Assembly: GCA_008632985.1 (NCBI GenBank) | Contig: QPGO01000098.1 | Span: 235,958 to 299,957, forward strand | Source of the DNA: Psammoneis japonica | Lineage: Eukaryota | Reading direction: 5' to 3' | DNA length: 64,000 nt | Shown here: positions 1 to 64,000 of the stretch, in pieces | Position numbering within the stretch: position 1 is the first letter of the stretch | Layout of the letters: every line of letters begins with the position of its first letter | Position numbers and translations under genes: made by a program | Notes under the pieces: generated by a model | What the model saw: the letters and a program-made list of their open reading frames with translations, nothing else | Database searches by the model: none | Told to the model about the DNA's origin: nothing

Positions 1-349
1 TTGAAGCCATCTGCCGTTGTTGTCTCCGTTGCTCTCTTCCAGAAGTGAGAGCGCCGATGGGTGTTGTTGTTGCCAACGGTCACTCTCGGTTCAATCAGAG
101 GTCATGGATGACTCATTGGCTGAAGGGTGTTGAGCCCTTTGCTTGCCACGCTTTCACACACTCTACTCTATTTATAGAGAGCATGTAGTGAGGACAGGGA
201 TTAGATTCTCATCATTTGCAAGCTTGCACGAAAGGCAAGTTGGAAAGTGACGACTCGTTGAGTCATCATACAGTAATTGCAAAGACGCGCGATCGAGCAC
301 CACGAAGGCTGTCTATCGAGAAGCGAGTCGCGACACAAACGGCGAGACA

Positions 350-1276
350 ATGAACGAAGAGATGTGGCAAGGACTCGTTTCGATGAAGGACGAGCGCATT
401 GCCCAGTTGGAAGAGGAACTGAAGCAAAGCAATGAAAAGCTCTCGCTGGCCTTGGGTTTTGTTCGCAATGTCTGTCAATTCCCAGAAACACGATATGGGT
501 GGCGAGACGTACCGAGAGAACTCATTGCCAATGATGATTTTGGCGAAGCGGTCCTGGCGAATCTCCAAAACAACAACAACAACACGTCGGCGCCACCTGC
601 CGATAATAACGTGGCTGTTGCGACAACCACAAAACCTCCCGCTGGTAAAAAACATCCACAAATCTATCGCTGGGACGAAGAAAAAAAATCGTATGTACCG
701 GAAGAACCATCGTTAGCTTTAGAGAGTGAGACTCACAAGAAACCATTGGCCCGGAAGAAACGGCCGCCAGCGGATGAATCGACACCGAAAAAGCCGCGAG
801 GGCGTCCGCCTCTGAACAGTTACTGGGATGACGATAAGGGTTGTTATATGCGAAAAGACGGAGGAGGCGAAGTACCGAAACCCAAAAAGAAAATCAAGAC
901 GACACCAACGAAACCGCTTTTCAAACTCAACAAGACACCCGGGAAGATTCCTCAACCCAGAGGTCGTCCCAAAAAGGGTCACTTGTGGGATTCAAATAAA
1001 GGGGTTTGGGTTAAAGTGTACAGCGGCACGATTGGTGAGAATGAGCAAAGTGTTCAGCAATCTTCGTCCTCGTTTGCCGTCAATACAGAACTGCATGCAA
1101 CCAACAACACTATTGGCGAGACGAGCAACAATCCTTCACAACTGAATGCAACGGCAAGCGTTGCGGTCGCTCCGAACCTGCAAGATGAAGAAAAACATGA
1201 GGATTCCCACACGAACCATAGTATTGCCATCATGGACGATGTGATTGACTTAGTGCCTGATGAGGTTCATGTTTAG
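350..1276 (+). CDS. Hypothetical AT-hook protein with N-terminal coiled coil
   Basis: 308-aa ORF with normal composition; two PRGRP AT-hook cores, each followed by a WDxxKGxY/W motif; basic NLS-like stretches. Confidence 0.7.
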   Translation: MNEEMWQGLVSMKDERIAQLEEELKQSNEKLSLALGFVRNVCQFPETRYGWRDVPRELIANDDFGEAVLANLQNNNNNTSAPPADNNVAVATTTKPPAGKKHPQIYRWDEEKKSYVPEEPSLALESETHKKPLARKKRPPADESTPKKPRGRPPLNSYWDDDKGCYMRKDGGGEVPKPKKKIKTTPTKPLFKLNKTPGKIPQPRGRPKKGHLWDSNKGVWVKVYSGTIGENEQSVQQSSSSFAVNTELHATNNTIGETSNNPSQLNATASVAVAPNLQDEEKHEDSHTNHSIAIMDDVIDLVPDEVHV

Positions 1277-1379
1277 GCGTCCTCTTTATATCACTCTATT
1301 CTAACAGAATTACGAATACCTATGGTAACAGCTAAGCAAGTCAAAGCATACTATTGCGTTTCTTCGTGCTCTTGGACTC

Positions 1380-2577
1380 TTACAGCCTGCTTTGAAGCAA
1401 AACCTCTTCTTCTTGTGCTTCAGCCGTTCCTTTCCTAGCTGACATTTGTTGTTGCATGGCATTGACAAACCGATCTTGCCAAGTCCGAGTAAATCCAATG
1501 GCATTCAGGTAACCGGGCGAAACGGATCCATACTTTTCCTCAATCACATCCAGCGTGTCTTGCATGAGATGTTTGGGTGCTCCCGAAAACAAATTACGGT
1601 CCAGCTTTCCAGGTTGAGGACTACCGGCACGAGCAGCCCATGCACCATTTTTCATGACATGCGACAAGTGATAGTCTGCCACAATATCTTCTCGTGATAT
1701 GCCCATGATGGATTGACAAAGCGCCACTAGCAATCCGGTTCTTCAAGAATACACGCGAAAAAGGCAAAAGTGAGTTTATGAAAACACCTGACACAGACAC
1801 CCAACAAGAGTCTGCAAATAAACACACGTACCGATCTTTTCCTTGGACGCAGTGAATCACTACATTTCCGTCGCTTGCCTCCTTGACTTGTTTTTCCAAA
1901 TGCAACGTTATTTCTTGCAGCGCCGTCAAAAAGTCATCTTGTCCGATATCAATCAACGCTTCATAAAGCCCCAACAATCCCTTTTGGTTCAAAATATCCA
2001 TTCTCATATTGTGCAATTTATCAATATCCACAGCCTTATACAATCCAGCCATGATTTTTTGTTGCGGTGTCATCCAGTTTTGATCCATGTATTCAAATAA
2101 TTTTGTGTTCTTCAAGATATCCAATCTCAAGACGGATCGGCACGAAGAATTTTCCGTTTGCTCATTGTATCGAATCGATATCGGTCCACCCGGTGCTCGT
2201 TCCATCCAATACACGGCATCCTTTTCGTTTCGTTCACTCGGGGATCGCAAATCAATCACGAGTCCAGCGTCGTACAGCACCAATCGTTCCGCCTCATCCA
2301 GATTGTTTTTTACTACTACGTCACTACTTTGAAAAAGTTTTGCCAATCCATCGGTATTGGCACAACGGTATATTCCTTCTAGACCACGTGCTTCCCGAAA
2401 GTTTTCAATCAAGGGATTATTTCTGTCCGACGCATCTGCCGACGACGACACGCCAAACAAGGCGGTGGTCGTCGGTTCATGATGATTCTGCTTCATACGA
2501 ACAACACTGTTTCCGACAAGAGCAACGCAACTTGGCAACAGAGAGATGTAAAATACAATGCGACTCGAGAGCTTCAT
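1380..2577 (-). CDS. Protein tyrosine/lipid phosphatase (Y_phosphatase3-like), 2 exons
   Basis: IDLRSPSE motif; the active-site HCVQGKDRTG is restored by removing a GT-AG intron at 1741-1831; C-terminal IVADYHLS; hydrophobic N-terminal signal peptide. Confidence 0.85.
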
Positions 2578-3399
2578 GTCGTTTCAAAGACTACACTTTA
2601 GAAGAAGTGTTGTAAAGTCGGTTTTGCTCTTGGGTTGTGTCGTCGTCAACGTGGGTGGCAAAAAAGTGAGCTGACATTGTCGCACATGTAGAATTATACA
2701 CAAATGTCATACTCCGTGTTGGCGGGAGAAATTCCAAGCCAAGTCGTGGTAGATAGGTGGCGTTACACGACACGTCACTCACCAAGCAAGAGAAGAATGA
2801 CATTCACCATGGAGAAATAAACGCCCCAACGCAAGAAAATAGAGCATGCCTTAAGCATTGGCTTGTCCCCAAATGGCAAGAATTGACCACTAGAGGTACA
2901 GGAAGCTCGACAGGGCCTGCTGAATGCCATGGTCACACACATGGAATGGCGCCTCTGTTGACGTCTGGTCCTGTTGACTTCAGCTCCGACAGCGGCAGGT
3001 CCTCAACCGCGCATCATCCTTTTTTTCTTCTACTTGCGGAGCAAGCAATATCGACAGGGATGGAAACTCGAACGGGAACAGCACCAGATCGTCGATAAAG
3101 TCCAGTTCGCTGCGTGCTTCTCTGATGGACAGCTCATCCTGAAAAGGTGTTGAAATCAGCCGATCCGAAAACCATGAAACAGGCGAGTGATCGGCTTTCG
3201 GATGAGACGTTATTCCTGCCAGCCAATGAATAGAAACAAGAAGCTCTGCCAGCAATTGTCAGAAGAAATTCTAAGCTTCAACAAGAGCTGCAACAAGAGC
3301 TGTTTCTTTTCCATGAACGGGGTTCCATGCGTCCATCCATGATGTTGCGTCGACTCTGCAGCAGAACCGCATCAGCAACAACTTCTGTTGGCATCAGTG

Positions 3400-4210
3400 A
3401 TCACAAGCCAGAAGAGAGTGAACACTCTTCTGAGAGGGATTTGGCAGAGTTTATTTGCTGGTTAGATGGTGATCAAGGTGTCGAGGTTGACGACCATGGT
3501 GTCCCGCTGTCATGGAACAAGCTTCTTCGTTCCAAATGCTGCACTGGGAACGGCATGGGATGATGTCTCGGCACACCCTCATGTCTTGTCGCCTCCCCTT
3601 ATGGAGGGCATTCAAGCCTGTGTGCGAGAATCACCAACCGAAACGCACTTTTGGCTCAAGTGCTCTCTTGCTCGTAATGGTCCCAGCCTTGTGAAATTGC
3701 TCCGATCGGTGCGCAGTTCGACAACACACGGTTCTTTTGCCATTGAGACAACCAAGGGCTGCGTGTTTGGCTCGTTTACTTCTTTTCCATGTCGACCATC
3801 CCACGGCATTTTGGAAGTAGAGAATCGTTCTTGTGGAGACTGAGAGAGTCTTGTCTGACTCGGTCTCTTTCTCCGACCCAAATGGCTTCCATTGATGGTG
3901 AGCTGGAGGTCTTTCCATGCACGCAGTCAAACAATGCCGTTCAGTGCTGTAGCCGAGGGGGCATCAGTGTAGAAAAAGGTCAACTGGAAGACAATGGCAG
4001 AACCGGTGGGCGCCATGGAGCAGTTTTGTTTGTCGACAAGAGCCTCACACGCGGCTCTGCCAGCACGTCCGAGACATTTGCCAATCCGTGTCGATAACCA
4101 ACCTGGGGAAACGCGGGGAAGAATTTAACATCCAATCTCAAAGTTTGGACTATGACACCGTGGACACAGTTTCAAACGCAGAAGAGGAGGAGCTTTCAAT
4201 GCTCTTTTGT
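3400..4210 (+). pseudogene. TLDc-domain gene remnant, copy A
   Basis: HVLSPPLMEGIQ...FWLKCSLARNGPSL...IETTKGCVFGSFTS and later TSETFANP resemble the TLDc domain; frameshifts and stops present. Confidence 0.7.
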
Positions 4211-4730
4211 CAGGAGAGAAAAGACCCCGAAAAAGCAGTGCCACATTTACTCGGAATCCTAGTCACGTTAACACCCGGACGACAACCCGGGGAACTCGCA
4301 TCTGTTAATTCAATTAAAACGTCACACTTTTCTTTTCACACGAAATGTAACGGAACAAGAAGGGGAGAGCGCATTGTTCAGTCATCCAAGTACAAGTAGA
4401 TGCCATGATAAGTGCGTCGGACAGTTCGACTCGGTGCTGCACATTCTGGAGCTAGAGAAGCATCGTAATGTGGAGCGACGTATTCATAGAAAGTAAAGTG
4501 ATCCTACAGTTCACATCTAGGTCCACACGTAAGACTCCAAGTCTCTCGTGGCTGTTTCTCTACTCGTGTGCTCTTTCCTCCCAACCAAACAGGAAACTGA
4601 TTTGTGTGCAAGCAACGTGCGCGCCACTAACTAGGAATTTCTTCTTTCTGTGGAGTGCAGGGACCTTCTGAGTTCACCGGCTCCAAGAACTCGCTCAGCC
4701 AATGCCTCACAAAGACTGACCTTGGTTGCT

Positions 4731-5810
4731 TCAAGGCTCCCACCTCGCTGCATTACAAGCAGCCTTGTGGTTCTTCCAATCCGCTGCAAAGCAATCATTG
4801 TTGCAGTGCCAAGCAATTTTGCAATGCGAACACACCATCATGTCCTCTGCTTCCTTGCCACAATGGTGACACTGAGGAACAACCTCTTGGAGTAGGTTGC
4901 ACACCCTCTCCGCCTCCTCTGAAACATCACCCACAGGACCACGCGACCCATTTCGTTGGACACCCTTCATGACAATGTCACCACCAGCGGCAAGGATAGA
5001 CAGACGGTTGTCACCATACATCGGGTCAGACAAAAATGGCATCACACCGGTCCCGTTCCATTGGATGATTGGGTGGTTCGGAAATCGCTTCAGGCTAGCG
5101 AGAATGTTGGGAATGCCTCCACAACAACGGATTTCAGATGGCAAGGATGACATTTCTTCAATGCCTTTTTTCGCAGTCATCCTTGCCATTGAATCCATCA
5201 AGGACAGCGCCAAGTTGCCAAAGACCTCCTGCTCGCGTTGCAGGCTTTGAGCCCGTGAATGCTTGAGGATGTCCACAACCATTGCGACGCCACCGGCTTC
5301 GCGCACAGCTTCGAAGTGATTGTCTTCAGACAAGTCACATGACAGTGTAAGCGAGTGAAAAACAAGGCTGCCTGCTGCTTTAGCTTCTTCATCTTGGTGC
5401 TTTTGCTGCGCGACAAGTGTGTTCATGGAAGTAATCACAATTGGGATTCCACCGCTCTCAACAATGGCCAATCTGTTGTGTTTGTTGCCGCTGCTGTTGA
5501 CATTCGCTGCAGTGTAAAGCAGACTGCAACACAGTCTCTGAATGCATGCTAGCTCGGGATTCTCACGCATGAGAGTGATGATGGTGCTCATTCCACCAGC
5601 TCGAACAAAAGCTTCGGTTCGCGCTTTGTGCTCGTCGTCGCAATCGTCGACAACAAGTTCCCCAAGTCGATGCAAAGCATTGCAGGCCCCTTTTGCGTCA
5701 TCTTCAGACACGCATTTCCCAGGCAAGGAAGCGACGAGCGCTTGAATCATTGTCTCAAGAGGCTGTGACCCTCCTTTGACTTGCACGCGTCTGCTTTTTT
5801 TCTTTCCCAT
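4731..5810 (-). CDS. Armadillo-repeat protein with C-terminal MYND zinc finger (open but mutated, possibly non-functional)
   Basis: 359-aa ORF; repeated AIVESGGIP/AVREAGGV/CCGGIP ARM-like motifs; CHHCGK...CSHCKIAWHCNNDC...DWKNHKAAC MYND finger, with the usual YC reading HC. Confidence 0.8.
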   Translation of the reverse strand: MGKKKSRRVQVKGGSQPLETMIQALVASLPGKCVSEDDAKGACNALHRLGELVVDDCDDEHKARTEAFVRAGGMSTIITLMRENPELACIQRLCCSLLYTAANVNSSGNKHNRLAIVESGGIPIVITSMNTLVAQQKHQDEEAKAAGSLVFHSLTLSCDLSEDNHFEAVREAGGVAMVVDILKHSRAQSLQREQEVFGNLALSLMDSMARMTAKKGIEEMSSLPSEIRCCGGIPNILASLKRFPNHPIIQWNGTGVMPFLSDPMYGDNRLSILAAGGDIVMKGVQRNGSRGPVGDVSEEAERVCNLLQEVVPQCHHCGKEAEDMMVCSHCKIAWHCNNDCFAADWKNHKAACNAARWEP

Positions 5811-6559
5811 CGTTGATGCTTGATGTGCATTGCGTTGTCATTGTGCGACTTGCTGCTCCGCGGTCATCATCACTTGCGGCGCACGCGCCGCTTCACCTGC
5901 CGCTTGCAGCGCGCGACGTAGCGCGCGTGCGTCCAGTTGGGCGCATGTGCGTCTTGGCGCGTTTTTCCTCGTGTCCGCACAACGGCAAGACCATGGAAGA
6001 AGCGATTTTGCGCGTGCGTGCGTGGTGCATGCCCAGCCAGAAGCAATGGAAGCAGTCACTTGCTTTGTCACCAGAGATCATTGTGCGGCAGAACACAAAC
6101 AATGCCCAATGGAATCTGTTGTCCCTGTTGGAAGATGGAATTTGGAGTGACCAATTGACTTTTGAGTGGCTGGGCTTTCAGAAGAGATTGGGTTGCATTG
6201 AAGCATCATGTTCGGGGTGCATTTTGAGGATTGTGCACAGGCACTGGGAGCAACCCCAGGAAAAATGAAGAGCAAGGCTGACTCAGTGGCCTCACAGGTC
6301 ACATTTGGAGCAAGCATTCAAGCAAAAGAAAAGACTGTCTGGCTCTGGTGTCCTGCACGCTGCCCACCACTTTCTGGTGCGCGCCCATGGAGAAACAAAA
6401 AACTCCAAAATCTCTCATTCCTCTTGCTCAATGCTTCCCCCAGGATGCACCAGCTGCATCTCAAAAGCAATCTCCATGCAAGCAACATCAACGCTGCTGC
6501 ATCATCTGGTGCAGATGATGGACAAACCTTTTCCTGTCGTGTGTCTTCACACCCTCTGA

Positions 6560-7140
6560 GTTCGATGCAGCTCCAAAAGCTGGCAAAGGTGTTGTCGCAA
6601 CATCCACACACTGCCCCCTTGGCTTCAGACTCAAAAGAGGCAGATGAAAGTGTCCCAGGCATCCTGGCATGCCTCTCAAGAGTGGGCTTCTTGGATCCTT
6701 TGAAGTCTCCGCCAGCAAGCCATGCTGCGCTCAGACATGTGAGGTTTGTCCAGTCCGACACTGCAACACATCCATTGTTGCAGCTCCAGGTGACACCACA
6801 ACAGCTGCAAATGATCATGTCAACCAGTTCCCTGTCACAATGGCAACACTGAGAAATGACCTTTTGCAGCAGATCCATCGCAAGTTGTGCCATCTTGGCA
6901 AGCTCTGGACTGCGAAATGCGCTGGTGTGCTCCAGGATGTTTTTCACGATGGTGGTGCCACTGCCAGCAGCAAGGGCTGGTGAAGGGTTGCCATCCCATT
7001 TTGTGGATGACATCGCCATCATCATCCAACTTCCAAACCATGAGATGTCATCCATGCCTGGAAAGTGCACCAAGGCAGCCAGAACATTTGGGGGGCCTCT
7101 GAAGAAATGGATTGTTTCAGCAACAAAAGATGAGAGTTCC
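6560..7140 (-). pseudogene. Third, strongly decayed ARM/MYND copy
   Basis: LLQKVISQCCHCDRELVDMIICSCCGVTWSCNNGCVAVSDWTNL matches the C-terminus of 4731-5810. Confidence 0.7.
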
Positions 7141-8044
7141 CGGCTGTTGCAACTTTCATGACAAACCATGTGGGGTGTGATTTCGCACATCAAAAAAGCA
7201 CTCCAGTGCAAAAGACACCATTTTTCTCTTCTGTGGTGAAGGCACGTGTGGCCTGTTCCAGCTCCAGGTGATGCGCAATGCATCATGCAAAAAGCCGATT
7301 TTTGGCACAGTTCAGCACATTGAACTCCTTCAAATTTGATCATTTTGAAAATTGAAAGGCAATCGCACACAAAAAAACACATGTTTTGTGTGCACGATTG
7401 CCCTTCGATTTTGGCCGGTGATGGGAATTGAACCCCAGCACATCACCTGGAGCTGGAACAGGCTGTGTGTGCTTCAAGATTCCCACAACCCATGTGAACC
7501 CACCAGCATCTGGCATGAATTTTCCAGCATTTTTCCATGCCGGGGCTTGTCATGCAATGGGATCATGCAACGGGCTGTGAGTGCTGCAAAACATGTCTTT
7601 TCATTGTGTGGCAGTTTTTTGCACAACCCAATTGCCCAAAGAGGCAGTTGCAAAAGGGACTCCTTTGCTTGCACAAATGGCTTGTTTGTTGCCATCACTG
7701 TCTTCCAGCATGCTGCTGCACAAAAAACATGGCAGCCCCAAAACTGAATCTTTGCACCCTGCTTGTGCTGGTTGTGCACAAGATGCACAGTGGCTGGCAC
7801 CCAAACCACCTGCACGAACAATGGCAGATGCCAAAGTGAGACTGCTGCTTAGTTTGGTGGCAAGATTGTGAAAACACTTCAAAACCATGAGTGATTTCAG
7901 CCCACACAAATCAGCGGCCAGCACCACTGAAGTTGCCCTCACAAACTGTGCTTGCCCTTGACCAAGCTGCACCTGCTTTTCTTTCCCATGGTTGCAATGA
8001 GTTTTGTTGCAATGTTCACACAGCTCAGACTTCAGAGTTGGGGG

Positions 8045-8365
8045 CAGTCTAAGCCCTAGGTGGGACTCCGTGTGACATTGGGCCCGTAGAATTCTACGTG
8101 CGAGCTCCGCAGTACGAGAATTTAATTAATGGATACATTTATCTTCAACATCAAATAAACGGCCAAGTTTGTGGTACAATTATGCCTCTTACCACTCGAC
8201 GTTTTTGCAAATGCACCTGCCCTACGCGATTCTTAAGTGTACCGTAAAATGACACAAAATATCGAAAAAATCACGTAGAAATCTACGTGCGCGACATACG
8301 ACGTGATTCAAAAAACTGTCGATGTCACAGTTCAGTAGTGCGAGGTCCCACCTAGACCTGGAACA
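8045..8365. mobile_element. MITE-like element, least-mutated copy
   Basis: Inverted repeat CTAGGTGGGAC (8056-8066) / GTCCCACCTAG (8345-8355); non-coding; homologous decayed copies near 26945, 38520 and 62453; exact ends and TSD uncertain. Confidence 0.75.
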
Positions 8366-9149
8366 CGTCTGGCAAGATGCTCACATGCACGCAAAGAAAT
8401 GAATCGCACCTCAAACTTCAGCTCAAGTTTCAAGCTTGTTCTCTCAAAGTCTGTGCAGAGGAGATTGTTGCAGAGGGAGAGCAAATGAGAATTGGAGGAT
8501 TGTAAAAATGACAGAGTGAGAACAACAAAATGGAAGAATGCGCTGGTCGTTGTCATGGTCGGTGATGCCCTGCTTCATGTGCTGCGTTTTCTGTTCTCAT
8601 CACTGTGCCACACAGAGTGTGTGTGTGCTCCAGCTCGCTGATGACGGCTGGCCCAGGACAATGCTTTGCCGGCAGTGCATTGTCCCTCGCATGTCGTTTC
8701 AATGATTGCACGACAAAACATCGAGAAAATGAATGCGCGAGCACTCTTTGTTCTTGGGCGGTCGTCGAACGCTGGTGGCAAAAAATGAGCCAACATTGTC
8801 GCACAAGTGGAATCACACACAAATGTCACACCAAGTGTCGGAGGGAGAAATTGGCCAAAGCGCCTCAACAGAACGACACCCAACACCCCCAACACATCAC
8901 CGCGCAAGATGTGCGACCGAAACCCATGAAACAGGCGATCGAGTGATCGGCTTTCGGATGAGGCATTGTTCCCGCTAGCCGATGAATGGAAATGAGAAGC
9001 TCGCCAGCAATTGCCAGAAGAAATTCCAAGCTTCAACAACAACTGTTTCGTTTCCATGAACGGGGCTCCATGCGCCCATCCATGATGTTGCGTCAACTCA
9101 GCAGCAGAACCGCATCAGCAAAAACTTCTGTCGGTGTCTGCAACAAAAG

Positions 9150-9790
9150 CCAGAAGAGAGTGAACACTCAACTGAGAGGGATTTGGCAGAGGTTGTTTCC
9201 TGGTCAGACGCTGATCAAGGTGTCGAGGTTGACGACCATGGTGCTCCGCTTTTATGGAACAAGCTTTTTCGTTTCAAATTCTGGAAACGGCAGTGGATGA
9301 TGTCTCGGCACACCCTCATGTCTTGCCGCCTCCACTTCTTGTGGAGGGTGTTCAAGCCTTCATGCCAGAATCACTGACCGAAACGCACTTTTGGCTCAAA
9401 TGCTCTCTTGTTCGTGATGGTCTCGGCCTGATGAGATTGCTCCGATCGGTGCGTGGTTCGACAAAACACGGTTCTTTTGCCATTGAGACAACCGAGGGCT
9501 ACGTGTTTGGCTCGTTTACTTCTTTTCCATGATGGCGACTGTCCAATGGACGGTGTTTTGGAAGTGGAGAATCATTTTTGTGGAGACTGAGAAAATCCCG
9601 TCTAACTGGTCTCTTTCGCCAACCCAAATGGCTGCCATGGAGGGTGAGCTGGAGCAGGTCTTTCCATGCGCGCAGTCAAACAATGCCGTTCAGTGCTGTA
9701 GCCGAGATGACATCAATCTCAAAGTTTGCACCATGACACCATGGACACAGTTTCAAAGGCAGAAAGAGGAGGAGCTTTCAATGCAACGGA
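9150..9790 (+). pseudogene. TLDc-domain gene remnant, copy B
   Basis: HVLPPPLL...FWLKCSLVRDGLGL...IETTEGYVFGSFTSFP; disrupted frame. Confidence 0.7.
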
Positions 9791-10174
9791 ACAAGGAGGG
9801 GAGAGCGCACAATTCAGCCATCCAAGGACAAGCAGATGCCACAACAAGTGTGTCGGACATTTCGTCTCGGTGCCACATGTTCTGGAGCTAGAGAAGCATC
9901 GTGACATGGAGCGACGTATTCATGGAAAGTAAAGTGATCCTGCAGTTCACATCTGGGCATGCACGTAAGACTCCAAGTCTCTCGTGGCTGTTCTCTGCTC
10001 ATGCTCCTGCCAAACCGGAAGCGGATTTGTGCACAAGCAACGTGCGCGCCGCTGCACCAGGAATTTCTCCTTTCATGGAGTGCAGGGACCTTCTGAGTTC
10101 ACCGGCTCCAAGCCAGTGAAATGATTCTCGAGACCCTGCCCCCCAATTCACATTGAAGTCACTCAGTCAATGCC

Positions 10175-11272
10175 TCACAAAGACCAACCTTGGTTGCTTC
10201 GAGGCCTCCACCTCGCCGCATTACAAGCAGCCTTGTGGTTCGTCCAATCCGCTGCAATGCAACCGTCATTGCAGTGCCAAGCAATGTTGCAACGCGCACA
10301 CACCATCATGTCCTCGGATTCCCTCCCACAATGACGGCACTGAGGAACAACCTCTTGCAGCAGGCAGCACACCATCGCCGCCTCCTCTGAAACATTGCCG
10401 ATGGGATTGCACGACCCATTTCCTTGGACACCCTTCATGACAATGTCACCACCAGTGGCAAGGACAGATGGACGGTTGTCATCATACACCGGGCAAGACA
10501 AAAGTGGCATCATCCTGGTCCCGGTCCATTGGATGATTGGGTGGTTCGGAAATCACTTCAGGCTGTCGAGAATGTTTGGAATGCCTCCACAACAAAGGAT
10601 TTCAGATGACAAGGATGACATTTCTTCAATGCCTTTTTCCAAAGCCATCCTTGCCATTGACTCCATCAAGAACAGCGCCCATTTGCAAAGGTCCTCATGA
10701 CGGCTTTGCAGGCTTGGAGCCCGTGAATGCTTGAGGACATCCACAACCATTGCGACGCCACCGGCTTCGCGCACAGCTTCGAAGTGACCATCTTCAGACA
10801 AGCCATCCAATGGGCCAAGTGAGAAATAAAAGCAGCCTGCCGCGATTTTTTTGTCATCTTGGTGCTTTTTCAGTGCGACAAGTGTGTTCACGGAAGCAAC
10901 CATGATTGGGATTCCACCGCTCTCAACAATGGCCAATTTGTGTTTGTTGCCGCTGCTGTTGACATTCGCCACAGTGTCAAGCAGAATGCAACACAGACTC
11001 TGAATGTACGCCAGCTCGTGATTCTCATGCATGGGAGCAATGATGGTGCTTGTTCCGCCAGCTCGAACAAAGGCTTCGGTGCAGCCACGCACTTTGTGCA
11101 CGTCGTCGCACTTGACAAGCATGCCAAGACGCTGCAAAGCATCGAAGGCCCCGTTTGCATCATTTTCAGATGCGCATTTCCCAGGCAAGGAAGCGACGAG
11201 AGCTTGAATCGTCTCAATGAGAGGCTGTGACCCTCCTTTGACTCGCATGCGTCGGCTTTTCTTTCCCATCAT
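10175..11272 (-). pseudogene. ARM/MYND paralog, interrupted
   Basis: ORFs 10553-11272 and 10175-10513 are in frame and separated by TGA where copy A has CGA (Arg); highly similar to 4731-5810. Confidence 0.85.
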
Positions 11273-12487
11273 GGATGCTTGCTTGATGAATGCGTTGTCA
11301 TTGTGCGACTGCTGACATTGCCGTGCGGTGCTGCCATTGCCGCACGCACAACATACGTGACGGACGGACGTGCGCCCAGTTGGGCGTCTGTCTTGGAGCG
11401 TCTTTCCTCAAGTCTTAAGACCCGTCGTGCTCGTGGTGGAGGGGTGCAATTCGGGGTGTAATTTTGGGGTCCCCTCAAAAAAAAATTACAGCCAACAAAT
11501 GGGCTGCCAGAGGCATGTGTTTTTTTTTCCTGTGAAAAATTCTGGGAGCCTGCAATTTTCCGCACGAAAACAGACTCAACTCATCATCATCCATGACGGC
11601 AGAAACATCCGAGCATCGAACAACAATGACAACCAACAATCAACAACGAACTTCAGCCAATGAGAGATGTAAAAAATTGTTGCTGGGGAGCTGTTGTGAT
11701 GTGCTCACGAAGGAAAGAACGGCAAAAAATGATGAGATGGAGTCAACGGACAACAAAATGATGACAACTTCATGTCTTTTCTGAAGAAAAACATGTCATG
11801 TGGTGGCTGAAACCTCAGCTGTGGACACAACAATTGCACACATCATCAACCACATCATTGCAAATCAACTGGACTTGTCAGAACAGCAATTTGACATGCG
11901 CGAGGTCACAGCGGAGCCGCCGAACGCCACTGTGTTTTGTTGCAGTCATTTGAATCTTCAACCTCCTCGCGTGCAGATGAGTTGATTAAATTGGAGATGT
12001 GGAGTTGTTCCTGCTCAGTCATCATCAATTTTTCAGGAGCACATGTTCAATGCAGATGTCAATTCTTGCAGAATTGCAGTTGTCAAATTTCAGACTCTCG
12101 CAAGGACCAAGGCGAGCGCACGGCTGCACGAAGTTGTCAGTCCCGTCTGCTCGTGACTCAGTGCATTTCTGTGGCAAAAATTGTGCAGGAATTCGAAGAT
12201 GACAAAAACGGCCAGATGATTTCCACCAACTGCAATGTGAGCTGCACCTGATGTACATTCTTTGTTCGTCAACACTTGAGTCAACTGTTTCAGGCGTCAC
12301 ATGCAGCTGCTTTGATGAGCTGGAATTTCTCCGAACGAACGACGAATCGTGCGGAGCAACAATGAACAAAGCAACAAAACAACAAACCCAGCATGTCATT
12401 TCACTGTTAGACCTGCACAAGCCCTCAGCACATGGCCCTACTCTCAACGGAGATGTTGTCTCCCAGCTGATTCGAACATGCACTTTG

Positions 12488-12596
12488 ACGCGGTCGTCGA
12501 ACGTTGGCGGCAAAAATGAGCTAACATTGTCGTACATGTAGAATTATACACAAATGTCATACGAAGTGTCGGAGGGAGAAATTGGCCAAAGCGTGG
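12488..12596. repeat. Third copy of a ~110-bp non-coding segment that begins duplication copies A and B
   Basis: gtcgtcgaacg..gagctaacattgtcgtacatgtagaattatacacaaatgtcatac..gggagaaatt; also at ~2640-2735 and ~8758-8862. Confidence 0.85.
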
Positions 12597-12830
12597 GCGT
12601 GCGTAACATCACGACGCGACACGTCACCACCAAGAATGGGCGCGGCCGCGTCGTCGTCGCAACTGGTCGCAACAACACAGCAACCCTGAGATGATATCGC
12701 AAAGCGACGTGGGAGAAAGGCCCGTCATTGCGTGTGCCTGATACGCTTTTTGTACAGTACGAATACGTACTTTTGTCGAAGCAGCTCTCTCGCGGGTTAA
12801 CAGCTGAAAGAGACTTGCAGCAAACACACA

Positions 12831-14146
12831 ATGATGAAGTTTTCTCGAGTAGTACATGCCGCTTTTCTGTCAGTTTTATTTCCGCTTGTTGCAAAACCAT
12901 GCTACAGTCTTGTTGCTCCATGGTCGGGAGGAGGCGCAGCAACAAGTCGAAATATTATTCCAAAAGACTGCAACGTATTGATATTGCCCGGATTTGGAAA
13001 TGACTCGTCAGATTATACCATGCCGGGTTCGCTCGTGTCGTCGTTGCAAAAACGTGGCTGGGCACCGGATCAGATTCGAGTCCTAAAAGTGGAACGAAGA
13101 GATTGGTTGCAAGTGTTTTTGCGGGGTGCGTTTGATTTGCAATTTTGGTTGGCCAATGCGGCTCCGACACGACCGGCCTTTGAATGGTATCTGAGTAGAG
13201 TGGTTGAAGAAATTAAACAAAGTCAAGAGGCCAACAGAAATGTGCTCTTGGTTGGTCACTCGGCGGGAGGTTGGCTTGCACGGTGCGTGTAGCAACAAGA
13301 CATCATGATGGATGGCAATTTTGTGTCAAAGGTTTCTGATATGCGATAGTTTCTTATTTCGTTTTGCAATCCTATTGCAGGGCCGCAGTGGGATATGGGA
13401 GTAATGCAAGCAATTCCGAGTTGCAAGAAGATGATGAATCGTCCACAGCGCCCGTGAATCTTGATAAAGTGCTGGGAATAGTAACTCTGGGAGCGCCAAA
13501 CCTTCCTCCACCACCAGGAGTCATGGATATGACAAGAGGAGCTTTGAGGTTCGTCGAAATGAAAGAGAAGCGACTCATTTGAACAATCGATTGATCATCC
13601 GTACAGTCTCAACCAACCTCACCATTTTTGTTTTAATTTTTTCAGAATCACAAATGAAGATTTTCCTGGGGCATTTCATGCACCATCTACCTTTTACGTG
13701 ACTGTCATTGGTGAAGCTGTAAAGGGTAAGGAGCAACAGCGATCGTCGCCCTTGGAACCCACCACTGTGGATGGATTTGCCTTTCAGTCCTACCAGGCTG
13801 TGTGCGGTGACGGCAATACCATTGGTGACGGCGTGGTTCCAATGTGCGCGGCACACATTGACGATTCCATTCAAGTGAGTTTTCATATTATTTTGCTATT
13901 GATTCATTCTATGCATGGCTAATTGCGTACCGTTCTGCGTGTCCTTTGCTTCTAACCCTAACCTTTTTACAGCTCGATTTGCGGGGTGTCTTTCACTCCA
14001 TCAACAAACCAGACCAATGGTATGGGTCCGACAGCATTCTCGATCAATGGCATGATTGTGTCTTGGGGGAACTAGAAAAGAAAAAGGGTACAAGCGCCGG
14101 TGTCCCAAACCTCTTGGAGTGGTTTCAGCCTTCAAGGCAACAATGA
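12831..14146 (+). CDS. Alpha/beta hydrolase (PGAP1/lipase-like), multi-exon
   Basis: ILPGFGN, nucleophile GHSAGG, VTLGAP, GDGVVP and GVFHS motifs spread over exons; introns approximately 13283-13380, 13549-13646 and 13875-13972; signal peptide. Confidence 0.85.
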
Positions 14147-14419
14147 CATGCGAGGTTATACTCTCAAATTAGATTTGTTAATAAAGAACATTACGCAAAG
14201 ATAAAATCGACTATTTTGTATGACTAGAGTGCATGCTTTTTACGTTTACCAAATCACATCATAGTATGCTAGCTAGCTAGCATCTCTCTACTAGTAGTAG
14301 AGCCTCTTCCTCAGTCGTCCCCCAGCTACCAACGAAGCTGAGCAAATTGAAAAAACAGTCAACAACATGGACACGAGGTCGACCCAAGCTAAAAAAATCG
14401 ACATAAGATCGCGATCTTT

Positions 14420-15809
14420 TTTTGAAAGAAACATCAAGCGGCGGGCGCATCACTTCCCATTGTTGCGTTCTTGTTGCCCGGTCCCAAGATGAGCAAGTCA
14501 CTTCGTCTTCTGTCTTGCATTCACCTCTTTTGCGTAGCAGTATTTATACTCTGCACAAGAGCATGTGGAGTATTTCTATTGACGTCCAACATGAGCGCCG
14601 ACGTACACGCTATTCCCGCCACCATCGTCACCTGTCGGATCAGTGGATTCAGAAAAACCTCATAGAAAAGACGACTCACCAAGCCCCATGTCCCTGCAAC
14701 GACGTATCCTTATGCAAAACCATTCATGGCCCACCGATTCGTCCAAAGAGTGAAGTGTTTGGGTTTCTTAATAACATCAACCACACGGGATTTTTCAACT
14801 GGACGTACGTGAGCACGGTTGCTTGGGCATCCGAGGATTCCATCATGTGCGAGGCACACGCACACCAATTCGTGCCGTGCTTGCGGCACCAACCATCGAT
14901 TTAGTTAACTACAAGATGCGCAAGCACGACGAGATTGGGTTCAAAACGCTCTGACAATGGTTCAGTCTCGATATCGAGACGGATTGGTGTTTGATTATGA
15001 AGAACCAATTTCTGCGGGTTCGCCTCTGGCAACGATTTACACGCGTCTTGTTCAGGAAACGACTGCAACCTTTCACGCGGCAAATCCATCCTTGCAAATT
15101 ACAGTCTGTGTTGCATGGTCACCCGACGGTATTGATCGGCGCAACTACCATACAGCAATTGGCAGACGCTTCGGATGCGCTTTACGTGATGGACTATGAC
15201 ACGCAGAGTCAAATCTTCAATGGAGCGTGTCTGGCTAGTGCCAATGCACCCTTCTTTGGAATGGTTTATGGATTACAGCGGTACCTTGATTTAGGAATTG
15301 ACCCGTCCAAACTGATTCTGGGCGTCCCTTGGTATGGATACCGCTATCCATGTGAAAACGAGACAAGCCTCCAGTCTCGCTATTGTCCAATCAAGCAAGT
15401 ACCCTTTCGTGGCATCAATTGCAGTGATGCAGCAGGTTCAGAAATTTCCGTCTTGAGCATTCATCGAATTGGTAGGCAAGACAATGCATCGGTAACTGGT
15501 CGGGACGAGTACATGGACGCATCTTTTATGAATACCAAAGAGGAAGATACCCTGATTCAATACTGGTTCGACGATGTGACATCCCTTCAAAACAAGTTTA
15601 CGTATGCCGCAAAGGTGGGACTTGGTGGCATTGGACCGTACTCATTTGATGATTTGAACTATGCCGTGTTGGATCCCCAAGGTTTCCAATATGCAGCAAA
15701 CATTTGGAGGACTTTTGAGGCGTTCTTTCGTCAAGAGCGAGAGAATAGTGTGGACGAGAAAGAGACAGCGTATGATTCAAAGTATGGAAGGTCGACTCAA
15801 TCTCTCTAG
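14420..15809 (+). CDS. GH18 di-N-acetylchitobiase-like protein (apparent frameshifts; start uncertain)
   Basis: CPCNDVSLC, EVFGF..NWTYVSTVAW, MCEAH; catalytic DGLVFDYE; VMDYDTQSQIF, LILGVPWYGY, PFRGINCSDAAG, WFDD; frame changes near 14870, 14940 and 15150. Confidence 0.85.
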
Positions 15810-15833
15810 GAGAGTGAGGATTATTCATACTAT

Positions 15834-16311
15834 CTAATCCAAAGTCTGCCGGGCTCTAGCTTTCCAGGCGAAAACATGAATGGGCGGAGATTTAGACAGC
15901 CATTCAGAACAACCATCGTTTTGGTGTACCGTGCTTCGGGGGCGCATTCCCGCGCTCGTCGTCCAGACACGTGAAACTTTAACATATGCCAGAGGTACAA
16001 TCGATGAAACACCGCCAATACAAGCGTCTTTCAGAAGAACGTCGCAAATGCCTTGCTGCTGCGATAAAAGATGTAACCGAACATCTTCCAAACGAGCGTG
16101 AGTCTCTGTGAATATTGACACTTGGGCCGCTCGGAAATCGAATAAAAACCATTGTTTGTTGGTTGATGTTTCTCGAACTTGTGGATGCGATTGTAGCCGA
16201 AATATGTCTTCGAGAGTCAAAGTGCACCATTTGGGGATATAGTATGCGTACTCCCGAGCCCACGAAAAGCAACATCACAAACGTAAAGACTAAATTGCAT
16301 CGAGTTACCAA
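15834..16311 (-). pseudogene. Possible truncated 5' part of a type II membrane (glycosyltransferase-like) gene
   Basis: N-terminal TM segment followed by a frameshifted ORF ending in PIHVFAWK; lies between the chitobiase 3' end and its duplicate; weak assignment. Confidence 0.3.
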
Positions 16312-16327
16312 ATTGGACTCAGCACTC

Positions 16328-16720
16328 TGTGAAACCGAGACAAGCCTCCAGCCTCGCTATTGTCCAATCAAGCAAGTACACTTTCGTGGCATGCAGTGAT
16401 GCCGCAGGATTGGAAAGTGTCGTCTTGAGGATATTCATCCAATTGGGAGACAGGACAATACATCGGTCATGGTCAGAAAGGTGGAACTCGGTGGTATTGG
16501 ACCGTGCTCATTAAATGATTTGAAATATGCCGTGCATGATGCACAAGGCTTCCAGTATGCAGAAATCTCGTCGAGAGTAAGAGAATATTGTAGACGAGAA
16601 AGAGCACGTAAGTCAAATATACCTACCAAAAAATAGGCGAGTAACTATAGTAGTAGCTACTAGTCGGATGTTTTCTAAGCTAAGGATTATTCATACTATC
16701 TAATCCAAAGTCTACCGGGT
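16328..16720 (+). repeat. Partial, internally deleted duplicate of the chitobiase 3' end
   Basis: Matches 15352-15852 (gagacaagcctccag..tattgtccaatcaagcaagtac; aggattattcatactatctaatccaaagtct). Confidence 0.9.
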
Positions 16721-16797
16721 TTTATCATATATATCTTGTAGGGTTTTGTTCAAAGCTAGCTAGCTCATTTGCATTCCTCGTGGCTATGAACTGCATT

Positions 16798-17908
16798 TTA
16801 CGCCACCATTGCTGCTTGAGCGGCCATGACGACGTCCGACGGACTCGAAGACCAGGCGTCCCAATTGTCAACGACATAGAACCAACCCACATTGTCCGCC
16901 AAGCCAAGATTAATCGATGTTTCGGTCGCATCCGCGTTGGGCTCTGCGCCATAAATCAACACGGCACTCTGTTCTGGAAGGATTGAACCATTTTCCATGA
17001 CAGCCTTGAGGGGCTCGATCCCGTCCCAGTTGGGAACGTACGGGCACCACACGCCCCGGGAGAAGGATCCTTGCGCTGGAGACCACAGCCCCAGACGCAT
17101 TTTCACGCTGAAAGGTCCACTGCGTGTTTTCAAAGACAACCGCAATGACTTTTGGGTTTTGATAGTAAGGTACCATGATATCTTCAAAGTACGCTGTGCC
17201 AGGATTGAGAATGGCTCTGTTGGATGAAAGGGATTTTGGGAGAGATCGTGAGAATCTGAGAGCAACGAATCAAGTAATAAGTGGCCGCTCACATACCGGT
17301 CGTAGCCCTTGTCGTCAAGGGTATAGTTCACCACTTCTTGGTAGAATGAAGTGACTTGTTGGAGAGAATCCCAAGACGCCAGCCACCGGTTGCTTACTTC
17401 GTCAATGAATATCCCATCGACATTGTACTCATCTTCCCACCTGTCAATGTCTGCCTTTACGTCCTCCTCACCACGATAACCATAAATGTTTGGATATCCA
17501 AGCTTTGTATGGACATAACCAACAACTTCGACATTGTTTTCCTTCAAGTACGCGATACAAGTGTCGTAGGATAGCTTCTTCCAAGCATCTCCACTGTAGT
17601 CGGGCCCATTGTTTGGATTAACTATAGCAATGGTGTTGTTGGATGCTTCACTCGTTGCAATCTTTTGCCACTGTGCATTCAATTTCACAAGAAGAAGAGC
17701 GTGGTAATGTCAGTTACGAAACAAGAAACGTTCGAAAAAAAGCGTTACGAGCTATACTCACGTGCGGGCTATCACATTCATAGTCACCTTCTGTGCCTTG
17801 TGCGGTGATTGTCGGCCACGAATACAACGGAACAAGAAGACCCGCGCCCGATGCCACGGGCATTGCAAACAACGCCAACACCAAGGATTTGATAATATCT
17901 TTCTTCAT
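16798..17908 (-). CDS. Spherulation-specific family 4 (spherulin-4) protein, multi-exon
   Basis: Signal peptide, LLVPLYSWP, IAIVNPNNGP, VVGYVHT, VDGIFIDEV, VVFEN, VGWFYV; introns near 17672-17760 and 17217-17296. Confidence 0.85.
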
Positions 17909-19168
17909 GATGAAGACCGCCACGAAAGATATTGCACAAAGTTTCGGATGGCAATAAGATGGACCGAATCTACAAGAGTGCAGTGCGGAAATTTCTTGGG
18001 ACATGACTCGCGACCAGCGGATGTTAGCTCAACTAGGGAATGAACGAAAGTTCCTTGGCGGCGACTCGGGAATCAGTGACAGTGACACTGCCCAAGATTG
18101 GTACTGCCCCCTCGTTGACACGAAACATCAACTCAAGAACCGCCCGGCAAGAGCCTAGAAAACAAGATTGCCAGTTTACGACAGCTTTCGCAACATGCAG
18201 TGCTTTTCCCCTTTCAGCTGCCTGGCAGCAAACTCAAATAATGATCCGTCTTTCTTCAAACCAGTTCGCCTCAATTTTCGGATGTCATGGTCACGTGCTG
18301 ATGTCCCACAATGACCGGTGTCAGATTTGTCATTGTATCATACGAATGGCCACGTAGTCATCGCTCACATTGGACACGACTCAATCTGCGATGCCTCAAC
18401 CTGTTTTGCACTTACAAGTCGGCTCGCGCAAAATGCATGTGTTTAGAATTTCAAAAATTTATGCAACTCAAAAGATTTGAAGGTGTGTAATAACGGTCGT
18501 GATTTAATCACGACTCAACTCACTATCCAAGGAAACCTATTTCGTCGCGGGAAAGTTCGGCGAATAAATGTGTTTAGCCGTTACAATGGCAGGAATGGGT
18601 TGCCTATTTATGGGTTAGTAAAGCGCCACCACATACTTATATACATAAATATACATTATTTATTCATGAATCTAGCGACGCGTCAGCAGTCCCGTTTGAG
18701 TAGAGTTCTACGTATGCCCCAGTACTCAAGATTTCGCGCGAGCGTTTTCGATTTCATCGGGAGCCAAAATCCAAAGCGGGCACTTCCCACGTGGTTGCGC
18801 GATCTCGTCCGTTGACGGCCCCATTTGCATGGGAACGACTCCGCGTATGGATGATAACACCTCTTCACGTTTTAGCTTGACCACAAACAGTACTTTAACT
18901 GTTGCGACAGGAGTCCCGCGATCACCTTCGAACTAGACTTTTTTGCGTGTGGACACATTTTAGCGTTCTTTATCGATCGTGTGTGAAACCAATTGAAATT
19001 ATATATACAAAGAGCAAATCAGCGTGTTGACGCAGCGTGCCAATTCAGAGCGAGCCAATCGAGAGAGTTTGTGTGTATAACACTCATAATATTATCGTGT
19101 GAAGCCCATGAAAAACATCAGAGGTGACGGTGAAACAATAACAACAAATTACTCTGTGTGTAAGTAAA

Positions 19169-21901
19169 ATGCCCACTCAGACCCCGGACTCCTCTTGGAC
19201 ATGTGACTACTGTGGAGTTGGTGGCTTTCGATCGTTGGAGGAAGCCAAGGCACATGAAACAGAATGTGCATCACGAAAGCGACCACGAAATCGGATTGTT
19301 TTGTTAGAGCTCGGGGCACCTCATGGTTTGACTTCTGCCGATGCGGTGGCGTGCCAATCGCTCGAAGTGGTTGAAACCACCAATCAGGAGCAGGCGTCAG
19401 CGTCTTCTGATCGGTTGGGGCTTCAATGTGTGCATTGTGTACAGAGCTCTGCGACGAATGCCACAGCCTTTCCAGAAGGTATCGACACGATGGCGTCAAC
19501 TGTCAGAATGCTTGCGGATCAACATATACAGTCATGTCCTATGGCACCACCGGGGGTACAGGAAGCGCTGACGCAACCTAGCAGCAGTCACGTGGGGCCT
19601 CTCGAGGAATATTGTGACCAATTTTGTAGACTCAATGGGATTATCAATCGATTTCCACCAAAGTCGGGGATTTGCTTTGGGGAAGGTGGAATGATGATGC
19701 CACCGCAACTTGACGCTATTGCAGCAACACCGCTCGCTAGACGAACTAAGGATCAGCCGGGAACGCCTTTTGAGGATCCAGCATACTCGGGCGGCGGATA
19801 CTCACACGGATACTCACAAGGGACTCCTTATGGGGAACAGCTACAACAGAATATGCCTTTTGGACAAGACCCCAGTGCTACCCCCGGGCAGGCAAGTGTC
19901 GCATCTTTCGAGGGGTCTGAGCAACAGCAAGGAACACCACAAGACGCTAGTACGCCGCATCATCATCCAGGAGGTTATGGCATGCCTCCATACGATGCAC
20001 CGCCGCACCAACAGCATATTCAGCCACCACCCAATATGCTTCCATTCTTTCAAGAACCTAACGGGGCATGGAACTGCCGCTACTGTTACAACATACATCC
20101 AAATTTTCGAGATCCGGGTTCAGTCTGGCTTACACACAATAATGCTCCCCCGCCAGCAAATTACATTGATCAGCACTTGAGCAGGTGTCCGTCCTACGGC
20201 CAGGCTAGACAACACCCACCCATGCCGCCTCCACCACACCAGCAAGGACAACCATGGGGTGGTCCTCCGCCATACTATCCACAACAAGGAATGCCTCCTC
20301 AAGCACCACCTCCACCATACGGACAAGATACTGGTTGGAATGCACCACCGGGAATGCCCTATCCAGGGCCACCGCCACAGGAACCACAGGGGGGTTATCC
20401 TTATCCGGAACACGGGGGCGGAATGCCGGGTCCTCATGAACCTATTCCCGGCGGTCCGCCACAACTTTCGGGACCACCACCACCACTGCCGCCGCCACCA
20501 TCAACACCGCGAATACCCGCACCACCTACCGATGCTGCGGTGCGTGCCGCCACGGATCTCTTGATGACGTCGGAGCAAAGGTTGGCCACTGATACCGAGG
20601 AGCCGTTGACGTTGGAGGAGGACAAGTTGCTCTTGACGGACTATTTTTTCCACTTGATGAGGCAGTTGCGTATCTGTCATTTTTGCGAGTCGGACCGAAA
20701 GACCCGAGGAGGCAAACGCGAAAACATCAAGATTGGCTATGGTGGATTGCAATGTGTTCACTGTGTCGATGCTCCCAATGCCCGTAAGTTTTACTGGAGC
20801 AGTGTTGATCGACTCGCCAACTCGTTTGCCGAAATTCCTGGTCACGTGTTTAAGTGTCGGAGATGTCCCACTCCAACCAAGAACGCCTTGATGGAGTTGA
20901 AGCGGAAGCACCCAGAACAAATGGCACGGTTGCCGCGAGGATCACAAAAGGTGTTTTTTCGACGCATGTGGAGACGATTGCATCCCCTTGAAGGGGGGCT
21001 GGACCAAGCTCCTCTTGCGGCGGAGGCTGCGATCCTCGCTCAGGCGCAGCTACCTCCGGCGGAACTACCCCAGGAAATCCATGGCACCGCCAGGAGGGAT
21101 TTGCCGCCCGTTGAAACAACTCACTCTTCTCCTGGAACGAGTGGTGACGATTCATCTATTGTGGTGCAACGATCTACTGCAGAAGCAGCTAAGGCTCTGG
21201 CCGCCTCCATGAGTGATCCACCTTCTCCGTCCTCGCGGATTCTACTTTCTATTCCGGAAGATAAGGAGTGGTTGTCGGATATGGATTGTTTCATTCGACG
21301 CAATATGGAAGTGTTTTGTGCACTGGAAGAGGACGTGGAGATTGCGAAGTCTGATCGAAAGTATCCAGTGAGTGTCGGACAGGTGGGAATTCGTTGCGTT
21401 CACTGTGCTGTTTCCAAGACGGGCGTGGCTGCCAGAGGAAGTGCGGTAGCGTATCCATATTCTATCAGTGGCATTTATGAATCGGTCCGGGAGTTTCACA
21501 AGCTTCATTTGGAGTCCTGCCCCAACCTTCCAAAGAACGTCAAGGACAAGCTTGACAGCCTCAAGGGATCCACATCTCTCACTTCTGTCCTTCGAAAGTA
21601 CTATGTTCTTGCTGCCAAAGCATTGGGATTGTATGACACGGCGGAAGGGATTCGAGCGGGTGCCGAATCCGCCCCTTTGGGCGCCAGTGCAGCTTTTGCC
21701 TTTTCGGATACTCCATCAGTCTCACAGCAAATGAGTGCCGGAATGACGCCTGGAGGCAGTGGAGTGGGATTTATGGATTCGAGTGGTCCAATGATTACGC
21801 CACTGGAGAGTCGGAAACGTAAGAATCCGCCCATGTCTGGCGGTGATGATTCAGCCAAACAGCCTCGTCGAGACGACGATGACGACGAGACAGACTCATA
21901 A
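19169..21901 (+). CDS. 910-aa diatom-type protein with three repeated Cys/His domains and a Pro/Gln-rich linker
   Basis: Long intact ORF; GLQCVHC, GLQCVHC and GIRCVHC, each followed by H...CP; N-terminal CDYC..HETEC finger. Confidence 0.9.
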   Translation: MPTQTPDSSWTCDYCGVGGFRSLEEAKAHETECASRKRPRNRIVLLELGAPHGLTSADAVACQSLEVVETTNQEQASASSDRLGLQCVHCVQSSATNATAFPEGIDTMASTVRMLADQHIQSCPMAPPGVQEALTQPSSSHVGPLEEYCDQFCRLNGIINRFPPKSGICFGEGGMMMPPQLDAIAATPLARRTKDQPGTPFEDPAYSGGGYSHGYSQGTPYGEQLQQNMPFGQDPSATPGQASVASFEGSEQQQGTPQDASTPHHHPGGYGMPPYDAPPHQQHIQPPPNMLPFFQEPNGAWNCRYCYNIHPNFRDPGSVWLTHNNAPPPANYIDQHLSRCPSYGQARQHPPMPPPPHQQGQPWGGPPPYYPQQGMPPQAPPPPYGQDTGWNAPPGMPYPGPPPQEPQGGYPYPEHGGGMPGPHEPIPGGPPQLSGPPPPLPPPPSTPRIPAPPTDAAVRAATDLLMTSEQRLATDTEEPLTLEEDKLLLTDYFFHLMRQLRICHFCESDRKTRGGKRENIKIGYGGLQCVHCVDAPNARKFYWSSVDRLANSFAEIPGHVFKCRRCPTPTKNALMELKRKHPEQMARLPRGSQKVFFRRMWRRLHPLEGGLDQAPLAAEAAILAQAQLPPAELPQEIHGTARRDLPPVETTHSSPGTSGDDSSIVVQRSTAEAAKALAASMSDPPSPSSRILLSIPEDKEWLSDMDCFIRRNMEVFCALEEDVEIAKSDRKYPVSVGQVGIRCVHCAVSKTGVAARGSAVAYPYSISGIYESVREFHKLHLESCPNLPKNVKDKLDSLKGSTSLTSVLRKYYVLAAKALGLYDTAEGIRAGAESAPLGASAAFAFSDTPSVSQQMSAGMTPGGSGVGFMDSSGPMITPLESRKRKNPPMSGGDDSAKQPRRDDDDDETDS

Positions 21902-22076
21902 CAACTGGGAATACTATAACTAATAAGGTGGGTCGTGAAGCAGTTCTATCTGGGAAACTGGACTGTTTCATATCACCTTTCTTATAACACAATATTATAG
22001 AGCAACAAAAGAGTCGAATGAGCCGCTTGTAGTGTTTTTGTTTTTGATTCGTTGATGCTCCTTTGTTATCGTGTTG

Positions 22077-22569
22077 TTACGCTGCTTCTGCGTGACCGCC
22101 GCCGGGACTCCGTTTACTAGCCTTCTCTAGCTCCACGGTCATTTCAAATAAGCTCACATCTCCCTCCGCATTGACTTGGAATTGTACCGGACGATTCTTT
22201 GCAATATTTATGTGTTTCTGAAGCAGACAGAAACAATAGTGTTAGCATGCATATTATTTGAAGATAGTGAGAATCCGCTATGATTCCCCCCGTTGATGGC
22301 TCGACTAGGCCTAGCTCTGCAATCCAAGAGCACACTATCGTAAGCTTTTTTTTGTTTCTTTTACACACCCACCTGCACAACACCATGACGTCTCGTTGTA
22401 GTAGCTCCATGTCTACACCTGCAAGCAACTCCGATCCTCGCTGCGAAGCTAAAATAACACTCAGCCGATCCTTGGCTACCGATCGAGTCGGCGTCACTCC
22501 AGAACCTGCCAACCCCTTAGCATTAGGGCTTCTACTCAACATGGAACCAATCTTTTGTATCAAAGTCAT
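22077..22569 (-). CDS. minE: MinE (division topological specificity factor), 2 exons
   Basis: SVAKDRLSVILASQR...LLQRDVM, then after intron 22218-22372 KHINIAKNRPVQFQV...LFEMTVEL; needs a 1-nt correction near 22383. Confidence 0.8.
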
Positions 22570-23266
22570 TTGTTTTGTATAATTCGTTTCGCTTTCAGGG
22601 AATGCGGTGAGCCTATAGAGTGCGATGCCGTCGCTTAGTCTATGTTGGGCACATCAAGGTCTTGGTGTGCTTTTGTCAACGTTCAACGAACAAGCTGTCG
22701 GTCGCAGCATGTGTAATTTTCGAATATCGTCCCCCCCTTTTGAACGCGAAATCTTGTACTTCGAACCGTATGTACGTTTTGTATTGGATATTCATGTGGA
22801 GGGGGGATAGCGGCGTCGTGATGTGTACTCCGGCCGGAGGACAGAACACGAGCAAAGCTCATGCTCGCGGCTTCGCTTGCATGCTGGCTGTAACACGATA
22901 CGAGGACGAGGAGACTTCTTTACTAAAGAGTAGAAGTACTCTAGGAACTTGAAGGTGTAGTTTCCTTAGACTACACCCGATGGAAGGAAAGAATGAAGAA
23001 CCTTTTATCCTCTACACTACTGTACTAATCGTCTGAAAATAGAGCGTTGTTAGGTCGGCGACAAAATCATGAAAGCCTTCGCCGTGCAAACCTCTGGAGA
23101 CGAAATTGAGCACGGAAAGATAGGTATGCTGTAATTATTTCGACTGGATAGAGAACATCGGCATGATGATCACCTCATGATAACGGACTTTCATAAAGTA
23201 ACAAACTGTGAGTGAGTTCAAGGAGATTGTTAGAAAATAGCTAGTACTATCGATTTTTTCTAAAAT

Positions 23267-24186
23267 CTAGCCGCCTTCTCGTATATACGTCCATTTCACG
23301 TAGCCAGGTTTGAACCTCTTACAATCGGGGGAACCGGGATGGAACTCAGACACACAAATCATAGTGTCATTGACGAGGTATCGGGTGGTTTCAAACTCAC
23401 CCCCACAAACTCGAGGCTTTCCTCGAAGCCTTGACTTGTGTATTGTCCCTCATCTTCCCACCACGCCTCGACTTGTACAGGATCGCCATCTGGGTCCTTG
23501 AATGTAACATTGAACGGCTCAAAGTCAGCACTATCAAAGTCCGACCCGGATGATACGAGTGTTCGCTCCCAGACACCGGCAGGGCTTACCCCTCGAATGA
23601 CCAGCTCACGTCCGTCCTGCTCGTGATAAAATTCTTCCTTGGTAAGTCCAATGACTGACAAAACTAGTTGCCGGAATGCAAATGGCTGACTGCTGTTTCG
23701 AAGATATTCATCATATTGTTTCTTGAATTCAGGTGTAACGACTGGTTTCCACTTGCCTGTAAAGTCCACTTGGCTTGACGATACAGCCCATCTAGTGCCT
23801 TTTGGTTTGGTGCTGTGTTGAGATTTTCTCTTGAGAGTTTGGTGACCCCCTGCTTCAGTCGTCACATTCTTATGTGGTTCATCCAAGATGGTAGGAGTAG
23901 ACTTTGTCGTGATTGGCGACAGGAAACGTAAAAGGAATCGCAGTACGGGATTGCTACTAGTAGTACTTTGCTTCTCATCTTTCTTGTTGGCGACCTTCTT
24001 GTCTGGACGACTGCGAAATTTTGGAAACAGAGGATACTTCTTCGCTCCAAACAAAACCGAGCTTGTTCGACACGGAGATTGATGATTGTACCGAAATGAT
24101 GTTTGCAGATTTATTCTCAAACAAAAGGCATTGCATGATAAATCTAGAGAATTCAACATTGTGAAGCAAAAGATTTGAACAAACAT
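23267..24186 (-). CDS. Hypothetical protein, probably plastid-targeted, with a calycin/FABP-like C-terminal domain
   Basis: Signal peptide ending SCNAF; VDFTGKWK..YDEYL domain; apparent frameshift near 23440; start uncertain. Confidence 0.6.
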
Positions 24187-24589
24187 TCTGATTGAATGAC
24201 CGCACCAGTGGGAAGCCGAAAAAGCCGTTCCTTTTCTAGTTCTGCAACTCGTTATGCTGTAAGGCCTCATATTCTGCTCTCTAGTGCTTCTCCATCCTTC
24301 GGAAAGAGGTAAAGAACATTGTGATGGTCTTCCTTCGTTTTGATTTGACGCGAACAGAGCGAACAGAAAGAGAAGGAGGAGGGTCTCGCGCGAAAAGATC
24401 GCGCCCAAAGGCTTCTTTTGGCCATCAAAGCGACGGACAGGCACGACCTGTGAGACGACTGATCACGCTGACTCGCTAGCGCTCCAGGCAGCCAGGCAGG
24501 CACGCAGCCGCAGAGAGCGAAGTAGTAGTCTATCAGGACAAAAGCGGCCATGGATTCATCCTTCGAGTCTGCTGTAGCCAAGTTAGCAC

Positions 24590-25585
24590 AGGGCACACCC
24601 CCATGCCCCTTGGCAGACTTGCCAAAGGATGCAACCCACAGACACATTGTGGAGCAGCGTTCATTTGGGACAGCCCGGCTCCCTCTTGGTTTCCTCTTCT
24701 TGTTGCCAGCTGTTTGTGCCCAAAGGGCACATGTGCGTGCTCAAATTCCTTGAGCAGCACATTGGTCATTTTACAGAACAACTCCAAGAGAAGGATCAAC
24801 TCAAGAAATGCATGCGCGCCTGATGGAGGGTGACAGAGAGAGGGAAAGACTCGGCTGTTTTGCACTGCTCCTCCTCAACAAGTGCAGCAGCAGCACACAC
24901 ACATGATTGCACTGCTGACAACACTCTGCCAGATGCCAACAGCATCTGCCTTGGTGCAGCACATGATGATGCAAGCAAAAAAAGCATTTGCGCATTTTTT
25001 GGATCCACAGGCACAACAAAGCTGCTCTCCAGTCACTCCACATTGGGCAACTGGGGCGGGGGAGAAAGTTGTGCTGAGGGCTTGCCTGTTGTTGCTGGAG
25101 ACCCCCTGTGGCATGGCTCACTCATTGCATTCAAACCTTCTCAAACATCTCATGCCAGTGTGCATTGAAACCAAGGAACAGTTGTCAGGTTGGCTTCATT
25201 GCAAAGATTGTGCATGCAATCACGTTTCTGGCTGCCGCAAGAATCAAGCATGTGGTTCCCACCACCAACAGCCCAACAGCCTCAACAAAAGATGTCAATG
25301 GTGAGAGGCCCGGCCAGTTGTGTGGCAGGTCATTGCTGGAATGCCCCCACCCAACCTGGTGCTGCTGCCCTTTTTGCTGGCCCACCTCTAAAATTTGGAC
25401 GTGGCTCACATGTGATGCAAAGAAGTGCTTCCACTGCACAGTCCACTCTGCCAAATCTGAAAGAATGAGAAGTGTTTTGTTCAAAATGGCATCCAGAGAC
25501 AGCAGCTGCAACTCCTCTGTTGATGGCAGGTCAAGTGCTGTGTCTCACTCCTGCTGCTTTCTCGACCAATGCAATGCAGTTGACG
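24590..25585. other. TpA/CpG-depleted island (decayed repeat or pseudogene)
   Basis: Only about two TA seen in 1 kb; TG/CA-rich; flanks have normal composition. Confidence 0.8.
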
Positions 25586-26017
25586 ACCTAAAGACAAAAG
25601 GAACCATCGTGGCGAGGCCCATGTATGTTTGGTTGACATGCTCTAGAGTGGCGCGACGACGACTCAGCAACAAAGCTACAGTGTTTCGTGAAACACAGGC
25701 AAAGCAGAGGTTAACAGACCCAGGTACTTTCAATGCTTCAAAAGATAAATTCCTCTAGGACTCTTTTTATATGAAACATATTATATGCAATGTCCCTGAC
25801 ACTACTCGTTAAGTTCACAATGCCGTATGTATCCAATGTACGCAATGCAGTGCAGAGAAATATAAATCCTTCCTCGCCCTCTCTCTCAAGCCCGGTTTTT
25901 AAGAAGCAGTAGCATGAAACTTTCCATCAATATACCGACAATTCAGGGAGTCACTCGTTCAAATAAAAACTGAAGCTTCATTCACTGTTCCCCTGCTATC
26001 GTCCAGCGAGAACATTG

Positions 26018-26329
26018 CTACGGAGATCTCCTTCTCTCCCTCTCGACCCACTTTATTTCCGTGCCCGTGACCCATCCAATGCATAGCACGACTCGCTCAA
26101 AGATGATGACGCCGATAATTACCGGTGTAAAAATCAAAAATATCATGAGCAAGGGGAAGCCAAAGTTTTGAACCGTCATGTACATTGGGCCTCTGTATTT
26201 AGCTGGGAACGCGCAAATCCACAAGGGTGCGGTCACAATGTGGCCAAACCGACCCATCTCATAGTATAAGGTCTCGGGAATGAACTGCAGCGTTTTCTGA
26301 ATATCTTCGAGAATAGCAATGTGTGACAT
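26018..26329 (-). CDS. Small putative membrane protein
   Basis: ATG-initiated ~103-aa ORF with a hydrophobic C-terminal half; normal composition. Confidence 0.5.
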   Translation of the reverse strand: MSHIAILEDIQKTLQFIPETLYYEMGRFGHIVTAPLWICAFPAKYRGPMYMTVQNFGFPLLMIFLIFTPVIIGVIIFERVVLCIGWVTGTEIKWVERERRRSP

Positions 26330-26944
26330 GGTGGGCGATATGGGAAACGAATGGGTGAGTCTTCCAGATGCAAAAGCGACGTAATCTATTTCCTTTTGCC
26401 TGCGAGATCTGCGTTTACTGAGCATGTTTTGCGTTCGTTGTTCGTGTCGTGTATGAATTTCGAATTTTTCCCTCGAAGTCCGTTGAGAGCGGGATTGCAC
26501 TGTAGCCCTACGTGTATGTATGGGGAAGCGAGCGGCAGAAGCTGGTATGTGTACGATTCTACTTGGGCACTCAGTAAATGACGTCATTAATCTCGTCGGC
26601 CCATCCTCGGGTCAGTGTGGGAGATGACGGTCGGAGTACGGTACGAGACACCGGTACATAGAGAGGCGGCGTGATTGCACCACCAGCGCAGTGACCTTCA
26701 AGTTTCCCGCGTGGCAGAACAAACTGTCATTTTCTTGCCTGGATGACGACTTGCTCTCAAATTGGTGCATTGATGACATGTGTTGAGAAGCACTCTCTGT
26801 CACACATGTTGGGGCTGCACAACAAGTTGCGACAGCCTGCTGCAAAGGGCTGTGCTGATCAAGAGACAAGGTCTGTGATCAAAAAGATTTGCACCCAAAA
26901 GCAGCCAACATCCAGGGCTTGTGGTCCACAGCTGACTGACATGC

Positions 26945-27300
26945 TCTCCAGCCCACCAGGTTGTGGAACTTTGTGTGACATGATGGGACCACACACAGAA
27001 ATGAGTGCACAATGTTTGTCTTGCTTCAACATCCAAGTGAACAACTGAGTTTGCAGCACAGCTGTGCACATCTTCCTGCTCACAATTTCTAAAAGTTCCG
27101 ACCTGCAGTCACTGCACAACTCTGCAGCAGCATGAACATTTCCAAAAAAGCCCCTTGTCAAGAACAGAATCTAGAAAATGATGCAAAATGGCACCAAAGT
27201 CACACAGAAATGCACATGCGTGACATGTGGCACATGACAAAAAAACCTCAATGTTGCAGTCCAGCAGCACAAGGCGTCACCCACCCAGGCCCGCATCAGC
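26945..27300 (+). mobile_element. Decayed copy of the 8045-8365 MITE-like family
   Basis: ctccagcccaccaggttgtggaactttgtgtgacat ... caaagtcacacagaaatgcacatgcgtgacatgtgg..aaaaaacctcaatgttgcag. Confidence 0.65.
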
Positions 27301-29304
27301 CCATGCATTTTGACAACTGCACTTTTCCTTCCTTGCCTGCACACAGAGGGACATCTGCCAGCTCACTTGTGAGATAACCCAGTGCTTTGTGCTTCCAGCG
27401 TGCCCCCATCTTTCTCCTTTCTTGCTCCTCTGTGACTGGAGGCAAAAAAACTTGCACTCATCAACTTGTTTGCTCCTCTTTCTCAAACTGAGGGGCAGCT
27501 TTCACACTCAAGACAAAGGTGTCATCATTTCTGCGCTGGCAGTGCAGGTGAAAATTGTTTGGGAGAACATGGCAACCTTCCAGTCAACTTCACAGCAGGG
27601 CCTGCCATTTTCTCCAGTGCTCCATTTCAAGGCTGCTCTTGCTGGAAGCTCTGGATTTAAACCTGTTTCTAGTTTGGCAAATTTGTCTTCTGCTGAAAGT
27701 CATGGAGAAGCACCAGGATGAGAAGATGCAGCAGCCAAGCAGCTGGTTGCTGCTGGTCCTCTTGCCCTCTAGATTCAAAACTTTGCCTTTTTTTTGGCAA
27801 AGCTCAAAATGAAAACTCCCTTGCCATGGTGCAAAGCCTGCTCTTACACACAGACACCCCACATTCAAAACCTCTGTCTGGAGTGTGTGGCTCCACCAAA
27901 TGAAGTCAAGGGATCCACTGTTCCTTGCCAAAGCCCTCACAAATGAAAAGTTTTTCTTGTTGGGGTGCCTCAGCAGACAAAACATGCTTGAAATTGTGCC
28001 AGATGGCTGCTTTGCCAGGGACAAGAATCAAAGCTCTCTGCCACACCAGGTGACACAACCAGCACACTCATGTTGATGGCACTGTTTGGGATGGGCTTGA
28101 AATGCAACCTTTGGTGTCTCTCAGGTTTCAGGTCCTGCAAGCTGTGCATGTGAGTGTGTGTGTGCCCCCTCCCCCCACCCCACCTCACCCACACCCATGC
28201 ACCATGTGCACTTCAGAAAGAAGATGTCTGGCAAGCTCACAGAGAAAGACATGTTGGAAATGGCTGCTCTCATGGGAAATGCACAACTTCTGCAACAACA
28301 CACATGTTCTGTGCACTGAGCACAGCACATGGCAACAAGATGGTGTGCTGCTGTTCTGCTGCACTTCAATGGGTGCAAACTTTGTCACACCTTGTGCTCT
28401 GTCATCTGAGCCCACCAGGGCACATGAGGAATGGGCTGAAAAGAAATGTTTGGCAGAGTTGACAGGAGAGCACACCCAAACAAGGAAAAAGACAGCCCAC
28501 CACAGCCACAGTGGGAAGGGGGGGGGGGGGGGCTATGCAAAATGAAAACCACCCCATGATGCAAGGCAGTTTGTGGATCAACCTTGCTTGCAATGGGAAA
28601 GTGCTTGGGAGAAGCTGGTGATGCCAACCTTGACAAAGATGAAATCAAAAAAGATTCAACCCTGCAGTGGACTTTGATGTTGGGCCGAGTGGACAACAGC
28701 AAGCACAGGGGACAACAATGCTGGCTTGGGCACCACCAACAGAGACAGCCCCATGCACACTTTGAGCTGCAAGGCAGATGACCTTGATCACAGTGTGCTT
28801 GCATTCTGCGCTCTCTTTGTTCATGCATGAAACAAGGTGCAGGGTGAAAGATGCCTTGTCATTTTTGGATTTTGGAGTCATTCTACAAAGCACTCATGTG
28901 TGTGCTGTGTTTTTCAATGCCTTGGCATGGCCAGACTTGATTGCAGCTGTTTTTCTTCTGGCCTTGTTGCCACACATCTGTCTCAAGTCTCTCCAGCTGC
29001 TCTTTGTTGGATGACAAGATCCAGCCCAAACACAAAAGCTTGGGTGCGCATGTGCTGTTGGACACAAGCATGTGTGGTGTCTTCAAAAAAAATTGCTGTC
29101 GCATCCAATTGAAGCTGTTTGGTGTGAATGAAGCAGACCAGAAATCACGTGCTGCTCAGCACAACATTTTTGTGGCAGTCACCAAAAAAGCCACACAGAG
29201 ACATCAGCACCAGTGCCTTTTTCTCCCTCTGGGGCAAGAGTCTGCTCACAGATGCCACACCTCTGACCTCCAGATGTGCACTGTGCTTGGGGGGGGGGGG
29301 GGGG

Positions 29305-29460
29305 GCAACTGCAAGGGTGGCTGAAAAAGGAGCCATTTTGGCAGAAGTGGGAGCAGCAGCCACAACAACAGCACAAAAGTTGCAACTGCAAGGGTGGCTG
29401 AAAAAGGAGCCATTTTGGCAGAAGTGGGAGCAGCAGCCACAACAGCAGCACAAAAGTTGC
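29305..29460 (+). repeat. Tandem duplication, 2 x 77 bp, directly after a G17 run
   Basis: gcaactgcaagggtggctgaaaaaggagccattttggcagaagtgggagcagcagccacaac(a/g)cagcacaaaagtt occurs twice. Confidence 0.9.
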
Positions 29461-29660
29461 ACCAAGCATGGGAGATGGCTGCACACCAGAGAGATTGGCA
29501 GCATCTGCAAAATGTTTTTTGCATGCAGCACAAAGAGCAATGCAAATGCATTGTCACATGTGTTGTGTCATGTGTCAAAAATTTTGCACCATGTTTTGTT
29601 CCTGACAAAGTGTGGCACATCAAGAGATTCTCAATGCATGGCTGCAAAACTGTGTTTGTG

Positions 29661-29662
29661 AC

Positions 29663-29693
<31 letters not shown>
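29661..29693 (+). repeat. (CAA)n microsatellite, about 10 units
   Basis: Directly visible. Confidence 0.9.
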
Positions 29694-29694
<1 letters not shown>

Positions 29695-32600
29695 CTTTTG
29701 TTGAGCTCAAAACCACCAAGTTTGAGCCAATTCTTTTGCAAGAACAAGTTGCTCTGAACACCAGCAGAAGTTTCCTTGCTGAGGATTCACAGCCCTCCAC
29801 AAAAGCTGGTTTTTCCTGTCTTGGCTTTTGCTGGTTCTGTGCACTTTGGTGCAAAGTTGTGTCATGGTGGTTTGCAGCCCCAACTCAAGAAGGCTTTCAT
29901 TTGTTTTGGTTCCACCAGTGCTCCCTTTGAAATTTTTTCTGGTGTTTGACAATGGAGCCCCAGCCCAAAATGGTTGTCTGCTGCATTTGCCTCCAGGAGC
30001 TTTCTAAACTTGCATTTGACAATGAGCCCTCCTCCCCTTCTGTCTTGCCCATGCAACCTTGCTGACATCCTTTTCTTTCCCAGAGAGGGGGCTCCTCTCT
30101 GTTGTGCTGGGAACCAATTCCATCACCTCCTCAGGACAACACAATTGTGGTGCAGAGCAGGCTCAGCACCTCAGCTGGGAGCCCTTGGTGACAGCTCACT
30201 TTGTGTTGCAGCCATTCTTTCAATGATGATTTTTCTCACGAGGGCTCCTCAGTTGACAGCACAGTCAGGTGATGCCTTTGATGATGTGCCCACAACTCAT
30301 GGCATTGACCAGGTCAGGCATGTTCAAGAAAACTTTGAACATGATGATTTTGCTTTGAGATCAACTTCAGACAGCTCCTTTGAGTCCACTGACCCCCCAA
30401 CAACACTGACCTTGGCTCTGTTGCATGTGTTCCTTAAGAAAACCAGCGCCCATGCTCCAGAATGAACTCCTTGACAAAGAGCTCATCCATCCTGTGGAAG
30501 GGGATCTTGCTGCCATGATGAGAAAGAGTTGCCCTCCAGGACATCCTGTCATTCTGCCACAATGCATCCCAGAGCAACTGTGGCTTGCAAAGATTCCATC
30601 TTGTGCAACAATCATGAGCTGAGTGAAGAAGAAACATCTTGTTCCCTGTGCAGGTCCACCTCCTTGCCACAGCACATTGCTTTTGCTGATCCTGAATTCC
30701 CTCCAGTGCACGTGTGCTGATTTTCTTTGTTCCACAATGCCCCTCATCTTTCCCAACACAATCTGCAGCTTTGGAAGGATGCCATGTGGCTTTGCAAACA
30801 GCAGTGCACTGAGAGGAAGATCTTGTCAGAAATTGACCCCAGCAACCGTGGGGCCTGGGTTGTGTTTGTGAGCCCCTGAGCAGCAGCAGTTGGTGGAAAA
30901 AAGCTTGCCCAGAGCTGCAAAAGGACCTGGAAGAACTTTGTGATGACCATTCACCAGGCCTTCACTTTGTTGCTCACATTGTTGCTTTTGATCGCTCAAT
31001 GTTGTTGTGACCAAATGGGCAGACCAGCTGCCCAGCTGGTTTTTGCATGTTTTGAAACATTGTCAATCATCTCTGCTGCCTTGCCAAAAGCCAGTTTTTT
31101 GTGGGCATGGGTCCCACCATGGTCCAAGTCTTCAAAGGAAAGGGCTGAGGACAGAAGGTGTGCGCTGTGCAAAGTGGACACTGCTCTGAATGTTGAGCCA
31201 GAGCATGGCAAATTTGTCGCTCATTTTAAATTGCCACCTCCTGTTGGCAGCAAGGACAAAATGGCCATCATCCATCTTGACAAATCCGTTGCCTGGGTTC
31301 ATGACATTTTGCCACACTGGAGAGCCCTTGAGACATTCTTCAAGACAAAACAGAAAGTCAAAGAATGACCCAGGGGACAAGGCAAGTTTGTCTTCCAAAG
31401 GAAGTGCCAGCTGGGCAATGTGCTTGTCAGCACATGTTGCAGCAGCAACATTGTTGACACACACATGTTTGCCACACAAATGTTGCAACCCATGCTTGTC
31501 AGCACAAGACTTGTGATGGGGGTTTTGCTTTGAGTCGTTGGATCCAACACTTTTGTCGTCATCCAAAATGTCCATTTTTCTCAGTCTGATGCAGCGTGTT
31601 TGTCAGCAACATTGTGCTCATTGTTGGCCTCCTCCAGGCAGGGTTTTCAATTGCAAGGAAGTGGCCAGCCCAAGACAAGGAAGAAGACAAGGAAAAGTCT
31701 TTGCACCAAGATCTAAAGCAGAATTCTGCACAGATTGTGACATCAGTTGAGGCTCTGTGCACTGTTTTTGGAGTGCGACTGTCAGCATCTGAGCCTGCCA
31801 AAACACTGTCACATGGAACACATGTTGTCTCAGCAGCCATTGTTGACAATGGACAATGCAGGCAGCCAGAGAAGCTAAGAAGCTCCTTGTTGACAAGCGC
31901 ATCTGTCAAATGTCTTGTCTCTCAGCTTGAGCTTGTTGTGGACTCAGTCAGAGAGAACACGCTGGAACAAACCCCAGAAGAACATTTTGTTGTCCTCAAG
32001 AATGTGGTCCCCAGTGGTGTCTGCCTTGTCATTTGAATGCAGTGTGTTAAAGTGTTTCAGCAGCTGCGGGCTTTGGACCAGTTGACTGCCAAATGAAAAG
32101 ATCATGTTGGCTGCAGCTGCACAGCAAGCCATGACAATTAATTTTTCCTCATCTGGCTTCCTCATCTTTCCTTGTCTGAGCAAATTCAGAGTCAAATGAC
32201 GTGTTCCCTGCAACAAAAAACACTGCCTCTGGGTTCTTGGTGCACTCATCAGCACTTTTGGTGGGTGAACTTGTGGGCTGCTTGTCAATCTCAGGCAACT
32301 TTTGACATTGCCTGCGGCAAGCTTTGTGGGGAACAAACATTGTGCGGCCCTGCTTCCAGGTTGGCAATGGTGTTTGCTTGACAGTGTTTTGTGCTGTCCA
32401 GGGTGGACTTTTCTTCTTGGTGCCTTTGTCTTTGGGGGTGCCATGACAGATTTCTTTGAATGTTGAGAGAAAAAGTTGCAGAGGCAATGCAGGGCTTCAC
32501 AACCTGTTGTGCAAGTCATTGTGAGCTGTGAGGCTCAGTGGCTCAGGTGACCAGGGTTCATGAGCCACTTGTTGGAGAGATCTTTGATGCTTGGCCCTCT

Positions 32601-35600
32601 GTCATCTTGAGCTCTGCTTCCAAATTGCTTTGTGCATGAGCACCATCTGACCACAGCTGTTGGAAACATCTGCACTGCTGCCGTTGCAGCCAAGAGACCC
32701 ACAAAGTTTGTGCCCTCTTTGTCCCCATGATCTGCCAGCATTGGTGCACAATGACAGAGAAGTGAGTTCTTGTTGTTTGTGTCAGGGGGGCAGATGGGCC
32801 TCACTCATGCTGTTGCAAAAGCACCGTGCTGGCAATCAGAACAGAAACTCAAATCTGCTGCAAAATTGCCTCTTTCCACTGACAAAACCTCAAATGTGAG
32901 ACAATGCTGTTGAGGCCATGACCCCCTCCATTTTTGCTTGCTTTGTTGCACATTTTGGAAACATCAGGAAAAATTCAACTTTGTCGCAACACATCATTTT
33001 CACACAACTGCACAAGAGCTGTGGGGAAAATGCACCCTTCCCAGTTGGGAGTGGGAAAAATGCCAACACCTTGTCCACAAGTTCTGCTCTCACCAGCATG
33101 CAACCAACACGACAACAGCCAAAATGCCGCTCATTCTCAAAAACTGAGTGCAGGAGCTGGCAAGTTTTGTTGCAAGTTTGTGGACTTTGACAACAGCAAT
33201 GAGCTCACAAAGAAAGTTGCCAGCCCCACTGTCAGCTTTTGTTCAGGTTCAGGCATGTTGCACTGTCAGTTTGTGCTTCAGTGTCTTTCATCACATGCAA
33301 CACAGTGTTGCAGTGGATCAATTGCATTTTTCTTCATCAATGTTGGCTGTAAAGAGAACTCAAGACAGTCATGATGGCAAAGTCTGGTGTTCAGCAAAAG
33401 CACTCTGTTGACAAGGAAGAGTCAGTCACTCACCAAGTTTGATCCAGACACCAGAAGAAGAGTGTCCAAATGACTGCCACAATGGCAGAGCAAAAAATGC
33501 AGACTGCACAGCCAGTGGCTTTTTCCTTTCCCAGTTTCCAAAGGCTCCTTGAGGCACCATCCAGTGCTGGAGAGATGGGATGGAAGAAATTAAATCTGTG
33601 ATTGGCTTTCTTGGGTGTGCTGACAGATCTGATGACATGGGCTGCAGGTTTGAAGAGACAAAGCAACAAATTTTGAAGCCAATGAAGGACTCAAAGCAAG
33701 ACACCATGGCCCATTTTGATGTGGAGTTGGGCTGGTTGGCGGCAGGCTCAACTTTGCCAAAGCTCTTGATGAAAGCACAAGGCAAGTCTGAGTGTGACAA
33801 AGTTGGTTGCCTTTTTGCTCATCTGCATGTTTGCATTGCATCGCTTGTGCAGGAGCCAATGGACAAATTGGGTTGGACAAGAAATGAAACAAAGAGCTCA
33901 TGCCTGTTTTCAAACACAGCTGAAACAAAGATGTGCGCAACTGCCAAAACCTGCATTGACAGCATTGCAGGAGAACTCTGTTTGGACGAGCTTCAGGAAA
34001 GAAAGGAAGGAGTCAAAATTCCAAAAACATGTGCACAAAAATGAAGTTTTCTCAAGCAAAGAACTCTCCTTTGACAGATCCTTGGTGGCCAAACCAGGTT
34101 GATGCTGTTGCAGACAAGGAGCTGGGTCACTTTTCAAAGGTCCTGAAAAGCTCGACTTTTGGGGTTGACATCAAAAATCCATTTTGTCAAGCACTGCAGA
34201 AAACAACAAGAAAGAGCACACTGATTGCATGAAAAGAGCTGCCGAGATGACCTTGCACTGGGAAGACAATGTGTCAAGTTAAAGTGATGACACAAGGCAT
34301 TTGTGTTTCTACACAAGCAAGCAGGCTGGAGAAAAGCAGACTGTCCAAGCAACATTGCATTCCTTGCTCTGAGTTCTGGCACTTGTTGGCAACAAAAACC
34401 AGATGAGAGGACATTCATGGAGAATGTGGACAAGAAGACAATCATCAAGAACATGAGTGTGCTTGCATGTGTGCTGCCAACACAAAGTGCTCCATTGATT
34501 TTGAGATTGCATTTCTGTGCCGCATGCAAAGAAAGTGCTCCCAATGGAGGCCTCAATGACAGGTGCCAAAGCAAAGACTGTTTGCCAAAAAATCAGAGTG
34601 TGTGGAAGACATGCATGACAAGAACATCAAGCAGCAGATTGGGCATGGGGCAAAGCACATGCTTCTTGCCTTCAAGCTTGGGAACACAGGCATTGATGGG
34701 TGCACCATGGGCATGCTCATCACCCCTGTCTGTGTGAGGGCATTGAAACTCCAGCTTGCAAACATGGGACCTGTCAATGTGACCCTGGAGATGAGTCACA
34801 CAAAGATGTTTCCATTGGTCAGCCACGCAGCTTTCAAGAAAATTGCAACAAAAGAGAAGTTCAGAGCATTTCTCAAGAAAAAGCCACTCCCAGGCATCTG
34901 GATGTGAAGAGCCCAAGGTGCCATTTGAGCTGAAGCAACTTTGGAATTTGTTCTTGTGTGCATCAGAAAGTTCAGGTTTGTCTTTTTTCTGTCAAAGAGA
35001 GAGCTCAAGCTGCATCATTCCAAGTGGCCACATGCACTTCACCTCTGACTTTCATTGAAATGTTGTCACAATTGGTGCTGGGTCTCATGGCACAGTGTGC
35101 AAGGTCTCCAGCAATTCTTGCAAGTGCATCAAAGTGTCCCAGGCTGGCAAAATCCAACACATCAAGTGCAAAGTCCAAGCCCTCCATGCCTTGACTGCAT
35201 GTGATCACATCCCTTGTCCACCATCTTGGTTGCTCAAGGGGGGGCTCTGCTGGCTGCAAATGCCCATGCTGTGTTTTTCATGTCAAAAAAGGAACACAGT
35301 GACTGTGGAAGGACACCATGGCAGGATCACACAACTCTCACAATGCAAAGGTTTTCCACCTGCAAGTGCACATTGAGAACATTGTGTTTGACCAGAGGAA
35401 AGAGATCTTTGTTCTCATTGACCAGACATGTGCTTCATGCAATGAAAGAGCATCAGACTTCTCTGCTGTGGGTCTCTCCCCTTTGTTGCTCATGCTCAAG
35501 TGCACAGCATGGGGGGCACAAAAAGCTGGTCACCCAAAAGGGAATGTGATCTGGCTTGCCTTGGCTTCAGCATTGTGGCTTTCATGAGTGAAAGGGATGT

Positions 35601-36999
35601 TCCATTGCATGGCTTGAACTGAAGGATCAGCAACAAAGCTGACAAGTGCTGGACCATGCAACAGTCTTCTGCAAAGAACAGAAGCTGTTGTGCAGTGCTG
35701 TCTTTTGTTCCTCTGACAGTCTGCTGCAAAACTTAAATCATGAGCACTTGTTTAAGAAGAGCTGATTGTGACATCCACTTGTGTGTTGTGTCCTTGGAAG
35801 GGACCCTGGAAATGATTTGTTGCTGCAGCCACGTGCCCTCCCACCTTTCAGACCTTGGATCCAAGCATCATGTGAGAGCAATGGACAACAGATTGCAAGC
35901 CTCCCTGGAGGCCAAAATTGAAAAAAAAATTGATCAAAACATGAAAAAGCTTGACTCCAAGGCAAATTTCCTCATGGCCCCTTTTCCATTGCTCACCATG
36001 TCATGTTGTTGGCAAAATGCAATGATTCTGCACCAAACACAGCATCTGCACTCTACAAGGAATGACTGGATGCAGCAGTTTTATGAGTTCCCACTTTGTG
36101 CTCTTGCTGTTGTGCATTGAAGCATGATGCGTGCTCCATTTGACACCAAGGTGATGGTGGTTCCATGGTGTTTTGCAGTGCAATTAGCCTGTTGAAGCTC
36201 AGCAGCAAACCCAGGACCCTCTGTTGGCTGTGGGTTGCAAGGTCCCTGCAAAGGACACTTGTTGTTGGTTGGAGCTCAGCAGCTGGCAACCCTGCCAAGA
36301 TGGAAGTGCCCAAGTGACAGACACACGGCTCAGTGGCTTGACATTCTTTTTCAAACAGCACACTGGTGTGTGCCCAAGCTGAGGGCTTTGTTTTTCCCAC
36401 AACACCTGGGTTGCCTTTTGCTCCTTGTTTGGTCATTTGAACTTGGTCTGTTGATTCTGCAGTGCTTGGCTTCTTGCACATCTTGGAGAAGAACAGCAGG
36501 CAAAGTGGCTGCTCTTGGTGTTTTTTTTGCAATGGCAGTGCTTTCTTTGGCACACACTGGCTGGCACAACCAATGATGTGTGAGTGTTGGAACATCCAGA
36601 AGGTGTGTTGAAGAGGAGGCACTGTGGCTCTTGACATGGCAGATTCAGTGATTCTTTGTGATTGAGATTTTGTCATCAACAATCTCTCTCACCTTTCAGT
36701 TTGTCTTGCCCTGTGCAGTTCGTCATTGTTTGATTCTTTGCATGACTTTGTGTTTGGCATCACAGGGTGCCTGCCACATTGCAAGTTTGAAATTTTGCAC
36801 ATCAACAACTTCCAGGCAACCTGCAGCCACAACAAGAAACCAACATGTGCAGCAAGTGGCAAAGAAAGCCTTGCAGGATTCCCCCCTTTGGTGATGTTGA
36901 GTTGCCGATTCATCATTCACTGCAAAGAGTCACCAGCACTGCACTCAGTGCCCACTGACATTGACCTCCACACAGTTGTTCAACATTGGAACTCTGCAC

Positions 37000-38260
37000 A
37001 ATGAGTGGCAGAAAAGGAGGCAGAACAAGCAGCAGAGGCCAAGGTCAGACACAACCAAGGCCAATGTGACAAAGGTCACAGCAAGTCTTCCTGCACCAAG
37101 AAGAAGACCTGCCCAAAAAAGAGCTTCAAAACCTGAGATGAAATTTCATCCTTCATCACTGAATGGCAACACTTGCAATGCAATGTGCAAAGATGTCAAA
37201 GAGCAGATCATCCACTGCATGCAGGAAAAATTCAATCACAAGGCATTCACTTGGCAAGGCATGCAGAAGACATGAAATGCAAGAATTTTCATCCCAAGAA
37301 ACCTGCCTTGGGTGTGCCAACAACAACAGCACCAGATGAAGCAGACAAGGGCTGCAAGCCACAAAAGCATTGAGAAGAGAAAGAGCCGGAGCATCAGCAC
37401 AAGACCAAGCCACAGAACTGCAATGACAAAGTGAAGAAGCTGGAAGAGAGCAAGGCTGTGTCACACTTGCCATGATCTTAGATGACTGCTGCACCAAGCC
37501 AATGAAGCAAAGAGTGCAGTGCAATCCCAGTTGCTCAGGTGTCTCAACAATGATCAAATCATTGAAGCTGATCCAGTTTCTCATGTTTTGCTCAATGTGA
37601 GGTCAACAATTGTTTCATGCACCCACCAAGTCCCTGCCTGAAGAACACACTGGAAGCAGGTGAGCCAGCTGCAGCAAGGGAACAAGTCACTGAATGGCTG
37701 CTGGTGTCAAGATGCAAGAATCAGCAAGATGCTGCAAGCAAAGGTGTGGGAGACAGAGTGCCAGATGGATTTGTTGAGACCACCAAGGAGCACAAGGATG
37801 GCGCCACTTCAGCCCAAAAAGCAGTGAAAGATGTGGCTTTTGAGACATGATGGACAACATGCCTGGCAATGGATGTGTTGCTGAGTCATCCAAAGGACAA
37901 CAACCTTTGCGAATGAAACAACAAGAGGGGAACAGCAAGTGTTCACACAACAAGAACAGCAATGATGAAAGAGACAAAGAGAGGTCTCACAATCCAAAGG
38001 ACCAGAGCCATGCCCAGAAGGGCAGCCAAGGTGACACCACAGCATGTTGCTGTTGTGGTGAGCCAAACCACCACAAGTCCTCAGACTGCAAGCACAAGAA
38101 CAAGATTGTGCACAACAGTTGGCTCAAGAGTGCCAGAAAGAAACCAGGTGCTGTGGAACAAAGCTGTCAAAGACAAAATGTGAAAACATGTTGTTGGTGG
38201 ACAGCGACAATGCAAATGTCAACGCCAGCACCAGATCCAATCAACCAACATGGGCACATC
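37000..38260 (+). mobile_element. Ty1/copia (CoDi-like) gag remnant
   Basis: MKFHP...CKDVKEQIIHCMQEKF, LDDCCTKPMKQRVQCNP and zinc knuckle CCCCGEPNHHKSSDCKHKNKI resemble diatom copia gag; many stops and frameshifts; no LTR identified. Confidence 0.65.
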
Positions 38261-38519
38261 TTTTAAAGAGTTTTGCACCATGATCAAAGGCCCAGATGCT
38301 GGTGGCAAAAATCACTTTCTGCACTTTGAGCTCCCAGCCTGTTCTTGGTGGGTGGTGCTTGTTCATTGAAGATTTTGTTCTGCACTTTGAACACACAGAA
38401 GGCAAGGACAGAGTGCTTGCCAGCTGTCGCTCTTGTCGCTGCCCCAAAATGGACTCACTTCCAAAGGGGAGGGGACAGCAAATTCTGAAAAGGTGGCTGC
38501 CACTCCCAAGTTGGCAAGT

Positions 38520-38925
38520 GATGCATTCCAGCCCCAGGTGGAACTCTGTGTGATGCCAGCCCACAGAGTTCTGTGTGTGGGAGCTCCACGCAGCTTGTGC
38601 TCAGGCTGGTTGACACATTTGTCTTTGACAATTAAAAAAAAAACAACCAGGCATGCAGCATGACATTGTTTGTGCCTCTTCACAGTCCAAGTTTTTGAAA
38701 GCACCTGCCCTTCCATGCCTTTTGCAGATGTTGAAGAATGATGCATTGTGCTGCAACAAAATGTCAGAAATTGTTGAACAGATCACCCAATGATTGCACT
38801 GCAAAACAATGCAAGATTCCACCAAAGTCATGCAGAAATGTGCATGTGTGACATGTGGCACACATGACAAAAAACATCAATGTCACAGCAGCAGTGCAAG
38901 GTCCCAGTTAGATCTGGAGCACATG
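38520..38925 (+). mobile_element. Decayed copy of the 8045-8365 MITE-like family
   Basis: Alignable end to end: agccccaggtggaactctgtgtga .. gacacatttgtctt .. tgcctctt .. gcacctgccc .. gcagtgcaaggtcccagttagatctggagcac. Confidence 0.8.
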
Positions 38926-41487
38926 AAGTGAAGATCAAGAAGACAAGCCCAATGATGGCAGCAATGCTTTTAAATTTTGTCTGTGTGCACTGTTGACAGC
39001 ACTGTTGAGACCAACACATTTCCTCTTTTGCTTGATGAGCCACAGCTGTTTCAGCGCCTTTTGAATTGTCCAAAATGTTGGAAGAGATGACCTGAGCCCA
39101 GCTGAAACACTGTGGCTGCAGCAGCTTCATGCACGTTCCCACCCCAGTGATTTTGGCCGCAAAACAAATGTGGTTCAACTCCACACAAAAATCCTGTGGA
39201 AACTCTCACACAAGAAAAATTGCACGTCTGTTTTCCACCCATCAATTTAGTGCAGCCACAATTGTCACAAATGTTGCAAATTCTCTCCTGCAAATGCAAT
39301 TTTCACAGCAAATTTGGCATTTTGGGAGCTCCGAACATGCCATGTCATGCACACTCTCCCATTTTTTGTTCTCAATTCTCACCTGCATTGAAAACAACAA
39401 CCATGATGGCTGCCACTGCAAACTGTCCCATTCACACACGAGTGACTGTCCTGTTTGCAAAAGTGTGAGTGCAGAGACAGATCAATGTGGGCGACCACTC
39501 AATTGCTGCATTGTTGTCATCAGCCATGCATTGTTCTGCTTTTGCCTTGGCCTTTGCTGTGTGCCTTGTGCCTTGCATTTGTGGCCTCATGACAAAAAAA
39601 CAGCTGCCAAAGATCAATGGGCTGGCGCGCACAATCTGTCATGCTTCTCTTTCATCTCATGCATTTTGCACCACAGACCCCATTCAATCAACATTGTTGA
39701 ATGCATTGAAGGGTGTCATGATTGATTGACAAAAGCTGTCACAAATGAGGTGCTGGCCCATGGTGTGGTGTTGCACACATTTTTTTGTTGCGGTGGGTTG
39801 GTTGTCCACATTTCCGCATCTGGCATCTGGCGCGTGGCTCTCCACTCCCAGCATGCAGAAGGCACAGAAATGCACAAGAGGGGAGCACAGGGACTGCAAA
39901 AAAGCATGGCAAAAGGTGGCAATCCTGGGGAATTTTGGGGGATCGCACATGGCAAAACCAAACCAAGCCTCTGTCAACATCAAAAATGAAGCTTGGGGTG
40001 TGTGCTGTGAAGCACAAGCTGCCTCTGAAAATGAGGCTCCATTGGATTTGATTGCTGCCATTGTTGGAGAACTGCAACTCAGAATCATGAGTGGAGTTGC
40101 ATGCATTCACAATCATTGATGGAGTTGCCAGCTTGATGGAGAGCTGGTGTGCATGGACAAGCATGTCTCAGTGCTCCTCCATCTGTGCTGTTCTTGCAGG
40201 ACAAACTTGCAATCTTTGGCTGTCTTCACTCCCCAAGAAACCCACTTGCTGCATTCTCCATGACAGCGACAGCAAGCTGGTTGTGGTTGGAAATTCTCAA
40301 ATGTTGCTGAGTCAAGCAGACATGTTGGTGCAGCTGACATGTTGCCAAATCTCAAGAAAGTGCTGCTTGCAAAGGCGGTGTTGCACCAAAACAAAACAGC
40401 CAGCACTTGTTTTGACAAGAACACCTTCTTGTTCATGGCTTTCTGTGCTCTCTGTTCCTTTTTTCAAGATCTGTTAGAGTTGCTTCACATGCTCAAGTGC
40501 TCTTGAATGGCACATTTTTGTCAACCTTCCTGTGTGACGGCAGATGCACAGGGTCTGCAGCTCAAATCACTGTGCCAAATGTTGGCTGCTGACCAGAGGA
40601 CCTGTGACAACAAAGGGTTAAAAATCAGTGGCACAAGCACTTGCATTTTTTTCATTGTCAAGCTGGGCATGATGTGCTGATTGAGTCAGCTGACCTCACC
40701 AAGTTGGAAGTTTCAGCGGTGGACACATGTGGCTGAGAGGGCTGGCACTTGTTGTCAAACAGCAGCACGCTGCACACACCAGAGCCAAAGGCTTTGTTGC
40801 TCCCAGCACTTTTTTGTTTCCAATGCCTGGGTTTCCTTTTTTGTCCCTTGTTTGCTTGATTTGAACTCGGTCCGTCGACACCACATGTGCGCCTTCTTGC
40901 ACGCAGGAGGGAAAGGGCAAAAGGGGTGGCTGGTTTTGCATCGTGTCGGCAGCTCTTCCCGGCACACCACACACATGGTGCTGGCTGTCACATCAGATGT
41001 TGTGAGAGCTGCCGAGGAAGGGTTGTTCCTCAACACCACAGGGATCTCTTCTCAGCTCTCTTCACAATTGTCAAGAACACAAATCATCTCACACCACATG
41101 CATTGCGCGACAGAGTCGTTTCCCAACCACCCTTGGCCACAGGGCCGAGAGATGGCCGGGCGTTCGGAACGTAAGGCCATACAGTATAGAATGACTTAAG
41201 TAAAAAGACGACTAATTGTAGAAATGTCAATCATGTCCTCCTCGAAATCTTTTATCCATTTGACCTATTGACAGAAGGTCCGATGCTAAATGATATTTAG
41301 TCTCAGCAATCAAACACAATAAATGTTGTACTTTCTATGACTCAGAAAGGCATTCTGTCATGCCATCCGTTGATATGTCTGGCACACGAAAGAGAATCGA
41401 AAAAAAAATCCCGCCCTCACCTTTTGTGGGAACGCAGTAACAGTTTACAGTTTGCATTTCTTGTCGCATTGAACAGTTTGTTGGAGT

Positions 41488-43652
41488 GTGGAAGCCGACT
41501 GCTTTCCTGTATTCATCACTCTCTTCAGGATGTTCGAGGTTTTTCCGGGATACAATGCGACGCCAATGATGGATTTAGCAATGCAGTCGCCGATGTTTGG
41601 CTACGCAACTGCCTATGCACCCGATTGGAATGGGGACGGTTTCCCTGATCTATGGCATCATAATCACTACGAGTTCTCCGGTGCTCCATTCCGATGGTCG
41701 GATCCAACTATGGGTAAGTACGGTCCATCAAAGAAAGGGTCAGGAGGCTGCTTTGTCGACTGGGATGCACCGTTGAGGGACGGAGAAACAGGAGCTTGGT
41801 ACCCAGCAAACGAGGGAAATGGCTTCATTGAATACCAAGGCGGAATCAAAAAATGCTTTGATGTTCACTCAACCACCTTTCTCGATATTGATGGTGATGG
41901 GGTCAAGGATCTCTATCTCACCACAGGTGGTGGTCGAGGTCGAGGAAAATCGGCGGAGTTTGACAATTTGGTGTTTTGGGGCGAGAAAACCAACTCAAGT
42001 CTTGGATACAAGCTTGTGGGAGGCAGCGACGCAGCTAAATCATCAGTTTTGCATGGCCGTAACAATGATGGGCTCAACGAGCGCGGTCGGCATCAATACT
42101 GGCTAGACGCTAATGGTGATGGTTTACTGGATGTCGTCACACTGAATCAAGAACGAGCGGATGGAATAGCACTCCCTGGCAAGGTTAACCAGAATCTTGG
42201 AGGACGAAAATTCCAAAAGGCTGCTAGCGACTTTAAAGAATTTTCTGGTGTGGCGCTTCTCACCGACGTCGATGGCGACGGCTTGGCTCGGGAGCTAGTC
42301 GTCATGTCGGAATGCGACGGCAAGAGTCAAAATACCGTTGCAAGCGATCCCCGTCAGGATCTGCTGTTGTTTACAGTCTCGACCAAAAAAAGTTTCTTAG
42401 GCGTGAAAGCGTGTCCACAAGGATTAGAGATCGCGCAAGAACCGTGGTATCGGCAGACTTTGATGGCGATGGCGTGTTAGACACGGTATGCTACATTGGA
42501 TTCCTTGTGACAAGGACTAACCCACCAATTTCGTTGGATTTGCTCACATTTCAATTTCTTTTGAATTACATTCAGGCGATTCTTTATCTGAAAGGAATTA
42601 ATTTCTATCTTTCTTCGAAACGTAAAGAACGTTGCAACAAAGTGCGAAAAGCGGGAAGAAGAAAATGTATGTTAACCTTGGGAGACAAGGATGATAGGTT
42701 GGATCTGAAACCAATTTGTGGTCCTTTGAACACCGCGGGCATGCGCCTGGCTGACTTCAACCTTGATGGGCGGCTAGATTTGCTTGTGTAAGTTGCTCGA
42801 TTGCAGACAATGTCTTCGACTTCTCTTCGTATCCACCGTTCCTTAAAGCGCTTCCTGTCTCCATTTCACAATCTCTTTTCTAGAATCTGCAAGGCCCCTG
42901 GTCGACATGCTCTCTTTGAGCAATCGCCAGGTGGACAGTGGGTCCCACTAAAGGCCAAAAATGGAGAGGTCTTAAACCTTGGGTCTATTAATTCTCGAGT
43001 GTTGCCCGAGGGTGGAGAGAACTTTTGCGAAAACGTTCCGATTTTCTCAGGACAGGTGAAGCAATCTCATGTGTGCGAAGATAAATTCAAGAAGGATAAA
43101 GAAATGTGCAAGGATGTACGGTACAACAGCCAATTTTACATGTGCAATAGATACGCTAAGAATCTCACAGCATCGGCTTTGGGAGCAACAGTGGCAGATC
43201 TCGATAATGACGGTTACGTCGACGTAATTCTGGGGCACAAATACGGGTCAATGATGATGCTTCGTAACACACTGGGAGACGGCGAAGCGAAAAACAAGTT
43301 CCTCGCCGTGAGGGTTGACACCAAAGCTAAACCCACTGATGCGATTGGGGCAGTTGTGAAACTCACCTATTATACTCGAGTGAAGGGAAATAATCAAAGG
43401 CTCGAACAGATCAGAGTTGTCTCATCCTTGAGCCATGTTGCTGATGCTGAGGGTGGTAGCGAAGACAGGCTCATCTTTGGCCTTGGACCAAGTGGGACCC
43501 CCGCAAAGCTCGAAGTGCAATGGCCTCATTGCTGCGCACCATTCGTTTACAGCGGATCAAAGTTGATGCCGTTTTTGAACTCTATGAAAACTCCTTTTGA
43601 GGTGCCTGCGCCTGCAAGAAAATTATGTAGTAAGGAGTGCTTCTCACAATGA
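41488..43652 (+). CDS. FG-GAP repeat / ASPIC-UnbV (CRTAC1-like) protein, multi-exon
   Basis: Repeated DWNGDGFPDL, DIDGDGVKDL, DANGDGLLDV, DFDGDGVLD, DFNLDGRLDL, DLDNDGYVDV; C-terminal AIGAVV..RLIFGLG..LEVQWP; 5' end uncertain; frameshift near 42320. Confidence 0.88.
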
Positions 43653-43749
43653 GCTGCAAACACGAATAATAGGGAAGAATGATTTTGATCATTGTAAGAT
43701 TTTGTTGCCTCTTATTACTATCGCTTAGACTTGGCGCTGACTAGCATTG

Positions 43750-44721
43750 CTACTGCGGTCGAAAGTGTGATTGAGTCTGCTTGTACTTGTTGACCAAATG
43801 ATGCCCGGAGGTAGACGGAGGATACTGCGCTGGGTTGTCTTCGGAACAGCAACAATCCAAGCACTCGATCTTTGTATCAAAGTTTGGATGGAAGAAGAAT
43901 GGAATGGAGTAACGCTCGGTTTCACCAGTGGTGAGAACACGATGGACTGTGCTTTGAAAGACGTTGTTTGTCAATCTCTGCATCATATCTCCAATATTGA
44001 CGATGAAGGCGTCTTTTCTCGGCGGAACGTCCATCCATACATTGTCTTTTGTCAAGACTTGCAAACCGGGGTTCTCATCTGTAAGGAGGAGCGTAAGCAT
44101 GCCATAGTCGGAATGAGCGCCACAGGCAAAGATGCCGTTCTCTGGGTCGCTCTTCTCTTTGCTGTAATGCAACATTCGCATCAATGCGATCGGTTCCGTT
44201 AGATTTTCGTCAAAGTAGTTTTCATTTCCCAATCCAATTGCCAACGCCAACAACTGTGTCAGTCTGAATCCAACTTGACTAGCCTTTTCGTGGTATTTTG
44301 TCATAGTGGATTTCCATCTTTCGCAATCAAAGTCGGGACAGATTTCCGGCGTTGGCCATAAATTGGGAACAGATAGTTTGAATGGATCATACTTGGGACT
44401 CTTTTTGGGAACGTCTCGTCCAATGTAGAATCCTTCCTTTGTGCCTCCCTTTGTTTGGTTTTTGGGGTCGATTGTTTCTACTCCAAATGGTAGGTATCCA
44501 CGAGATGTCATGGGGTCCTTCAGGTCCTCTTTTTGTTCTAGTGGTAACGAAAAGAATTCTTTGGATAATTGCATGACTTCATTGAGTTCTTCGGAAGGAA
44601 TACCATGTCCTTCCAAATAAAAGAACCCGGTTTCAGTGCAAGCCGCTCGAAGAGTTTCTACCATCCGATCCAGGTCGGGATCGTCCATTCGAACAAGGGG
44701 AATAGCCGTCGTAGTGTTCAT
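43750..44721 (-). CDS. 2-oxoglutarate/Fe(II) dioxygenase, IPNS/DIOX family
   Basis: ACTETGFFYLEGHGI, HSDYG (HxD), STVHRV, RYSIPFF. Confidence 0.93.
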   Translation of the reverse strand: MNTTTAIPLVRMDDPDLDRMVETLRAACTETGFFYLEGHGIPSEELNEVMQLSKEFFSLPLEQKEDLKDPMTSRGYLPFGVETIDPKNQTKGGTKEGFYIGRDVPKKSPKYDPFKLSVPNLWPTPEICPDFDCERWKSTMTKYHEKASQVGFRLTQLLALAIGLGNENYFDENLTEPIALMRMLHYSKEKSDPENGIFACGAHSDYGMLTLLLTDENPGLQVLTKDNVWMDVPPRKDAFIVNIGDMMQRLTNNVFQSTVHRVLTTGETERYSIPFFFHPNFDTKIECLDCCCSEDNPAQYPPSTSGHHLVNKYKQTQSHFRPQ

Positions 44722-45352
44722 GGTTGTGTTTGTTTTGATCTTTGAATTATGGGATCCATTGGATGGTTTTGCGAAGTGCGCTTTTCTTTTTCGCACGATT
44801 GAAAGAGGTGACTTTTGTTCTGAACTCAAACATACTAAAAGCAGTTTGACGCTTCACTCGTTATCGTGCAACATTATTTGTGTGCAGTCCGCTTCGTTTG
44901 TGAGCTTCACGCGAAACGTGAAGCAGGATTTCAAAATTCAATTTCAAGCCCGCTGGACACGACACCCCCAAATAGTAAGCGCGCGCGCCAATAATTTGGA
45001 AATTGGCGCCTAAATGGTCAGTTCGAATAATGCAATTGCAGTACGGTAAGCCTGAAGGTAACGATGATGAACTGAAGAAGTGTGGTGTATGCTAAGTTTA
45101 CTTGCAATGCACCACGAGACCACAGGACTCGGGGAAGGAAATGACCCATTCGATTCGAATTGTACAACCAAAGAAATGACACCAGTTGTTGCCAGTTGTT
45201 AGACTTTCTCCCACTCTGGCAGAGCCGGAAACAGTATACCCCTGTTACGACAAGCAACTGTTATGTCTCGTTGATATGTCTTATAATAAAAGAATTGCTC
45301 TTGACACATACTTGTCAACAAAACTGTTAGAGATTGGACCTGGTGCCTTTCT

Positions 45353-46220
45353 TTACGGCAGCCGAGTTGCCATTACAAACGTAGTAACTTTTGGTCTCTT
45401 GGCATTCGAGTAAGCTTTGGCTTCTTCCCAACTGAAATGATGCCCGCAAGGACACATCATATGATCGCACCCATCTCCCTTGCTAATAATCATCCTACAT
45501 TTGGGGCACTTGGCCCAACCATCGTTTCGTCCAATGGAATCATGCTTGAAGTTATCCACAGCCGTCATGGTCGAAAATTCGTTGGTCTCATTGCTCGCCA
45601 CTATGTACGTTCCTTGCAATTTTTGCACCGCACAAGATGATGGCTCTTGGAGGAGATGAAGCTAGTTTTTGGATGGTCACAAAATGGACAATGAATCACA
45701 CTTTGTGATTCTTGCTTGTAGGCTTTTGCCAGAGTCGTCAATCGATAATGTCTCGTCAATTCGGCTTCGGACTGAATCAATCCTTGCACCTGAGTGTCTC
45801 GAACCGGTCGACCACAATCGGGATAAAAGCATTTTAGAGGATAGTTGGACACGCTTTTCTGAGCTTGAACAATGTACACTTGGCGTAGACAAGTATTGCA
45901 GGCATGTGGGTGGTTGCATTTCTTCAAGAGTTTCGTGAGTGAACAGCTTTCGAGACAAATGGAGCAAGTGCCAACAATAGTTGTTGGTTGCTTGTCACTC
46001 TGGTCCGGTGGACTAGACTCATCGAACGTGTTTTCATTGTCATAGTCGTCTTCCGTATAAACTCGTTCAATCCCGCATCGACTCGACTCGCAAGTCGATC
46101 CCTCCAGTCATCGAGTTTGGGTTCGTACTCTTTCGCGTAATTGTAGCCTTTGCCAGAAGCTCCACCTCGACGAACCTTGTAGCTTACGTCCTTGTTGTGT
46201 TTGAGGTATCCACGAGGCAT
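45353..46220 (-). CDS. RBR (RING-IBR-RING) E3 ubiquitin ligase-like protein, apparent frameshifts
   Basis: CNHPHACNTCL..LKCFYPDC, IHCPFCDH..CKNCK and KCPKCRMIISKGDGCDHMMCPCGHHFSW in consecutive frames. Confidence 0.78.
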
Positions 46221-46884
46221 GCTTTGCGAGGCGAGCTTGAACTTATGAGGTTGGCATTCAGAAAGCAATCTTCAAACGGGCACAGCTCATCAAATTTGCG
46301 ACCCTCATTCATGAGGTTCGATGGCGTTCGAAGCTACGCAAGACTGAACCCACGACTCAGACGGAGCTCGCAAGCAAAGAGAAAGCTCGTGATTTTCTTC
46401 GAGAGGTGCCGTTGTCTGTTGTCTCTTGCGTCTTGCGCCCAGCCCATGGCAACGATTTGCTCGGCAACAAGATGACGACGGTGGTGATAAGAGCTGAATA
46501 CACTTTCCATTTTAGTGCAATGACAGTGTCTTGGACCTTGTGTGCAGTATTGCAAGGAAGCAGTTCCATAAGTTTCGCGCATCGTTCTGGCGGAACGAAG
46601 AAAAAAGAAAATAAACCACTCGGTTGCGCACGCAGAACATGATTGCTATCCGCTGTAGCTCACTGAAATGAATTACATGATGGAAAGAAAGACTTGGAAG
46701 TGGGTCGCTTTTCGAAATATGAAAAGAAACACGAAAGATGGAGCAGAATGAATTCTGACGAAGCCTTGTATTTGCATTCGAGGGAACCCGGTTTTCCGAT
46801 GCGAACCCCAACAAGCTATGAGAACCCGATCTTTTTCTTGGATTATTTCTCGGCCCACAAAATTCTAAAAACCGAACGCTCAGC

Positions 46885-47850
46885 ATGAGGAATCTCCTTC
46901 TTCTTTCTTGCTTGGCCACACCGTCCATGGCCATGATGCGCCCTCTGGCCTTTGTGGCCACAAGTCCTGTCAGGGAAACTACTGTGAGTTCGCAAACCGA
47001 CACGGCCAAGGTAGTTCTCATTACAGGAGCGTCACAAGGACTCGGTCAAGCCATGGCGTACGAACTAGCCAAGAACGGACAAAAAGTCGTTGTCAATTAC
47101 TACCCTGGCCTCGAGGAAGACGCTCAAGCTACGGTACGTGAAGTGGAAGCTCTGGGTGGCGAGGGACTAGCTCTACCCGCCGACTGTACCAAGGAAGATC
47201 AAGTGAATCAAATGTTTGATGACGCCGTGGCTCACTTTGGTAGAGTGGATGTGTTGGTAAACAACGCTGGTATTACCAAGGACAATCTCGTGTTACGCAT
47301 GAAGCCAAAGGAATTCGCTGATGTGATTAATGTTAACTTGTCGGGAGACTTTGTCACCTGCAAGGCTTATATCAATCACGTTACTGACAATCAAGAGTCG
47401 GGACGCATCATCAACATTGCCAGTGTTGTTGGTCAAATTGGTAACAAGGGGCAAGCTAACTACAGTGCATCAAAAGGAGGTGTGATTGGATTCACCAAGT
47501 CTCTTGCCAAGAGCTTGCTCCCGATAACATCAAGGTCAATGCCGTTTGTCCGGGTTTCATTGAAACACCCATGACGGCCAAACTCACCGAGGAACAGCTC
47601 CAGAAGTCCAAAGAGTCAATCCCTCTGGGTCGTTTGGGGAAGCCGTCCGAAGTGGCAGCCATGGTTCGCTTTCTCGCCATCGATGAGGGCGCAGGGTACA
47701 TAACAGGGCATTGTTTCGATGTTGGTCCGTTATCAATTATACTGAATTGCTTTTTTGTATTGCATGACGCATTATTTTGTATTCTAACTTCATGCCTGCT
47801 TTATGTGCAGACGGCGGAGTCGGTATTGCTGCCGCTTAGGACGGCTTAAA
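46885..47850 (+). CDS. fabG: 3-oxoacyl-ACP reductase (SDR), probably plastid-targeted
   Basis: ITGASQGLG, LVNNAGIT, NIASVVG, NYSASKGG, IPLGRLGKPSEVA; signal peptide followed by LAFV; frameshift near 47512; probable intron ~47724-47810. Confidence 0.9.
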
Positions 47851-48212
47851 GTTCATGCAGAGCATCGATAGTTGTTACTGGTGCTTCTTTTCCGATAGAT
47901 GGTGCGTGTTTTTCACGAATCGACACGAGGAACAAACTACAGGAAAGCAAACCTCTGTGTGTTGCTTCTTTTTATTCAGCTTAGTACATTATAACTCCTT
48001 AGATCTTAGTTTATTGCGTTAGCGTCCATAAGGTATACCGTCTTCTGTCAAACCAGATTCTGGTTTCTTTACTCGTTGTCCCTTGCAGTTCTTTGCTACA
48101 AAACTAAAAGTTTGTCCGGGCTACATCAGTATGAAACATGCAAAGTGAGGGGCGAACATAGAGAGCAACAATGATCACCTTGTTTTACAGACTACATACC
48201 TTCCAACCAGCA

Positions 48213-48909
48213 CTTATTGCTTCCTTCATTGTTTCAAAAGACAACCACTGCGGCTCCTCTGGTTTCGCTTCTTCTTCTTCTTCGTCTGCTACGACCTCTG
48301 CATCGTTTGCCTTTTTCTTGTTTTTGCTCTTCTTCTTTTTCTTCTTTCCTTTTTCACAGGTGGCGGAATAGAAATATCCACTATATCAAAGCCACTTCTT
48401 GCATCAGTAAAGGGTCGAATGTAATTCTGCTCCATGGCTTCCAATGTGCCTCTCGTGCGCATTCACTGACGAAGGATTTAAGAGTTTTGAGAACAAACAT
48501 GCACAATTACACGCAAAATAGAATTCCACTCCACTCACTCCATACACATGGCTCGATACGTGGGTTCGACATGAGGCGGAATCGTTCCGGGCCGAAACCC
48601 TTGAAGCGTTGTTGTCTGGCATCCTGCATAAATTTACGATAGATTGCCTCGCTAAAGGGTCCCAAGTCTGCTTCGATCCCATCAATTTGGATTATAAAAT
48701 CGGTTTCCGTCTCTCCGTTTTGAATGGTACATCCACGGATTTTCCCTCCCGCGTTCGATACAACCTCACCGGTCCATTCTTGTTGTGAAAACAGTCGTGT
48801 GGACGAATGCGCTGCTTTTGGTGGTGAAAACGCAGACACACTCAGAGCGAATGCCAAATTGGAATGACAAACCGTAATGCCATGGTTGTTCGAGAAGTGA
48901 TACAGCATG
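48213..48909 (-). CDS. Plastid-targeted protein with trigger-factor N-terminal (ribosome-binding)-like domain
   Basis: SVSAFSPP presequence motif; adding one T to a T-run near 48595 gives FKGFRPGTIPP (GFRxGxxP signature); Lys-rich tail. Confidence 0.6.
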
Positions 48910-49184
48910 AGTTTGTTGTGTGAAGAAGGTGGGTTTGAATCATCATCATCACTCATCACAAAATTCGTGATTTTGTGAGGTGTGTCTGACCGGCGACCAA
49001 TACAAAACTTCCTTCCAAAAATGACGTCACGCACCATAACGGCAGTCGGCCAACGGACAGACATCAGAAAGGGTCTGATTTATTTGATTACACGATCTTA
49101 ATTCACGAATATACTCATTCCCACTCGCATTGCGCTTCATGACCCCCGCCCCTCACCGCAAACAAATCGGATCGGCCCACCACC

Positions 49185-50742
49185 ATGATATCCAACTTTT
49201 TCGTCCTCTCCCCTCGTGGAGATACAATCATTGCCAAACAATATCGGAATGAACGCGAAGATGTCGGTGCTCACGAGCGGAGTCACACGGAAGCCTTTTT
49301 TCGAAAGGTAAAATTCTGGAACGACATGGCCGTGACGGCGGAGGACGACAATGACGCTGCGACCGCCAAGGCTGACGCTCCACCCGTCTTTATCATGCCC
49401 GATGGACTTAGCTACCTACATGTAAAGAGGAATGGTCTTATTTTTGGGTGTTCGACGGCCAACAACGTGAGCCCGAGCACCGTAATTGAGGTGAGTGTTT
49501 TTGAGTCGCTTATGCTTATTCGAGGTTCCCTATTTCATATTCGATTGTTGAAATTTATATTCAATGAGTTTTCATATCCATATTCGAAATTTCGTATTCA
49601 AACTCAACTTGACCTCCCTTTTTCATCCCTTCGGATCTTGTTGTCTGTAGCTCCTCTCAACGATTGCAAAGGTGTTTAAAGATTACTGTGGAACTCTTTC
49701 AGAAGAAGCCATTAGAAAGAACTTTATATTGCTGTACGAACTTTTGGACGAGATGTTGGATTATGGCTACCCTCAGGTGACTCAGACAGAAAAGCTCAAA
49801 GCCTTTGTGTACAATGAGCCAATTGTTGTGGAGCACGTTCCCAACACGGGCAACATGGTAAATCCAAAGACGGCGTCCGCCACAGCGGTACACAAACCCG
49901 TCATTTCGTCCGTGTCTGAAAATGGCCGCAAATCGGGTCTCAACAACAACCAAAAGAACGAAATCTTTGTCGATATCTTGGAGAGACTCAATGTGCTCTT
50001 TTCCAACAATGGCTATGTCCTCAACAGCACAATTGATGGATGCATCCAGATGAAAAGTTATCTTGCCGGGAATCCTGCTTTACGACTTGCTCTCAATGAA
50101 GATTTAGTCATTGGAAAGAACTCGGGTCAGTACGGCTCTGTCGTGGTGGACGACATTAACTTTCACGATTGCGTCAATCTCACGGAATTCGAGTCGGCCC
50201 GGACTCTCTCCTTTGTCCCACCCGACGGTGAGTTTGTCGTTCTCAACTACCGCATGACGGGAGAATTCAGGACTCCCTTTCGAATCTTTCCATCGATTGA
50301 AGAAGTCGAACCCAAAAAGATTGAAATTTCCATTTTGATTCGTGCCGAAATCCCCAACAACCACTTTGGTGCCAATGTGTCGATTGAAGTGCCTCTGCCC
50401 AAATGCACCGCCGCCGCCACGTGCCATGTCGTCAAGAGTCCCGGTGTCAACCATTCCTCGGCCGAATTTGTTCCTCACGACGGCAAGATTTTGTGGAATC
50501 TGAAAAAGTTCCCCGGCGCGTCCGAGCAGACCTTGCGAGCAAAGGTGACGCTGACGCAACCATGCACCACGCAGATACGAAGGGAGATTGGACCCATCAA
50601 TATGAACTTTGAAATCCCAATGTACAACGTTTCGAGTTTGCAAGTGCGGTACTTGAGGATTGCCGAGGCCATGCCGGGATACACTCCCTACCGCTGGGTC
50701 CGATATGTGACGCAGAGCAATTCCTATGTGTGCCGGTTGTAA
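49185..50742 (+). CDS. AP4M1: AP-4 complex subunit mu, 2 exons
   Basis: MISNFFVLSPRGD, FKDYCG..IRKNFILLYELLDEMLDYGYPQ, NEIFVD, PPDGEF, PYRWVRYVTQSNSYVCRL; intron 49491-49650. Confidence 0.93.
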
Positions 50743-51563
50743 TTATTTGAGAGTTGCCGGATTCGAGAGGGCGCGCATTCAGCATTACTGTAGACAAGAG
50801 CAGGTTCGATCGGCACCCCTTTAAATATAATATTTTCACTTTCCTACTCTGCGTTCTTGTTCTATCATCTTTGCACTCTAATAATTTCAATAGAACTACT
50901 CTACACTACTGGTACTGTCGTAGAGAGAATAACAAGACGAAATGGGTCTTCTTTTCGATTTTCGTCGGACCCGCCTCGAGCGCAGGAGTTCTCGAAAATG
51001 TGGGCGTAATTTATACGATCCTCATTCTCTTATACTAAAAATAAATTGACAATGTCCATTCCCGTATTCATATTATCCCTCTTGCCAACGAGAAGCGGTG
51101 TATTAATCTTACATACGTATTTTTCTACAATTATCTTCCGTACAACAAAAACGGCATGTTGAATCTGTGCTCATGCAGCAAACAAAAGCCAGCGTGAAGT
51201 CATCTTTTTTTGTGCGCAAAGCATTCTGCCAATTGCAATCTACTGCATCCGGTTAACCACTTGTTTCATCATCATCTTGTTCCTACAAGCGCTCTATTGG
51301 TTAAGGAAGGGCGCTATATCAGTGGAAACGTACAAGTTTTGAAGACTCCAGAGTTGCTCCGCGAATTATTTGTTCCTTCGCAATCCTCACGTAGAAACAT
51401 ACTGATCGTGTACGTGGAGAAATCGGTATTTTTTGTGTGACTGAAAAACGAACCGCTTCTCATCCCAAAGAGGACAAGATCACTGCAAGATCAATTACTG
51501 CGGGAAGAAGCAGCAAAACATATTAAAAGGACGAGTTAGGTCACGGAGGATCGATATTTCAAA

Positions 51564-52954
51564 ATGGAGAACCAGTTTCATAATAGCGCAAACACTATAC
51601 TTTACAACCCGGGAGCGGCTGAAAGCTCTGCAGATTCATATCCAATGCAAGGGATTGATTTTCCTGGAGCAAACGATGTTATGCTTGGTAGGGGCGGTAA
51701 GTGTATCAGTCGTATTGTAGGATGTCATTTGTGTTTGTAGCTCGGAAAATCTCGGCATATGTAGCCGAGTCTCTTGTCTCGTACTTACACATGCTTGAGC
51801 CTCAACATTTTTTTGAATTTTGCTTCTTCTGTCGATTACTACTGACTACAGGTCAAACAAATAATCATCTCGGTAACATTCGCTTTAGAAATCTCGTAAA
51901 TGATCATAAGCGACGATACTTGGCTGCTCCAAAGGTGGATAAACCAAAGGTAGCTCTCGATGTGGTCAAGATTTGGAGAGGTCTGGAACCCCCCGGGCGT
52001 TTTCTAACCAAGACCAACACAGAAAAGGGCGACGCGAGTTTGTGGCATGATGTAGGGGACAAGAAAGCCCGCGAAAAGGCATCCCAATGTCTCCGAGAAC
52101 GAACTCCAGATGTGATGCCTTTTGTGAAACAGCTGGAAGAGCAACAGCAATTAGAGAAAGAAAGGAAGGAGAGAACTGGAGCAGAGAAGCCGGATAAAAA
52201 GCCCATGATTCACCCATCAAAGGTGGTTCCTGACGGGGAAGCCTCTTCTGCTGCACTCCAACCGCCACCTCAAAACTATAGGCCTCCGAGTAAGAGGACA
52301 AGCTACGAAGAGTCAATACCTACTGGTGAAGACCTTACCAGAGTGGTATTCAACGACGACGATGCTCGGTCGTTTATGGACGATTACCAACAAGTGCTGC
52401 ATGACTTGGCCTCATCAGATGTTGCGGAAACTGTTCCATCAGAAGCAGTATCTTCCGACGAGGTTCGGCCTCCTCTACCTAAAGAACAGAGCGGGTTTTC
52501 CTGGATGAAGTCCTTCAAATCCGTGGATAGCAATTTCAGTGGAATGGACACTTCACTTCAATATACTGTGGATGAAGGAGGCGAAGAGGAAGACGAAGAA
52601 GTAGACCGGCCCCTGGACGTGTCTGCAAACGGGAATGCAAATGAAAAGATGCAGGCCAGACCCGCCGTGCTTCCAACATCTCGACCCTCATTGGGTGATG
52701 TCAATCGAAAACCAAGAATGGTGGGCGCTGCCTATGCTCGAGATAGTCAAATGTCTCTCATGTCTGATTTGAGTTCTAGGTCGCTCATGATGGCAAATTC
52801 TGGAGATCAAGCGAGCAGGCGATCTCTCATGATGGGAAATGCCGCAGATCAAGCCAGTAGACGTTCCGTCATGTCCGTAATGTCCGACATGACGGAACTA
52901 TCAGACGCGCTCAAAGACATGGATTTATCAACAGTGGGCGAAGCACCACGGTAA
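51564..52954 (+). CDS. DUF6824-domain diatom protein, 2 exons
   Basis: NDVMLGRGG/QTNNHLGNIRFR..PPGRFL..WHDVGDKKAREKASQCLRE joined across intron 51697-51851. Confidence 0.88.
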
Positions 52955-53202
52955 CGAAAGATGCATGGGTATCGCTGTGCGGCAGTGTACTAATTGGGAA
53001 AAGGCGAGGTGGATACTAGATTGTATCAATTGGGAGGAGTACTACGGGTTTGGGAAACTGGACCCGTCTAAGTATTTGTATAGGTCCTTCTCTACAAGGT
53101 TTCGGTTATGGTTTTGGTGTTTCGTATTTTTGTTAAGGAGGCTACGCAAGTGGGTTGAATAAGTGGTTCGTGGAACACACGATATATGCTAGCGATGTTT
53201 CT

Positions 53203-54729
53203 TTATCGAATCGCCTGTCCAAAGGGAATGTTGTCAAGCACAGATTCTTGCCTCTTAAAAGGTGGTGGAGTCCCAAAGACGTTTCGGAAAACCAACCTCT
53301 CATCGTTCGTCCCGCATACAACTGCCGACCCGTCGTTGCTTTGGTCCAAGTTGAGGACTCTGCAGCCCGAAGATTCCAAGCTATCCTTCCATTGGAGTTC
53401 GGGGTGTGTGTAGGACCACAGCGTGAGCTCGTTGGCTCCCCAACTATGCGACGAAAGTAATTCCGGTCGATGTTTGGACCACAGGAGGTCTGTGACTTGC
53501 GATTTTGTTTCAACAGAATGCTGCACTTCTCCGTTATTGGTGTTCCACAACTTGATGGTTCCATCCGTGGTTCCGGAGCCACTTGCGAGCATGCGTGGTC
53601 GAAATGGACACCAAGCCAAGGCCTTGACGGCTGCCTTGTGGACGTCAAGGGTGAGTCGAGGAGAGGTGGAAGGAATTGCTTCAAAGTACGCCGCGCTTGA
53701 CTTTTTCGCGTCCCATAAACAAATCCGATTGTCGTTGCCTCCGCTAGCCAACGTGTCTCCGGCGGCGTTCCATTTTAACCCGCAAACCTCTTGCAAATGC
53801 GCTTCGCACCGTGCGACAATGTGGTACCTCATCCTGACGTCATGGTGAATAATGGAAGAATCACGAGATCCCGAAGTCATGATATTCTTGTTCCATGCAA
53901 TGGAACCAACACGAGCAAGGTGACCAGACATGGTTCGGATCCTTCTGCCGGCTTGAACATCCCACAGTTCCGTATTACCCGCCTGTGTGGCGATTGCAAG
54001 AACCCTGTCATTGTGATAGTGCGCCCACGATACACAAGAAACTCCTCCTTCGTATGGCGCCACATTCATTAAATGACTGACTGCACTCTTGTGGAAATCG
54101 TATAAATATACGTTCCCTTGGAGTGCAACGGCGAGAACATCGGAAGAGTTCCAACTCAGCGTATCCACGTAAAAGTCGTCGGCCAAAGCGGGAGCGTCAA
54201 GGATTCGGAAGGGTGTCTTCGATATACGTTGTCTACGTTCGGTAGAGACGGATTCAAAAGCGGCGCCATTCCCGCGCAAATTGATGTTATCCAATCGTTG
54301 GAGAACGTGGAGCGTGTCGTGCGACGAAGGATCATTCACATACGGCGAAACCGTCCGTTTATTCTCGCCGAAGTGAAGAATGCGTTTCGTGTCTCCGTCG
54401 TCCGATAATTCCTCCAATGGAATGTCGAGTATCGCTGCTTTCATTCGACGCTTATAGTCGGACTGAAGTTTGGCAGCGGCCTTATCGGATTCGGACACGT
54501 CGATACACTCTTGGCTAGGCTTCTTGGAGGCACGGATACTCGAGTTGCAACTTTCGAGGTTCATTCGTGCACGATTGGGGATGAATCGATCTCCCGGAGT
54601 CGTAACAATGCGGCGACGCTTCGCGCTGCTTCTCGGAGGAGTCATCGCAAACCGAGGAGCCTTGGACGTGTTGGGATAGCAACGGGACGGGGTTGCCGGC
54701 GTATTACGGAGTGGTGTCATGGTATTCAT
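53203..54729 (-). CDS. CDC20: CDC20/Fizzy-family APC/C activator
   Basis: C-box DRFIPNR, RILDAP, WD40 repeats (QEVCGLKW, LASGGNDN, AAVKALAWCP), C-terminal IR tail. Confidence 0.93.
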   Translation of the reverse strand: MNTMTPLRNTPATPSRCYPNTSKAPRFAMTPPRSSAKRRRIVTTPGDRFIPNRARMNLESCNSSIRASKKPSQECIDVSESDKAAAKLQSDYKRRMKAAILDIPLEELSDDGDTKRILHFGENKRTVSPYVNDPSSHDTLHVLQRLDNINLRGNGAAFESVSTERRQRISKTPFRILDAPALADDFYVDTLSWNSSDVLAVALQGNVYLYDFHKSAVSHLMNVAPYEGGVSCVSWAHYHNDRVLAIATQAGNTELWDVQAGRRIRTMSGHLARVGSIAWNKNIMTSGSRDSSIIHHDVRMRYHIVARCEAHLQEVCGLKWNAAGDTLASGGNDNRICLWDAKKSSAAYFEAIPSTSPRLTLDVHKAAVKALAWCPFRPRMLASGSGTTDGTIKLWNTNNGEVQHSVETKSQVTDLLWSKHRPELLSSHSWGANELTLWSYTHPELQWKDSLESSGCRVLNLDQSNDGSAVVCGTNDERLVFRNVFGTPPPFKRQESVLDNIPFGQAIR

Positions 54730-55099
54730 GGTGGGGGCTTTCGATGTGCGTCTTCACTGAGAACTGTGATGGTAATGGGTGTCGTGGGGAGCACAATCAT
54801 GTTTCGCTCCGTTGTTGTGTGATTGTTTCTCGACCGTATTGAGTTAGTTTTTTATTATTTATACCTTCATTAAATTTTTATATAATCGCCAATGATCTTC
54901 ATCTGGAATGTTTCCTCAAACCTGTTAAATACCGGGACTGGCTCACGTCATCGTGGTATAAGAAGGCTTGAAACAGACAAATTCGATTATATGAGCCTGC
55001 ATATAACTATTTTTATCTTGCCATTTCTCGCCCATCAGCCCCACCCAGCAAGCAAAATTGAAAATCCGACATCCACATCCGAACGGTAAAGTACGATTC

Positions 55100-56290
55100 C
55101 ACCCAAGCATGCTAAAAGACCTATCTGAAACAAACACTCATCAGGTTCAGCGAAAAGTATCCAGCACCAATCGGAGTGTCTTGATCTTGAATGAAAGTGA
55201 TGCAAAGGATGGATCCATGCGCGGGTCTCCCACAGCAGCAATAAGACTAGCAGGTCGCTGGATTTCGCGACTGTGTTCTTGTGCCGAACTATTCAGACGG
55301 CAATCGCAGAGGTCACTTTCTGGCCAAGATCCGTCCATGAAATGAGGCTTGTCGCGTGGAGTGCAACAATGAAACCTAAACCTCCCAAGCTTCCTCGTAC
55401 TAGTCCACCCGACGATGGCGGCTTGGGAGGATGGAAAGGTGTGGATGGTTCCGACCCCTTCTTGACCGAACTCAAATCTTCATCTAGAGCGCCCAAGAGT
55501 GCCAAAGCAAACGAGTTGGAAGCTGGCGGTGACGCTACCTTGTCGGCTGTAGCTTCTTCGGTTTACGGGGGTTGCGCACAGCAACCTAATTGCTGCACGA
55601 GTACATTATGCACGCCACCCATGTTATCTTCTGTATTTCAGACGTCATGAGTCACCGCATGGGCGACCGTCCCCATGGCTTGAACAGAAAAAGTCGTTGA
55701 GGCGCGTTCAAGGGCACGGGCACTCAGATATTGAGCATCCTCCACAACGCTTGGAACCTTGATGGAAGTATCCATGATCCATGACAATCTCAACCGGACA
55801 AGCCACTTTTAGGACGTACTGCCGTACCGACAAGAAGCGCTCTAGTGTAGCATATCTCCTGGTCCATTTAGGTAGTAGCTCTTGCGTCACAATAGTTTGG
55901 CATGAAGGCATTTCCCGTGGAATCTGTTGTACCTACAACGAGAGGGGATGTAGACATGCGCTCGCTTGCCCCAAGTTGATTGTCATGACGTCGTCGTCCT
56001 CGTATGTTGCACGTGTTTTGATTTTCGCCGGGTGGCTAAAATAGCAATGGGCGGCTTGGATCGTGTAGGATTCAAATATGGTACTGACTTGCGTATCATC
56101 CTTTTCGCGCTGTTGTTGCACACACATTCCAAGCAGGACAAGGTTAAGTTCTGCAATTCTTGCAATCGCAGCTTGTCCTTCCATGTGCGGATCTGGCACC
56201 TCGTTTCGGTATGAATTTTTGTGACGTGTTCAAACACGAGTATAGTAGTAACAAAAGCCCGCTGTGCACAATGAAGAAAACAAATCATTC
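55100..56290 (-). pseudogene. Possible fragmented gene of unknown function
   Basis: Consecutive minus-strand ORF pieces (55933-56199, 55708-55911, 55293-55505) with protein-like composition; no recognised domain. Confidence 0.3.
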
Positions 56291-56761
56291 TTTACATCGT
56301 CGCCTTGAGAATCAGAAGTAAGTCTCAATAACAAGTCTAGAGCTTCTAGGAGATGGAATCGAGATCTCTCTGCCACTTTAATACAATGCCTACATCAACT
56401 GCAGAAACATCATTCAGACTTCGTTTTCGTTCCTCTGCAACCATTATGATGCTTCAATCAGACACAAAAGCAAACCGTAAGGCATGAGCAGCATGATAAC
56501 AACTCACGCTTCAAAACAGCATGTTGCAACCATCATCCTCAAACGATGTCGGTCCGACTTCGTTCATACTTTTCAACTTCAAATAATCAAGGTAATGCCT
56601 CTCCCTTTTTAAAGCATACTCTCCTCTCTAGTTCTACGCTTGGCAAAGGAATACATACAACGGCATCTCACATCTCACACCATTTCTCACACCATTTTGA
56701 ATGGAAAAAAATATTCAAAATGGTGTGAGATGCGAGCGATGATGAGCGATGAGATAGAAAT

Positions 56762-59700
56762 GGACTTCGTGCCTTTCAAAATCTCGGTTGCTTTTGCGCG
56801 CAGCGCACAAACGCAGCGGAACTGAAAAAAATTCTCTGCCGAAGACTCACTCCGACATGATGGAGTGAACAGCAACAGGCACCGGCAATCCATACGGACC
56901 ATCCGAAGCTCACTGTCGCTACATAGTCTTTATAAGATGGGTGTACAACTAGGCTCTAAGCTCCTGCATACGCTGGGAGGCCTGACGTTTTCGCAAATTG
57001 TCTCGTTGTGCTGCAAGAGGGCGGAAGATGCATGCCGCGTGGGTTCGCCGGCTGTTGCTGCGGACATGTCGTGGCTTTGTCACAAACTCCGCAAAACCAC
57101 CATTGCCAATACAAGAACTTACATATCAGAATTTGTATTGAAGTTTATTGGTGAAGGTTTCGTCTTCTACGCGGCGTTTGATCCAGATTGTCGCCATCAT
57201 ACGAAAAAGGCCTCCATGCGGCGTGAATTCGATCGTCAGCACAGTGTGGCCGACTGTGTCGGTGCGAAGACTAAACTGCATCAGATCTCTCGTATTCTTC
57301 GTGAAGAAACATATCAAAATGAAGGGGAGAAGCACATCTTGAAGAGTCAGCTTGAAGATTTGGAAAAAAGGGTCAAGAAAGCAGAAAAGGCCAGTGCAGA
57401 AGCTCAGCGGCACCCAGAAATTGTTGACAGTGCGCGAAGAGCCATGGAGGATCTGGCAGTGTTACACCCTGGAAAGGTTGTGATTGTTACAGGGAAGTTT
57501 CAGGCTGACAGTTATGTTCAACATCTGTTGACAGCCAAGACCGTAGATCTGGCTGTTGGGAATGACACCGACTTCTCAATCATTTCTGGAGAGGCATGTT
57601 TGCAACTGTCAAGCTTCAGCATTGCTGTTAAACAAAACAGACGCCGCAATGAAGCAGAAATTAAAGAAGGAACAGTTGCAACTGGGTCAAGTCACACAAT
57701 CCAAAACGTCCGTGGGCATCTTGGCAACACCGTTGGGAATTACAGGGCCGCGGACCTCCCTTCACTTGATGGCATTGCTGATCTCCGAACTCGTTGTTTG
57801 ATTGCGGCATTGTTTGGAAACGACACTTTCCCAAAAGAATTAAAGAGTCTGACATTCTTTAAAAACATGGGGCCGGCTGCAGTGCGTGACATGATCCATC
57901 GCATTGGTCGAGATGCTGATGGCAATGTTCCTTTTGAGGAACTGCTGTCGGAAGCCTTGGATGCGGCAACCCGCAAGAAAGACGCTTTGAATGCAGCGGC
58001 ACAGAAAGAAGGTGCATCAGATGCTGCAGTGCTCAAACAGCAGCAGCACACAAGACTGGTCGAACTGACACGACCAGTCTTGAAAGCTCTTGTGGAAGCG
58101 ACGGCGCATGAGCCAGCGACAGTCGCTCAGTCTGGAGAAATGCTGTGCTCTGTTTGTCCACCAATCGGGCCAGTGGATCACTACATTGAAGACTTTGTCA
58201 GTGGAGATGACATTGGACTGGTCACACGTGAGTGTGAGCTTGGAACTTGTCCTGGCCCCTGTCCCTCTCACGGCCACATTTGTGTGACGGGAGAGGGCAA
58301 CCGAGAGTGTGGAAAATGCGGAAAGACGTTTTGCCTGATGTGTGCAGTTAGAAACGAAGACGAATCTGGAAGCACCGACGTGGTGTGTGTCCCTTGTCTT
58401 GGAGCCACAACAGATTCTGTAGATCCTGTGTCCAAGTTGTCAGAGAATGCATTGCGGGAGGCGCCAAGCGACAAAATTGAAGTGCCGGCTGACATGCCGA
58501 TGGCGGATCTCCAGGAACTGTACATTGGCATTGTGGAGGGCGACTCAATGGACTCTTTGGATTCAAAAATGTTGGAGCAAGTGCGGCATCCATTGTGCCA
58601 CCCAAGAGCACTAGATTCGAATGAGAAAGTGTTGGATTTTGTGGCTGATTTTGACTTTCGAGATGGCGCTCGCTTTCTTCGTGATCGTGATCTCACCTGC
58701 ATGCAGCGTTGTGGTGTCATGAACCTGTTGGCAGACCTTGTCACATTTGGGAAGAACAAAAGCTTGCCAAAGCATGCAGAGGTGCTGCCATCACTTATCT
58801 CAAAATTCGCAAGCGAAGCAAGAGTCGACAGCGGAGAGCGTTTGATGAAGCGCTGCGCATGACACGCTCTCGACCCGAAATCGCCATCAATGCTCCATGC
58901 ACATGGCAGCATGATGGAGCACAATGGAGAAATGGGCCTCACAATGCATGACAAAATGTCACCATCGTTCAAGGATGGCATGTGTGCCGTGTCATCGGCA
59001 TTTGCTGCATCCGATTTGTTGGCCAACAGATGCGAGTGTAAAGCTGGAGCGGAAAATCAGTCAGTGGTGGCAGAGGTTGGCGGGACCAGCACCGACGATG
59101 CGGGAAAGCACGTGTGTGTACACTGCCTTCCGGTGCCGTGTAAGGTCACAATTCTTTTGATGGATGGTCTGGCAGAACACGCTCTTGTTGAGTTCTCGTC
59201 GTGTTTTGGCTGTCACGAGGAAAACAGCCCAGATGTTTCGGACAAAGAAAAATTGAGAATGTCCATTCTAACGCTGATGGATGCCGCCAGTTTTAAGAGT
59301 GCCGATTCTCTCCAATCGAAGTCGCCACATGAGCTGCTGCAAGCATTCGCGGTTGGTGCAGAGAGGGGCAAGAACAAGCTGCCCGACCCACCTGACCCTG
59401 AAAAGTTGGGGCCAATGCGGAACTTCAAAAGAGTTTCACCAGAGGAAAAGGCAAAAATGGCATTGAAGATGAAAGAAGAAAAGACGGCAGCATCAACCAC
59501 GAATGTGGCAAATGAATCGGACACCTTGCCCGAACCAGATCATCTGACAACATCGCGGCTGTGCCGCACCTTCGCCAAAGTTCTCGCTGACAACAAAAGC
59601 TTGGATGAGACAATGATTGTCGGGCATCGTTTGCTTGACCTGCGTGCAAAGAAAGTTGGTGCAACTGATGCTGCCATTTCTTTGGTGGATGCTGGGCTAA

Positions 59701-61693
59701 GGCCGAGGGTCAAACAACTGTTCCAAGCAGCAAGAACCCGTGTGGATCCACGAACAAAAGCAGCAGAGGCAAAAAGGAAACTCGCAGCAGAACATTCGGA
59801 GGAATCAGAGTTGCAACTGGAGGCGCAACCAAATGATGCAACGGAATCATCAAATGAAACAAAGCGTCGGGTGTCGAAACACCCGGCATCAAAAAGCACC
59901 CGTCGCTGCTGCTGCCAAAACTGCAACAACAACATTGCCACTGGTTCCAAGATTGTGCCGCCTGTTCCTGCCAAACCACCGGTGGGAGCCAGTCGCAACA
60001 GATGGATGACGCACTTCAAGAAACGGTTTGATTGACATGAATTTCTGCGACGAATCGGCGCAGATGAAAACGACTCATGCAAAGATCTCAGGATCTGCCT
60101 CTGCCACCCAGTGGAAACGACCACAAAATCTTTCACCGTGACGACACCAGCATTGACACCAGTTTCGTCACCACAAGGCGGAGAAGACGAGTCGGACCAT
60201 GAAAATGGCGAGTTAGAAAAAGGAGACGGTGCAGATGGGGAGAAAAAACCGACAGTGTTTTCCAAACGTGCTGCATTTGAAGGCCTGCCTGTTCCTTTGG
60301 GCGCCAAAAGCAACCGATCCGAGGCATCCCCTGCCACAACTTCTAAAGGGGTGGGAGAAGTGCGACAAATGGTGCGCTTTGCTGCTTTGGATCACAAAGT
60401 TGGAGAAGAGGCTGTGCGAAATGAGTGTCTTGCTGTGCAGCAACGCACGGAAATTGAGCCGGGTGAACGAACCAAAATGATGGAAGAGGTCCATCCACAT
60501 CTCCAGCAGTCCACAGGACCAGACCAGCACATCAAGTCGCCACCAAAGAAGAAGAGAGCCACCGAAATGACCAAACCTTCAAAGGGCAAACCGTCGACTG
60601 CCACTGTTCCGCCTGCAGTTGATCCTCACCCCATTTCGACTGCTGACGTTCAAACTCGCTGTGGGTTTGGATCCTTGTTGTTGCTGCTTTGTTTCATTGC
60701 GGTTGTTTGCAATGGTGACATTTCTGCAATGATGAAAACAACAACAAGATTGAGTTGGTTTGAAGAATGGTTTTTTTTCTTTGAATTGCTTTGGGGGCGG
60801 TCTCTGCATCGCTGGGCAGATGCAGAGCGCACATGCAAAATGCACCACAAATGTCTTCAGAGAACATTCAAACAAAAGCTTGCTCTTGTTAAGTTGGCAG
60901 CAAATCGGTGGCCGCGACGCGTTTGTCACGAGGAGGACGTGTCCCTGCGCTCTGAGAAATGGAAGGAACAGCACAGAAACAAGCGTGTTGCAATGTGGGA
61001 CAATGCAAATGTTGATCTGATGGGGAAGCCTACAGATGCAGATTTGCAGCGACTCACGCACTCACTTCATTGCGGCGGGAACTTGTCAAAGGCGGCATCT
61101 TTCTGCAACTTTGTGGGTGGCTTGGCGGCTGGGAGCTTTGGCTGGGAGCGGTGTCAGACTCAGACTGTTTAGAGAAAAGTGGGCTGATGCAGCACCAAGA
61201 ACAATTTCAAAAGATGGACCCAACCTCCACGCTGTCTTTCACAAACATCTTGGACAAGGGATGCCGGTGTGTTTTGGCCGCGTGGCGAGGAGGGGGGCAG
61301 CTGCTGCTTCAGCCATTCTTTGCTAAAAGTGATGGAAAGTTTGCCAGCCGTGAGGTCCTTTTGTCAGGTGCAGTTGCCAGTGACAGGTCGGGGAATGAGC
61401 GAGCGGTCAAGCAGATGAAAATGAGCAACTTGATTGCTGGCGGCATTCATCAAAAACAAGATCTGAACAATTTTGCTGATGTCTGGATTGCCTGGGGTTT
61501 CCAATGCAATTTCATGCATGAGCCAGTGCTTTAAAACAACTGCAGCATTTTCACTTTACCTTGTAGAAGCTAGATGTTTTGTTTTGTCTTGTTGTTCTAG
61601 ACTCCACTGTGTCGTTTCTGTTGTTTCGTGCGGGGCATGCTGACAGCCAAGTAACCCGGAAAGCAACCGAGAAATTCGAAAGGCACAAAGTCC
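56762..61693 (+). mobile_element. Full-length ISL2EU-like (PHIS superfamily) DNA transposon, 4932 bp
   Basis: TIRs GGACTTCGTGCCTTTCAAAATCTCGGTTGCTTT (56762-56794) and reverse complement GGACTTTGTGCCTTTCGAATTTCTCGGTTGCTTT (61660-61693); AT on both flanks (56760-61, 61694-95); internal DDE transposase. Confidence 0.88.
56937..61534 (+). pseudogene. ~1530-codon transposon polyprotein: EXO1/XPG-like nuclease - Zn finger - SWIM - THAP - Harbinger-type DDE
   Basis: ORFs 56865-58862, 58890-60035 and 60111- share one frame, broken only by TGA at 58860 and 60033; one frameshift near 61083; motifs MGV..DMSWLCHK..AFDP..K..QAD..NDTD..FGND; CECKAG..CVH; CCCQNC..W..LRICLCH; WDNAN..KGGIFLQLCGW..GAVSD..LDKGC..DRSGNERAV. 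Confidence 0.8.
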
Positions 61694-61789
61694 ATTGCAC
61701 TCCCAACTGGGGTGTTCCTTCCCTGGCGAGACTGCGAATGGCGCCTCCAAGGGAACGAGGGGGTGCCATGTGACGTCGCCCACCCAAAC

Positions 61790-64000
61790 TCTCCATCAAC
61801 AGCACTCAGCTGAAAGCCAGTGCAAATTGGGTTGTTGGTGCACACGTGTTGGAAAACAATGACAACCTTGAAAGAAAGGGGGTCACAAAAGCAAGCCATC
61901 ATCTCTCAGCAGCGGCCACGCAAAAAACATTGAAACAGCAAGCTCAAGCTCATGGAAAGCTCATGCTGCTGCAGAGCCAATGACAAAAACAATGGCTTCA
62001 TCACAGCACAAGCCAACAAAGGGTGCTGTCTGCCAGCACGGGTTTGTTGCCAGCTTTTGAAGAGCTGCTCCTGCACACAGCCCTGTGGCAAAAAAAACAA
62101 GTCACAAAACAGCAGCGCCAGAGTGATCTCAGCATGGCACTGTGCCACATTGAAATGATGTTGCAAGCTTTGGAGTTGTTGGCACCAGGGAAGGTGGCAC
62201 ATGAGTTGTCAGCATTGGAGCAGCAGCATGGCAGGCAGGTGGCAGGTGGTGCATCAGTGCATCAGCAGGTGGCATTTGAGTGCAGCGGGTGGCACCTCAG
62301 CTTGTGGCGGCATTTGGAGCAGTCTTTGTTGGAGCAGCTGGCCAAAAGGTTTTTTGCAGTGAGGTGACAAGCTCCACTTCTTTGTCATCAACCATGCTCA
62401 CCTCACTGGCAATGAGAAAGCTGTCTGAGCACTCATCCACTGCTGGCAGGGATGTGCTCCAGGCAGCCCCGGGTGGAGCTCTCTCTGATGTGGGTCTGCA
62501 GAGAGCTCTGTGTGTGAGCTCTGCAGTTCACACACTGGGCAATGAATGTGTTTGTTTTCAAAATTTGAACAAACAACCACTCAACATTTTGGTGACATTT
62601 GTGCATGCTGGCGCACCCTGCAGACACATCAAAGAGCTGCTTCATGCAAAAACTGTGCAAAAAGTTGTTGAATGGATTGCCCAACAACTGTGCTACAAAC
62701 TGACACAAAATGTCACCAAAGTCATGCAAAAAAATGCATGTGCACAATGCACAACCTGTGGTGCACATGAAACAAAAACTCAAACTTGATTTCACTCAGT
62801 GGAGTCGCACCTTTGCCCAGCAACAGTGGCGCTGGCTGGCCCACACTTCCAGCACACCCTCCTGGGGGTGAAGCAGAAGCTCATGCAGTCAGCCAGTCAA
62901 TGTGCCACTTTGCAGTGACGCACACCAGAGACCACTTGTTGAGATGAAGCTCTGCACAAGAATGAGGACATTGCTTTCTTTTGGAGAGAACACAAAGCAC
63001 CCAAACTGCCACAGCAAAGGATGGTCACGTTGTTCAGAAGAGGATTCAAAGTTGGCACAAACTCTGAGAAAAAAACCTTGCTTCCAAGGATGGGTCTTGT
63101 CTTTAACAAAGACTGGCCAAGTTCCACATTTGCATGTGATGGAGCAAAAGCAAACAGCTCACTGCTTGCTGGCAAGTGTGGAAGAGGGGCCATTCAGGAC
63201 TTCATGCAGGTGTTTGAAACAGGGAGCCTTGGCAACATGATGAGAAGGATGTTGGAAGAAACACTGCTCTCACACAGAAGTGACAGCAAATCTTGCACAG
63301 AAATGCCAATCCTTGCAGCAAATGGATGATTGTCCAGTGGTGCCAATGGTTTGTCCAAACAAACACACACAAGCACCACAGCAGGAACAGTGCTTTCACC
63401 ACATGAAGTGAAGAAATTGAGCAGCCAGCAGGAGAAAAGGAAATTGTTGAGGGCTGATGGGTGTGGATGGAAGTTCATTGCATGGGAAACATTGTGGTTG
63501 TCAGTTGGTGTTTCTGAAGTGTGCAGAATTTGCACCAGATCCTGCACAGAAAATGCGCCCAATCTGCAAAAAATTGCCAAATGAGTTGACAAGCATGCAA
63601 ACCACAAGACATCAATGCCAGTCATTTTCCATTGGAAAGTGCTGCATTTCATCCTGAAATGAGGGGGCACCAATGTCAGAAGTGGCCAAAAGGGTTTCAG
63701 GGGACCCAGTGAAACACCATCTGAGAACACATGCAGGGGCTGTGAGTGGGCAGCTCATGTCAGGAAATGTGTGGTGCATGACCAAAACAATGCCAATGTC
63801 ACAACCCAGCAGTGTGAGGCCCCACTCAGAGCTGGAGACTGTGTGTTTTGGGACATGCAGATGTCATTTGCCGGGACAAGCTTCTGTGCCTTCTTGCATC
63901 CCATCCCTTGGTGGTGACACATGCAGTGCAGCAGGTCAAACAATTTTTTGGCACAGCACATTTCAAAAAAATCCTCTTCTCACCTTTTGCTTGCCATTTT
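61790..64000. other. TpA/CpG-depleted decayed repeat domain running off the window end
   Basis: Only about two TA seen in 2.2 kb; TG/CA-rich. Confidence 0.88.
62453..62820 (+). mobile_element. Decayed copy of the MITE-like family
   Basis: gctccaggcagccccgggtggagctctctctga..gagctctgtgtgtgagctctgcag ... accaaagtcatgcaaaaaaatgcatgtg. Confidence 0.55.

Follow-up and report, generated by a model that had tools for sequence, protein, structure and literature searches.

TpA-specific hypermutation of integrated viral DNA has been described from Bigelowiella natans, a chlorarachniophyte (Mettrop et al., bioRxiv 10.64898/2026.01.13.699255, 2026). The mutation was measured directly in mutation-accumulation lines, in which it occurs at a rate about 1000-fold above background and is active in some lines only, and its main target is single-copy (bioRxiv 10.64898/2026.01.13.699255). 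Among the Pfam families enriched in the TpA-poor coding sequences of this alga are DDE endonuclease and a zinc finger; a large number of the affected sequences could not be annotated (bioRxiv 10.64898/2026.01.13.699255). Full-text literature searches did not turn up any account of diatom repeats losing TpA, the B. natans preprint being the sole description found.

Animal deaminases comprise ADAR (A-to-I in dsRNA) and APOBEC (C-to-U), which work on RNA or single-stranded replication intermediates and leave their mark on one strand. Fungal RIP, known from ascomycetes, deaminates cytosines before meiosis and needs RID and DIM-2 (in part, PMC9998398). Diatom transposable elements are CpG-methylated (PMC9998398).

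In this study, we analyzed a 64-kb stretch of diatom DNA, hereafter the window, focusing on the direction of a TpA loss, its borders and its consequences for proteins. As judged from its sequence, the window holds a real diatom case of the very recently described process, with CpG decay added. The pattern very probably reflects a locus-targeted, in-place hypermutation of TpA to CpA or TpG on either strand in transposon-derived, repeated or duplicated DNA, as read from one window and from contigs of the same sample.

TpA-poor domains of the window

About 29 kb of the window consists of sharply bordered TpA-poor domains with a TA o/e of 0.00-0.16, as compared with 0.5-0.8 elsewhere; for the whole window the o/e is 0.35 for TA and 1.43-1.44 for CA and TG. 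Many 1-kb windows contain 0-5 TA, normal ones 25-64, and the TA count along the window places the borders to within ~100 nt. The domains, which have no strand assignment, are of two kinds. TA-depleted but CpG-retaining domains lie at 2900-6000 (where 0-6 TA remain per 100 nt and, towards 6000, 0-2) and 8400-12450, over two duplicate copies, A and B respectively. The older domains have lost nearly all CpG as well as TpA. These are located at 6050-8000, at 24600-25600 (a 1-kb block whose edges are defined to about 100 nt), at 26700-41050 (a 14.4-kb block in which 33 TA and 87 CG remain) and at 61800-64000, the last continuing past the window end and having a repeat piece in common with 38752-38880. 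A domain depleted in CpG only was not found within the window by 1-kb window composition. Scans for tRNA genes and for Rfam families gave no matches in the window.

Mass balance was calculated for both kinds of domain. Doubly depleted domains have lost 39.5 TA and 48.9 CG per kb and gained 86.3 CA+TG, with a GC content of 0.479, and TA-only domains have lost 35.4 TA and 3.8 CG and gained 44.8 CA+TG, with GC rising from 0.474 to 0.509. The CpA+TpG excess matches the loss of TA and CG, which supports the direction TA->CA/TG. CA and TG are equal in number and not clustered by strand (runs-test z -1.35 to +1.10), and the flat runs tests revealed no one-strand tracts like those of single RIP rounds.

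A cluster in the B. natans preprint is defined by TpA o/e <=0.43 and CpA+TpG o/e >=1.52 in at least 3 consecutive 1-kb windows. Every 1-kb window from 27001 to 40001 has a TA o/e of 0.00-0.10 and a CA+TG o/e of 1.72-2.01, and within this 64-kb window the TpA loss is confined to regions. The two systems thus have in common transitions at TpA only, to TpG or CpA depending on strand, confinement to regions, and TpA-poor clusters with a gain of CpA and TpG. They differ in host (a rhizarian there, a diatom, i.e. Stramenopila, here) and in extent, since the o/e is 0.45 for B. natans' NCLDV region, with a cluster cut-off of 0.43, whereas the window at 0.00-0.16 is near saturation. CpG is absent from the main text of the preprint, whereas the older domains of the window lose CpG too. 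The targets there are viral; in the window, a giant DDE transposon is hit together with unclassified repeats and a tandem ARM-MYND/TLDc gene cluster. Finally, mutation-accumulation lines provide the evidence there, whereas the process in the window is read from sequence.

RIP resembles the present case in that dinucleotide-specific transitions are made in place on duplicated or repeated DNA, on both strands and in sharp domains, and in that elements are lost to similarity searches. However, RIP changes CpA to TpA, raises TpA and AT and makes stops, whereas in the window TpA is lost, CpA and TpG are up, GC rises (0.474 to 0.509) and no stops are made. Decay of methylated CpG likewise turns CpG into TpG or CpA in transposon DNA, and it could cover the CpG half of the change together with two CGA->TGA stops described below, but it is unable to remove TpA, and the window has TA-only domains without CpG loss.

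A genome-wide, untargeted bias against TpA that becomes visible only under relaxed selection, as in pseudogenes and dead transposons, would fit the mildly low TpA everywhere (o/e 0.5-0.8) and the neutrality of the affected genes, copies A and B of which share 73% of amino acids at 86% nucleotide identity. Yet the non-ORF DNA of the normal domains, neighbouring and unconstrained, is untouched: it has a TA o/e of 0.70 and 52.6 TA per kb, more than the 33.9 per kb of the ORFs there. TA being kept in such DNA, the process appears to be locus-targeted. This targeting of particular loci instead of the whole genome, the sharpness of the borders and the CpG loss that accompanies TpA loss in older domains were not emphasised in the original prediction. 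The borders, sharp to about 100 nt, also stand against an untargeted bias, as does a TA-normal island of 300 nt (8056-8355, no strand assigned) between depleted blocks, and we consider this explanation improbable. The island is MITE-like, with an 11-nt perfect inverted repeat at its ends and an inner 19-nt inverted repeat, and was probably inserted after the mutation of its flanks. Like the island, a 233-nt duplicate within a normal domain is not depleted in TA.

The ARM-MYND/TLDc cluster and the strands affected

Three ARM-MYND paralogs were identified, all on the minus strand. Paralog A (4731-5837) is an open frame of 368 codons with 2 Tyr, paralog B (10178-11407) has one in-frame stop, and the third, older paralog in the block 6050-8000 has an ORF at 6318-7442 with an ARM part reaching 7828, as found by BLASTP of P0282 against P0002 (E 1e-23) and by tblastn. 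For P0282, a Protein Atlas lead to MYND/Arm clusters at 0.82-0.85 was obtained, with which BLASTP then agreed; another such lead, for CDC20, pointed to Bacillariophyta. The zf-MYND profile was passed in both A (32.3 bits, E 1e-7) and B (33.4 bits, E 4.7e-8), the Pfam cut-off being 22.7. The original prediction had read His in place of the Tyr of the family in the MYND finger ('AWHC'), at the MYND aromatic position; the codon concerned, CAC at 4806-4808 on the minus strand, stands opposite Tyr in SMYD2, the single solved relative aligned, and both paralogs A and B have His here. A search within 202-644 aa returned no homologs of the ARM-MYND protein P0002 at E<=1e-5, so that only solved MYND domains serve as an outgroup for this gene.

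On the plus strand, a TLDc-like remnant of copy A occupies two frames at 3466-4094. It had been claimed that copy A reads GCVFG where copy B reads GYVFG, and this difference (TGC at 3760, TAC at 9500) is real, but the match to the TLD family is below the Pfam cut-off: copy A reached 22.2 bits where 24.5 are required (E 1.5e-4 and 0.032), copy B gave no match at E<=0.05, and a PDB sequence search with the TLDc ORF returned nothing relevant.

Copy A (3165-5855) aligns with copy B (8917-11314) at 82-84% identity. In 2447 aligned nucleotides, 40 TA are found in A and 14 in B, with 8 common to both. B differs at 32 of the TA sites of A, and at 28 of these it reads CA (14) or TG (14). Adjacent CA<->TG double differences between A and B number 32, while the other seven classes of double transition number 0, 1, 0, 1, 3, 0 and 6; repeat pieces in the doubly depleted blocks show 6 and 8 such swaps and none of the other classes. 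CA<->TG swaps between copies imply that the ancestor had TA or CG at these sites. The A/B counts give, by arithmetic, an ancestral density of ~45 TA per kb, and the normal domains today have 41.3. As read from the alignment, every TA lost from A or B was lost after their duplication, and the change was made in place, on both strands and independently in each copy after duplication or insertion. Residual TAs are mainly YTAR, and the share of TTAA among the sites is up from 0.04 to 0.38. These residual sites suggested that TAY is lost first, but a 3' pyrimidine at the mutated A was present in 13 of 22 informative A/B events, which is not significant.

The interleaving of CA and TG in each copy also bears on ADAR-like A-to-I editing of element RNA, fixed via reverse transcription and re-insertion. 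Such editing would account for A->G changes with a 5'-U preference, which is typical of ADAR (bioRxiv 10.64898/2026.01.13.699255, discussion), and the original prediction had proposed a copia element for the large block, with a gag knuckle reading 'CCCCG' (TGC at 38048) in place of a supposed CYCCG. Under ADAR only the sense strand, and only retroelements, would be marked. In the window, changes lie on both strands of resident DNA, and a DDE DNA transposon and tandem paralogs that are not retrotransposed are affected. No gag or zf-CCHC profile matched the supposed knuckle in Pfam, and a PDB search for it returned nothing relevant. Among 150 ORFs of 24000-41000, Pfam detected no transposon, gag or reverse transcriptase domain (two sub-threshold matches were at chance level), nor did it in 111 ORFs taken from the remaining depleted regions (a few sub-threshold matches). 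Animal deaminases and the present case are alike in A->G change with a 5'-U/T preference (ADAR) and in a defence-like action on repeats, and the RNA route is very unlikely.

The transposase gene and the 14.4-kb block

The locus at 56937-61531 (plus strand, TA-depleted from about 57300) is one gene of about 1530 codons, colinear with its full-length relatives and belonging to a giant DDE_Tnp_4-type family. The relatives are metagenome proteins, taken to be intact on the grounds of length and a normal share of Tyr. In all four relatives scanned in Pfam, three of them full-length and among the ten used below, DDE_Tnp_4 was found at the C-terminal end (E 5e-6 to 1e-10), whereas the ORFs of the window itself did not reach the DDE_Tnp_4 cut-off and gave no match in Pfam; membership in DDE_Tnp_4 (PIF/Harbinger-type) is therefore assigned indirectly, via the relatives. 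No match to the family was found in viral_contigs.

Ten full-length relatives (1446-1977 aa) were compared with the window. At 15 columns with Tyr in the relatives, the window has Cys at 6, His at 5 and Tyr at 2, and the residue of the relatives is kept at 192 of 245 other conserved columns; Cys or His thus occurs at 11 of 15 conserved-Tyr columns (Fisher p 4.7e-7 against the other conserved columns). These eleven include the columns at 61262 (Tyr in 10/10 relatives), 61068 (10/10), 61071 (9/10) and 61059 (8/10), so that the reading of 'DKGC' (TGC at 61262) as a replaced Tyr is strongly confirmed. The prediction would have been contradicted by His or Cys in the relatives; at three columns of the 61016-61534 ORF, the relatives have Tyr instead (101/109, 117/126 and 66/96). 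All four quoted strings are present in the window at 4806-4808, 3760/9500, 38048 and 61262, and the predicted direction, TA->CA/TG, is borne out by mass balance, by CA<->TG swaps, by the Tyr->Cys/His columns and by normal TA in the transposase family, in which 66 of 67 loci are TA-normal (TA o/e 0.40-0.92). It follows from these loci that the depletion is not native to the element. The sole depleted locus, L031 on a metagenome contig, is poor in both TA and CG and keeps Tyr at 0 of 10 columns, and its signature is limited to the element.

The gene contains in-frame TGA codons at 58860-58862 and 60033-60035 and one frameshift near 61088-61124. Relatives have Arg at both TGA columns (10/10 and 6/10), which indicates the CpG route, CGA->TGA.

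The block at 26700-41050 holds repeat-family segments and no recognisable protein family. A total of 526 related contigs were found for it among the contigs of public runs, and its repeat nature is judged from contig depth; much of the block is at single-copy depth, about 55. The sequence is real, as the block is reproduced by these contigs. Of 465 differences between contigs and block, 40 were listed, and 11 of those 40 lie at residual CG/TA positions, a class covering 1.7% of the block; this is an indirect hint at a raised mutation rate.

These contigs weigh on the view that the pattern is an artefact of sequencing or assembly, such as systematic miscalls at modified bases in silent chromatin. 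The runs containing the stretch all derive from a single sample of a single study, possibly the very data that went into the assembly, which would suit an artefact. However, the contigs of those runs were built separately and differ by 1-17 per piece, and strand-specific miscalls at a palindromic dinucleotide would be expected to give mixed calls, with some TA/CG among them, instead of the clean CA or TG. The amino-acid pattern is moreover coherent codon by codon, and the same signature, on the element only, occurs in L031, an unrelated metagenome contig. We consider an artefact highly improbable.

Native composition, that is, foreign or selected DNA poor in TA and CG from the outset, has in its favour that the 14.4-kb block is without an outgroup and that L031 is likewise poor in both, but it is exceedingly improbable given the 66 TA-normal family loci, the Tyr of relatives at the window's Cys/His columns, the CA<->TG swaps that require a TA or CG ancestor and an inferred ancestral TA density equal to the host's normal one.

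Proposed process and its effects on proteins

Under locus-targeted hypermutation, TpA transitions to CpA or TpG would far outpace the background rate, and CpG in the same domains would decay more slowly to CpA or TpG, most simply through deamination of methylated cytosine. An enzyme-based, defence-like process may drive the TpA change, with adenine deamination in a 5'-T context as the leading candidate chemistry and thymine modification as an alternative, and repeat recognition, silent chromatin or foreignness could be the trigger. Duplication as a trigger would fit the three affected ARM-MYND paralogs, but the 233-nt duplicate in a normal domain is untouched and single-copy depth prevails over much of the 14.4-kb block. 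The targets are a DDE_Tnp_4-family gene, tandem ARM-MYND/TLDc paralogs and unclassified repeats, and no viral gene was recognised in the window.

It is tentatively possible that diatoms and chlorarachniophytes have in common a defence that is RIP-like but opposite in chemistry, in which a TpA-specific DNA adenine deaminase or thymine modifier aimed at duplicated or invading DNA would act in place and on both strands until TpA is gone, silencing by missense without stops. Such a defence would be still active and possibly ancestral to SAR. A process known from one rhizarian alga (2026 preprint) would extend to diatoms, and as diatoms are major phytoplankton with genetic tools, its enzyme and trigger would be open to experiment. 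A natural TpA-specific A:T->G:C activity on resident double-stranded DNA would also interest the base-editing field. Scans of TA o/e together with CA+TG o/e offer cheap mapping of targets across protist genomes. 'Dark' repeat DNA may find an explanation here, the 14.4-kb block and the transposase copy both being invisible to Pfam.

Effects on proteins follow the dinucleotide. Tyr accounts for 3.3% of residues in normal genes but for 0.4% in TA-depleted and 0.1% in doubly depleted ORFs, a pattern well outside chance, and in depleted ORFs the gain of Cys and His about equals the loss of Tyr. The removal of TAA/TAG stops and of xTA codons was observed as predicted. The TA route has made no new stops and is unable to make one, which fits the predicted disabling mainly by missense change; the transposase gene has just two in-frame stops, both of them TGA and both pointing to the CpG route. 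Long spurious ORFs, expected to be many, do occur, but the effect is modest: 16 ORFs of at least 150 aa were counted in 27000-40500, against about 15 expected by arithmetic at the reduced stop density and about 4 at the normal one, and by the same arithmetic such ORFs should arise by chance in mutated DNA three to four times as often as normal. Tyr-free, Cys/His-rich open frames arise in this way, and P0247 and P0250, two entries already among public representative proteins, resemble what mutated copies of this kind would encode.

Dinucleotide domains and codon content

The window carries a genuine, near-saturated signature of TpA to CpA/TpG hypermutation in a diatom, accompanied by CpG decay. 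Over the whole window the observed/expected ratio (o/e) was 0.35 for TA, 1.43 for CA and 1.44 for TG. Counts per 1-kb window were 25-64 TA and about 40-86 CG in normal stretches and 0-5 TA in others, and domain borders were sharp at 100-nt resolution. The normal state was found at roughly 1-2900, 12450-24600, 25650-26700 and 41100-57000. TA was depleted with CpG largely retained at about 2900-6000, 8400-12450 and 57300-61500, and both TA and CG were depleted at about 6050-8000, 24600-25600, 26700-41050 and 61800-64000; no stretch of the window was CpG-depleted with TA retained. Reckoned against the normal domains, TA-only domains showed, per kb, -35.4 TA, -3.8 CG and +44.8 CA+TG, with GC rising from 0.474 to 0.509, and doubly depleted domains -39.5 TA, -48.9 CG and +86.3 CA+TG, with GC 0.479; the losses of TA and CG balance the gains of CA+TG. 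CA equaled TG in frequency and the two were unclustered (runs-test z -1.35 to +1.10, seven regions), which indicates that both strands were hit without long one-strand tracts. Relaxed constraint alone does not remove TA, since non-ORF DNA of the normal domains (10,310 nt) was richer in TA (52.6/kb, o/e 0.70) than the ORFs there (33.9/kb).

From normal genes through TA-depleted to doubly depleted ORFs, the share of Tyr was 3.3, 0.4 and 0.1%, that of Cys 2.1, 4.3 and 6.3%, and that of His 2.5, 3.4 and 5.2%. The codons TAT, TAC, TTA, CTA, ATA and GTA collapsed, on each strand TAA and TAG fell from 8-10 to 0-3 per kb and TGA went from about 19 to about 24; this codon collapse and these stop counts confirm the removal of Tyr, xTA codons and TAA/TAG stops that had been proposed from the sequence.

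Direction and timing of the TA loss

Copies A (3165-5855) and B (8917-11314) form a segmental duplication of 82-84% identity, and were compared over four BLAST blocks that together align 2447 nt at 86.1% identity. A held 40 TA sites and B 14, with 8 in common. At the TA sites present in A alone, B read CA at 14, TG at 14 and another dinucleotide at 4; at those present in B alone, A read CA, TG and other at 3, 2 and 1. Adjacent double transitions comprised 32 CA<->TG swaps, against 0, 1, 0, 1, 3, 0 and 6 in the other seven classes. A CA facing a TG marks a separate single change in each copy of what was once TA or CG, and because 83 CG are still shared, the ancestors of most swaps were TA. These swaps, and the 28 of 32 A-only TA sites reading CA or TG in B, uphold the direction TA to CA/TG given in the original prediction. 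Shared sites, one-sided losses and discordant double losses were added up, and concordant double losses were taken to be as many as the discordant ones. The sum is about 110 ancestral TA for the 2447 nt (about 45/kb); this is close to the 41.3/kb of normal domains, so that essentially all TA loss followed the duplication, separately in each copy. Copy A retained 37% of TA sites and copy B 13%, less than for CG (about 80%), which puts the loss of TA at roughly 4-9 times the speed of CG loss. The A and B proteins share 73% of amino acids (266/364) at 86% nucleotide identity, about as neutral decay would predict.

The doubly depleted repeats agree: 38803-38901 against 27175-27274 gave 6 CA<->TG swaps among 19 differing positions, and 62645-62783 against 38752-38880 gave 8 among 38, with none of the other double-transition classes in these two pairs. 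A small control in a normal domain, 15351-15696 against 16328-16562 (233 aligned nt, 84.5% identity), retained its TA and had 1 swap in 36 differences; this duplicate adjoins GH18 and Spherulin4-like ORFs.

The block 26700-41050 was checked with contigs from two public runs belonging to a single sample and study, which may be the assembly's own data; a third run of that sample is on record beside them. The contigs spanned 24000-42000 at a word depth of about 55, each piece differing at 1-17 places. Depth rose to 220-770 at 27005-27605, 31212-32413 and 36621-40226, and 526 contigs aligned, 412 of them less than 95% alike, so that parts of the block belong to repeat families. A selected subset of 40 listed differences, out of 465 differing places, was classified: CG in the window against TG/CA in the contig in 8 cases and the reverse in 6, TA against TG in 2, CA against TA in 1, CG against CT in 1, two CA<->TG swaps (4 rows), and other changes in 18. 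In this selected subset, residual CG/TA positions, 1.7% of the block, account for 11/40 differences, a hint that both TA and CG are still hypermutable there. The related 100-nt pieces 27175-27274 and 38803-38901 lie 11.6 kb apart; in public-run contigs, sequence near 27244 is linked to sequence near 38810, and 27175 and 39944 are sites of several loose ends. The two pieces may form the terminal repeats of one large element, or a solo form may exist elsewhere in the genome. An 80-nt unit stands in two head-to-tail copies (29305-29384 and 29382-29461, 1 difference) inside the fully mutated block, and is a very recent tandem duplication of DNA already TA-free.

Conserved tyrosines in the transposase and other proteins

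A search of 1.84 billion representative proteins with ORF 61016-61534 gave 618 relatives at E<=0.001, of which 50 reached E<=1e-30; the ORF aligned to the C-end of ten relatives of 1446-1977 aa. By tblastn, 56937-61531 forms one gene, about 1530 codons long, which runs colinear with the full-length relatives from their residue 1 and has one frameshift near 61088-61124. Pfam scans of four relatives, three of the ten full-length proteins and one other, each placed DDE_Tnp_4 at the C-end (E 5e-6 to 1e-10); the window's own transposase frames gave no Pfam match. Many TAs (up to 8/100 nt) occur in the first 400-900 nt of the gene (56937-57800) and depletion is deeper downstream, a 5'-to-3' gradient within a single element.

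With a conserved column defined as at least 70% agreement among at least 7 of the ten full-length relatives, there were 15 conserved Tyr columns. The window retains Tyr at two, both TAC in the less depleted 5' part (58182 and 58521), and reads Cys (TGT/TGC) at 58983, 59139, 60834, 61071, 61166 and 61262, His (CAT/CAC) at 59541, 60012, 61059, 61068 and 61517, Arg (CGC) at 60918, and Phe at one. Thus the DKGC motif and the other transposase Tyr losses of the original prediction hold against full-length relatives, 11 of 15 columns reading Cys or His. Other conserved columns were kept in 192/245 (Fisher p 4.7e-7 against Tyr columns), and replacements at columns conserved for residues other than Tyr, Cys or His went to Cys or His in 1/49. 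Intact relatives with His or Cys at these places were sought in a wider set of 150 representatives; in the 129 with normal Tyr content, the three Tyr columns of ORF 61016-61534 held Tyr in 101/109, 117/126 and 66/96, where the window reads Cys, Cys and His. Its Cys/His pattern recurred in only 2/150, the public proteins P0247 and P0250. The gene has two in-frame stops, each a TGA standing where relatives have Arg (10/10 and 6/10), as the CpG route (CGA to TGA) would produce; no sense codon can become a stop through the TA route.

Three further examples fared less evenly. Copies A and B both have a real MYND finger, in which the cited His faces the Tyr of SMYD2, the single solved relative whose alignment was seen; this His is common to both paralogs. 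The TLDc difference between TGC 3760 and TAC 9500 is real, but the TLD match was sub-threshold. The string CCCCG is present at 38048, but Pfam and PDB searches gave no support for a copia gag.

Targeting, host and possible mechanism

TA o/e was 0.40-0.92 in 66 of 67 metagenome loci encoding this transposase family. The exception, contig L031 (5699 nt), has no DNA-level relationship to the window and showed TA 0.28, CG 0.26 and CA/TG 1.53, the depletion being confined to about 500-5000, the element itself, with more normal flanks. L031 kept 0/10 consensus Tyr positions, 5 reading Cys or His; the other 66 loci had Tyr at 392/565. TA loss is therefore a property of particular host loci and not of the element family, and at least one other environmental genome shows it too.

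The best matches of the AP-complex mu subunit ORF had 80-86% identity, every named one among the 120 listed being a diatom, and CDC20 showed diatom affinity at lower identity. Together with a DUF6824 domain, a diatom-typical feature, these matches identify the window DNA as diatom and not Bigelowiella. A full-text literature search returned a single description of such a TpA process (bioRxiv 10.64898/2026.01.13.699255). According to the main text of that preprint, two integrated viral regions in B. natans mutation-accumulation lines mutate at about 6e-7/site/generation, in some lines only, almost exclusively A to G or T to C and all at TpA; the genome has 124 TpA-poor, CpA+TpG-rich clusters, TpA-poor CDS are enriched in DDE endonuclease and RT domains and a zinc finger, and an ADAT2-like adenine deaminase is proposed. 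That main text makes no mention of CpG or diatoms, whereas here the host is a diatom and CpG is lost too; the diatom case adds to a kind of process otherwise described in this one 2026 preprint. Diatom transposons are described as CpG-methylated in the text of PMC9998398, which would account in an ordinary way for the CpG side of the signature. The original prediction was essentially right in observation and interpretation.

The loss is TpA-specific, in place, on both strands, domain-limited and later than duplication or insertion. CpG decays more slowly in the same domains. We infer that the process is enzyme-driven and targeted; flanking-base evidence is contradictory. The timing after duplication and the fact that three ARM-MYND paralogs, all on one strand, are affected suggest that it depends on repeats. 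The third, C, is older and more decayed and lies in a doubly depleted block (374-codon open ORF 6318-7442 on the minus strand, extending to 7828; BLASTP E 1e-23 against P0002, the ARM-MYND protein), giving a graded series in which A is partly TA-depleted, B TA-depleted, and C TA- and CG-depleted. Island 8056-8355 and the short duplicate 15351-15696/16328-16562 are unaffected. Spreading of TA loss from older silent DNA would fit the TA-only 2900-6000, which adjoins the doubly depleted 6050-8000, and 57300-61500, which precedes 61800-64000, but the doubly depleted 26700-41050 has no TA-only halo.

The island is a 300-nt stretch with 8-9 TA/100 nt between hypermutated blocks; with an 11-nt perfect inverted repeat at its ends and a 19-nt inner one, it resembles a young insertion of MITE type, one that either escaped the TA loss or post-dates it. 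A piece of about 105 nt occurs three times at 80-90% identity: 2623-2733 and 8747-8862 lie at or close to the left ends of copies A and B, and 12490-12593 lies where the copy-B domain ends on the right. These pieces may mark the unit boundaries of a tandem array.

Follow-up and report, generated by a model that had tools for sequence, protein, structure and literature searches.

Near-saturating transitions at TA dinucleotides in domains of Psammoneis japonica DNA suggest a targeted process

Introduction

A segment that keeps TA dinucleotides in one copy and carries CA or TG at the same positions in another raises the question of which state came first and what kind of process separated the copies. 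Such a segment occurs three times in a stretch of DNA from Psammoneis japonica (contig QPGO01000098.1 of assembly GCA_008632985.1, positions 235,958 to 299,957 of the forward strand). We analysed this whole stretch of 64,000 nucleotides, hereafter the window, and give all positions from its first letter. An initial annotation had proposed that, within a domain, TA on either strand was turned into CA or TG, and that copies at the domain edges were spared. Our analysis points to nuclear DNA in which a targeted enzymatic process drove A:T-to-G:C transitions at TA almost to saturation over domains that measure from 2 kb to more than 14 kb, a reading to which we assign a probability of about 0.8.

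Results

Several domains of the window are nearly free of TA

Over the window as a whole, TA is rare (rho(TA) 0.35) and CA and TG are frequent (rho 1.43 and 1.44). Several domains are nearly devoid of TA (rho(TA) 0.00–0.05), with CA and TG at about twice their expected frequency. TA occurs at 0.0026–0.0059 per nucleotide in the domains versus 0.0411 in genic DNA; some 1-kb intervals have none at all, against 25–64 in genic kilobases, and the longest TA-free run (1,931 nt, 5919–7850) has a probability of about 3e-35 at the genic TA frequency. In bins of 250 nt, we counted 0–4 TA within the domains and about 10 outside them, with edges a few hundred nucleotides wide. In the intervals at 28–41 kb within the largest domain, TpA/ApT is 0.00–0.07 versus 0.47–0.93 in genic kilobases, and (CpA+TpG)/(ApC+GpT) is about 2.0 versus 0.95–1.44.

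The first domain (5751–8044) is TA-free, includes the run mentioned above, has lowered CG, and lies between the two units of a duplication (A and B, described below). Within it is a short TA-rich inverted-repeat element (8045–8365, arms at 8056–8066 and 8345–8355), which is either a later insertion or a non-target. There follow a TA-low domain that keeps its CG (8500–12250; 0–4 TA per 250 nt versus about 10 in genic DNA), a short TA-free, CG-low stretch (24772–25389) and, beyond an island of normal TA (about 25400–26660), a 14.5-kb domain (26660–41171; rho(TA) 0.00–0.10, rho(CG) 0.02–0.25) of complex sequence without recognisable protein family. The last TA-low domain (57250–64000) begins inside a transposase gene and reaches the end of the window; its CG persists as far as about 61750, beyond which it is near zero. 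None of the 103 ORFs of 24400–41300 reaches the Pfam cut-off, nor does any of the 130 stop-to-stop ORFs of the converted domains at the curated cut-off, below which there are six weak matches. The Rfam and tRNA scans of the window gave no match, and its self-comparison yields only 11 repeat pairs, few of them in the 27–41 kb domain. The window also contains a CDC20 gene, whose 16 named best matches are all from stramenopiles, mostly diatoms, at 37–48% identity.

The summed frequency of TA, CG, CA, and TG (the YR steps) is nearly the same in genic DNA (0.2417), TA-low DNA (0.2448), and DNA low in both TA and CG (0.2424), and the loss of TA and CG (0.084) equals the gain of CA and TG (0.085). 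AA+TT is not depleted (0.161, 0.156, and 0.170 in the same order), so the change is not a general drift from AT to GC. The GC content barely changes (0.473, 0.505, and 0.482).

Contigs built independently from k-mers of a DNA sequencing run (X1; word depth 44–60) match the window at 5952–7276, 7324–8081, and 8343–9241 with 0–3 differences each, and they bridge the domain edge at 12073–14512. X1 is possibly from the same sample as the assembly, such that this agreement rules out an error of the assembler, though the culture itself might be peculiar. The 5.8–8.0 kb domain has single-copy depth in X1, and the inverted-repeat element is highly repeated (word depth 106,992 in the bin 8005–8671). 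The 21 listed differences between the window and the X1 contigs over 3600–11028 are without exception transitions at positions in YR steps. They may stem from paralogous sequence placed on the wrong unit and were not counted as polymorphism, because several of them (e.g., 4397 and 4487) coincide with differences between units A and B and the contigs were placed at 93% likeness. A second run (X2) is RNA-like in that its contigs skip GT..AG introns (13281–13380, 13546–13644, and 13874–13973); none of the listed runs that contain the stretch is recorded as RNA. X2 cover is absent over 2002–12673 except for a trace at 8005–8671, and this absence is no evidence of silence.

A segment in three copies indicates the direction of change

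The three copies of the segment are all on the forward strand, at 2642–2733 (copy A), 8758–8862 (copy B), and 12490–12593 (copy C), and the strings first quoted from them are present at 2668, 8787, and 12518. What had been described as a segment of about 110 bp in three copies is indeed found three times, but its roughly 105 nt are the left end of the larger A/B duplication, of which C has only that end. Copy A lies in TA-normal DNA, 65 nt from an ORF on the reverse strand (1621–2577) with a Pfam match to Y_phosphatase3. Copy B is in the interior of the TA-low domain, and copy C, which has the left end of the duplication unit and nothing more of it, is at the right edge of this TA-low domain. 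In terms of 250-nt bins, A and C fall in bins with at least 9 TA or at a boundary, and B falls in a bin with 1 TA.

The alignment of B (105 nt) with C (104 nt) contains 10 substitutions and one gap. All six TA of C are changed in B, to CA at five sites and to TG at one, leaving four other substitutions; the chance that at least 6 of the 10 would be changes of TA to CA or TG is very low (P about 6e-7). Copy B thus has no TA and keeps its CG, and a tCGc motif is preserved in all three copies. At the first variable site, A reads TG, B reads CA, and C reads TA, which confirms the initial annotation. Three indels and the ...aagtgtcggaggg...ggccaaagcg stretch are common to B and C and set them apart from A, which we therefore took as the outgroup. 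In the three-way comparison of the six sites, four have TA in both A and C and CA or TG in B, one is TG, CA, and TA in A, B, and C, respectively, and one is CA, CA, and TA. The latter (tcgCAcat in A and B versus tcgTAcat in C, the only copy with TA) reflects either a change in the opposite direction or a parallel loss of TA. Of the six TA of C, copy B thus keeps none and copy A four, the remaining two sites of A reading TG and CA.

Recognisable targets are a duplicated gene and a transposase

Units A (2623–5855, about 3.2 kb) and B (8747–11314), both on the forward strand, were delimited by self-comparison and are 80–92% identical. The body of A (3165–5855, forward strand) is partly converted and that of B (8917–11314, forward strand) more so, with 32 and 13 TA, respectively, at aligned YR steps; the TA density of A is also below that of genic DNA. 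In this 3-kb comparison, made without an outgroup, 24 sites with TA in A have CA or TG as their counterpart in B, and 5 show the reverse. A further 31 doublets are CA in one copy and TG in the other, as would follow from independent loss of a shared TA or CG in each copy. Transitions affect 134 of 1010 sites within YR steps versus 75 of 1176 elsewhere (P = 5e-8). The seven pairs of TA with CA or TG that had been annotated between 4390–4640 and 9828–10065 are all found in the alignment. Unit A carries an ORF on the reverse strand (4734–5837) with Armadillo repeats and a zf-MYND domain (Pfam, 25.1 bits for Arm and 32.3 bits for zf-MYND). Its counterpart in B, on the same strand (10556–11407), is shorter and no longer matches MYND. 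The search with the ORF of unit A found no homologue at E ≤ 0.001 among proteins of 202–644 aa, and the bodies of A and B consequently have no protein outgroup.

Beside this tandem-duplicated ARM/MYND gene, the other recognisable target is a DDE transposase pseudogene; a "foreign DNA" origin is established for the transposon only. The pseudogene is that of a large transposase, is full-length (56937–61531, forward strand), and has relatives with a C-terminal DDE_Tnp_4 domain. Its frame is interrupted by stops at 58860, 60033, and 61170 and changes near 61016–61139. The Tyr content of the pseudogene is 0.5% versus 2.3–4.5% in most relatives. At the 12 columns where the family conserves Tyr (TAY), it has His at five, Cys at three, Tyr at two, and other residues at two, i.e., His (CAY) or Cys (TGY) at 8 of 12. 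Control columns are largely kept (Phe 10/12, Trp 6/7, His 6/6, Cys 13/17), and conserved His and Cys columns of the alignment are never Tyr in the pseudogene. Among the 23 relatives, 22 have His or Cys at 0–1 conserved Tyr columns, the remaining one (P0153) at 3 of 7. The stop at 58860 aligns to an Arg in relative P0121, and 2 of 25 conserved Arg columns read as stops. No DNA relatives of the transposase were found in metagenome_contigs (two scans) or viral_contigs (one scan, with P0121), so this comparison was kept at the level of proteins rather than codons.

Taken together, the three-copy parsimony, the constant sum of YR steps, and the replacement of Tyr by His and Cys support TA as the ancestral state and CA/TG as the derived one. 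The positions of the copies in the bins also back the direction that had been annotated, and taken as a whole the tests do not place CA/TG as ancestral and TA as derived.

The loss of TA depends on the flanking bases and precedes that of CpG

The fraction of TA surviving in the converted domains, with genic DNA as a proxy for their ancestral composition, is 0.000 for RTAY, 0.025 for RTAR/YTAY, 0.214 for YTAR, and 0.51 for TTAA. On the same basis, the fitted loss rates by the base 3' of the A are 2.94 (T), 2.55 (C), 0.98 (G), and 0.70 (A), and the products of RTAR are RCAR (+9.4 per kb) more than RTGR (+3.1 per kb). Because the loss depends on the flanks, from no survival of RTAY to 51% survival of TTAA, the target appears to be wider than the dinucleotide: 5'-TAY-3' (equivalent to RTA for T on the other strand), with TAG slower and TTAA nearly refractory. 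In the 33 directly observed A/B sites, a sample too small to decide on the product bias, a count by hand gave 13 events that fit the TAY rule and 9 that do not. Counts of CA and TG per 500 nt are binomial (standard deviation of z, 1.05), both strands being equally affected, and the window has no strand-coordinated blocks of CA versus TG.

The most converted domains are also poor in CG (rho(CG) 0.02–0.25), with TG and CA as products. The two processes are nonetheless separable: the domains at 8.5–12.25 kb and 57.5–61.5 kb have lost 86% of their TA and only 14% of their CG. By a hand estimate, CpG loss is about 12-fold slower than TA loss, and its order by context is TCG > CCG ~ ACG >> GCG. The sequence of events appears to be TA first and CpG later, and the most fully converted domains are presumably the oldest.

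Discussion

How could such domains arise? TA becomes TG or, from the other strand, CA, with both strands equally affected. The domains fade in over a few hundred bases beside genic DNA, and this accounts for the TA kept in copies A and C but not in the interior copy B. The footprint points, as agent, to a candidate DNA deaminase of the TadA/ADAT2 kind, which would turn A into inosine in marked chromatin (silenced, and probably methylated); the inosine would then pair with C at replication. Such a process would defend the genome much as RIP does in fungi, though by the opposite chemistry. The attacked base, A or T, cannot be read from the sequence because TA is its own complement, and we regard adenine deamination specifically as roughly an even bet. 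More tentatively still, and as a proposal that we think has a fairly small chance of holding in full, one and the same DNA deaminase, TadA/ADAT2-like and brought to marked chromatin, might act on the A of TAY as well as on the C of TCG and so drive all YR steps of a targeted domain to CA and TG. This would be a RIP-like defence of stramenopiles or perhaps, given Bigelowiella, of the SAR group as a whole.

An attack on thymine would leave an identical footprint, since TA is palindromic. In that scenario, a TET/JBP-type enzyme would hydroxylate T in 5'-RTA-3' to 5-hydroxymethyluracil, which would mispair with G or be misrepaired and give T>C; the change of TA to CA and TG, the TAY (= RTA) rule, and the strand symmetry fit it equally well. 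Hydroxymethyluracil occurs preferentially at TpA in dinoflagellate DNA. We consider this explanation unlikely, because our analysis of the sequence gave no sign of such a modification or enzyme and the sole experimental precedent favours adenine deamination, itself by a candidate gene only. Editing of RNA is a far more doubtful source. It supposes that dsRNA from repeats was edited from A to I by an ADAR-like enzyme and returned to DNA by reverse transcription, which is compatible with an effect on both strands. Here, however, the base 3' of the A is preferred in the order T ~ C >> G > A, whereas ADAR favours a 3' G. The 5' T required in the window does match the 5' U that ADAR favours (according to the preprint text, 10.64898/2026.01.13.699255), but the identified target is a DDE DNA transposon and not a retroelement. 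Moreover, the domains take in non-repeated spacer, have gradual edges, and start inside the transposase gene, as fits an action in place rather than a re-insertion.

An artefact, in which modified bases were misread or wrong polishing wrote TA and CG as CA and TG, might be suspected given that both depleted dinucleotides are classic sites of base modification. It is even harder to credit, given the agreement with the independently built X1 contigs, the stops and frame change that accompany the Tyr replacements, as in a real pseudogene, and the intact TA-rich element inside a TA-free domain. The two remaining explanations have, in our view, next to no probability. The first is that CA/TG was ancestral and that a RIP-like C>T change at CpA made the TA of copies A and C; in its favour, the site with CA in A and B and TA in C is most simply read as a gain in C. 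Yet RIP enriches TA, which the domains have at a small fraction of the genic density; the outgroup A and C share TA at four sites, and Tyr columns conserved over 23 relatives are His or Cys in the pseudogene. The second dispenses with a targeted process and supposes a recombining or foreign region that was subject either to GC-biased gene conversion or to selection against both dinucleotides, TA and CG; the changes of TA do run from AT to GC, as gene conversion favours. Against this stand the unchanged AA+TT and nearly constant GC content, the restriction to YR steps with a tetranucleotide rule, and the loss of CG, a change from GC to AT, in the most converted domains.

The closest parallel to targeted conversion of TA is found in mutation-accumulation lines of Bigelowiella natans, in which two integrated viral regions gained 231 mutations, 230 of them A>G or T>C and all of those at TpA (Mettrop et al., bioRxiv 10.64898/2026.01.13.699255). 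The text of this preprint names ADAT2 as a candidate and, for some lines, puts the rate of new mutations at about 1e-7 to 1e-6 per site and generation. In both organisms the action is regional, with clusters poor in TpA and rich in CpA+TpG. Transitions there are nearly all A>G/T>C and confined to TpA becoming TpG or CpA; here, TA loss is balanced by the gain of CA and TG, 6 of the 10 substitutions between B and C fall on the six TA, and the loss of CpG is additional and separable. DDE endonuclease domains are described as enriched among TpA-poor genes of B. natans, and a DDE transposon is a target here. The differences are that B. natans is a chlorarachniophyte (Rhizaria) rather than a stramenopile, that its hypermutable NCLDV region has a reported rho(TpA) of 0.45 versus 0.00–0.05 in our domains, and that the activity was measured in its lines, per the preprint, whereas here it is known from the footprint alone. 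The TAY rule and the coupled loss of CpG are seen in the window; the main text of the preprint contains no mention of trinucleotides, flanking bases, TTAA, or CpG.

Fungal RIP resembles the process in ruining duplicated or mobile DNA by context-specific transitions that spread into neighbouring sequence and leave a dinucleotide signature, and a tandem duplicate was targeted here. However, RIP turns C into T at CpA and raises the TpA content, whereas here TpA is erased and CpA/TpG are doubled; and while the A/B duplicate is converted, so is the 5.8–8.0 kb domain that is single-copy by depth. The decay of methylated CpG has the same end products (CG to TG/CA, as in the most converted domains), but it cannot remove TA, which was lost here earlier and more completely. 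APOBEC3 also drives context-specific hypermutation of mobile DNA by deamination; it acts as C>U on single-stranded cDNA, with strand-asymmetric G>A and no loss of TA, whereas the window has a DNA transposon and both strands equally affected. The A-to-I chemistry of TadA/ADAT2 and ADAR would yield exactly A>G. In the tRNA substrate of TadA/ADAT2, a U precedes the edited A34. The amphioxus enzyme (BjADAT2) is reported to deaminate DNA, at C in TCG and at A in GAA (PMC10354150). TCG is the preferred CpG context here too, but the adenine context of this enzyme, the sole ADAT2 tested on DNA in that account, is GAA and not TA.

The window carries the Bigelowiella type of TpA signature, at saturation and in a stramenopile, and from it we infer the enzyme. 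In a full-text search of the literature, we found no report of such hypermutation beyond the 2026 preprint on B. natans, and none in diatoms or other stramenopiles. To the mutation-accumulation data, the saturated footprint adds a flank rule, by which TAY is converted fast and TTAA hardly at all, and the apparent order of TA before CpG. The rule provides a fingerprint for testing candidate deaminases in vitro and is also a simple statistic with which to scan other genomes for such domains. If a single deaminase were indeed responsible, it would erase Tyr codons, TAA and TAG stops, and TATA-like signals, leaving long frames closed only by TGA. Because neither TAA nor TAG can occur in TA-free DNA, gene finders will predict long spurious ORFs in it. 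Several overlapping ORFs of 250–390 aa are found at 58–61 kb. The presence of the signature in a stramenopile suggests that algae of ecological dominance share a more widespread system of genome defence, which may be old.

Conversion of TA in a duplicated segment and in large domains

The initial annotation described three copies of a segment of ~110 bp in which TA had become CA or TG. The quoted strings are located at 2668, 8787, and 12518, i.e., in copies A (2642–2733), B (8758–8862), and C (12490–12593). Self-comparison of the window shows that the segment forms the left end of a longer duplication, whose unit A (2623–5855) matches unit B (8747–11314) in blocks of 80–92% identity, and of which C (12490–12593) comprises the left end only. 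The alignment of B and C (105 and 104 nt) has 10 substitutions and one gap. All six TA of C are converted in B (five to CA, one to TG), leaving B without TA, and the CG of tgtCGc is retained; the probability that at least 6 of the 10 substitutions are TA to CA/TG changes is about 6e-7 under random placement. The first site is TG in A, CA in B, and TA in C, and all seven TA/CA–TG pairs listed for 4390–4640 versus 9828–10065 were found in the A/B alignment. These results confirm what the annotation had observed. The segment captures only a small part of a far larger pattern across the window.

The dinucleotide observed/expected ratios of the whole window (0.35 for TA, 1.43 for CA, 1.44 for TG) conceal two states: 25–64 TA per kb in genic kilobases versus 0–9 in the converted stretches (5.8–8.0, 8.5–12.25, 24.8–25.4, 26.7–41.2, and 57.25–64 kb). 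The window has 1,492 TA in total, and its longest TA-free runs span 1,931, 1,424, 1,294, 1,227, and 1,211 nt, the first of which has a probability of about 3e-35 given the genic TA frequency of 0.0411. The converted stretches consist of complex sequence rather than simple repeats. CG follows a pattern of its own: it is almost absent at 26.7–41 kb and 61.75–64 kb, reduced at 5.75–8 kb, and retained at 8.5–12.25 and 57.5–61.5 kb. The CG-keeping domains have TA at 14% and CG at 86% of genic levels, which by hand calculation corresponds to TA loss ~12 times faster than CG loss.

Some local features accompany these domains. An island with normal TA and CG density within the converted region (25400–26660) carries an ORF at 26021–26611(−) (197 aa, 5 Tyr, without a Pfam match); the island may represent a gene escaping conversion or a later insertion. 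The TA-free domain includes two runs of 15–17 G (28515–28533 and 29281–29300) and, at 29305–29461, an 80-nt direct repeat (29305–29384/29382–29461, 98.75% identical). The genic blocks 15351–15696 and 16328–16562 share 84% identity (151 and 86 nt) and adjoin ORFs 14991–15809(+) and 16798–17688(−), suggesting a local duplication within DNA of normal TA content. With TAA and TAG lost, overlapping open frames of 250–390 aa occur on both strands at 58271–61169, and gene finders would predict too many genes in domains of this kind.

Direction of the change

The same differences could arise in reverse, with CA/TG (or CG) ancestral and TA derived. Four lines of evidence (parsimony, mass balance, the A/B comparison, and a protein outgroup) agree that TA is the ancestral state, and they support the annotation's reading of TA converted to CA/TG. 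B and C share, relative to A, three indels and a block of states outside pyrimidine–purine (YR) steps, which makes A the outgroup. Four variable sites have TA in A and C and CA or TG in B, and the site that reads TG/CA/TA (A/B/C) is cheapest if the ancestor was TA; another, CA/CA/TA, is better explained by a gain in C or by two parallel losses. Transitions inside YR steps leave the sum of TA, CG, CA, and TG unchanged, and its values are 0.2417 (genic DNA), 0.2448 (TA-low domains), and 0.2424 (TA+CG-low domains), while TA+CG falls from 0.0966 to 0.0122 and CA+TG rises from 0.1451 to 0.2301. Between A and B, TA in A faces CA/TG in B at 24 sites and the reverse holds at 5; the 31 CA/TG doublets are expected if the same TA (or CG) was lost in both copies on different strands. 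Transition differences affect 134 of 1,010 sites in YR steps versus 75 of 1,176 elsewhere (P = 5e-8), and TA density is below genic in both units.

The protein outgroup comes from relatives of a transposase pseudogene, 56937–61531(+). A word-indexed search with its long frame (56865–61169) gave a single relative, P0121 (57% identical), and an exhaustive search gave 525 at E ≤ 0.001. The long relatives (1,446–1,747 aa) carry a DDE_Tnp_4 domain at their C-terminal end, with 5 of 11 scanned passing the Pfam cut-off and one just under it. Using tblastn with 150 relatives, we found one full-length copy (56862–61531), interrupted by in-frame stops and a frame change. Tyr is encoded by TAY, His by CAY, and Cys by TGY. 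At the 12 conserved-Tyr columns (≥60% Tyr among at least 8 of 23 relatives), the window has His at 5, Cys at 3, Tyr at 2, and other residues at 2. Other conserved columns are mostly retained (Phe 10/12, Trp 6/7, His 6/6, Cys 13/17), and no Tyr occurs at the conserved His or Cys columns of the pseudogene. In 22 of the 23 relatives, His or Cys occupies 0–1 of the conserved-Tyr columns; the exception is P0153 (3/7). The in-frame stop at 58860 aligns to an Arg of P0121, and stops are read at 2 of 25 conserved-Arg columns, as CGA to TGA would give. One target of the conversion is clearly mobile.

In P0153 (950 aa), Tyr makes up 0.7% and His 4.1% of the residues; this relative may be a copy that underwent the same hypermutation in a different public genome or metagenome. 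Full-length members of the family (P0121–P0270) have 1,450–1,750 aa, a C-terminal DDE_Tnp_4, and an apparent N-terminal PIN/XPG-like nuclease motif (MGIKG...DASW...CDG..RHHSKR...FQADS), recognised by eye; the first 1,300 residues are not covered by any Pfam model.

Flanking context and strand symmetry

We measured the survival of TA and CG relative to genic DNA. In fully converted domains, TA survival is 0.000 for RTAY, 0.025 for RTAR/YTAY, 0.214 for YTAR, and 0.51 for TTAA. A two-strand additive model, in which the 3′ neighbour of the A on each strand determines how fast that A is hit, gave rates of 2.94 (T), 2.55 (C), 0.98 (G), and 0.70 (A). In CG-keeping domains, RTAR yields threefold more RCAR (+9.4 per kb) than RTGR (+3.1), so that the changed pair is the one beside the pyrimidine flank. 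Among 33 directly observed A/B sites, a hand count gave 13 events fitting this rule and 9 against it, too few to confirm it. Counts of CA versus TG per 500 nt inside domains are binomial (sd of z 1.05), with no strand-coordinated blocks of either; both strands are therefore hit alike, in line with the strand-symmetric target that the annotation proposed. CG survival ranges from 0.04 (TCGA) to 0.60 (GCGC), with fitted loss rates by 5′ neighbour of 1.47 (T), 1.09 (C), 1.00 (A), and 0.29 (G).

Sequencing check

The DNA sequencing run X1, from the same sample, contains 81% of the sampled words of 8000–17999. Its contigs (word depth 44–60) cover 5952–7276, 7324–8081, and 8343–9241 with 3, 0, and 2 differences, and span the domain edge at 12073–14512. 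A TA-rich element of 320 nt (8045–8365) lies intact inside the TA-free domain, with 11-nt perfect terminal inverted repeats (8056–8066/8345–8355) and an inner 19-nt inverted pair. The X1 word depth of its bin is 106,992 versus about 50 around it, which suggests a MITE-like element of very high copy number. The element either postdates the conversion or was never a target; in both cases, TA as such was not lost in sequencing. Contigs of another run, X2 (listed as "DNA?"), skip 13281–13380, 13546–13644, 13874–13973, and 17670–17762. These stretches of 91–98 nt have GT..AG ends (CT..AC at 17670–17762, i.e., minus strand), so X2 resembles an RNA library, and the skips mark introns in the flanking genes.

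Comparison with known systems

Our full-text literature search found a single paper on the TA to CA/TG signature, a preprint on Bigelowiella natans (Mettrop et al., bioRxiv 10.64898/2026.01.13.699255). According to its main text, 231 of 302 new mutations fell in two integrated viral regions; 230 of these were A>G or T>C, all at TpA. It also describes 124 TpA-poor, CpA+TpG-rich clusters, reports that TpA-poor genes are enriched for domains that include the DDE endonuclease, and names an ADAT2 candidate; the terms trinucleotide, flanking, TTAA, and CpG do not occur in that main text. A CDC20 gene of the window has 3,775 relatives; among the best 120, all 16 with an organism name come from stramenopiles (37–48% identity), including at least 11 from diatoms. 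No Bigelowiella protein is among these 120, so the organism differs from that of the preprint. An animal ADAT2 is described as able to deaminate DNA at TCG and GAA (PMC10354150); the TCG context agrees with the CpG preference in the window, whereas GAA disagrees with its TA target. Besides the mobile target, the sequence itself shows the footprint of the conversion, with its direction, context rule, and domain structure. The chemistry could be adenine deamination or thymine modification, which would leave the same sequence footprint. The conversion may be linked to silencing, and its role may be defensive. Relative to the main text of the Bigelowiella preprint, the window adds a second, distant host lineage, saturation, the flank rule, and an order of events with TA first and CpG later.

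Follow-up and report, generated by a model that had tools for sequence, protein, structure and literature searches.

We conclude that the TpA hypermutation known from the marine alga Bigelowiella natans has a further, saturated case in the window (the whole 64-kb stretch of DNA analysed here), which belongs to a different, algal-type and probably stramenopile genome. Its composition is probably the product of DNA-level, region-limited hypermutation of resident DNA at TpA, of the B. natans kind and run near saturation. The first-pass annotation had noted no known description of such a process, but exactly this, TpA>TpG/CpA hypermutation, is reported in a 2026 preprint for integrated NCLDV, virophage and transposon-like DNA of B. 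natans (Mettrop et al., bioRxiv 10.64898/2026.01.13.699255).

The main block, at 26690-41160 (14,471 bp, GC 47.7%), contains 33 TA (obs/exp 0.03), in agreement with an earlier by-eye count of 30-40, and 92 CG (0.11), together with 1639 TG (1.87) and 1693 CA (1.82). A total of 574 TA is expected at the normal-domain TA frequency and 987 from base composition; the Poisson log10 P is -195, and the minimum TA count in 200 mononucleotide shuffles of the block was 926. The four other regions first named as carrying the signature are likewise depleted: 5950-8040 (1 TA; TA 0.01, CG 0.32), 8370-12480 (TA 0.09, CG 0.75), 24590-25585 (TA 0.03, CG 0.21) and 58000-64000 (TA 0.07, CG 0.51). Two-state segmentation of the window in 50-bp bins delimited six TA-depleted domains, with two short low-TA runs of normal CG (1-150 and 50251-50550) set aside as noise. 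The normal DNA of the window (33,150 bp pooled) has obs/exp values of 0.57 for TA and 0.98 for CG. Domain boundaries are abrupt, within tens of bases, and the adjoining genes have normal composition; the TA nearest to the main block lie at 26659 (last on the left) and 41172 (first on the right). The features are as follows (values are obs/exp; a strand is assigned to the transposase gene).

3165-5855: duplicate copy A, with normal TA at 3165-4650 and a depleted domain from 4651
4651-8000: depleted domain that takes in the 3' part of copy A and an anonymous insert (5950-8000) that is fully TA-free (TA 0.06, CG 0.53)
8001-8400: normal-composition island, from segmentation
8401-12400: TA-erased domain containing duplicate copy B (TA 0.09, CG 0.76)
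8917-11314: duplicate copy B, ARM + zf-MYND gene region, 82-87% identical to copy A (3165-5855; 82-84% in one comparison)
24601-25550: short TA- and CG-erased domain (TA 0.04, CG 0.19)
25551-26700: normal-composition island between two erased domains (TA 0.73, CG 1.02)
26701-41150: main TA- and CG-erased block (TA 0.03, CG 0.11, TG 1.87, CA 1.82)
56937-61531, plus strand: degraded transposase gene of the large DDE_Tnp_4 family, from tblastn of full-length homologues
57901-61500: TA-erased domain with CG largely kept (a "TA first" state), beginning within the transposase gene (TA 0.08, CG 0.74)
61501-61600: normal-composition island, from segmentation
61601-64000: strongly TA- and CG-erased domain 3' of the transposase gene, continuing past the window end (TA 0.02, CG 0.19)

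Since two domains combine TA of 0.08-0.09 with CG of 0.74-0.76, the loss of TA is independent of that of CG. Ordinary CpG decay by deamination of 5mC, as in methylated transposons, accounts for one half of the pattern, CG>TG/CA (CG is 0.11-0.19 in the oldest domains), but it cannot remove TA and was rejected as the full cause: it covers CG only, and both 8401-12400 and 57901-61500 lose TA with CG nearly intact. The total of pyrimidine-purine steps is 0.2413 in erased and 0.2415 in normal DNA, as expected if transitions alone occurred, and from normal to erased DNA the share of TA in these steps falls from 16.4% to 0.8% and that of CG from 22.7% to 3.6%. When the two processes were simulated on normal DNA, most of the dinucleotide profile was recovered (r 0.958 vs 0.719), with shortfalls at GpC (0.077 observed, 0.056 simulated) and ApT (0.051 observed, 0.069 simulated).

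The direction of change can be read from the transposase gene. In tblastn, full-length homologues cover 56937-61124 and then, in a different frame, 61088-61531; its lesions are in-frame TGA codons at 58860-58862 and 60033-60035 and one frameshift near 61090-61130. The family search returned 720 matches. The window's own transposase ORFs gave no Pfam match, but the DDE_Tnp_4 domain was found in five of eight full-length homologues scanned (E 1e-10 to 4e-5); relative to the Pfam cut-off of 24.8 bits, P0006, P0014 and P0022 score clearly above, P0010 reaches 26.7 and P0019, with 23.6, falls just below. Window positions 61016-61531 align to this part of the homologues with 42-54% identity. By the endonuclease domain of its full-length homologues, the gene is assigned to a predicted PIF/Harbinger-type (DDE_Tnp_4) DNA transposon. 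The earlier description of the depleted DNA as recognisable transposon is borne out for 56937-61531 only, after a deep family search; the ORFs scanned in the main block have no credible Pfam match. The first ~960 bp of the gene have normal TA density and the remainder is TA-erased; as the erasure begins there and not at the element end, simple whole-element targeting fails to explain it.

Fifty homologues were aligned, and a conserved Tyr column was defined as Tyr in at least 60% of at least four homologues. Of the 12 such columns, the window transposase retains Tyr at two and shows His at five, Cys at four and Arg at one, while other conserved residues are kept (Trp 7/7, His 5/5, Cys 16/18) and both in-frame stops align with conserved Arg. 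Ancestral codons were derived by single-step parsimony with neighbouring bases taken from the present sequence, excluding 25 multi-step and 10 ambiguous changes. Among the conserved columns, 31 single-base changes could be resolved, including seven A>G, seven T>C, two G>A and one C>T, and all 14 of the inferred A:T>G:C changes fall at TpA, the A>G contexts being TAC (six) and TAT (one). Compared with the closest homologue, P0001, 6 of 11 Tyr are Cys/His in the window (reverse 0), and Ile>Met(ATG) occurs seven times (reverse 1). In the tandem duplicate, of the 25 aligned TA sites that copy A has in normal DNA, copy B shows TG/CA at 17; in reverse the figure is 4 of 10, and the difference is not significant alone (Fisher P 0.15). 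The open ARM/zf-MYND ORF of copy A (4734-5837, minus strand; zf-MYND E 1e-7) contains only 0.5% Tyr. The Tyr columns, the TpA-only changes and the paralogue asymmetry together uphold the first-pass idea of a second, region-limited A:T>G:C process at TpA apart from CpG decay.

TG and CA rise equally: their absolute skew is at most 0.21 in full 750-bp bins and every bin has the two at similar levels, which means that changes fell on both DNA strands; the seven A>G and seven T>C changes above are on the coding strand of the transposase gene. ADAR-type editing of an RNA intermediate was rejected, as it predicts changes on one strand only, and the footprint is symmetric and the element encodes a DDE transposase rather than a reverse transcriptase. 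The 39 TA that survive in strong domains are YTAR in 28 cases, YTAY in 8, RTAR in 3 and RTAY in none, which differs from normal DNA (YTAR 17%, RTAY 31%; chi-square P 6e-17) and implies a preference for T-A-Y.

The content of the main block is anonymous. None of its ORFs (26 of at least 120 aa and 91 of 70-119 aa) has a credible Pfam match, the one match, among the longer ORFs, being at chance level (E 0.007), and protein-family matches identified no origin for this block or for three other domains; a search for relatives in viral contigs found none. Terminal inverted or direct repeats were not found at the ends of 26701-41150. The genes of the window are intron-poor, with one DUF6824 match in the Pfam search, which makes a diatom origin plausible; they belong to a different organism from B. 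natans, whose genes carry many introns.

The correspondence with the B. natans process, as described in the preprint, extends to several features. A:T>G:C transitions are restricted to TpA, yield TpG and CpA and affect both strands, and they occur in discrete regions with normal genes alongside. The long-term footprint reported there, clusters poor in TpA and rich in CpA+TpG, includes a CDS subgroup with a TpA frequency of 0.0018, compared with 0.0020 in the strong domains here, and DDE endonuclease domains are enriched among its affected genes, as a DDE_Tnp_4 gene is affected here. On the other hand, the erasure here reaches saturation along 14.5 kb, the affected DNA includes a duplicated gene of cellular type, and the oldest domains lose CpG too, a loss absent from the main text of the preprint. 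The order of loss seen here, RTAY first and YTAR last, has no counterpart in that main text, which is without a flank analysis. Our single sequence shows the footprint, and de novo events are not visible in it.

In the mechanism we propose, resident DNA, comprising at least one DNA transposon, one tandem gene duplicate and old anonymous DNA, would be targeted, possibly according to its silencing or foreignness. TpA would become TpG or CpA through A>G on either strand, with RTAY sites (T-A-Y) changing fastest, YTAR sites slowest, and slower ordinary CpG>TpG/CpA decay superimposed. The process would be the same in kind as in the B. natans mutation-accumulation lines, here run near saturation. 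Its agent is presumably a targeted enzyme, the alternative being that T at TpA is oxidised or modified. TadA/ADAT2-ADAT3 target A34 of tRNA, which always follows U33, and together with metazoan ADAR they favour 5' U/T before the edited A; U-A-C, the natural site of bacterial TadA, matches the T-A-Y bias of the window. The leading candidate for the agent is a DNA-acting adenine deaminase of ADAT2/TadA-like type, a suggestion that we regard as quite possible rather than probable. A profile search of the 64-kb window found no deaminase or other candidate gene. For B. natans, an ADAT2-type adenine deaminase is proposed as well, with reference to reports of ADAT2 action on DNA in amphioxus and trypanosomes, and the process is compared with RIP (Mettrop et al.). 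A TpA-directed DNA adenine-deamination defence common to the SAR supergroup (stramenopiles and rhizarians), with T-A-Y preference, capable of complete TA erasure and also hitting duplicated cellular genes, is a tentative extension that we consider rather unlikely; if true, it would be a genuine mirror image of fungal RIP with a natural DNA adenine deaminase.

RIP is triggered by duplication and requires cytosine methyltransferase-type enzymes (RID/DIM-2). As in Neurospora and other fungi, regional transition hypermutation here inactivates transposons and duplicates, the latter 82-87% identical, and neighbouring genes are rarely touched. The polarity is opposite, however: RIP turns CpA into TpA and enriches TA, whereas here TA is erased in the direction A:T>G:C, and the fungal chemistry (C:G>T:A at CpA) was therefore rejected. 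A trigger that is strictly RIP-like, in which duplicated segments are recognised and mutated with the intervening DNA until identity drops below a threshold, appears improbable. It would account for the tandem duplicates with a fully TA-free segment between them, and also for an erasure that starts within the transposase gene if part of that gene is repeated elsewhere; RID-related DNMT4 genes, whose function is not established, are reported in many diatoms (PMC9998398). Nevertheless, copy A escapes erasure over its upstream 1.5 kb although this part too is duplicated, and the depleted domain thus starts at 4651 whereas the duplication starts at 3165. The 14.5-kb block, moreover, has no repeat elsewhere in the window, even when hidden repeats were sought in a purine/pyrimidine alphabet, its sole internal repeat being a 77-bp tandem at 29305-29461, and the main hypermutable region of B. 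natans is reported as single-copy (Mettrop et al.). The earlier label "repeat-targeted" is not borne out by the window, where one domain is a tandem duplicate and another a transposon.

It is very unlikely that no dedicated system is involved and that a slow, context-dependent bias of silent chromatin, through error-prone repair synthesis or a poorly repaired TpA lesion, has led old heterochromatin to a TA-poor equilibrium. Erasure is indeed strongest in DNA of anonymous content that seems old and is depleted of CpG as well, and the strands are equally affected. In the transposase gene, however, ~90% of TA is gone with just two stops, one frameshift and most CpG kept; TA loss in a gene that is still nearly readable far outruns ordinary decay. 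An equilibrium estimated from dinucleotide frequencies needs TA loss ~100-fold faster than gain, and erased DNA gives way to normal DNA within tens of bases. The WA signature of Pol eta would deplete AA/TT, yet these steps stand at obs/exp 1.26-1.28, which also disfavours the Pol eta-type repair first considered as a mechanism. In B. natans, the rate is ~1000-fold over background and the process is active in some mutation-accumulation lines only (Mettrop et al.).

The preferred reading, hypermutation of the DNA itself, is further supported by loci in metagenomes that belong to this transposase family. TA obs/exp is at least 0.40 in 36 of 37 such loci, which shows that the family as a whole does not share the window's composition. 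The one locus that departs is L013, whose protein is ~24% identical to the window copy: TA is 0.00-0.30 and CG 0.13-0.33 over its positions 501-5000, with normal flanks. The signature of TA and CG erasure therefore recurs in an unrelated metagenome contig, the record of another project. This speaks against an artefact in which modified bases (A or T within TpA, 5mC within CpG) were miscalled as their transition partners in long-read basecalling or consensus while the true sequence keeps TA and CG. We give this explanation hardly any weight, even though the changes are exactly those of two palindromic pyrimidine-purine steps to their transition partners, the domains resemble chromatin or methylation domains, and reverting the changes would leave the transposase ORF almost whole. 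Strand-discordant miscalls (TG vs CA) in a per-position consensus would be expected to leave many TA and CG rather than 0.03 and 0.11, mere miscalls would keep transposon domains detectable in the main block, and in B. natans the calls of this mutation type came from Illumina data (Mettrop et al.). The flanks of the 107 TA in L013 (YTAR 52, RTAY 7) are biased as in the window. In pooled tblastn pairs, a homologue Tyr faces Tyr in 6% of cases in the window and 7% in L013, compared with 27-61% in the other 34 loci, and it faces Cys/His in 30% and 18%, compared with 0-7%.

TA is almost absent from a block of 14,471 bp at 26690-41160 (GC 47.7%), where it occurs 33 times (obs/exp 0.03). At the TA frequency of ordinary DNA, i.e., the parts of the window outside depleted domains, 574 occurrences would be expected (Poisson log10 P = −195), and the minimum among 200 mononucleotide shuffles was 926. 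CG is scarce as well (92 occurrences, obs/exp 0.11), and TG and CA are in excess (obs/exp 1.87 and 1.82). Two-state segmentation of TA counts per 50-bp bin called six depleted domains; the short low-TA runs 1-150 and 50251-50550, with normal CG, were set aside as noise.

Depleted domains in the window, with TA and CG obs/exp
4651-8000, depleted domain, TA 0.06, CG 0.53
8401-12400, depleted domain, TA 0.09, CG 0.76
24601-25550, depleted domain, TA 0.04, CG 0.19
26701-41150, depleted domain, TA 0.03, CG 0.11
57901-61500, depleted domain, TA 0.08, CG 0.74
61601-64000, depleted domain, TA 0.02, CG 0.19

The corresponding values in the pooled ordinary DNA (33,150 bp) are 0.57 and 0.98. Composition counts and segmentation thus bear out the TA depletion at each location for which the first-pass annotation had claimed it. 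The block has abrupt edges: TA is dense just outside, with the nearest occurrences at 26659 (left) and 41172 (right). Some erased domains are separated by small islands in which composition is normal (8001-8400, 25551-26700 and 61501-61600); these may be protected, may have been inserted later or may be the real flanks of distinct insertions. The island at 61501-61600 is AT-rich and starts exactly at the stop codon of a transposase gene.

The losses are transitions inside pyrimidine-purine steps. Such steps make up 0.2413 of dinucleotides in strongly erased DNA (19,851 bp) and 0.2415 in normal DNA, but within them TA falls from 16.4% in normal to 0.8% in erased DNA and CG from 22.7% to 3.6%, while the joint share of TG and CA rises from 61% to 96%. 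GC content is nearly constant (48.3% vs. 47.3%) because the conversions of TA and CG cancel, and GC-biased gene conversion is ruled out by this constancy. When TA>TG/CA and CG>TG/CA were imposed in a simulation on the window's normal DNA, the correlation with erased DNA rose from 0.719 to 0.958 for dinucleotides and from 0.704 to 0.938 for trinucleotides. The simulation misses an excess of GpC (0.077 observed vs. 0.056 simulated) and a deficit of ApT (0.051 observed vs. 0.069 simulated); in 26701-41150 and the other strong domains, i.e., the most heavily erased ones, obs/exp is 1.32 for GpC and 0.77 for ApT, more extreme than converting TA and CG in normal DNA would give. TG and CA are about equal in all 750-bp bins of all domains (|skew| ≤0.21 in full bins). 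Therefore, the two DNA strands are equally affected, and editing of an RNA intermediate is ruled out by this symmetry. AA and TT are not depleted, which contradicts the WA signature of Pol eta and speaks against this polymerase, initially put forward as one candidate.

At 56826-61169, a single frame stays open over 1,448 codons but for two TGA stops. Using this frame, a word-index search returned one relative, and none among longer proteins; an exhaustive HMMER search found 720 relatives at E ≤ 0.001, of which 66 were at ≤ 1e-30. Full-length relatives are unusually long (1.4-1.75 thousand residues), and five of the eight scanned carry a C-terminal DDE_Tnp_4 endonuclease domain. By tblastn, the gene was placed at 56937-61531 with one frameshift near 61090-61130, and no further members of the family were detected elsewhere in the window. 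To judge by its homologues, the gene encoded a large transposase of a DNA transposon and is now degraded. Its first ~960 bp (56937-57900) are at normal TA density (27 TA) and erasure begins within the ORF, so the targeted zone matches neither the gene nor the element start. The family (the window copy and the homologues P0006, P0010, P0014, P0019 and P0022) also has a Cys/His-rich middle and conserved N-terminal acidic motifs without a Pfam hit, which we take to resemble a PIN/XPG-type nuclease. In Pfam terms, this architecture appears to be undescribed.

The direction of change was assessed in an alignment of 50 of the 51 proteins of at least 200 aa among the best 70 of the 720 relatives (one low-Tyr protein was excluded), with columns counted as conserved at ≥60% agreement among at least four homologues. 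At the 12 conserved Tyr columns in the erased part, the window shows His five times, Cys four times, Arg once and Tyr twice, and it retains conserved Trp in 7/7, His in 5/5, Cys in 16/18 and Phe in 8/10 columns. Conserved Arg columns are occupied by the two in-frame stops, one Trp and one Gln. Single base changes relative to the conserved residue could be deduced in 31 cases, excluding 25 multi-step and 10 ambiguous ones: seven A>G, seven T>C, two G>A, one C>T and 14 transversions. All 14 A:T>G:C changes fall on TpA, including three Thr>Ala replacements in which the T belongs to the previous codon; six of the A>G changes are in TAC and one is in TAT. Hence, the A:T>G:C transitions at TpA that had been proposed from composition are now supported by polarised changes, among them those of Tyr to His or Cys. 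In a comparison with P0001, the closest homologue (326 identities over 534 aligned residues), the window has Cys/His for six of 11 Tyr with no case in reverse, and Ile>Met(ATG) is found seven times in the window direction and once in reverse. Four other public family members (P0042, P0050, P0120 and P0151) are Tyr-poor (0-1.1%), and two of these have Cys/His at two of four columns with conserved Tyr, a possible sign of additional hypermutated copies.

The 39 TA surviving in strong domains comprise 28 YTAR, eight YTAY, three RTAR and no RTAY (Y, pyrimidine; R, purine), vs. 17% YTAR and 31% RTAY among the 1,315 TA of normal DNA (chi-square P 6e-17). Less erased domains show the same ranking in weaker form (18 YTAR and 8 RTAY of 51). 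The flanks of TG and CA, the source of new TA, are spread evenly over the four classes (22-27% each); a biased origin of new TA could contribute to the survivor flanks. Together with the TAC and TAT contexts, the survivor flanks suggest that the preferred target is an A after T and before a pyrimidine, on either strand. This measurable T-A-Y preference is a constraint able to discriminate between candidate enzymes.

Domain 8401-12400 contains the second copy of a tandem duplication (copy A, 3165-5855; copy B, 8917-11314; 82-87% identity). The duplicated unit includes an ORF with ARM and zf-MYND matches in Pfam, for which a word-index search found no relatives. In the part of copy A that falls in normal DNA, 25 TA are aligned to copy B, where 17 of them are TG/CA and six are retained; four of copy B's 10 aligned TA are TG/CA in copy A. 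This asymmetry agrees in trend with the direction found for the transposase but is not significant alone (Fisher P 0.15), and CG differences between the copies are symmetric. A strictly duplication-triggered process resembling RIP would suit the tandem duplicate as well as the erasure of the DNA that separates its copies. However, the domain edge at 4651 falls 1.5 kb inside copy A, and we regard such a trigger as unlikely. A repeat of ~100 bp (80-90% identity) at 2623-2733, 8747-8862 and 12490-12593 marks the starts of successive duplication units; the units are therefore ~6.1 and ~3.7 kb long, and the TA-free stretch 5950-8040 is in the first one only. Both ARM/zf-MYND copies, at 4734-5837 (-) and 10178-11407 (-), have ~0.5-0.7% Tyr, and both MYND fingers read 'WHC' for 'YC', with His at what is presumably a conserved Tyr position. 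Inactivation may thus already have affected copy A, whose 368-codon ORF is open; copy B contains one TGA.

In two domains (8401-12400 and 57901-61500), about 90% of TA is gone and CG is kept at 0.74-0.76. One of them holds the transposase gene, which still reads through apart from two stops and one frameshift. TA erasure therefore outpaces both CpG decay and general decay, and since the spectrum seldom creates stop codons, open frames outlast inactivation. Assuming equilibrium in the strong domains, TA would be lost roughly 100-fold faster than it is gained, and CG roughly 27-fold faster. A slow chromatin-wide mutation bias without a dedicated system is opposed by these domains, in which TA went first, and by the sharp edges; we consider it very unlikely.

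No match was obtained when metagenome contigs were scanned with the two closest sequences, or when viral contigs were scanned for transposase relatives. Using a 5-sequence alignment as query, 37 metagenome loci encoding transposase relatives were found. In 36 of these, TA obs/exp is 0.40-0.80, so the transposon family is not TA-poor in itself. The lone exception is L013, a locus of 5,699 bp with ~24% protein identity to the window copy, in which TA obs/exp is 0.00-0.30 and CG 0.13-0.33 over 501-5000, with near-normal flanks. Its 107 surviving TA include 52 YTAR and 7 RTAY, compared with 18% and 32% in the other loci (P 1e-16). Given both the signature and the YTAR bias of its survivors, the process is at work in one or more organisms besides that of the window. 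tblastn pairs were pooled for 14 intact homologues against each of 36 subjects with at least 30 Tyr pairs; the resulting figures are descriptive because the pairs are not independent. A homologue Tyr is opposite Tyr in 6% of cases in the window and 7% in L013, vs. 27-61% in the other 34 subjects, and opposite Cys/His in 30% and 18%, vs. 0-7%. Retention of Phe and Trp is ordinary.

To our knowledge, no natural process mutating A:T pairs at a defined dinucleotide and disabling selfish DNA was known before 2026, and the sole report we know of is one preprint on one chlorarachniophyte. According to its main text, mutation-accumulation lines of Bigelowiella natans yielded 302 nuclear point mutations, of which 231 lay within two integrated regions of viral origin, at a rate of ~6e-7 per site per generation; with a single exception these 231 were A>G or T>C, all were on TpA, and they were limited to 11 of 15 lines (10.64898/2026.01.13.699255). 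DDE endonuclease and reverse-transcriptase domains are enriched in the affected genes, and the authors liken the process to RIP and propose an ADAT2-like adenine deaminase (10.64898/2026.01.13.699255). The main text does not deal with diatoms, CpG or flanking context; the supplements may hold flank data (10.64898/2026.01.13.699255). Literature searches for TpA/TA depletion, hypermutation or RIP in diatoms found no description, and a term search of the text of Maumus et al. 2009 (PMC2806351) gave no passage on hypermutation, deamination or dinucleotides.

We consider it probable that the window records genuine TpA>TpG/CpA hypermutation of the type seen in B. natans, acting on DNA and limited to certain regions, and that a slower CpG decay is superimposed. 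In substance, this retains the TA>TG/CA process of the first-pass annotation, whose terms 'repeat-targeted' and 'diatom' are for now tentative; its statement that no description was known had to be given up, as the process is already described in B. natans, a rhizarian (10.64898/2026.01.13.699255). The window adds a second lineage, as a new and saturated case, to a form of genome defence that was described only very recently, and with the unrelated contig L013 it places the footprint, likewise TpA>TpG/CpA, elsewhere. Added over the precedent are the saturation, the flank preference, the loss of TA ahead of CpG, and a duplicated gene of cellular type among the targets. As a tentative proposal, the conversion might be performed by an adenine deaminase that prefers U-A in the manner of TadA/ADAT; alternatively, T could be oxidised or otherwise modified at TpA, with identical products. 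A natural TA-specific DNA adenine deaminase, if true, would be of interest for base-editing work, and the enzyme could be sought in a group that is genetically tractable as well as ecologically dominant if the host proves to be a diatom. That modified bases led to an artefact in the consensus was judged very unlikely because strand-discordant miscalls should leave plentiful TA and CG whereas both are low, the block has lost all protein signal, L013 carries the signature too, and the B. natans data are Illumina-based (10.64898/2026.01.13.699255).

Within the block, credible Pfam matches were found for none of the 26 ORFs of at least 120 aa (one chance-level match, E 0.007) and none of the 91 ORFs of 70-119 aa. 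Apart from a 77-bp tandem, it has no internal repeats, also in a transition-blind purine/pyrimidine alphabet, and its ends showed neither inverted nor direct terminal repeats. Its stops are 341 TGA vs. 19 TAA and 8 TAG. As TGA is the sole possible stop in TA-free DNA, long open frames there (in the block, up to 212 codons) are no evidence of genes, which calls for caution in annotation. No Rfam families or tRNAs were detected within the window. B. natans genes are intron-rich, whereas those of the window are long uninterrupted ORFs, among them CDC20 (516 codons), a 2OG oxygenase (367) and AP mu (363), which does not suit B. natans as the source. Together with this gene structure, a DUF6824 match by Pfam among the window ORFs is compatible with the diatom proposed in the first-pass annotation. 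A proline-rich ORF of 919 codons (12.6% Pro), without Pfam match, lies in normal DNA at 19142-21898 (+).

Follow-up and report, generated by a model that had tools for sequence, protein, structure and literature searches.

The window analysed here, a stretch of 64,000 nucleotides from Psammoneis japonica (contig QPGO01000098.1, positions 235,958 to 299,957, forward strand), carries near its right-hand end a DNA transposon that lies between TA-normal DNA and an old block lacking both TA and CG. The features referred to below are as follows (window coordinates; o/e, observed over expected dinucleotide frequency).

4344–5855, minus strand: ARM/MYND gene copy 1 (Pfam); TA o/e 0.27, CG o/e 0.76
9780–11314, minus strand: ARM/MYND gene copy 2 (Pfam); TA o/e 0.09, CG o/e 0.71
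55383–56655: TA-normal left flank, a two-copy sequence (78–87% identity to C41) with TA kept in both places
56760–56780, plus strand: AT target duplication (56760–61) and left terminal inverted repeat starting GG
56762–61693, plus strand: ISL2EU-like DNA transposon, the window copy (W), with ends common to C122, C28 and C152
56762–57350: TA-retaining 5′ zone adjoining TA-normal DNA; detected TA-class sites kept, counted from 56760, are 19/22 in W, 14 in C122 and 10 in C28
56937–61534, plus strand: single long transposase frame of 1529 codons, open in the C28 copy
57951–60750: TA trough present in every copy, the three retaining 14, 19 and 22 of the 72 detected sites
60801–61693: 3′ end, where losses common to W and C122 concentrate
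61675–61695, minus strand: right terminal inverted repeat and AT target duplication (61694–95)
61696–64000: old block without TA and CG (TA o/e 0.01, CG o/e 0.15), continuing to about C100:301200

W is a 4.9-kb element. Its two young sister copies are C122 (96.6% identity) and C28 (95.8%); a further copy, C152, is old, with 79–82% identity to W and the same ends. AT stands on both sides of the element in all four copies, as the target duplication next to inverted repeats starting GG, the outer A and T being both present in W only. Empty-site alleles were sought for the left flanks of W and C122 and the right flank of C28, and none was found. Left of C152, roughly 1 kb of DNA that is mostly single-copy has little TA (1, 1, 4, 3 and 5 per 200 bp); with the ancestor for comparison missing, this is not counted as spill. 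The initial annotation, which had placed one transposon at 56937–61800, was right that there is a single element, but its true span is 56762–61693, and the separate open reading frames in W are fragments of one frame. In W, TGA at 58860 and at 60033 interrupts that frame, C28 having CG at both sites, as does a 1-bp deletion near 61082. The deletion does not appear in contigs of run X1 and could be an assembly error; X1, possibly the very sample that was assembled, is given no weight as independent support. The encoded protein has a weakly XPG/EXO1-like N-terminus (EXO1/FEN1, E 0.003; XPG-family clusters, 0.91–0.93), Cys-rich motifs, and THAP-like and DDE_Tnp_4-like parts. Pfam finds DDE_Tnp_4 in 10 of 14 homologues and THAP in 1 of 14; the C28 protein itself gave no Pfam match at E 0.05, and HTH, which an ISL2EU transposase has along with DDE and THAP, was likewise without a match. 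ISL2EU is a group of PHIS DNA transposons, listed in animals only in the relevant sections of Han et al. 2015 (PMC4482050). The present element shares with the group, as described there, the AT target duplication, GG inverted repeats, a length of about 4.9 kb, and DDE_Tnp_4 and THAP in homologues; ISL2EU has, however, a second frame encoding a YqaJ exonuclease, whereas here there is the one 1529-codon frame with its XPG/EXO1-like N-terminus. Because the YqaJ frame is missing, the element is called ISL2EU-like and is not filed as a member of that group.

TA is graded along W while CG remains abundant, as the initial annotation had proposed: over 56937–57536, 57537–59300 and 59301–61534, TA o/e falls from 0.43 (17 TA) through 0.16 (17 TA) to 0.06 (8 TA), and CG o/e, at 0.86, 0.78 and 0.71, does not fall in step. 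Counted by tenths of W, TA (16, 10, 3, 4, 4, 3, 1, 1, 3, 7) is unevenly spread (chi-square P = 2e-5); for CG, unevenness is not clear (P = 0.054). The near-absence of TA claimed beyond about 59300 holds as far as 61534, with peak loss at 59251–60800, but the gradient is not monotonic, and the final 160 bp beside the block regain TA (5 TA, o/e 0.40). The first 600 bp or so are indeed TA-rich with several Tyr (4 of the 7 in the first ORF), although the TAs of the string quoted in support are not Tyr codons, and the three later ORFs are without Tyr, as stated. Equally sound were the descriptions of the ARM/MYND copies as CG-rich and TA-poor and of the most decayed DNA, here the block at 61696–64000, as lacking both dinucleotides. 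Fifteen TAs of ARM/MYND copy 1 are TG or CA in copy 2, against 1 in the reverse direction. TA o/e is about 0.5–0.6 where the DNA is gene-like and close to 0 in the blocks, and among 926 windows of 500 bp there are 197 that are TA-poor with CG kept and 1 of the reverse kind.

Comparison of the sister copies, between which there are 170–205 differences, allows the changes to be given a direction. Switches among TA, CG, TG and CA (YR sites) account for 258 of the 281 variable columns, and only 23 variable columns in 4926 lie outside such sites. At 12 Cys/His codons discordant for TG/CA, homologues show Tyr at 129 of 246 aligned residues and Arg at 4%; since homologues have Tyr at the switched codons, the direction is from TA to TG or CA. 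The products, 44 TG and 51 CA (P = 0.54), lie on both strands. The inferred ancestor has about 160 TA (o/e 0.49), evenly spread, with TA-class sites per tenth flat (P = 0.68), and each copy has lost about two thirds of its TA. The initial annotation had asked whether the family consensus shows the same gradient; the flat profile of the ancestor means that the gradient is no inherent property of the element.

It might nonetheless be proposed that the gradient belongs to the family, or that selection has kept the 5′ coding part, and the first tenth does keep more TA than the middle in all three copies. A small intrinsic end effect, arising from a promoter or from transposase binding, is possible. 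As the main cause, however, an intrinsic gradient is ruled out by the flat ancestor, by the Tyr found in every fifth of the protein in 22 of 22 homologues (22–62 per protein, against 7 in C28), and by the mirrored tilt of the copies described below; selection sits poorly with the stops in W and with C28, which retains its 3′ end instead. Either form of this explanation is therefore exceedingly improbable.

Loss of TA is 6–9 times faster per site than loss of CG (hazard ratios 8.6, 8.1 and 6.3), which upholds the earlier claim that TA conversion outpaces CG decay, as does the 197-to-1 asymmetry of the 500-bp windows. It runs at roughly 500–600 times background and depends on the 3′ base, with TAA:TAC:TAG:TAT at 1:3.8:2.1:4.4 in a 3′-base-only fit. 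The CG hazard is 0.13–0.16 (ratio to TA 0.12–0.16) and CG loss is about 70–80 times background, so a second process, at CG, appears to run alongside TA loss. Same-strand clustering of changes is weak and confined to 100 bp (254 of 432 pairs; per-copy P 0.025–0.06), and long same-strand mutation runs were rejected because only this weak excess was seen.

TA loss could in principle be a by-product of CG decay, through error-prone repair of T:G mismatches. Polymerase eta mutates A:T pairs in antibody genes, AA included; the copies compared here, unlike its targets, have no more than 3 AA/AG differences among 812 AA/TT steps. The element also loses CG at a high rate, with a weak flank-related tilt in the direction of the TA tilt (P = 0.016), and CG losses up to 200 bp away fall more often in the TA-losing copy (288 vs 201 pairs, the pairs being non-independent). 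The two are nevertheless uncoupled within 10 bp (17 vs 16) and 25 bp (33 vs 33), a search for a strand link between TA and CG products found none, and the hump described below is absent for CG (P = 0.6). Moreover, 210 of 211 changes in the Bigelowiella natans region described by Mettrop et al. (bioRxiv 10.64898/2026.01.13.699255) are A:T to G:C. A by-product origin is thus very unlikely; the earlier statement that TA loss is no by-product stands, short of full independence, given the weak tilt of CG.

The largest spatial term in TA loss is a hump common to the three copies (LR 58.8), on which a copy-specific tilt is superimposed (LR 31.1; slopes +1.0, +0.2 and −0.59), significance in this model being taken from likelihood-ratio tests only. 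W and C28 have mirrored flanks: within 1 kb there are 49 TA/kb to the left of W and 1 to the right, and 6 to the left of C28 and 42 to the right. Their tilts are mirrored as well, with private TAs at 19:1 vs 5:23 (P = 1.2e-7) in a main test that compares three related copies and treats sites as independent; the W–C28 differences per tenth run from +7 to −8 (rho −0.98, 0 of 5000 permutations). At 61351–61695, where its flank is TA-rich, C28 keeps 12/12 sites, and W keeps 6/12. The intensity of loss thus depends on position, as proposed at the outset, the tilt flipping in the copy with mirrored flanks.

The initial annotation ascribed the gradient to spreading from the right-hand block, and in its strict form, in which an old block spreads one way across a passive element, this reading is favoured by the flipping tilt and by the early losses adjoining the block. 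Losses common to W and C122, which the block also borders, do sit at the block-side end (P = 0.005), where the hazard before the two copies split is 0.86 in 60801–61693 vs at most 0.06 elsewhere. Recombination or mis-assembly may lie behind this common right end, though a sharp crossover at 61344 is less likely, because the common changes extend back to 60801 among private ones, with 8 of 10 doubly changed sites agreeing, and because, outside YR sites, W and C122 have diverged to a similar extent in the element and in the flank they share. The hump, however, is dominant: loss peaks 0.9–2.4 kb inside the element, and the end beside the block is less mutated than the interior both in W (0.9 kb; hazard 2.1 vs 5.0, P = 0.009) and in C122 (P = 0.002). 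The interior of C28 is at least as affected as the end beside its depleted flank (2.5 vs 1.6, P = 0.11), the tilt of C122 is weaker than that of W despite the same right flank (12:0 vs 5:12, P = 1e-4; right half P = 0.024), and a related element, L108, is TA-poor throughout with TA-rich DNA on both sides. One-way spreading is accordingly improbable; of the earlier proposal, what survives is that the tilt follows the flanks.

That W and C122 differ despite a common flank might point instead to random regional bursts of mutation, or to gene conversion between copies, the match to the flanks being fortuitous. C122 and C28 agree at six successive discordant sites (58174–58429), the weak same-strand clustering would fit, only 11 of 15 B. 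natans lines were mutated (bioRxiv 10.64898/2026.01.13.699255), and some related transposon pairs disobey their flanks: the tilts of L092 and L093 differ although their flanks show no corresponding contrast, and of the 8 private TAs of L105, 5 lie at the end adjoining the deepest block. Chance of this kind is also of low probability, since the W–C28 difference is smooth over ten bins and not patchy, and since the flank effect recurs in a LINE-like family (P = 0.028). In the last 300 bp of that family, 81% of TA-class sites are kept in the 9 units that border TA-normal DNA and 41% in the 4 that border depleted DNA, with interiors equal at 26% in both groups; flank TA treated as a continuous variable does not correlate with end protection (rho 0.15, P = 0.59, 16 rows).

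A RIP-like mutation triggered by pairing would leave the paired interior most mutated and the ends least, with leakage from neighbouring repeats giving the tilt. The hump common to all copies agrees with this, and the left flank of C28 and part of the block right of W are high-copy repeats. RIP itself leaks at least 930 bp into single-copy flanks, falling with distance (PMC2973834), and such leakage also yields flank gradients, which would therefore fit pairing as well as a chromatin mark. Against pairing, the chemistry is opposite to that of RIP. The first ~1070 bp of the block (61696–62760) are almost TA-free, yet matched W and C122 only, in a search that gives lower bounds, as old paralogues may be lost; it is the remainder that is a high-copy repeat. 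The two-copy sequence left of W keeps TA at both places, though its identity is only 78–87%, and the mutated B. natans region is single-copy (bioRxiv 10.64898/2026.01.13.699255). Pairing is on balance rather unlikely.

The preferred reading, given a probability of roughly 0.6, is that a TpA mutator, of the kind reported in B. natans, is confined to silent domains whose edges are set by the neighbouring DNA. It builds on what the comparison of copies demonstrates: which way the changes run, how fast and in what sequence context, the even spread of TA in the ancestor, the hump, and a tilt that reverses when the flanks do. Each transposon copy would be turned into a silent domain after insertion, within which a TpA-specific mutator would convert A:T to G:C on either strand, preferring a changed A before a pyrimidine (TAY). 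Its activity would be strongest inside the domain and fade over about 0.3–1 kb at the edges, where sparing would be large beside TA-normal DNA and little beside an old depleted block; with edges so set, the gradient in the window would be an element-centred hump tilted by its flanks. A slower, separate process in the same domain would remove CG, probably by deamination of methylated CG. We infer that chromatin gates the TA mutator and that CG loss is 5mC decay. For the chemistry, we put the odds at about even between adenine deamination by an enzyme of TadA/ADAT type and either a thymine lesion or a repair error; TAT is mutated as often as TAC, which differs from the UACG motif of native TadA and counts against such an enzyme. 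A deaminase search gave 9 matches. These proteins look ordinary, and in the frames read no chromatin-binding part stands out; TadA- and ADAT2-like frames, so labelled by reading of motifs, are present, with no link to DNA.

These sequence comparisons suggest that a little-known TA mutation process is steered by chromosomal neighbourhood. A single transposon in mirrored neighbourhoods provides a natural test of how TpA hypermutation is targeted, and because one and the same sequence escapes loss at opposite ends, neither sequence nor copy number by itself determines the targeting. The gap in rates may serve as a clock, TA-poor but CG-rich DNA having been silenced recently and DNA without both being old. 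Caution is also called for, as open frames poor in Tyr and rich in Cys/His in such genomes can be mutated relics. It is tempting, if speculative, to suggest that diatom-like algae defend their genomes, separately from cytosine methylation, with a DNA adenine editor guided by chromatin. Such an editor would first reach a fresh insertion from the silent block next to it and then fill the element from within, sparing ends at active DNA. If so, the shape and age of a heterochromatin domain could be read from sister transposon copies at single-base resolution, and the enzyme itself would be an A-to-G genome editor of natural origin.

RIP in ascomycetes changes C to T at CpA, which raises TpA; it is premeiotic and needs RID/DNMT4. 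The process seen here resembles RIP in that a single dinucleotide of repeat DNA is the target of hypermutation, whichever the strand, and in its border gradients of about 1 kb (PMC2973834), but differs in that A:T becomes G:C, TpA is lost and CpA/TpG is gained. In a model diatom, CG methylation is found on transposons bearing the H3K9me2/3 and H3K27me3 marks (Hoguin et al. 2023, PMC9998398). DNMT5 CG methylation of this kind would account for the loss of CG to TG/CA, and H3K9me2/3 and H3K27me3 domains are a candidate gate; that account, in its treatment of methylation, is silent on TA. The literature search, outside which lay subscription papers and bioRxiv supplements, found no paper on TpA loss in diatoms, and Mettrop et al. 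(bioRxiv 10.64898/2026.01.13.699255) alone on the process itself. In B. natans, they describe how integrated NCLDV and virophage DNA is hypermutated at TpA, with de novo changes within a single-copy region in 11 of 15 lines at about three orders of magnitude over background, with C:G to T:A nearly absent in the region (ratio 0.006). DDE and reverse-transcriptase genes are enriched among TpA-poor genes there; in the main text an ADAT enzyme is proposed only, and target finding only speculated on. Common to both cases are the change of TA to TG/CA on both strands, its restriction, among A contexts, to TpA, and its regional character, at roughly 500–600-fold here. The present target, by contrast, is a 5-kb DNA transposon in which CG decays too (ratio 0.12–0.16 vs 0.006), and the evidence comes from copy comparison, whereas that for B. 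natans comes from mutation-accumulation lines. The hump, the flank-dependent tilt and the TAY preference are features of the present case that are absent from the main description of the B. natans process.

The transposon carried by the window (W) is delimited by inverted repeats that start with GG, with AT at each side:

56762-61693, transposon W

Judged by its target site and ends, which match those of ISL2EU as described in the available portion of PMC4482050, the family can be classed as ISL2EU-like; it differs in that the separate YqaJ frame described there is missing. DDE_Tnp_4 was found in 10 of 14 homologues and THAP in 1 of 14, and a region weakly resembling XPG/EXO1/FEN1 nucleases stands at the start of the transposase frame (56937-58100; L003:1679-2880 in copy C28), its motifs being kept in 14 full-length homologues. 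W has two young sisters in the genome, C122 with 170 differences over 4926 columns and C28 with 205; a further, old copy on C152 is depleted throughout. C28 (L003:1679-6265) retains a single open frame of 1529 codons, yet with just 7 Tyr, and Cys or His now stands at several positions where homologues always or almost always have Tyr: the protein is damaged by TA loss without the creation of stops. In W the frame is interrupted twice by TGA, in each case where C28 has CG, and a 1-bp deletion at 61082 also breaks it; the deletion is not present in the run X1 contigs (G 69.3, A 34.6, depth 103.9) and may be an assembly error. Short matches to the termini alone occur at L011-L017 and L020 (C43, C177, C203, C226, C122, C116); those on C177 and C203 are paired at distances of 1.4-1.6 kb, suggestive of non-autonomous derivatives.

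Along W, the observed/expected ratio (o/e) of TA falls from 0.43 (56937-57536) through 0.16 to 0.06 (59301-61534), while that of CG declines only from 0.86 to 0.71; the old block past 61696 is without either. TA counts by tenths of the element are not uniform (P=2e-5). The initial annotation, which described a graded loss of TA with CG persisting and no Tyr in the later frames, was borne out, though the drop is non-monotonic, TA returning in the last 160 bp beside the block (5 TA, o/e 0.40). The ARM/MYND copies are, as had been noted, CG-rich yet TA-poor. These paralogues (4344-5855, 9780-11314) are host genes rather than transposons, differ in TA loss (15 against 1 private TAs), and both adjoin depleted patches.

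Among the three young copies, 258 of 281 variable columns lie in TA/TG/CA/CG steps. All three retain 29 TA and 188 CG sites, 59 and 78, respectively, are polymorphic, and 52 more show TG or CA with no surviving TA or CG parent. At 12 of these parentless sites, on Cys or His codons, 129 of 246 aligned residues from 22 homologues are Tyr, which is the commonest residue at 7 of the 12, and Arg accounts for 4%, so the majority were formerly TA. A likelihood model conditioned on detection gave an ancestor with about 160 TAs (o/e 0.49), of which W, C122 and C28 retain 52, 57 and 60; they retain 235, 236 and 229 of about 268 ancestral CGs. The ratio of TA to CG hazards (modelled loss rates per site) is 8.6, 8.1 and 6.3, bearing out the earlier proposal that TA conversion outpaces CpG decay. 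Remaining changes amount to about 0.0019 per site per copy, which places TA loss at roughly 500-600 times and CG loss at 70-80 times background, both approximate because the background estimate is based on 23 changes. Both strands are affected equally (44 TG, 51 CA products). Relative rates by the base 3' of the changed A are TAA 1, TAC 3.8, TAG 2.1 and TAT 4.4 (271 sites, 3'-base-only fit), and YTAR makes up 65% of surviving TAs in depleted windows against 18% elsewhere. Of 926 windows of 500 bp, drawn from the window and stretches fetched around repeats, 197 were TA-poor with CG kept and 1 was CG-poor with TA kept.

An intrinsic gradient of the family, looked for as a possible source of the pattern, was ruled out: detected TA-class sites by tenths (18, 17, 8, 13, 16, 14, 10, 13, 14, 17) are flat (P=0.68), and Tyr occurs in every fifth of the protein in 22 of 22 homologues. 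The first of the outcomes that the initial annotation had named as counting against its idea was therefore not seen.

The flanks of W and C28 are mirrored, TA per kb within 1 kb to left and right being 49/1 for W, 35/2 for C122 and 6/42 for C28. Of the TAs that W retains and C28 has lost, 19 lie in the left half of the element and 1 in the right half; the converse class is split 5 and 23 (P=1.2e-7). Since this comparison is made site by site, sequence context cancels. By tenths, W minus C28 runs 7, 5, 1, 0, 1, -1, -3, -5, -5, -8 (rho -0.98). The CG equivalents are 17:15 and 12:14 (P=0.79), with rho -0.57 (P=0.09) by tenths. Just left of W, at 56667-56736, lies a hairpin with repeated CTCACACCATTT arms (18/18 paired), at one end of a sequence present twice, both copies of which retain TA; an intact CDC20/Fizzy gene (53203-54753, minus strand) stands in TA-normal surroundings 2 kb to the left of the element.

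With context in the model, the largest spatial term is a hump, a peak of loss inside the element, common to all three copies (likelihood ratio, LR, 58.8). Copy-specific slopes (W +1.0, C122 +0.2, C28 -0.59) add LR 31.1, and one slope common to all contributes little (P=0.09). By segment, the hazards run 0.5, 2.3, 5.0, 2.1 for W and 0.9, 2.4, 3.2, 1.2 for C122, both including their shared branch, and 1.6, 2.5, 2.4, 0.55 for C28. W and C122 are grouped by 5 non-YR sites (outside TA/TG/CA/CG steps) against 1 in an outgroup test, and their pre-split TA losses concentrate in the final 0.9 kb, which adjoins the block (hazard 0.86, at most 0.06 elsewhere, P=0.005), as do pre-split CG losses (P=0.017). 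This fits entry of loss into the element first from the block side, as expected had a mark simply spread one way from the block. Such spreading nevertheless does not fit the whole: the common hump exceeds every other term, the block-side end is less affected than the interior (W P=0.009, C122 P=0.002), and W and C122 tilt differently (12:0 against 5:12) despite a common right flank. The position dependence suggested earlier holds, in that the tilt flips with the flanks. Pairing of the RIP type with leakage, the main rival, predicts hump and tilt alike.

The right flank is common to W and C122 for at least 9.8 kb at about 99%, and it is precisely at the left inverted repeat that the two (56762 onward; G000:C122:181022 onward) diverge. 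Reads cover the left flank of W to a depth of 57.5 and the common right flank to 59.9. The two copies may be alleles rearranged at the left repeat; recombination, a mis-assembly or a mis-join would also produce a common right end. At 58174-58429, six consecutive discordant sites at which C122 equals C28 and W differs are a possible gene-conversion tract.

For CG a flank tilt of similar size was seen (0.45, P=0.016, or P=0.1 once slopes are left free), with no hump in the three copies (P=0.6), no coupling to TA loss within 25 bp (33 against 33) and no strand link between the products. TA and CG loss thus seem to share a regional gate and not a local event.

The repeat that hosts C28 is old and, from its frames, LINE-like, and the insertion lies in its 3' end. 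Twenty of its 40-odd listed copies were fetched, and 18 passed a filter of 88% identity and a match extending close to the 3' end. Of these, L122 was excluded for its short match and near-identity to L116, L128 because it meets a contig end and L129 because of an N gap; L118-L120 were pooled as one unit. TA-class retention in the last 300 bp was 81% beside TA-normal DNA (9 units) and 41% beside depleted DNA (4), P=0.028 (0.031 with L129) for categories set post hoc, interiors standing at 26% in both; against flank TA as a continuous variable, end protection showed no correlation (rho 0.15). Among five pairs of related DNA transposons, the two involving L102 tilt strongly in opposite directions (for L094 against L102, 24 left, 1 right versus 9 right), in agreement with the partners' flanks, although L102's own flanks contrast little. 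In L092/L093 and L094/L105 the tilt departs from what the flanks would predict, and L100/L103 is too sparse to judge. Tilt specific to a copy is frequent, with the flank accounting for part of it. Beside the old copy on C152, L030:50-1000 (G000:C152:131349-132300) is mostly single-copy, TA-poor and CG-rich for about 1 kb, TA climbing towards a dehydrogenase-like gene, a possible spill past the element.

The pattern is read most economically as the work of a TpA mutator that would act only in silent domains; each transposon copy would build its own domain, and neighbouring DNA would determine the extent of sparing at each edge. A lesion on T in RTA, instead of deamination of A, would look the same. 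The genome gave nine deaminase matches, housekeeping-like in appearance; a 491-codon frame at L136:313-1785 (G000:C79) seemingly joins nucleoside-deaminase and 2-oxoglutarate/Fe(II) oxygenase-like domains, predicted from motifs. In a model diatom, CG methylation is described on transposons bearing repressive histone marks (PMC9998398, in the portion available), and by analogy such a system would account for the gate as well as for the decay of CG. Native TadA is described as requiring UACG and evolved TadA-8e as favouring UA (PMC12296453, likewise in part); the T preceding the changed A agrees, but TAT is here affected as often as TAC, unlike the native enzyme. Our literature search did not find TpA loss reported in diatoms, and on the process it found Mettrop et al. 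(bioRxiv 10.64898/2026.01.13.699255), whose accessible text describes the same TA change as in the W family arising de novo in a silent single-copy region of B. natans and proposes, without proof, an ADAT-type deaminase. To this the present locus adds a mirrored-flank comparison on one sequence, a flat ancestor, a per-site TA/CG rate ratio, and an early phase of loss beside the block.
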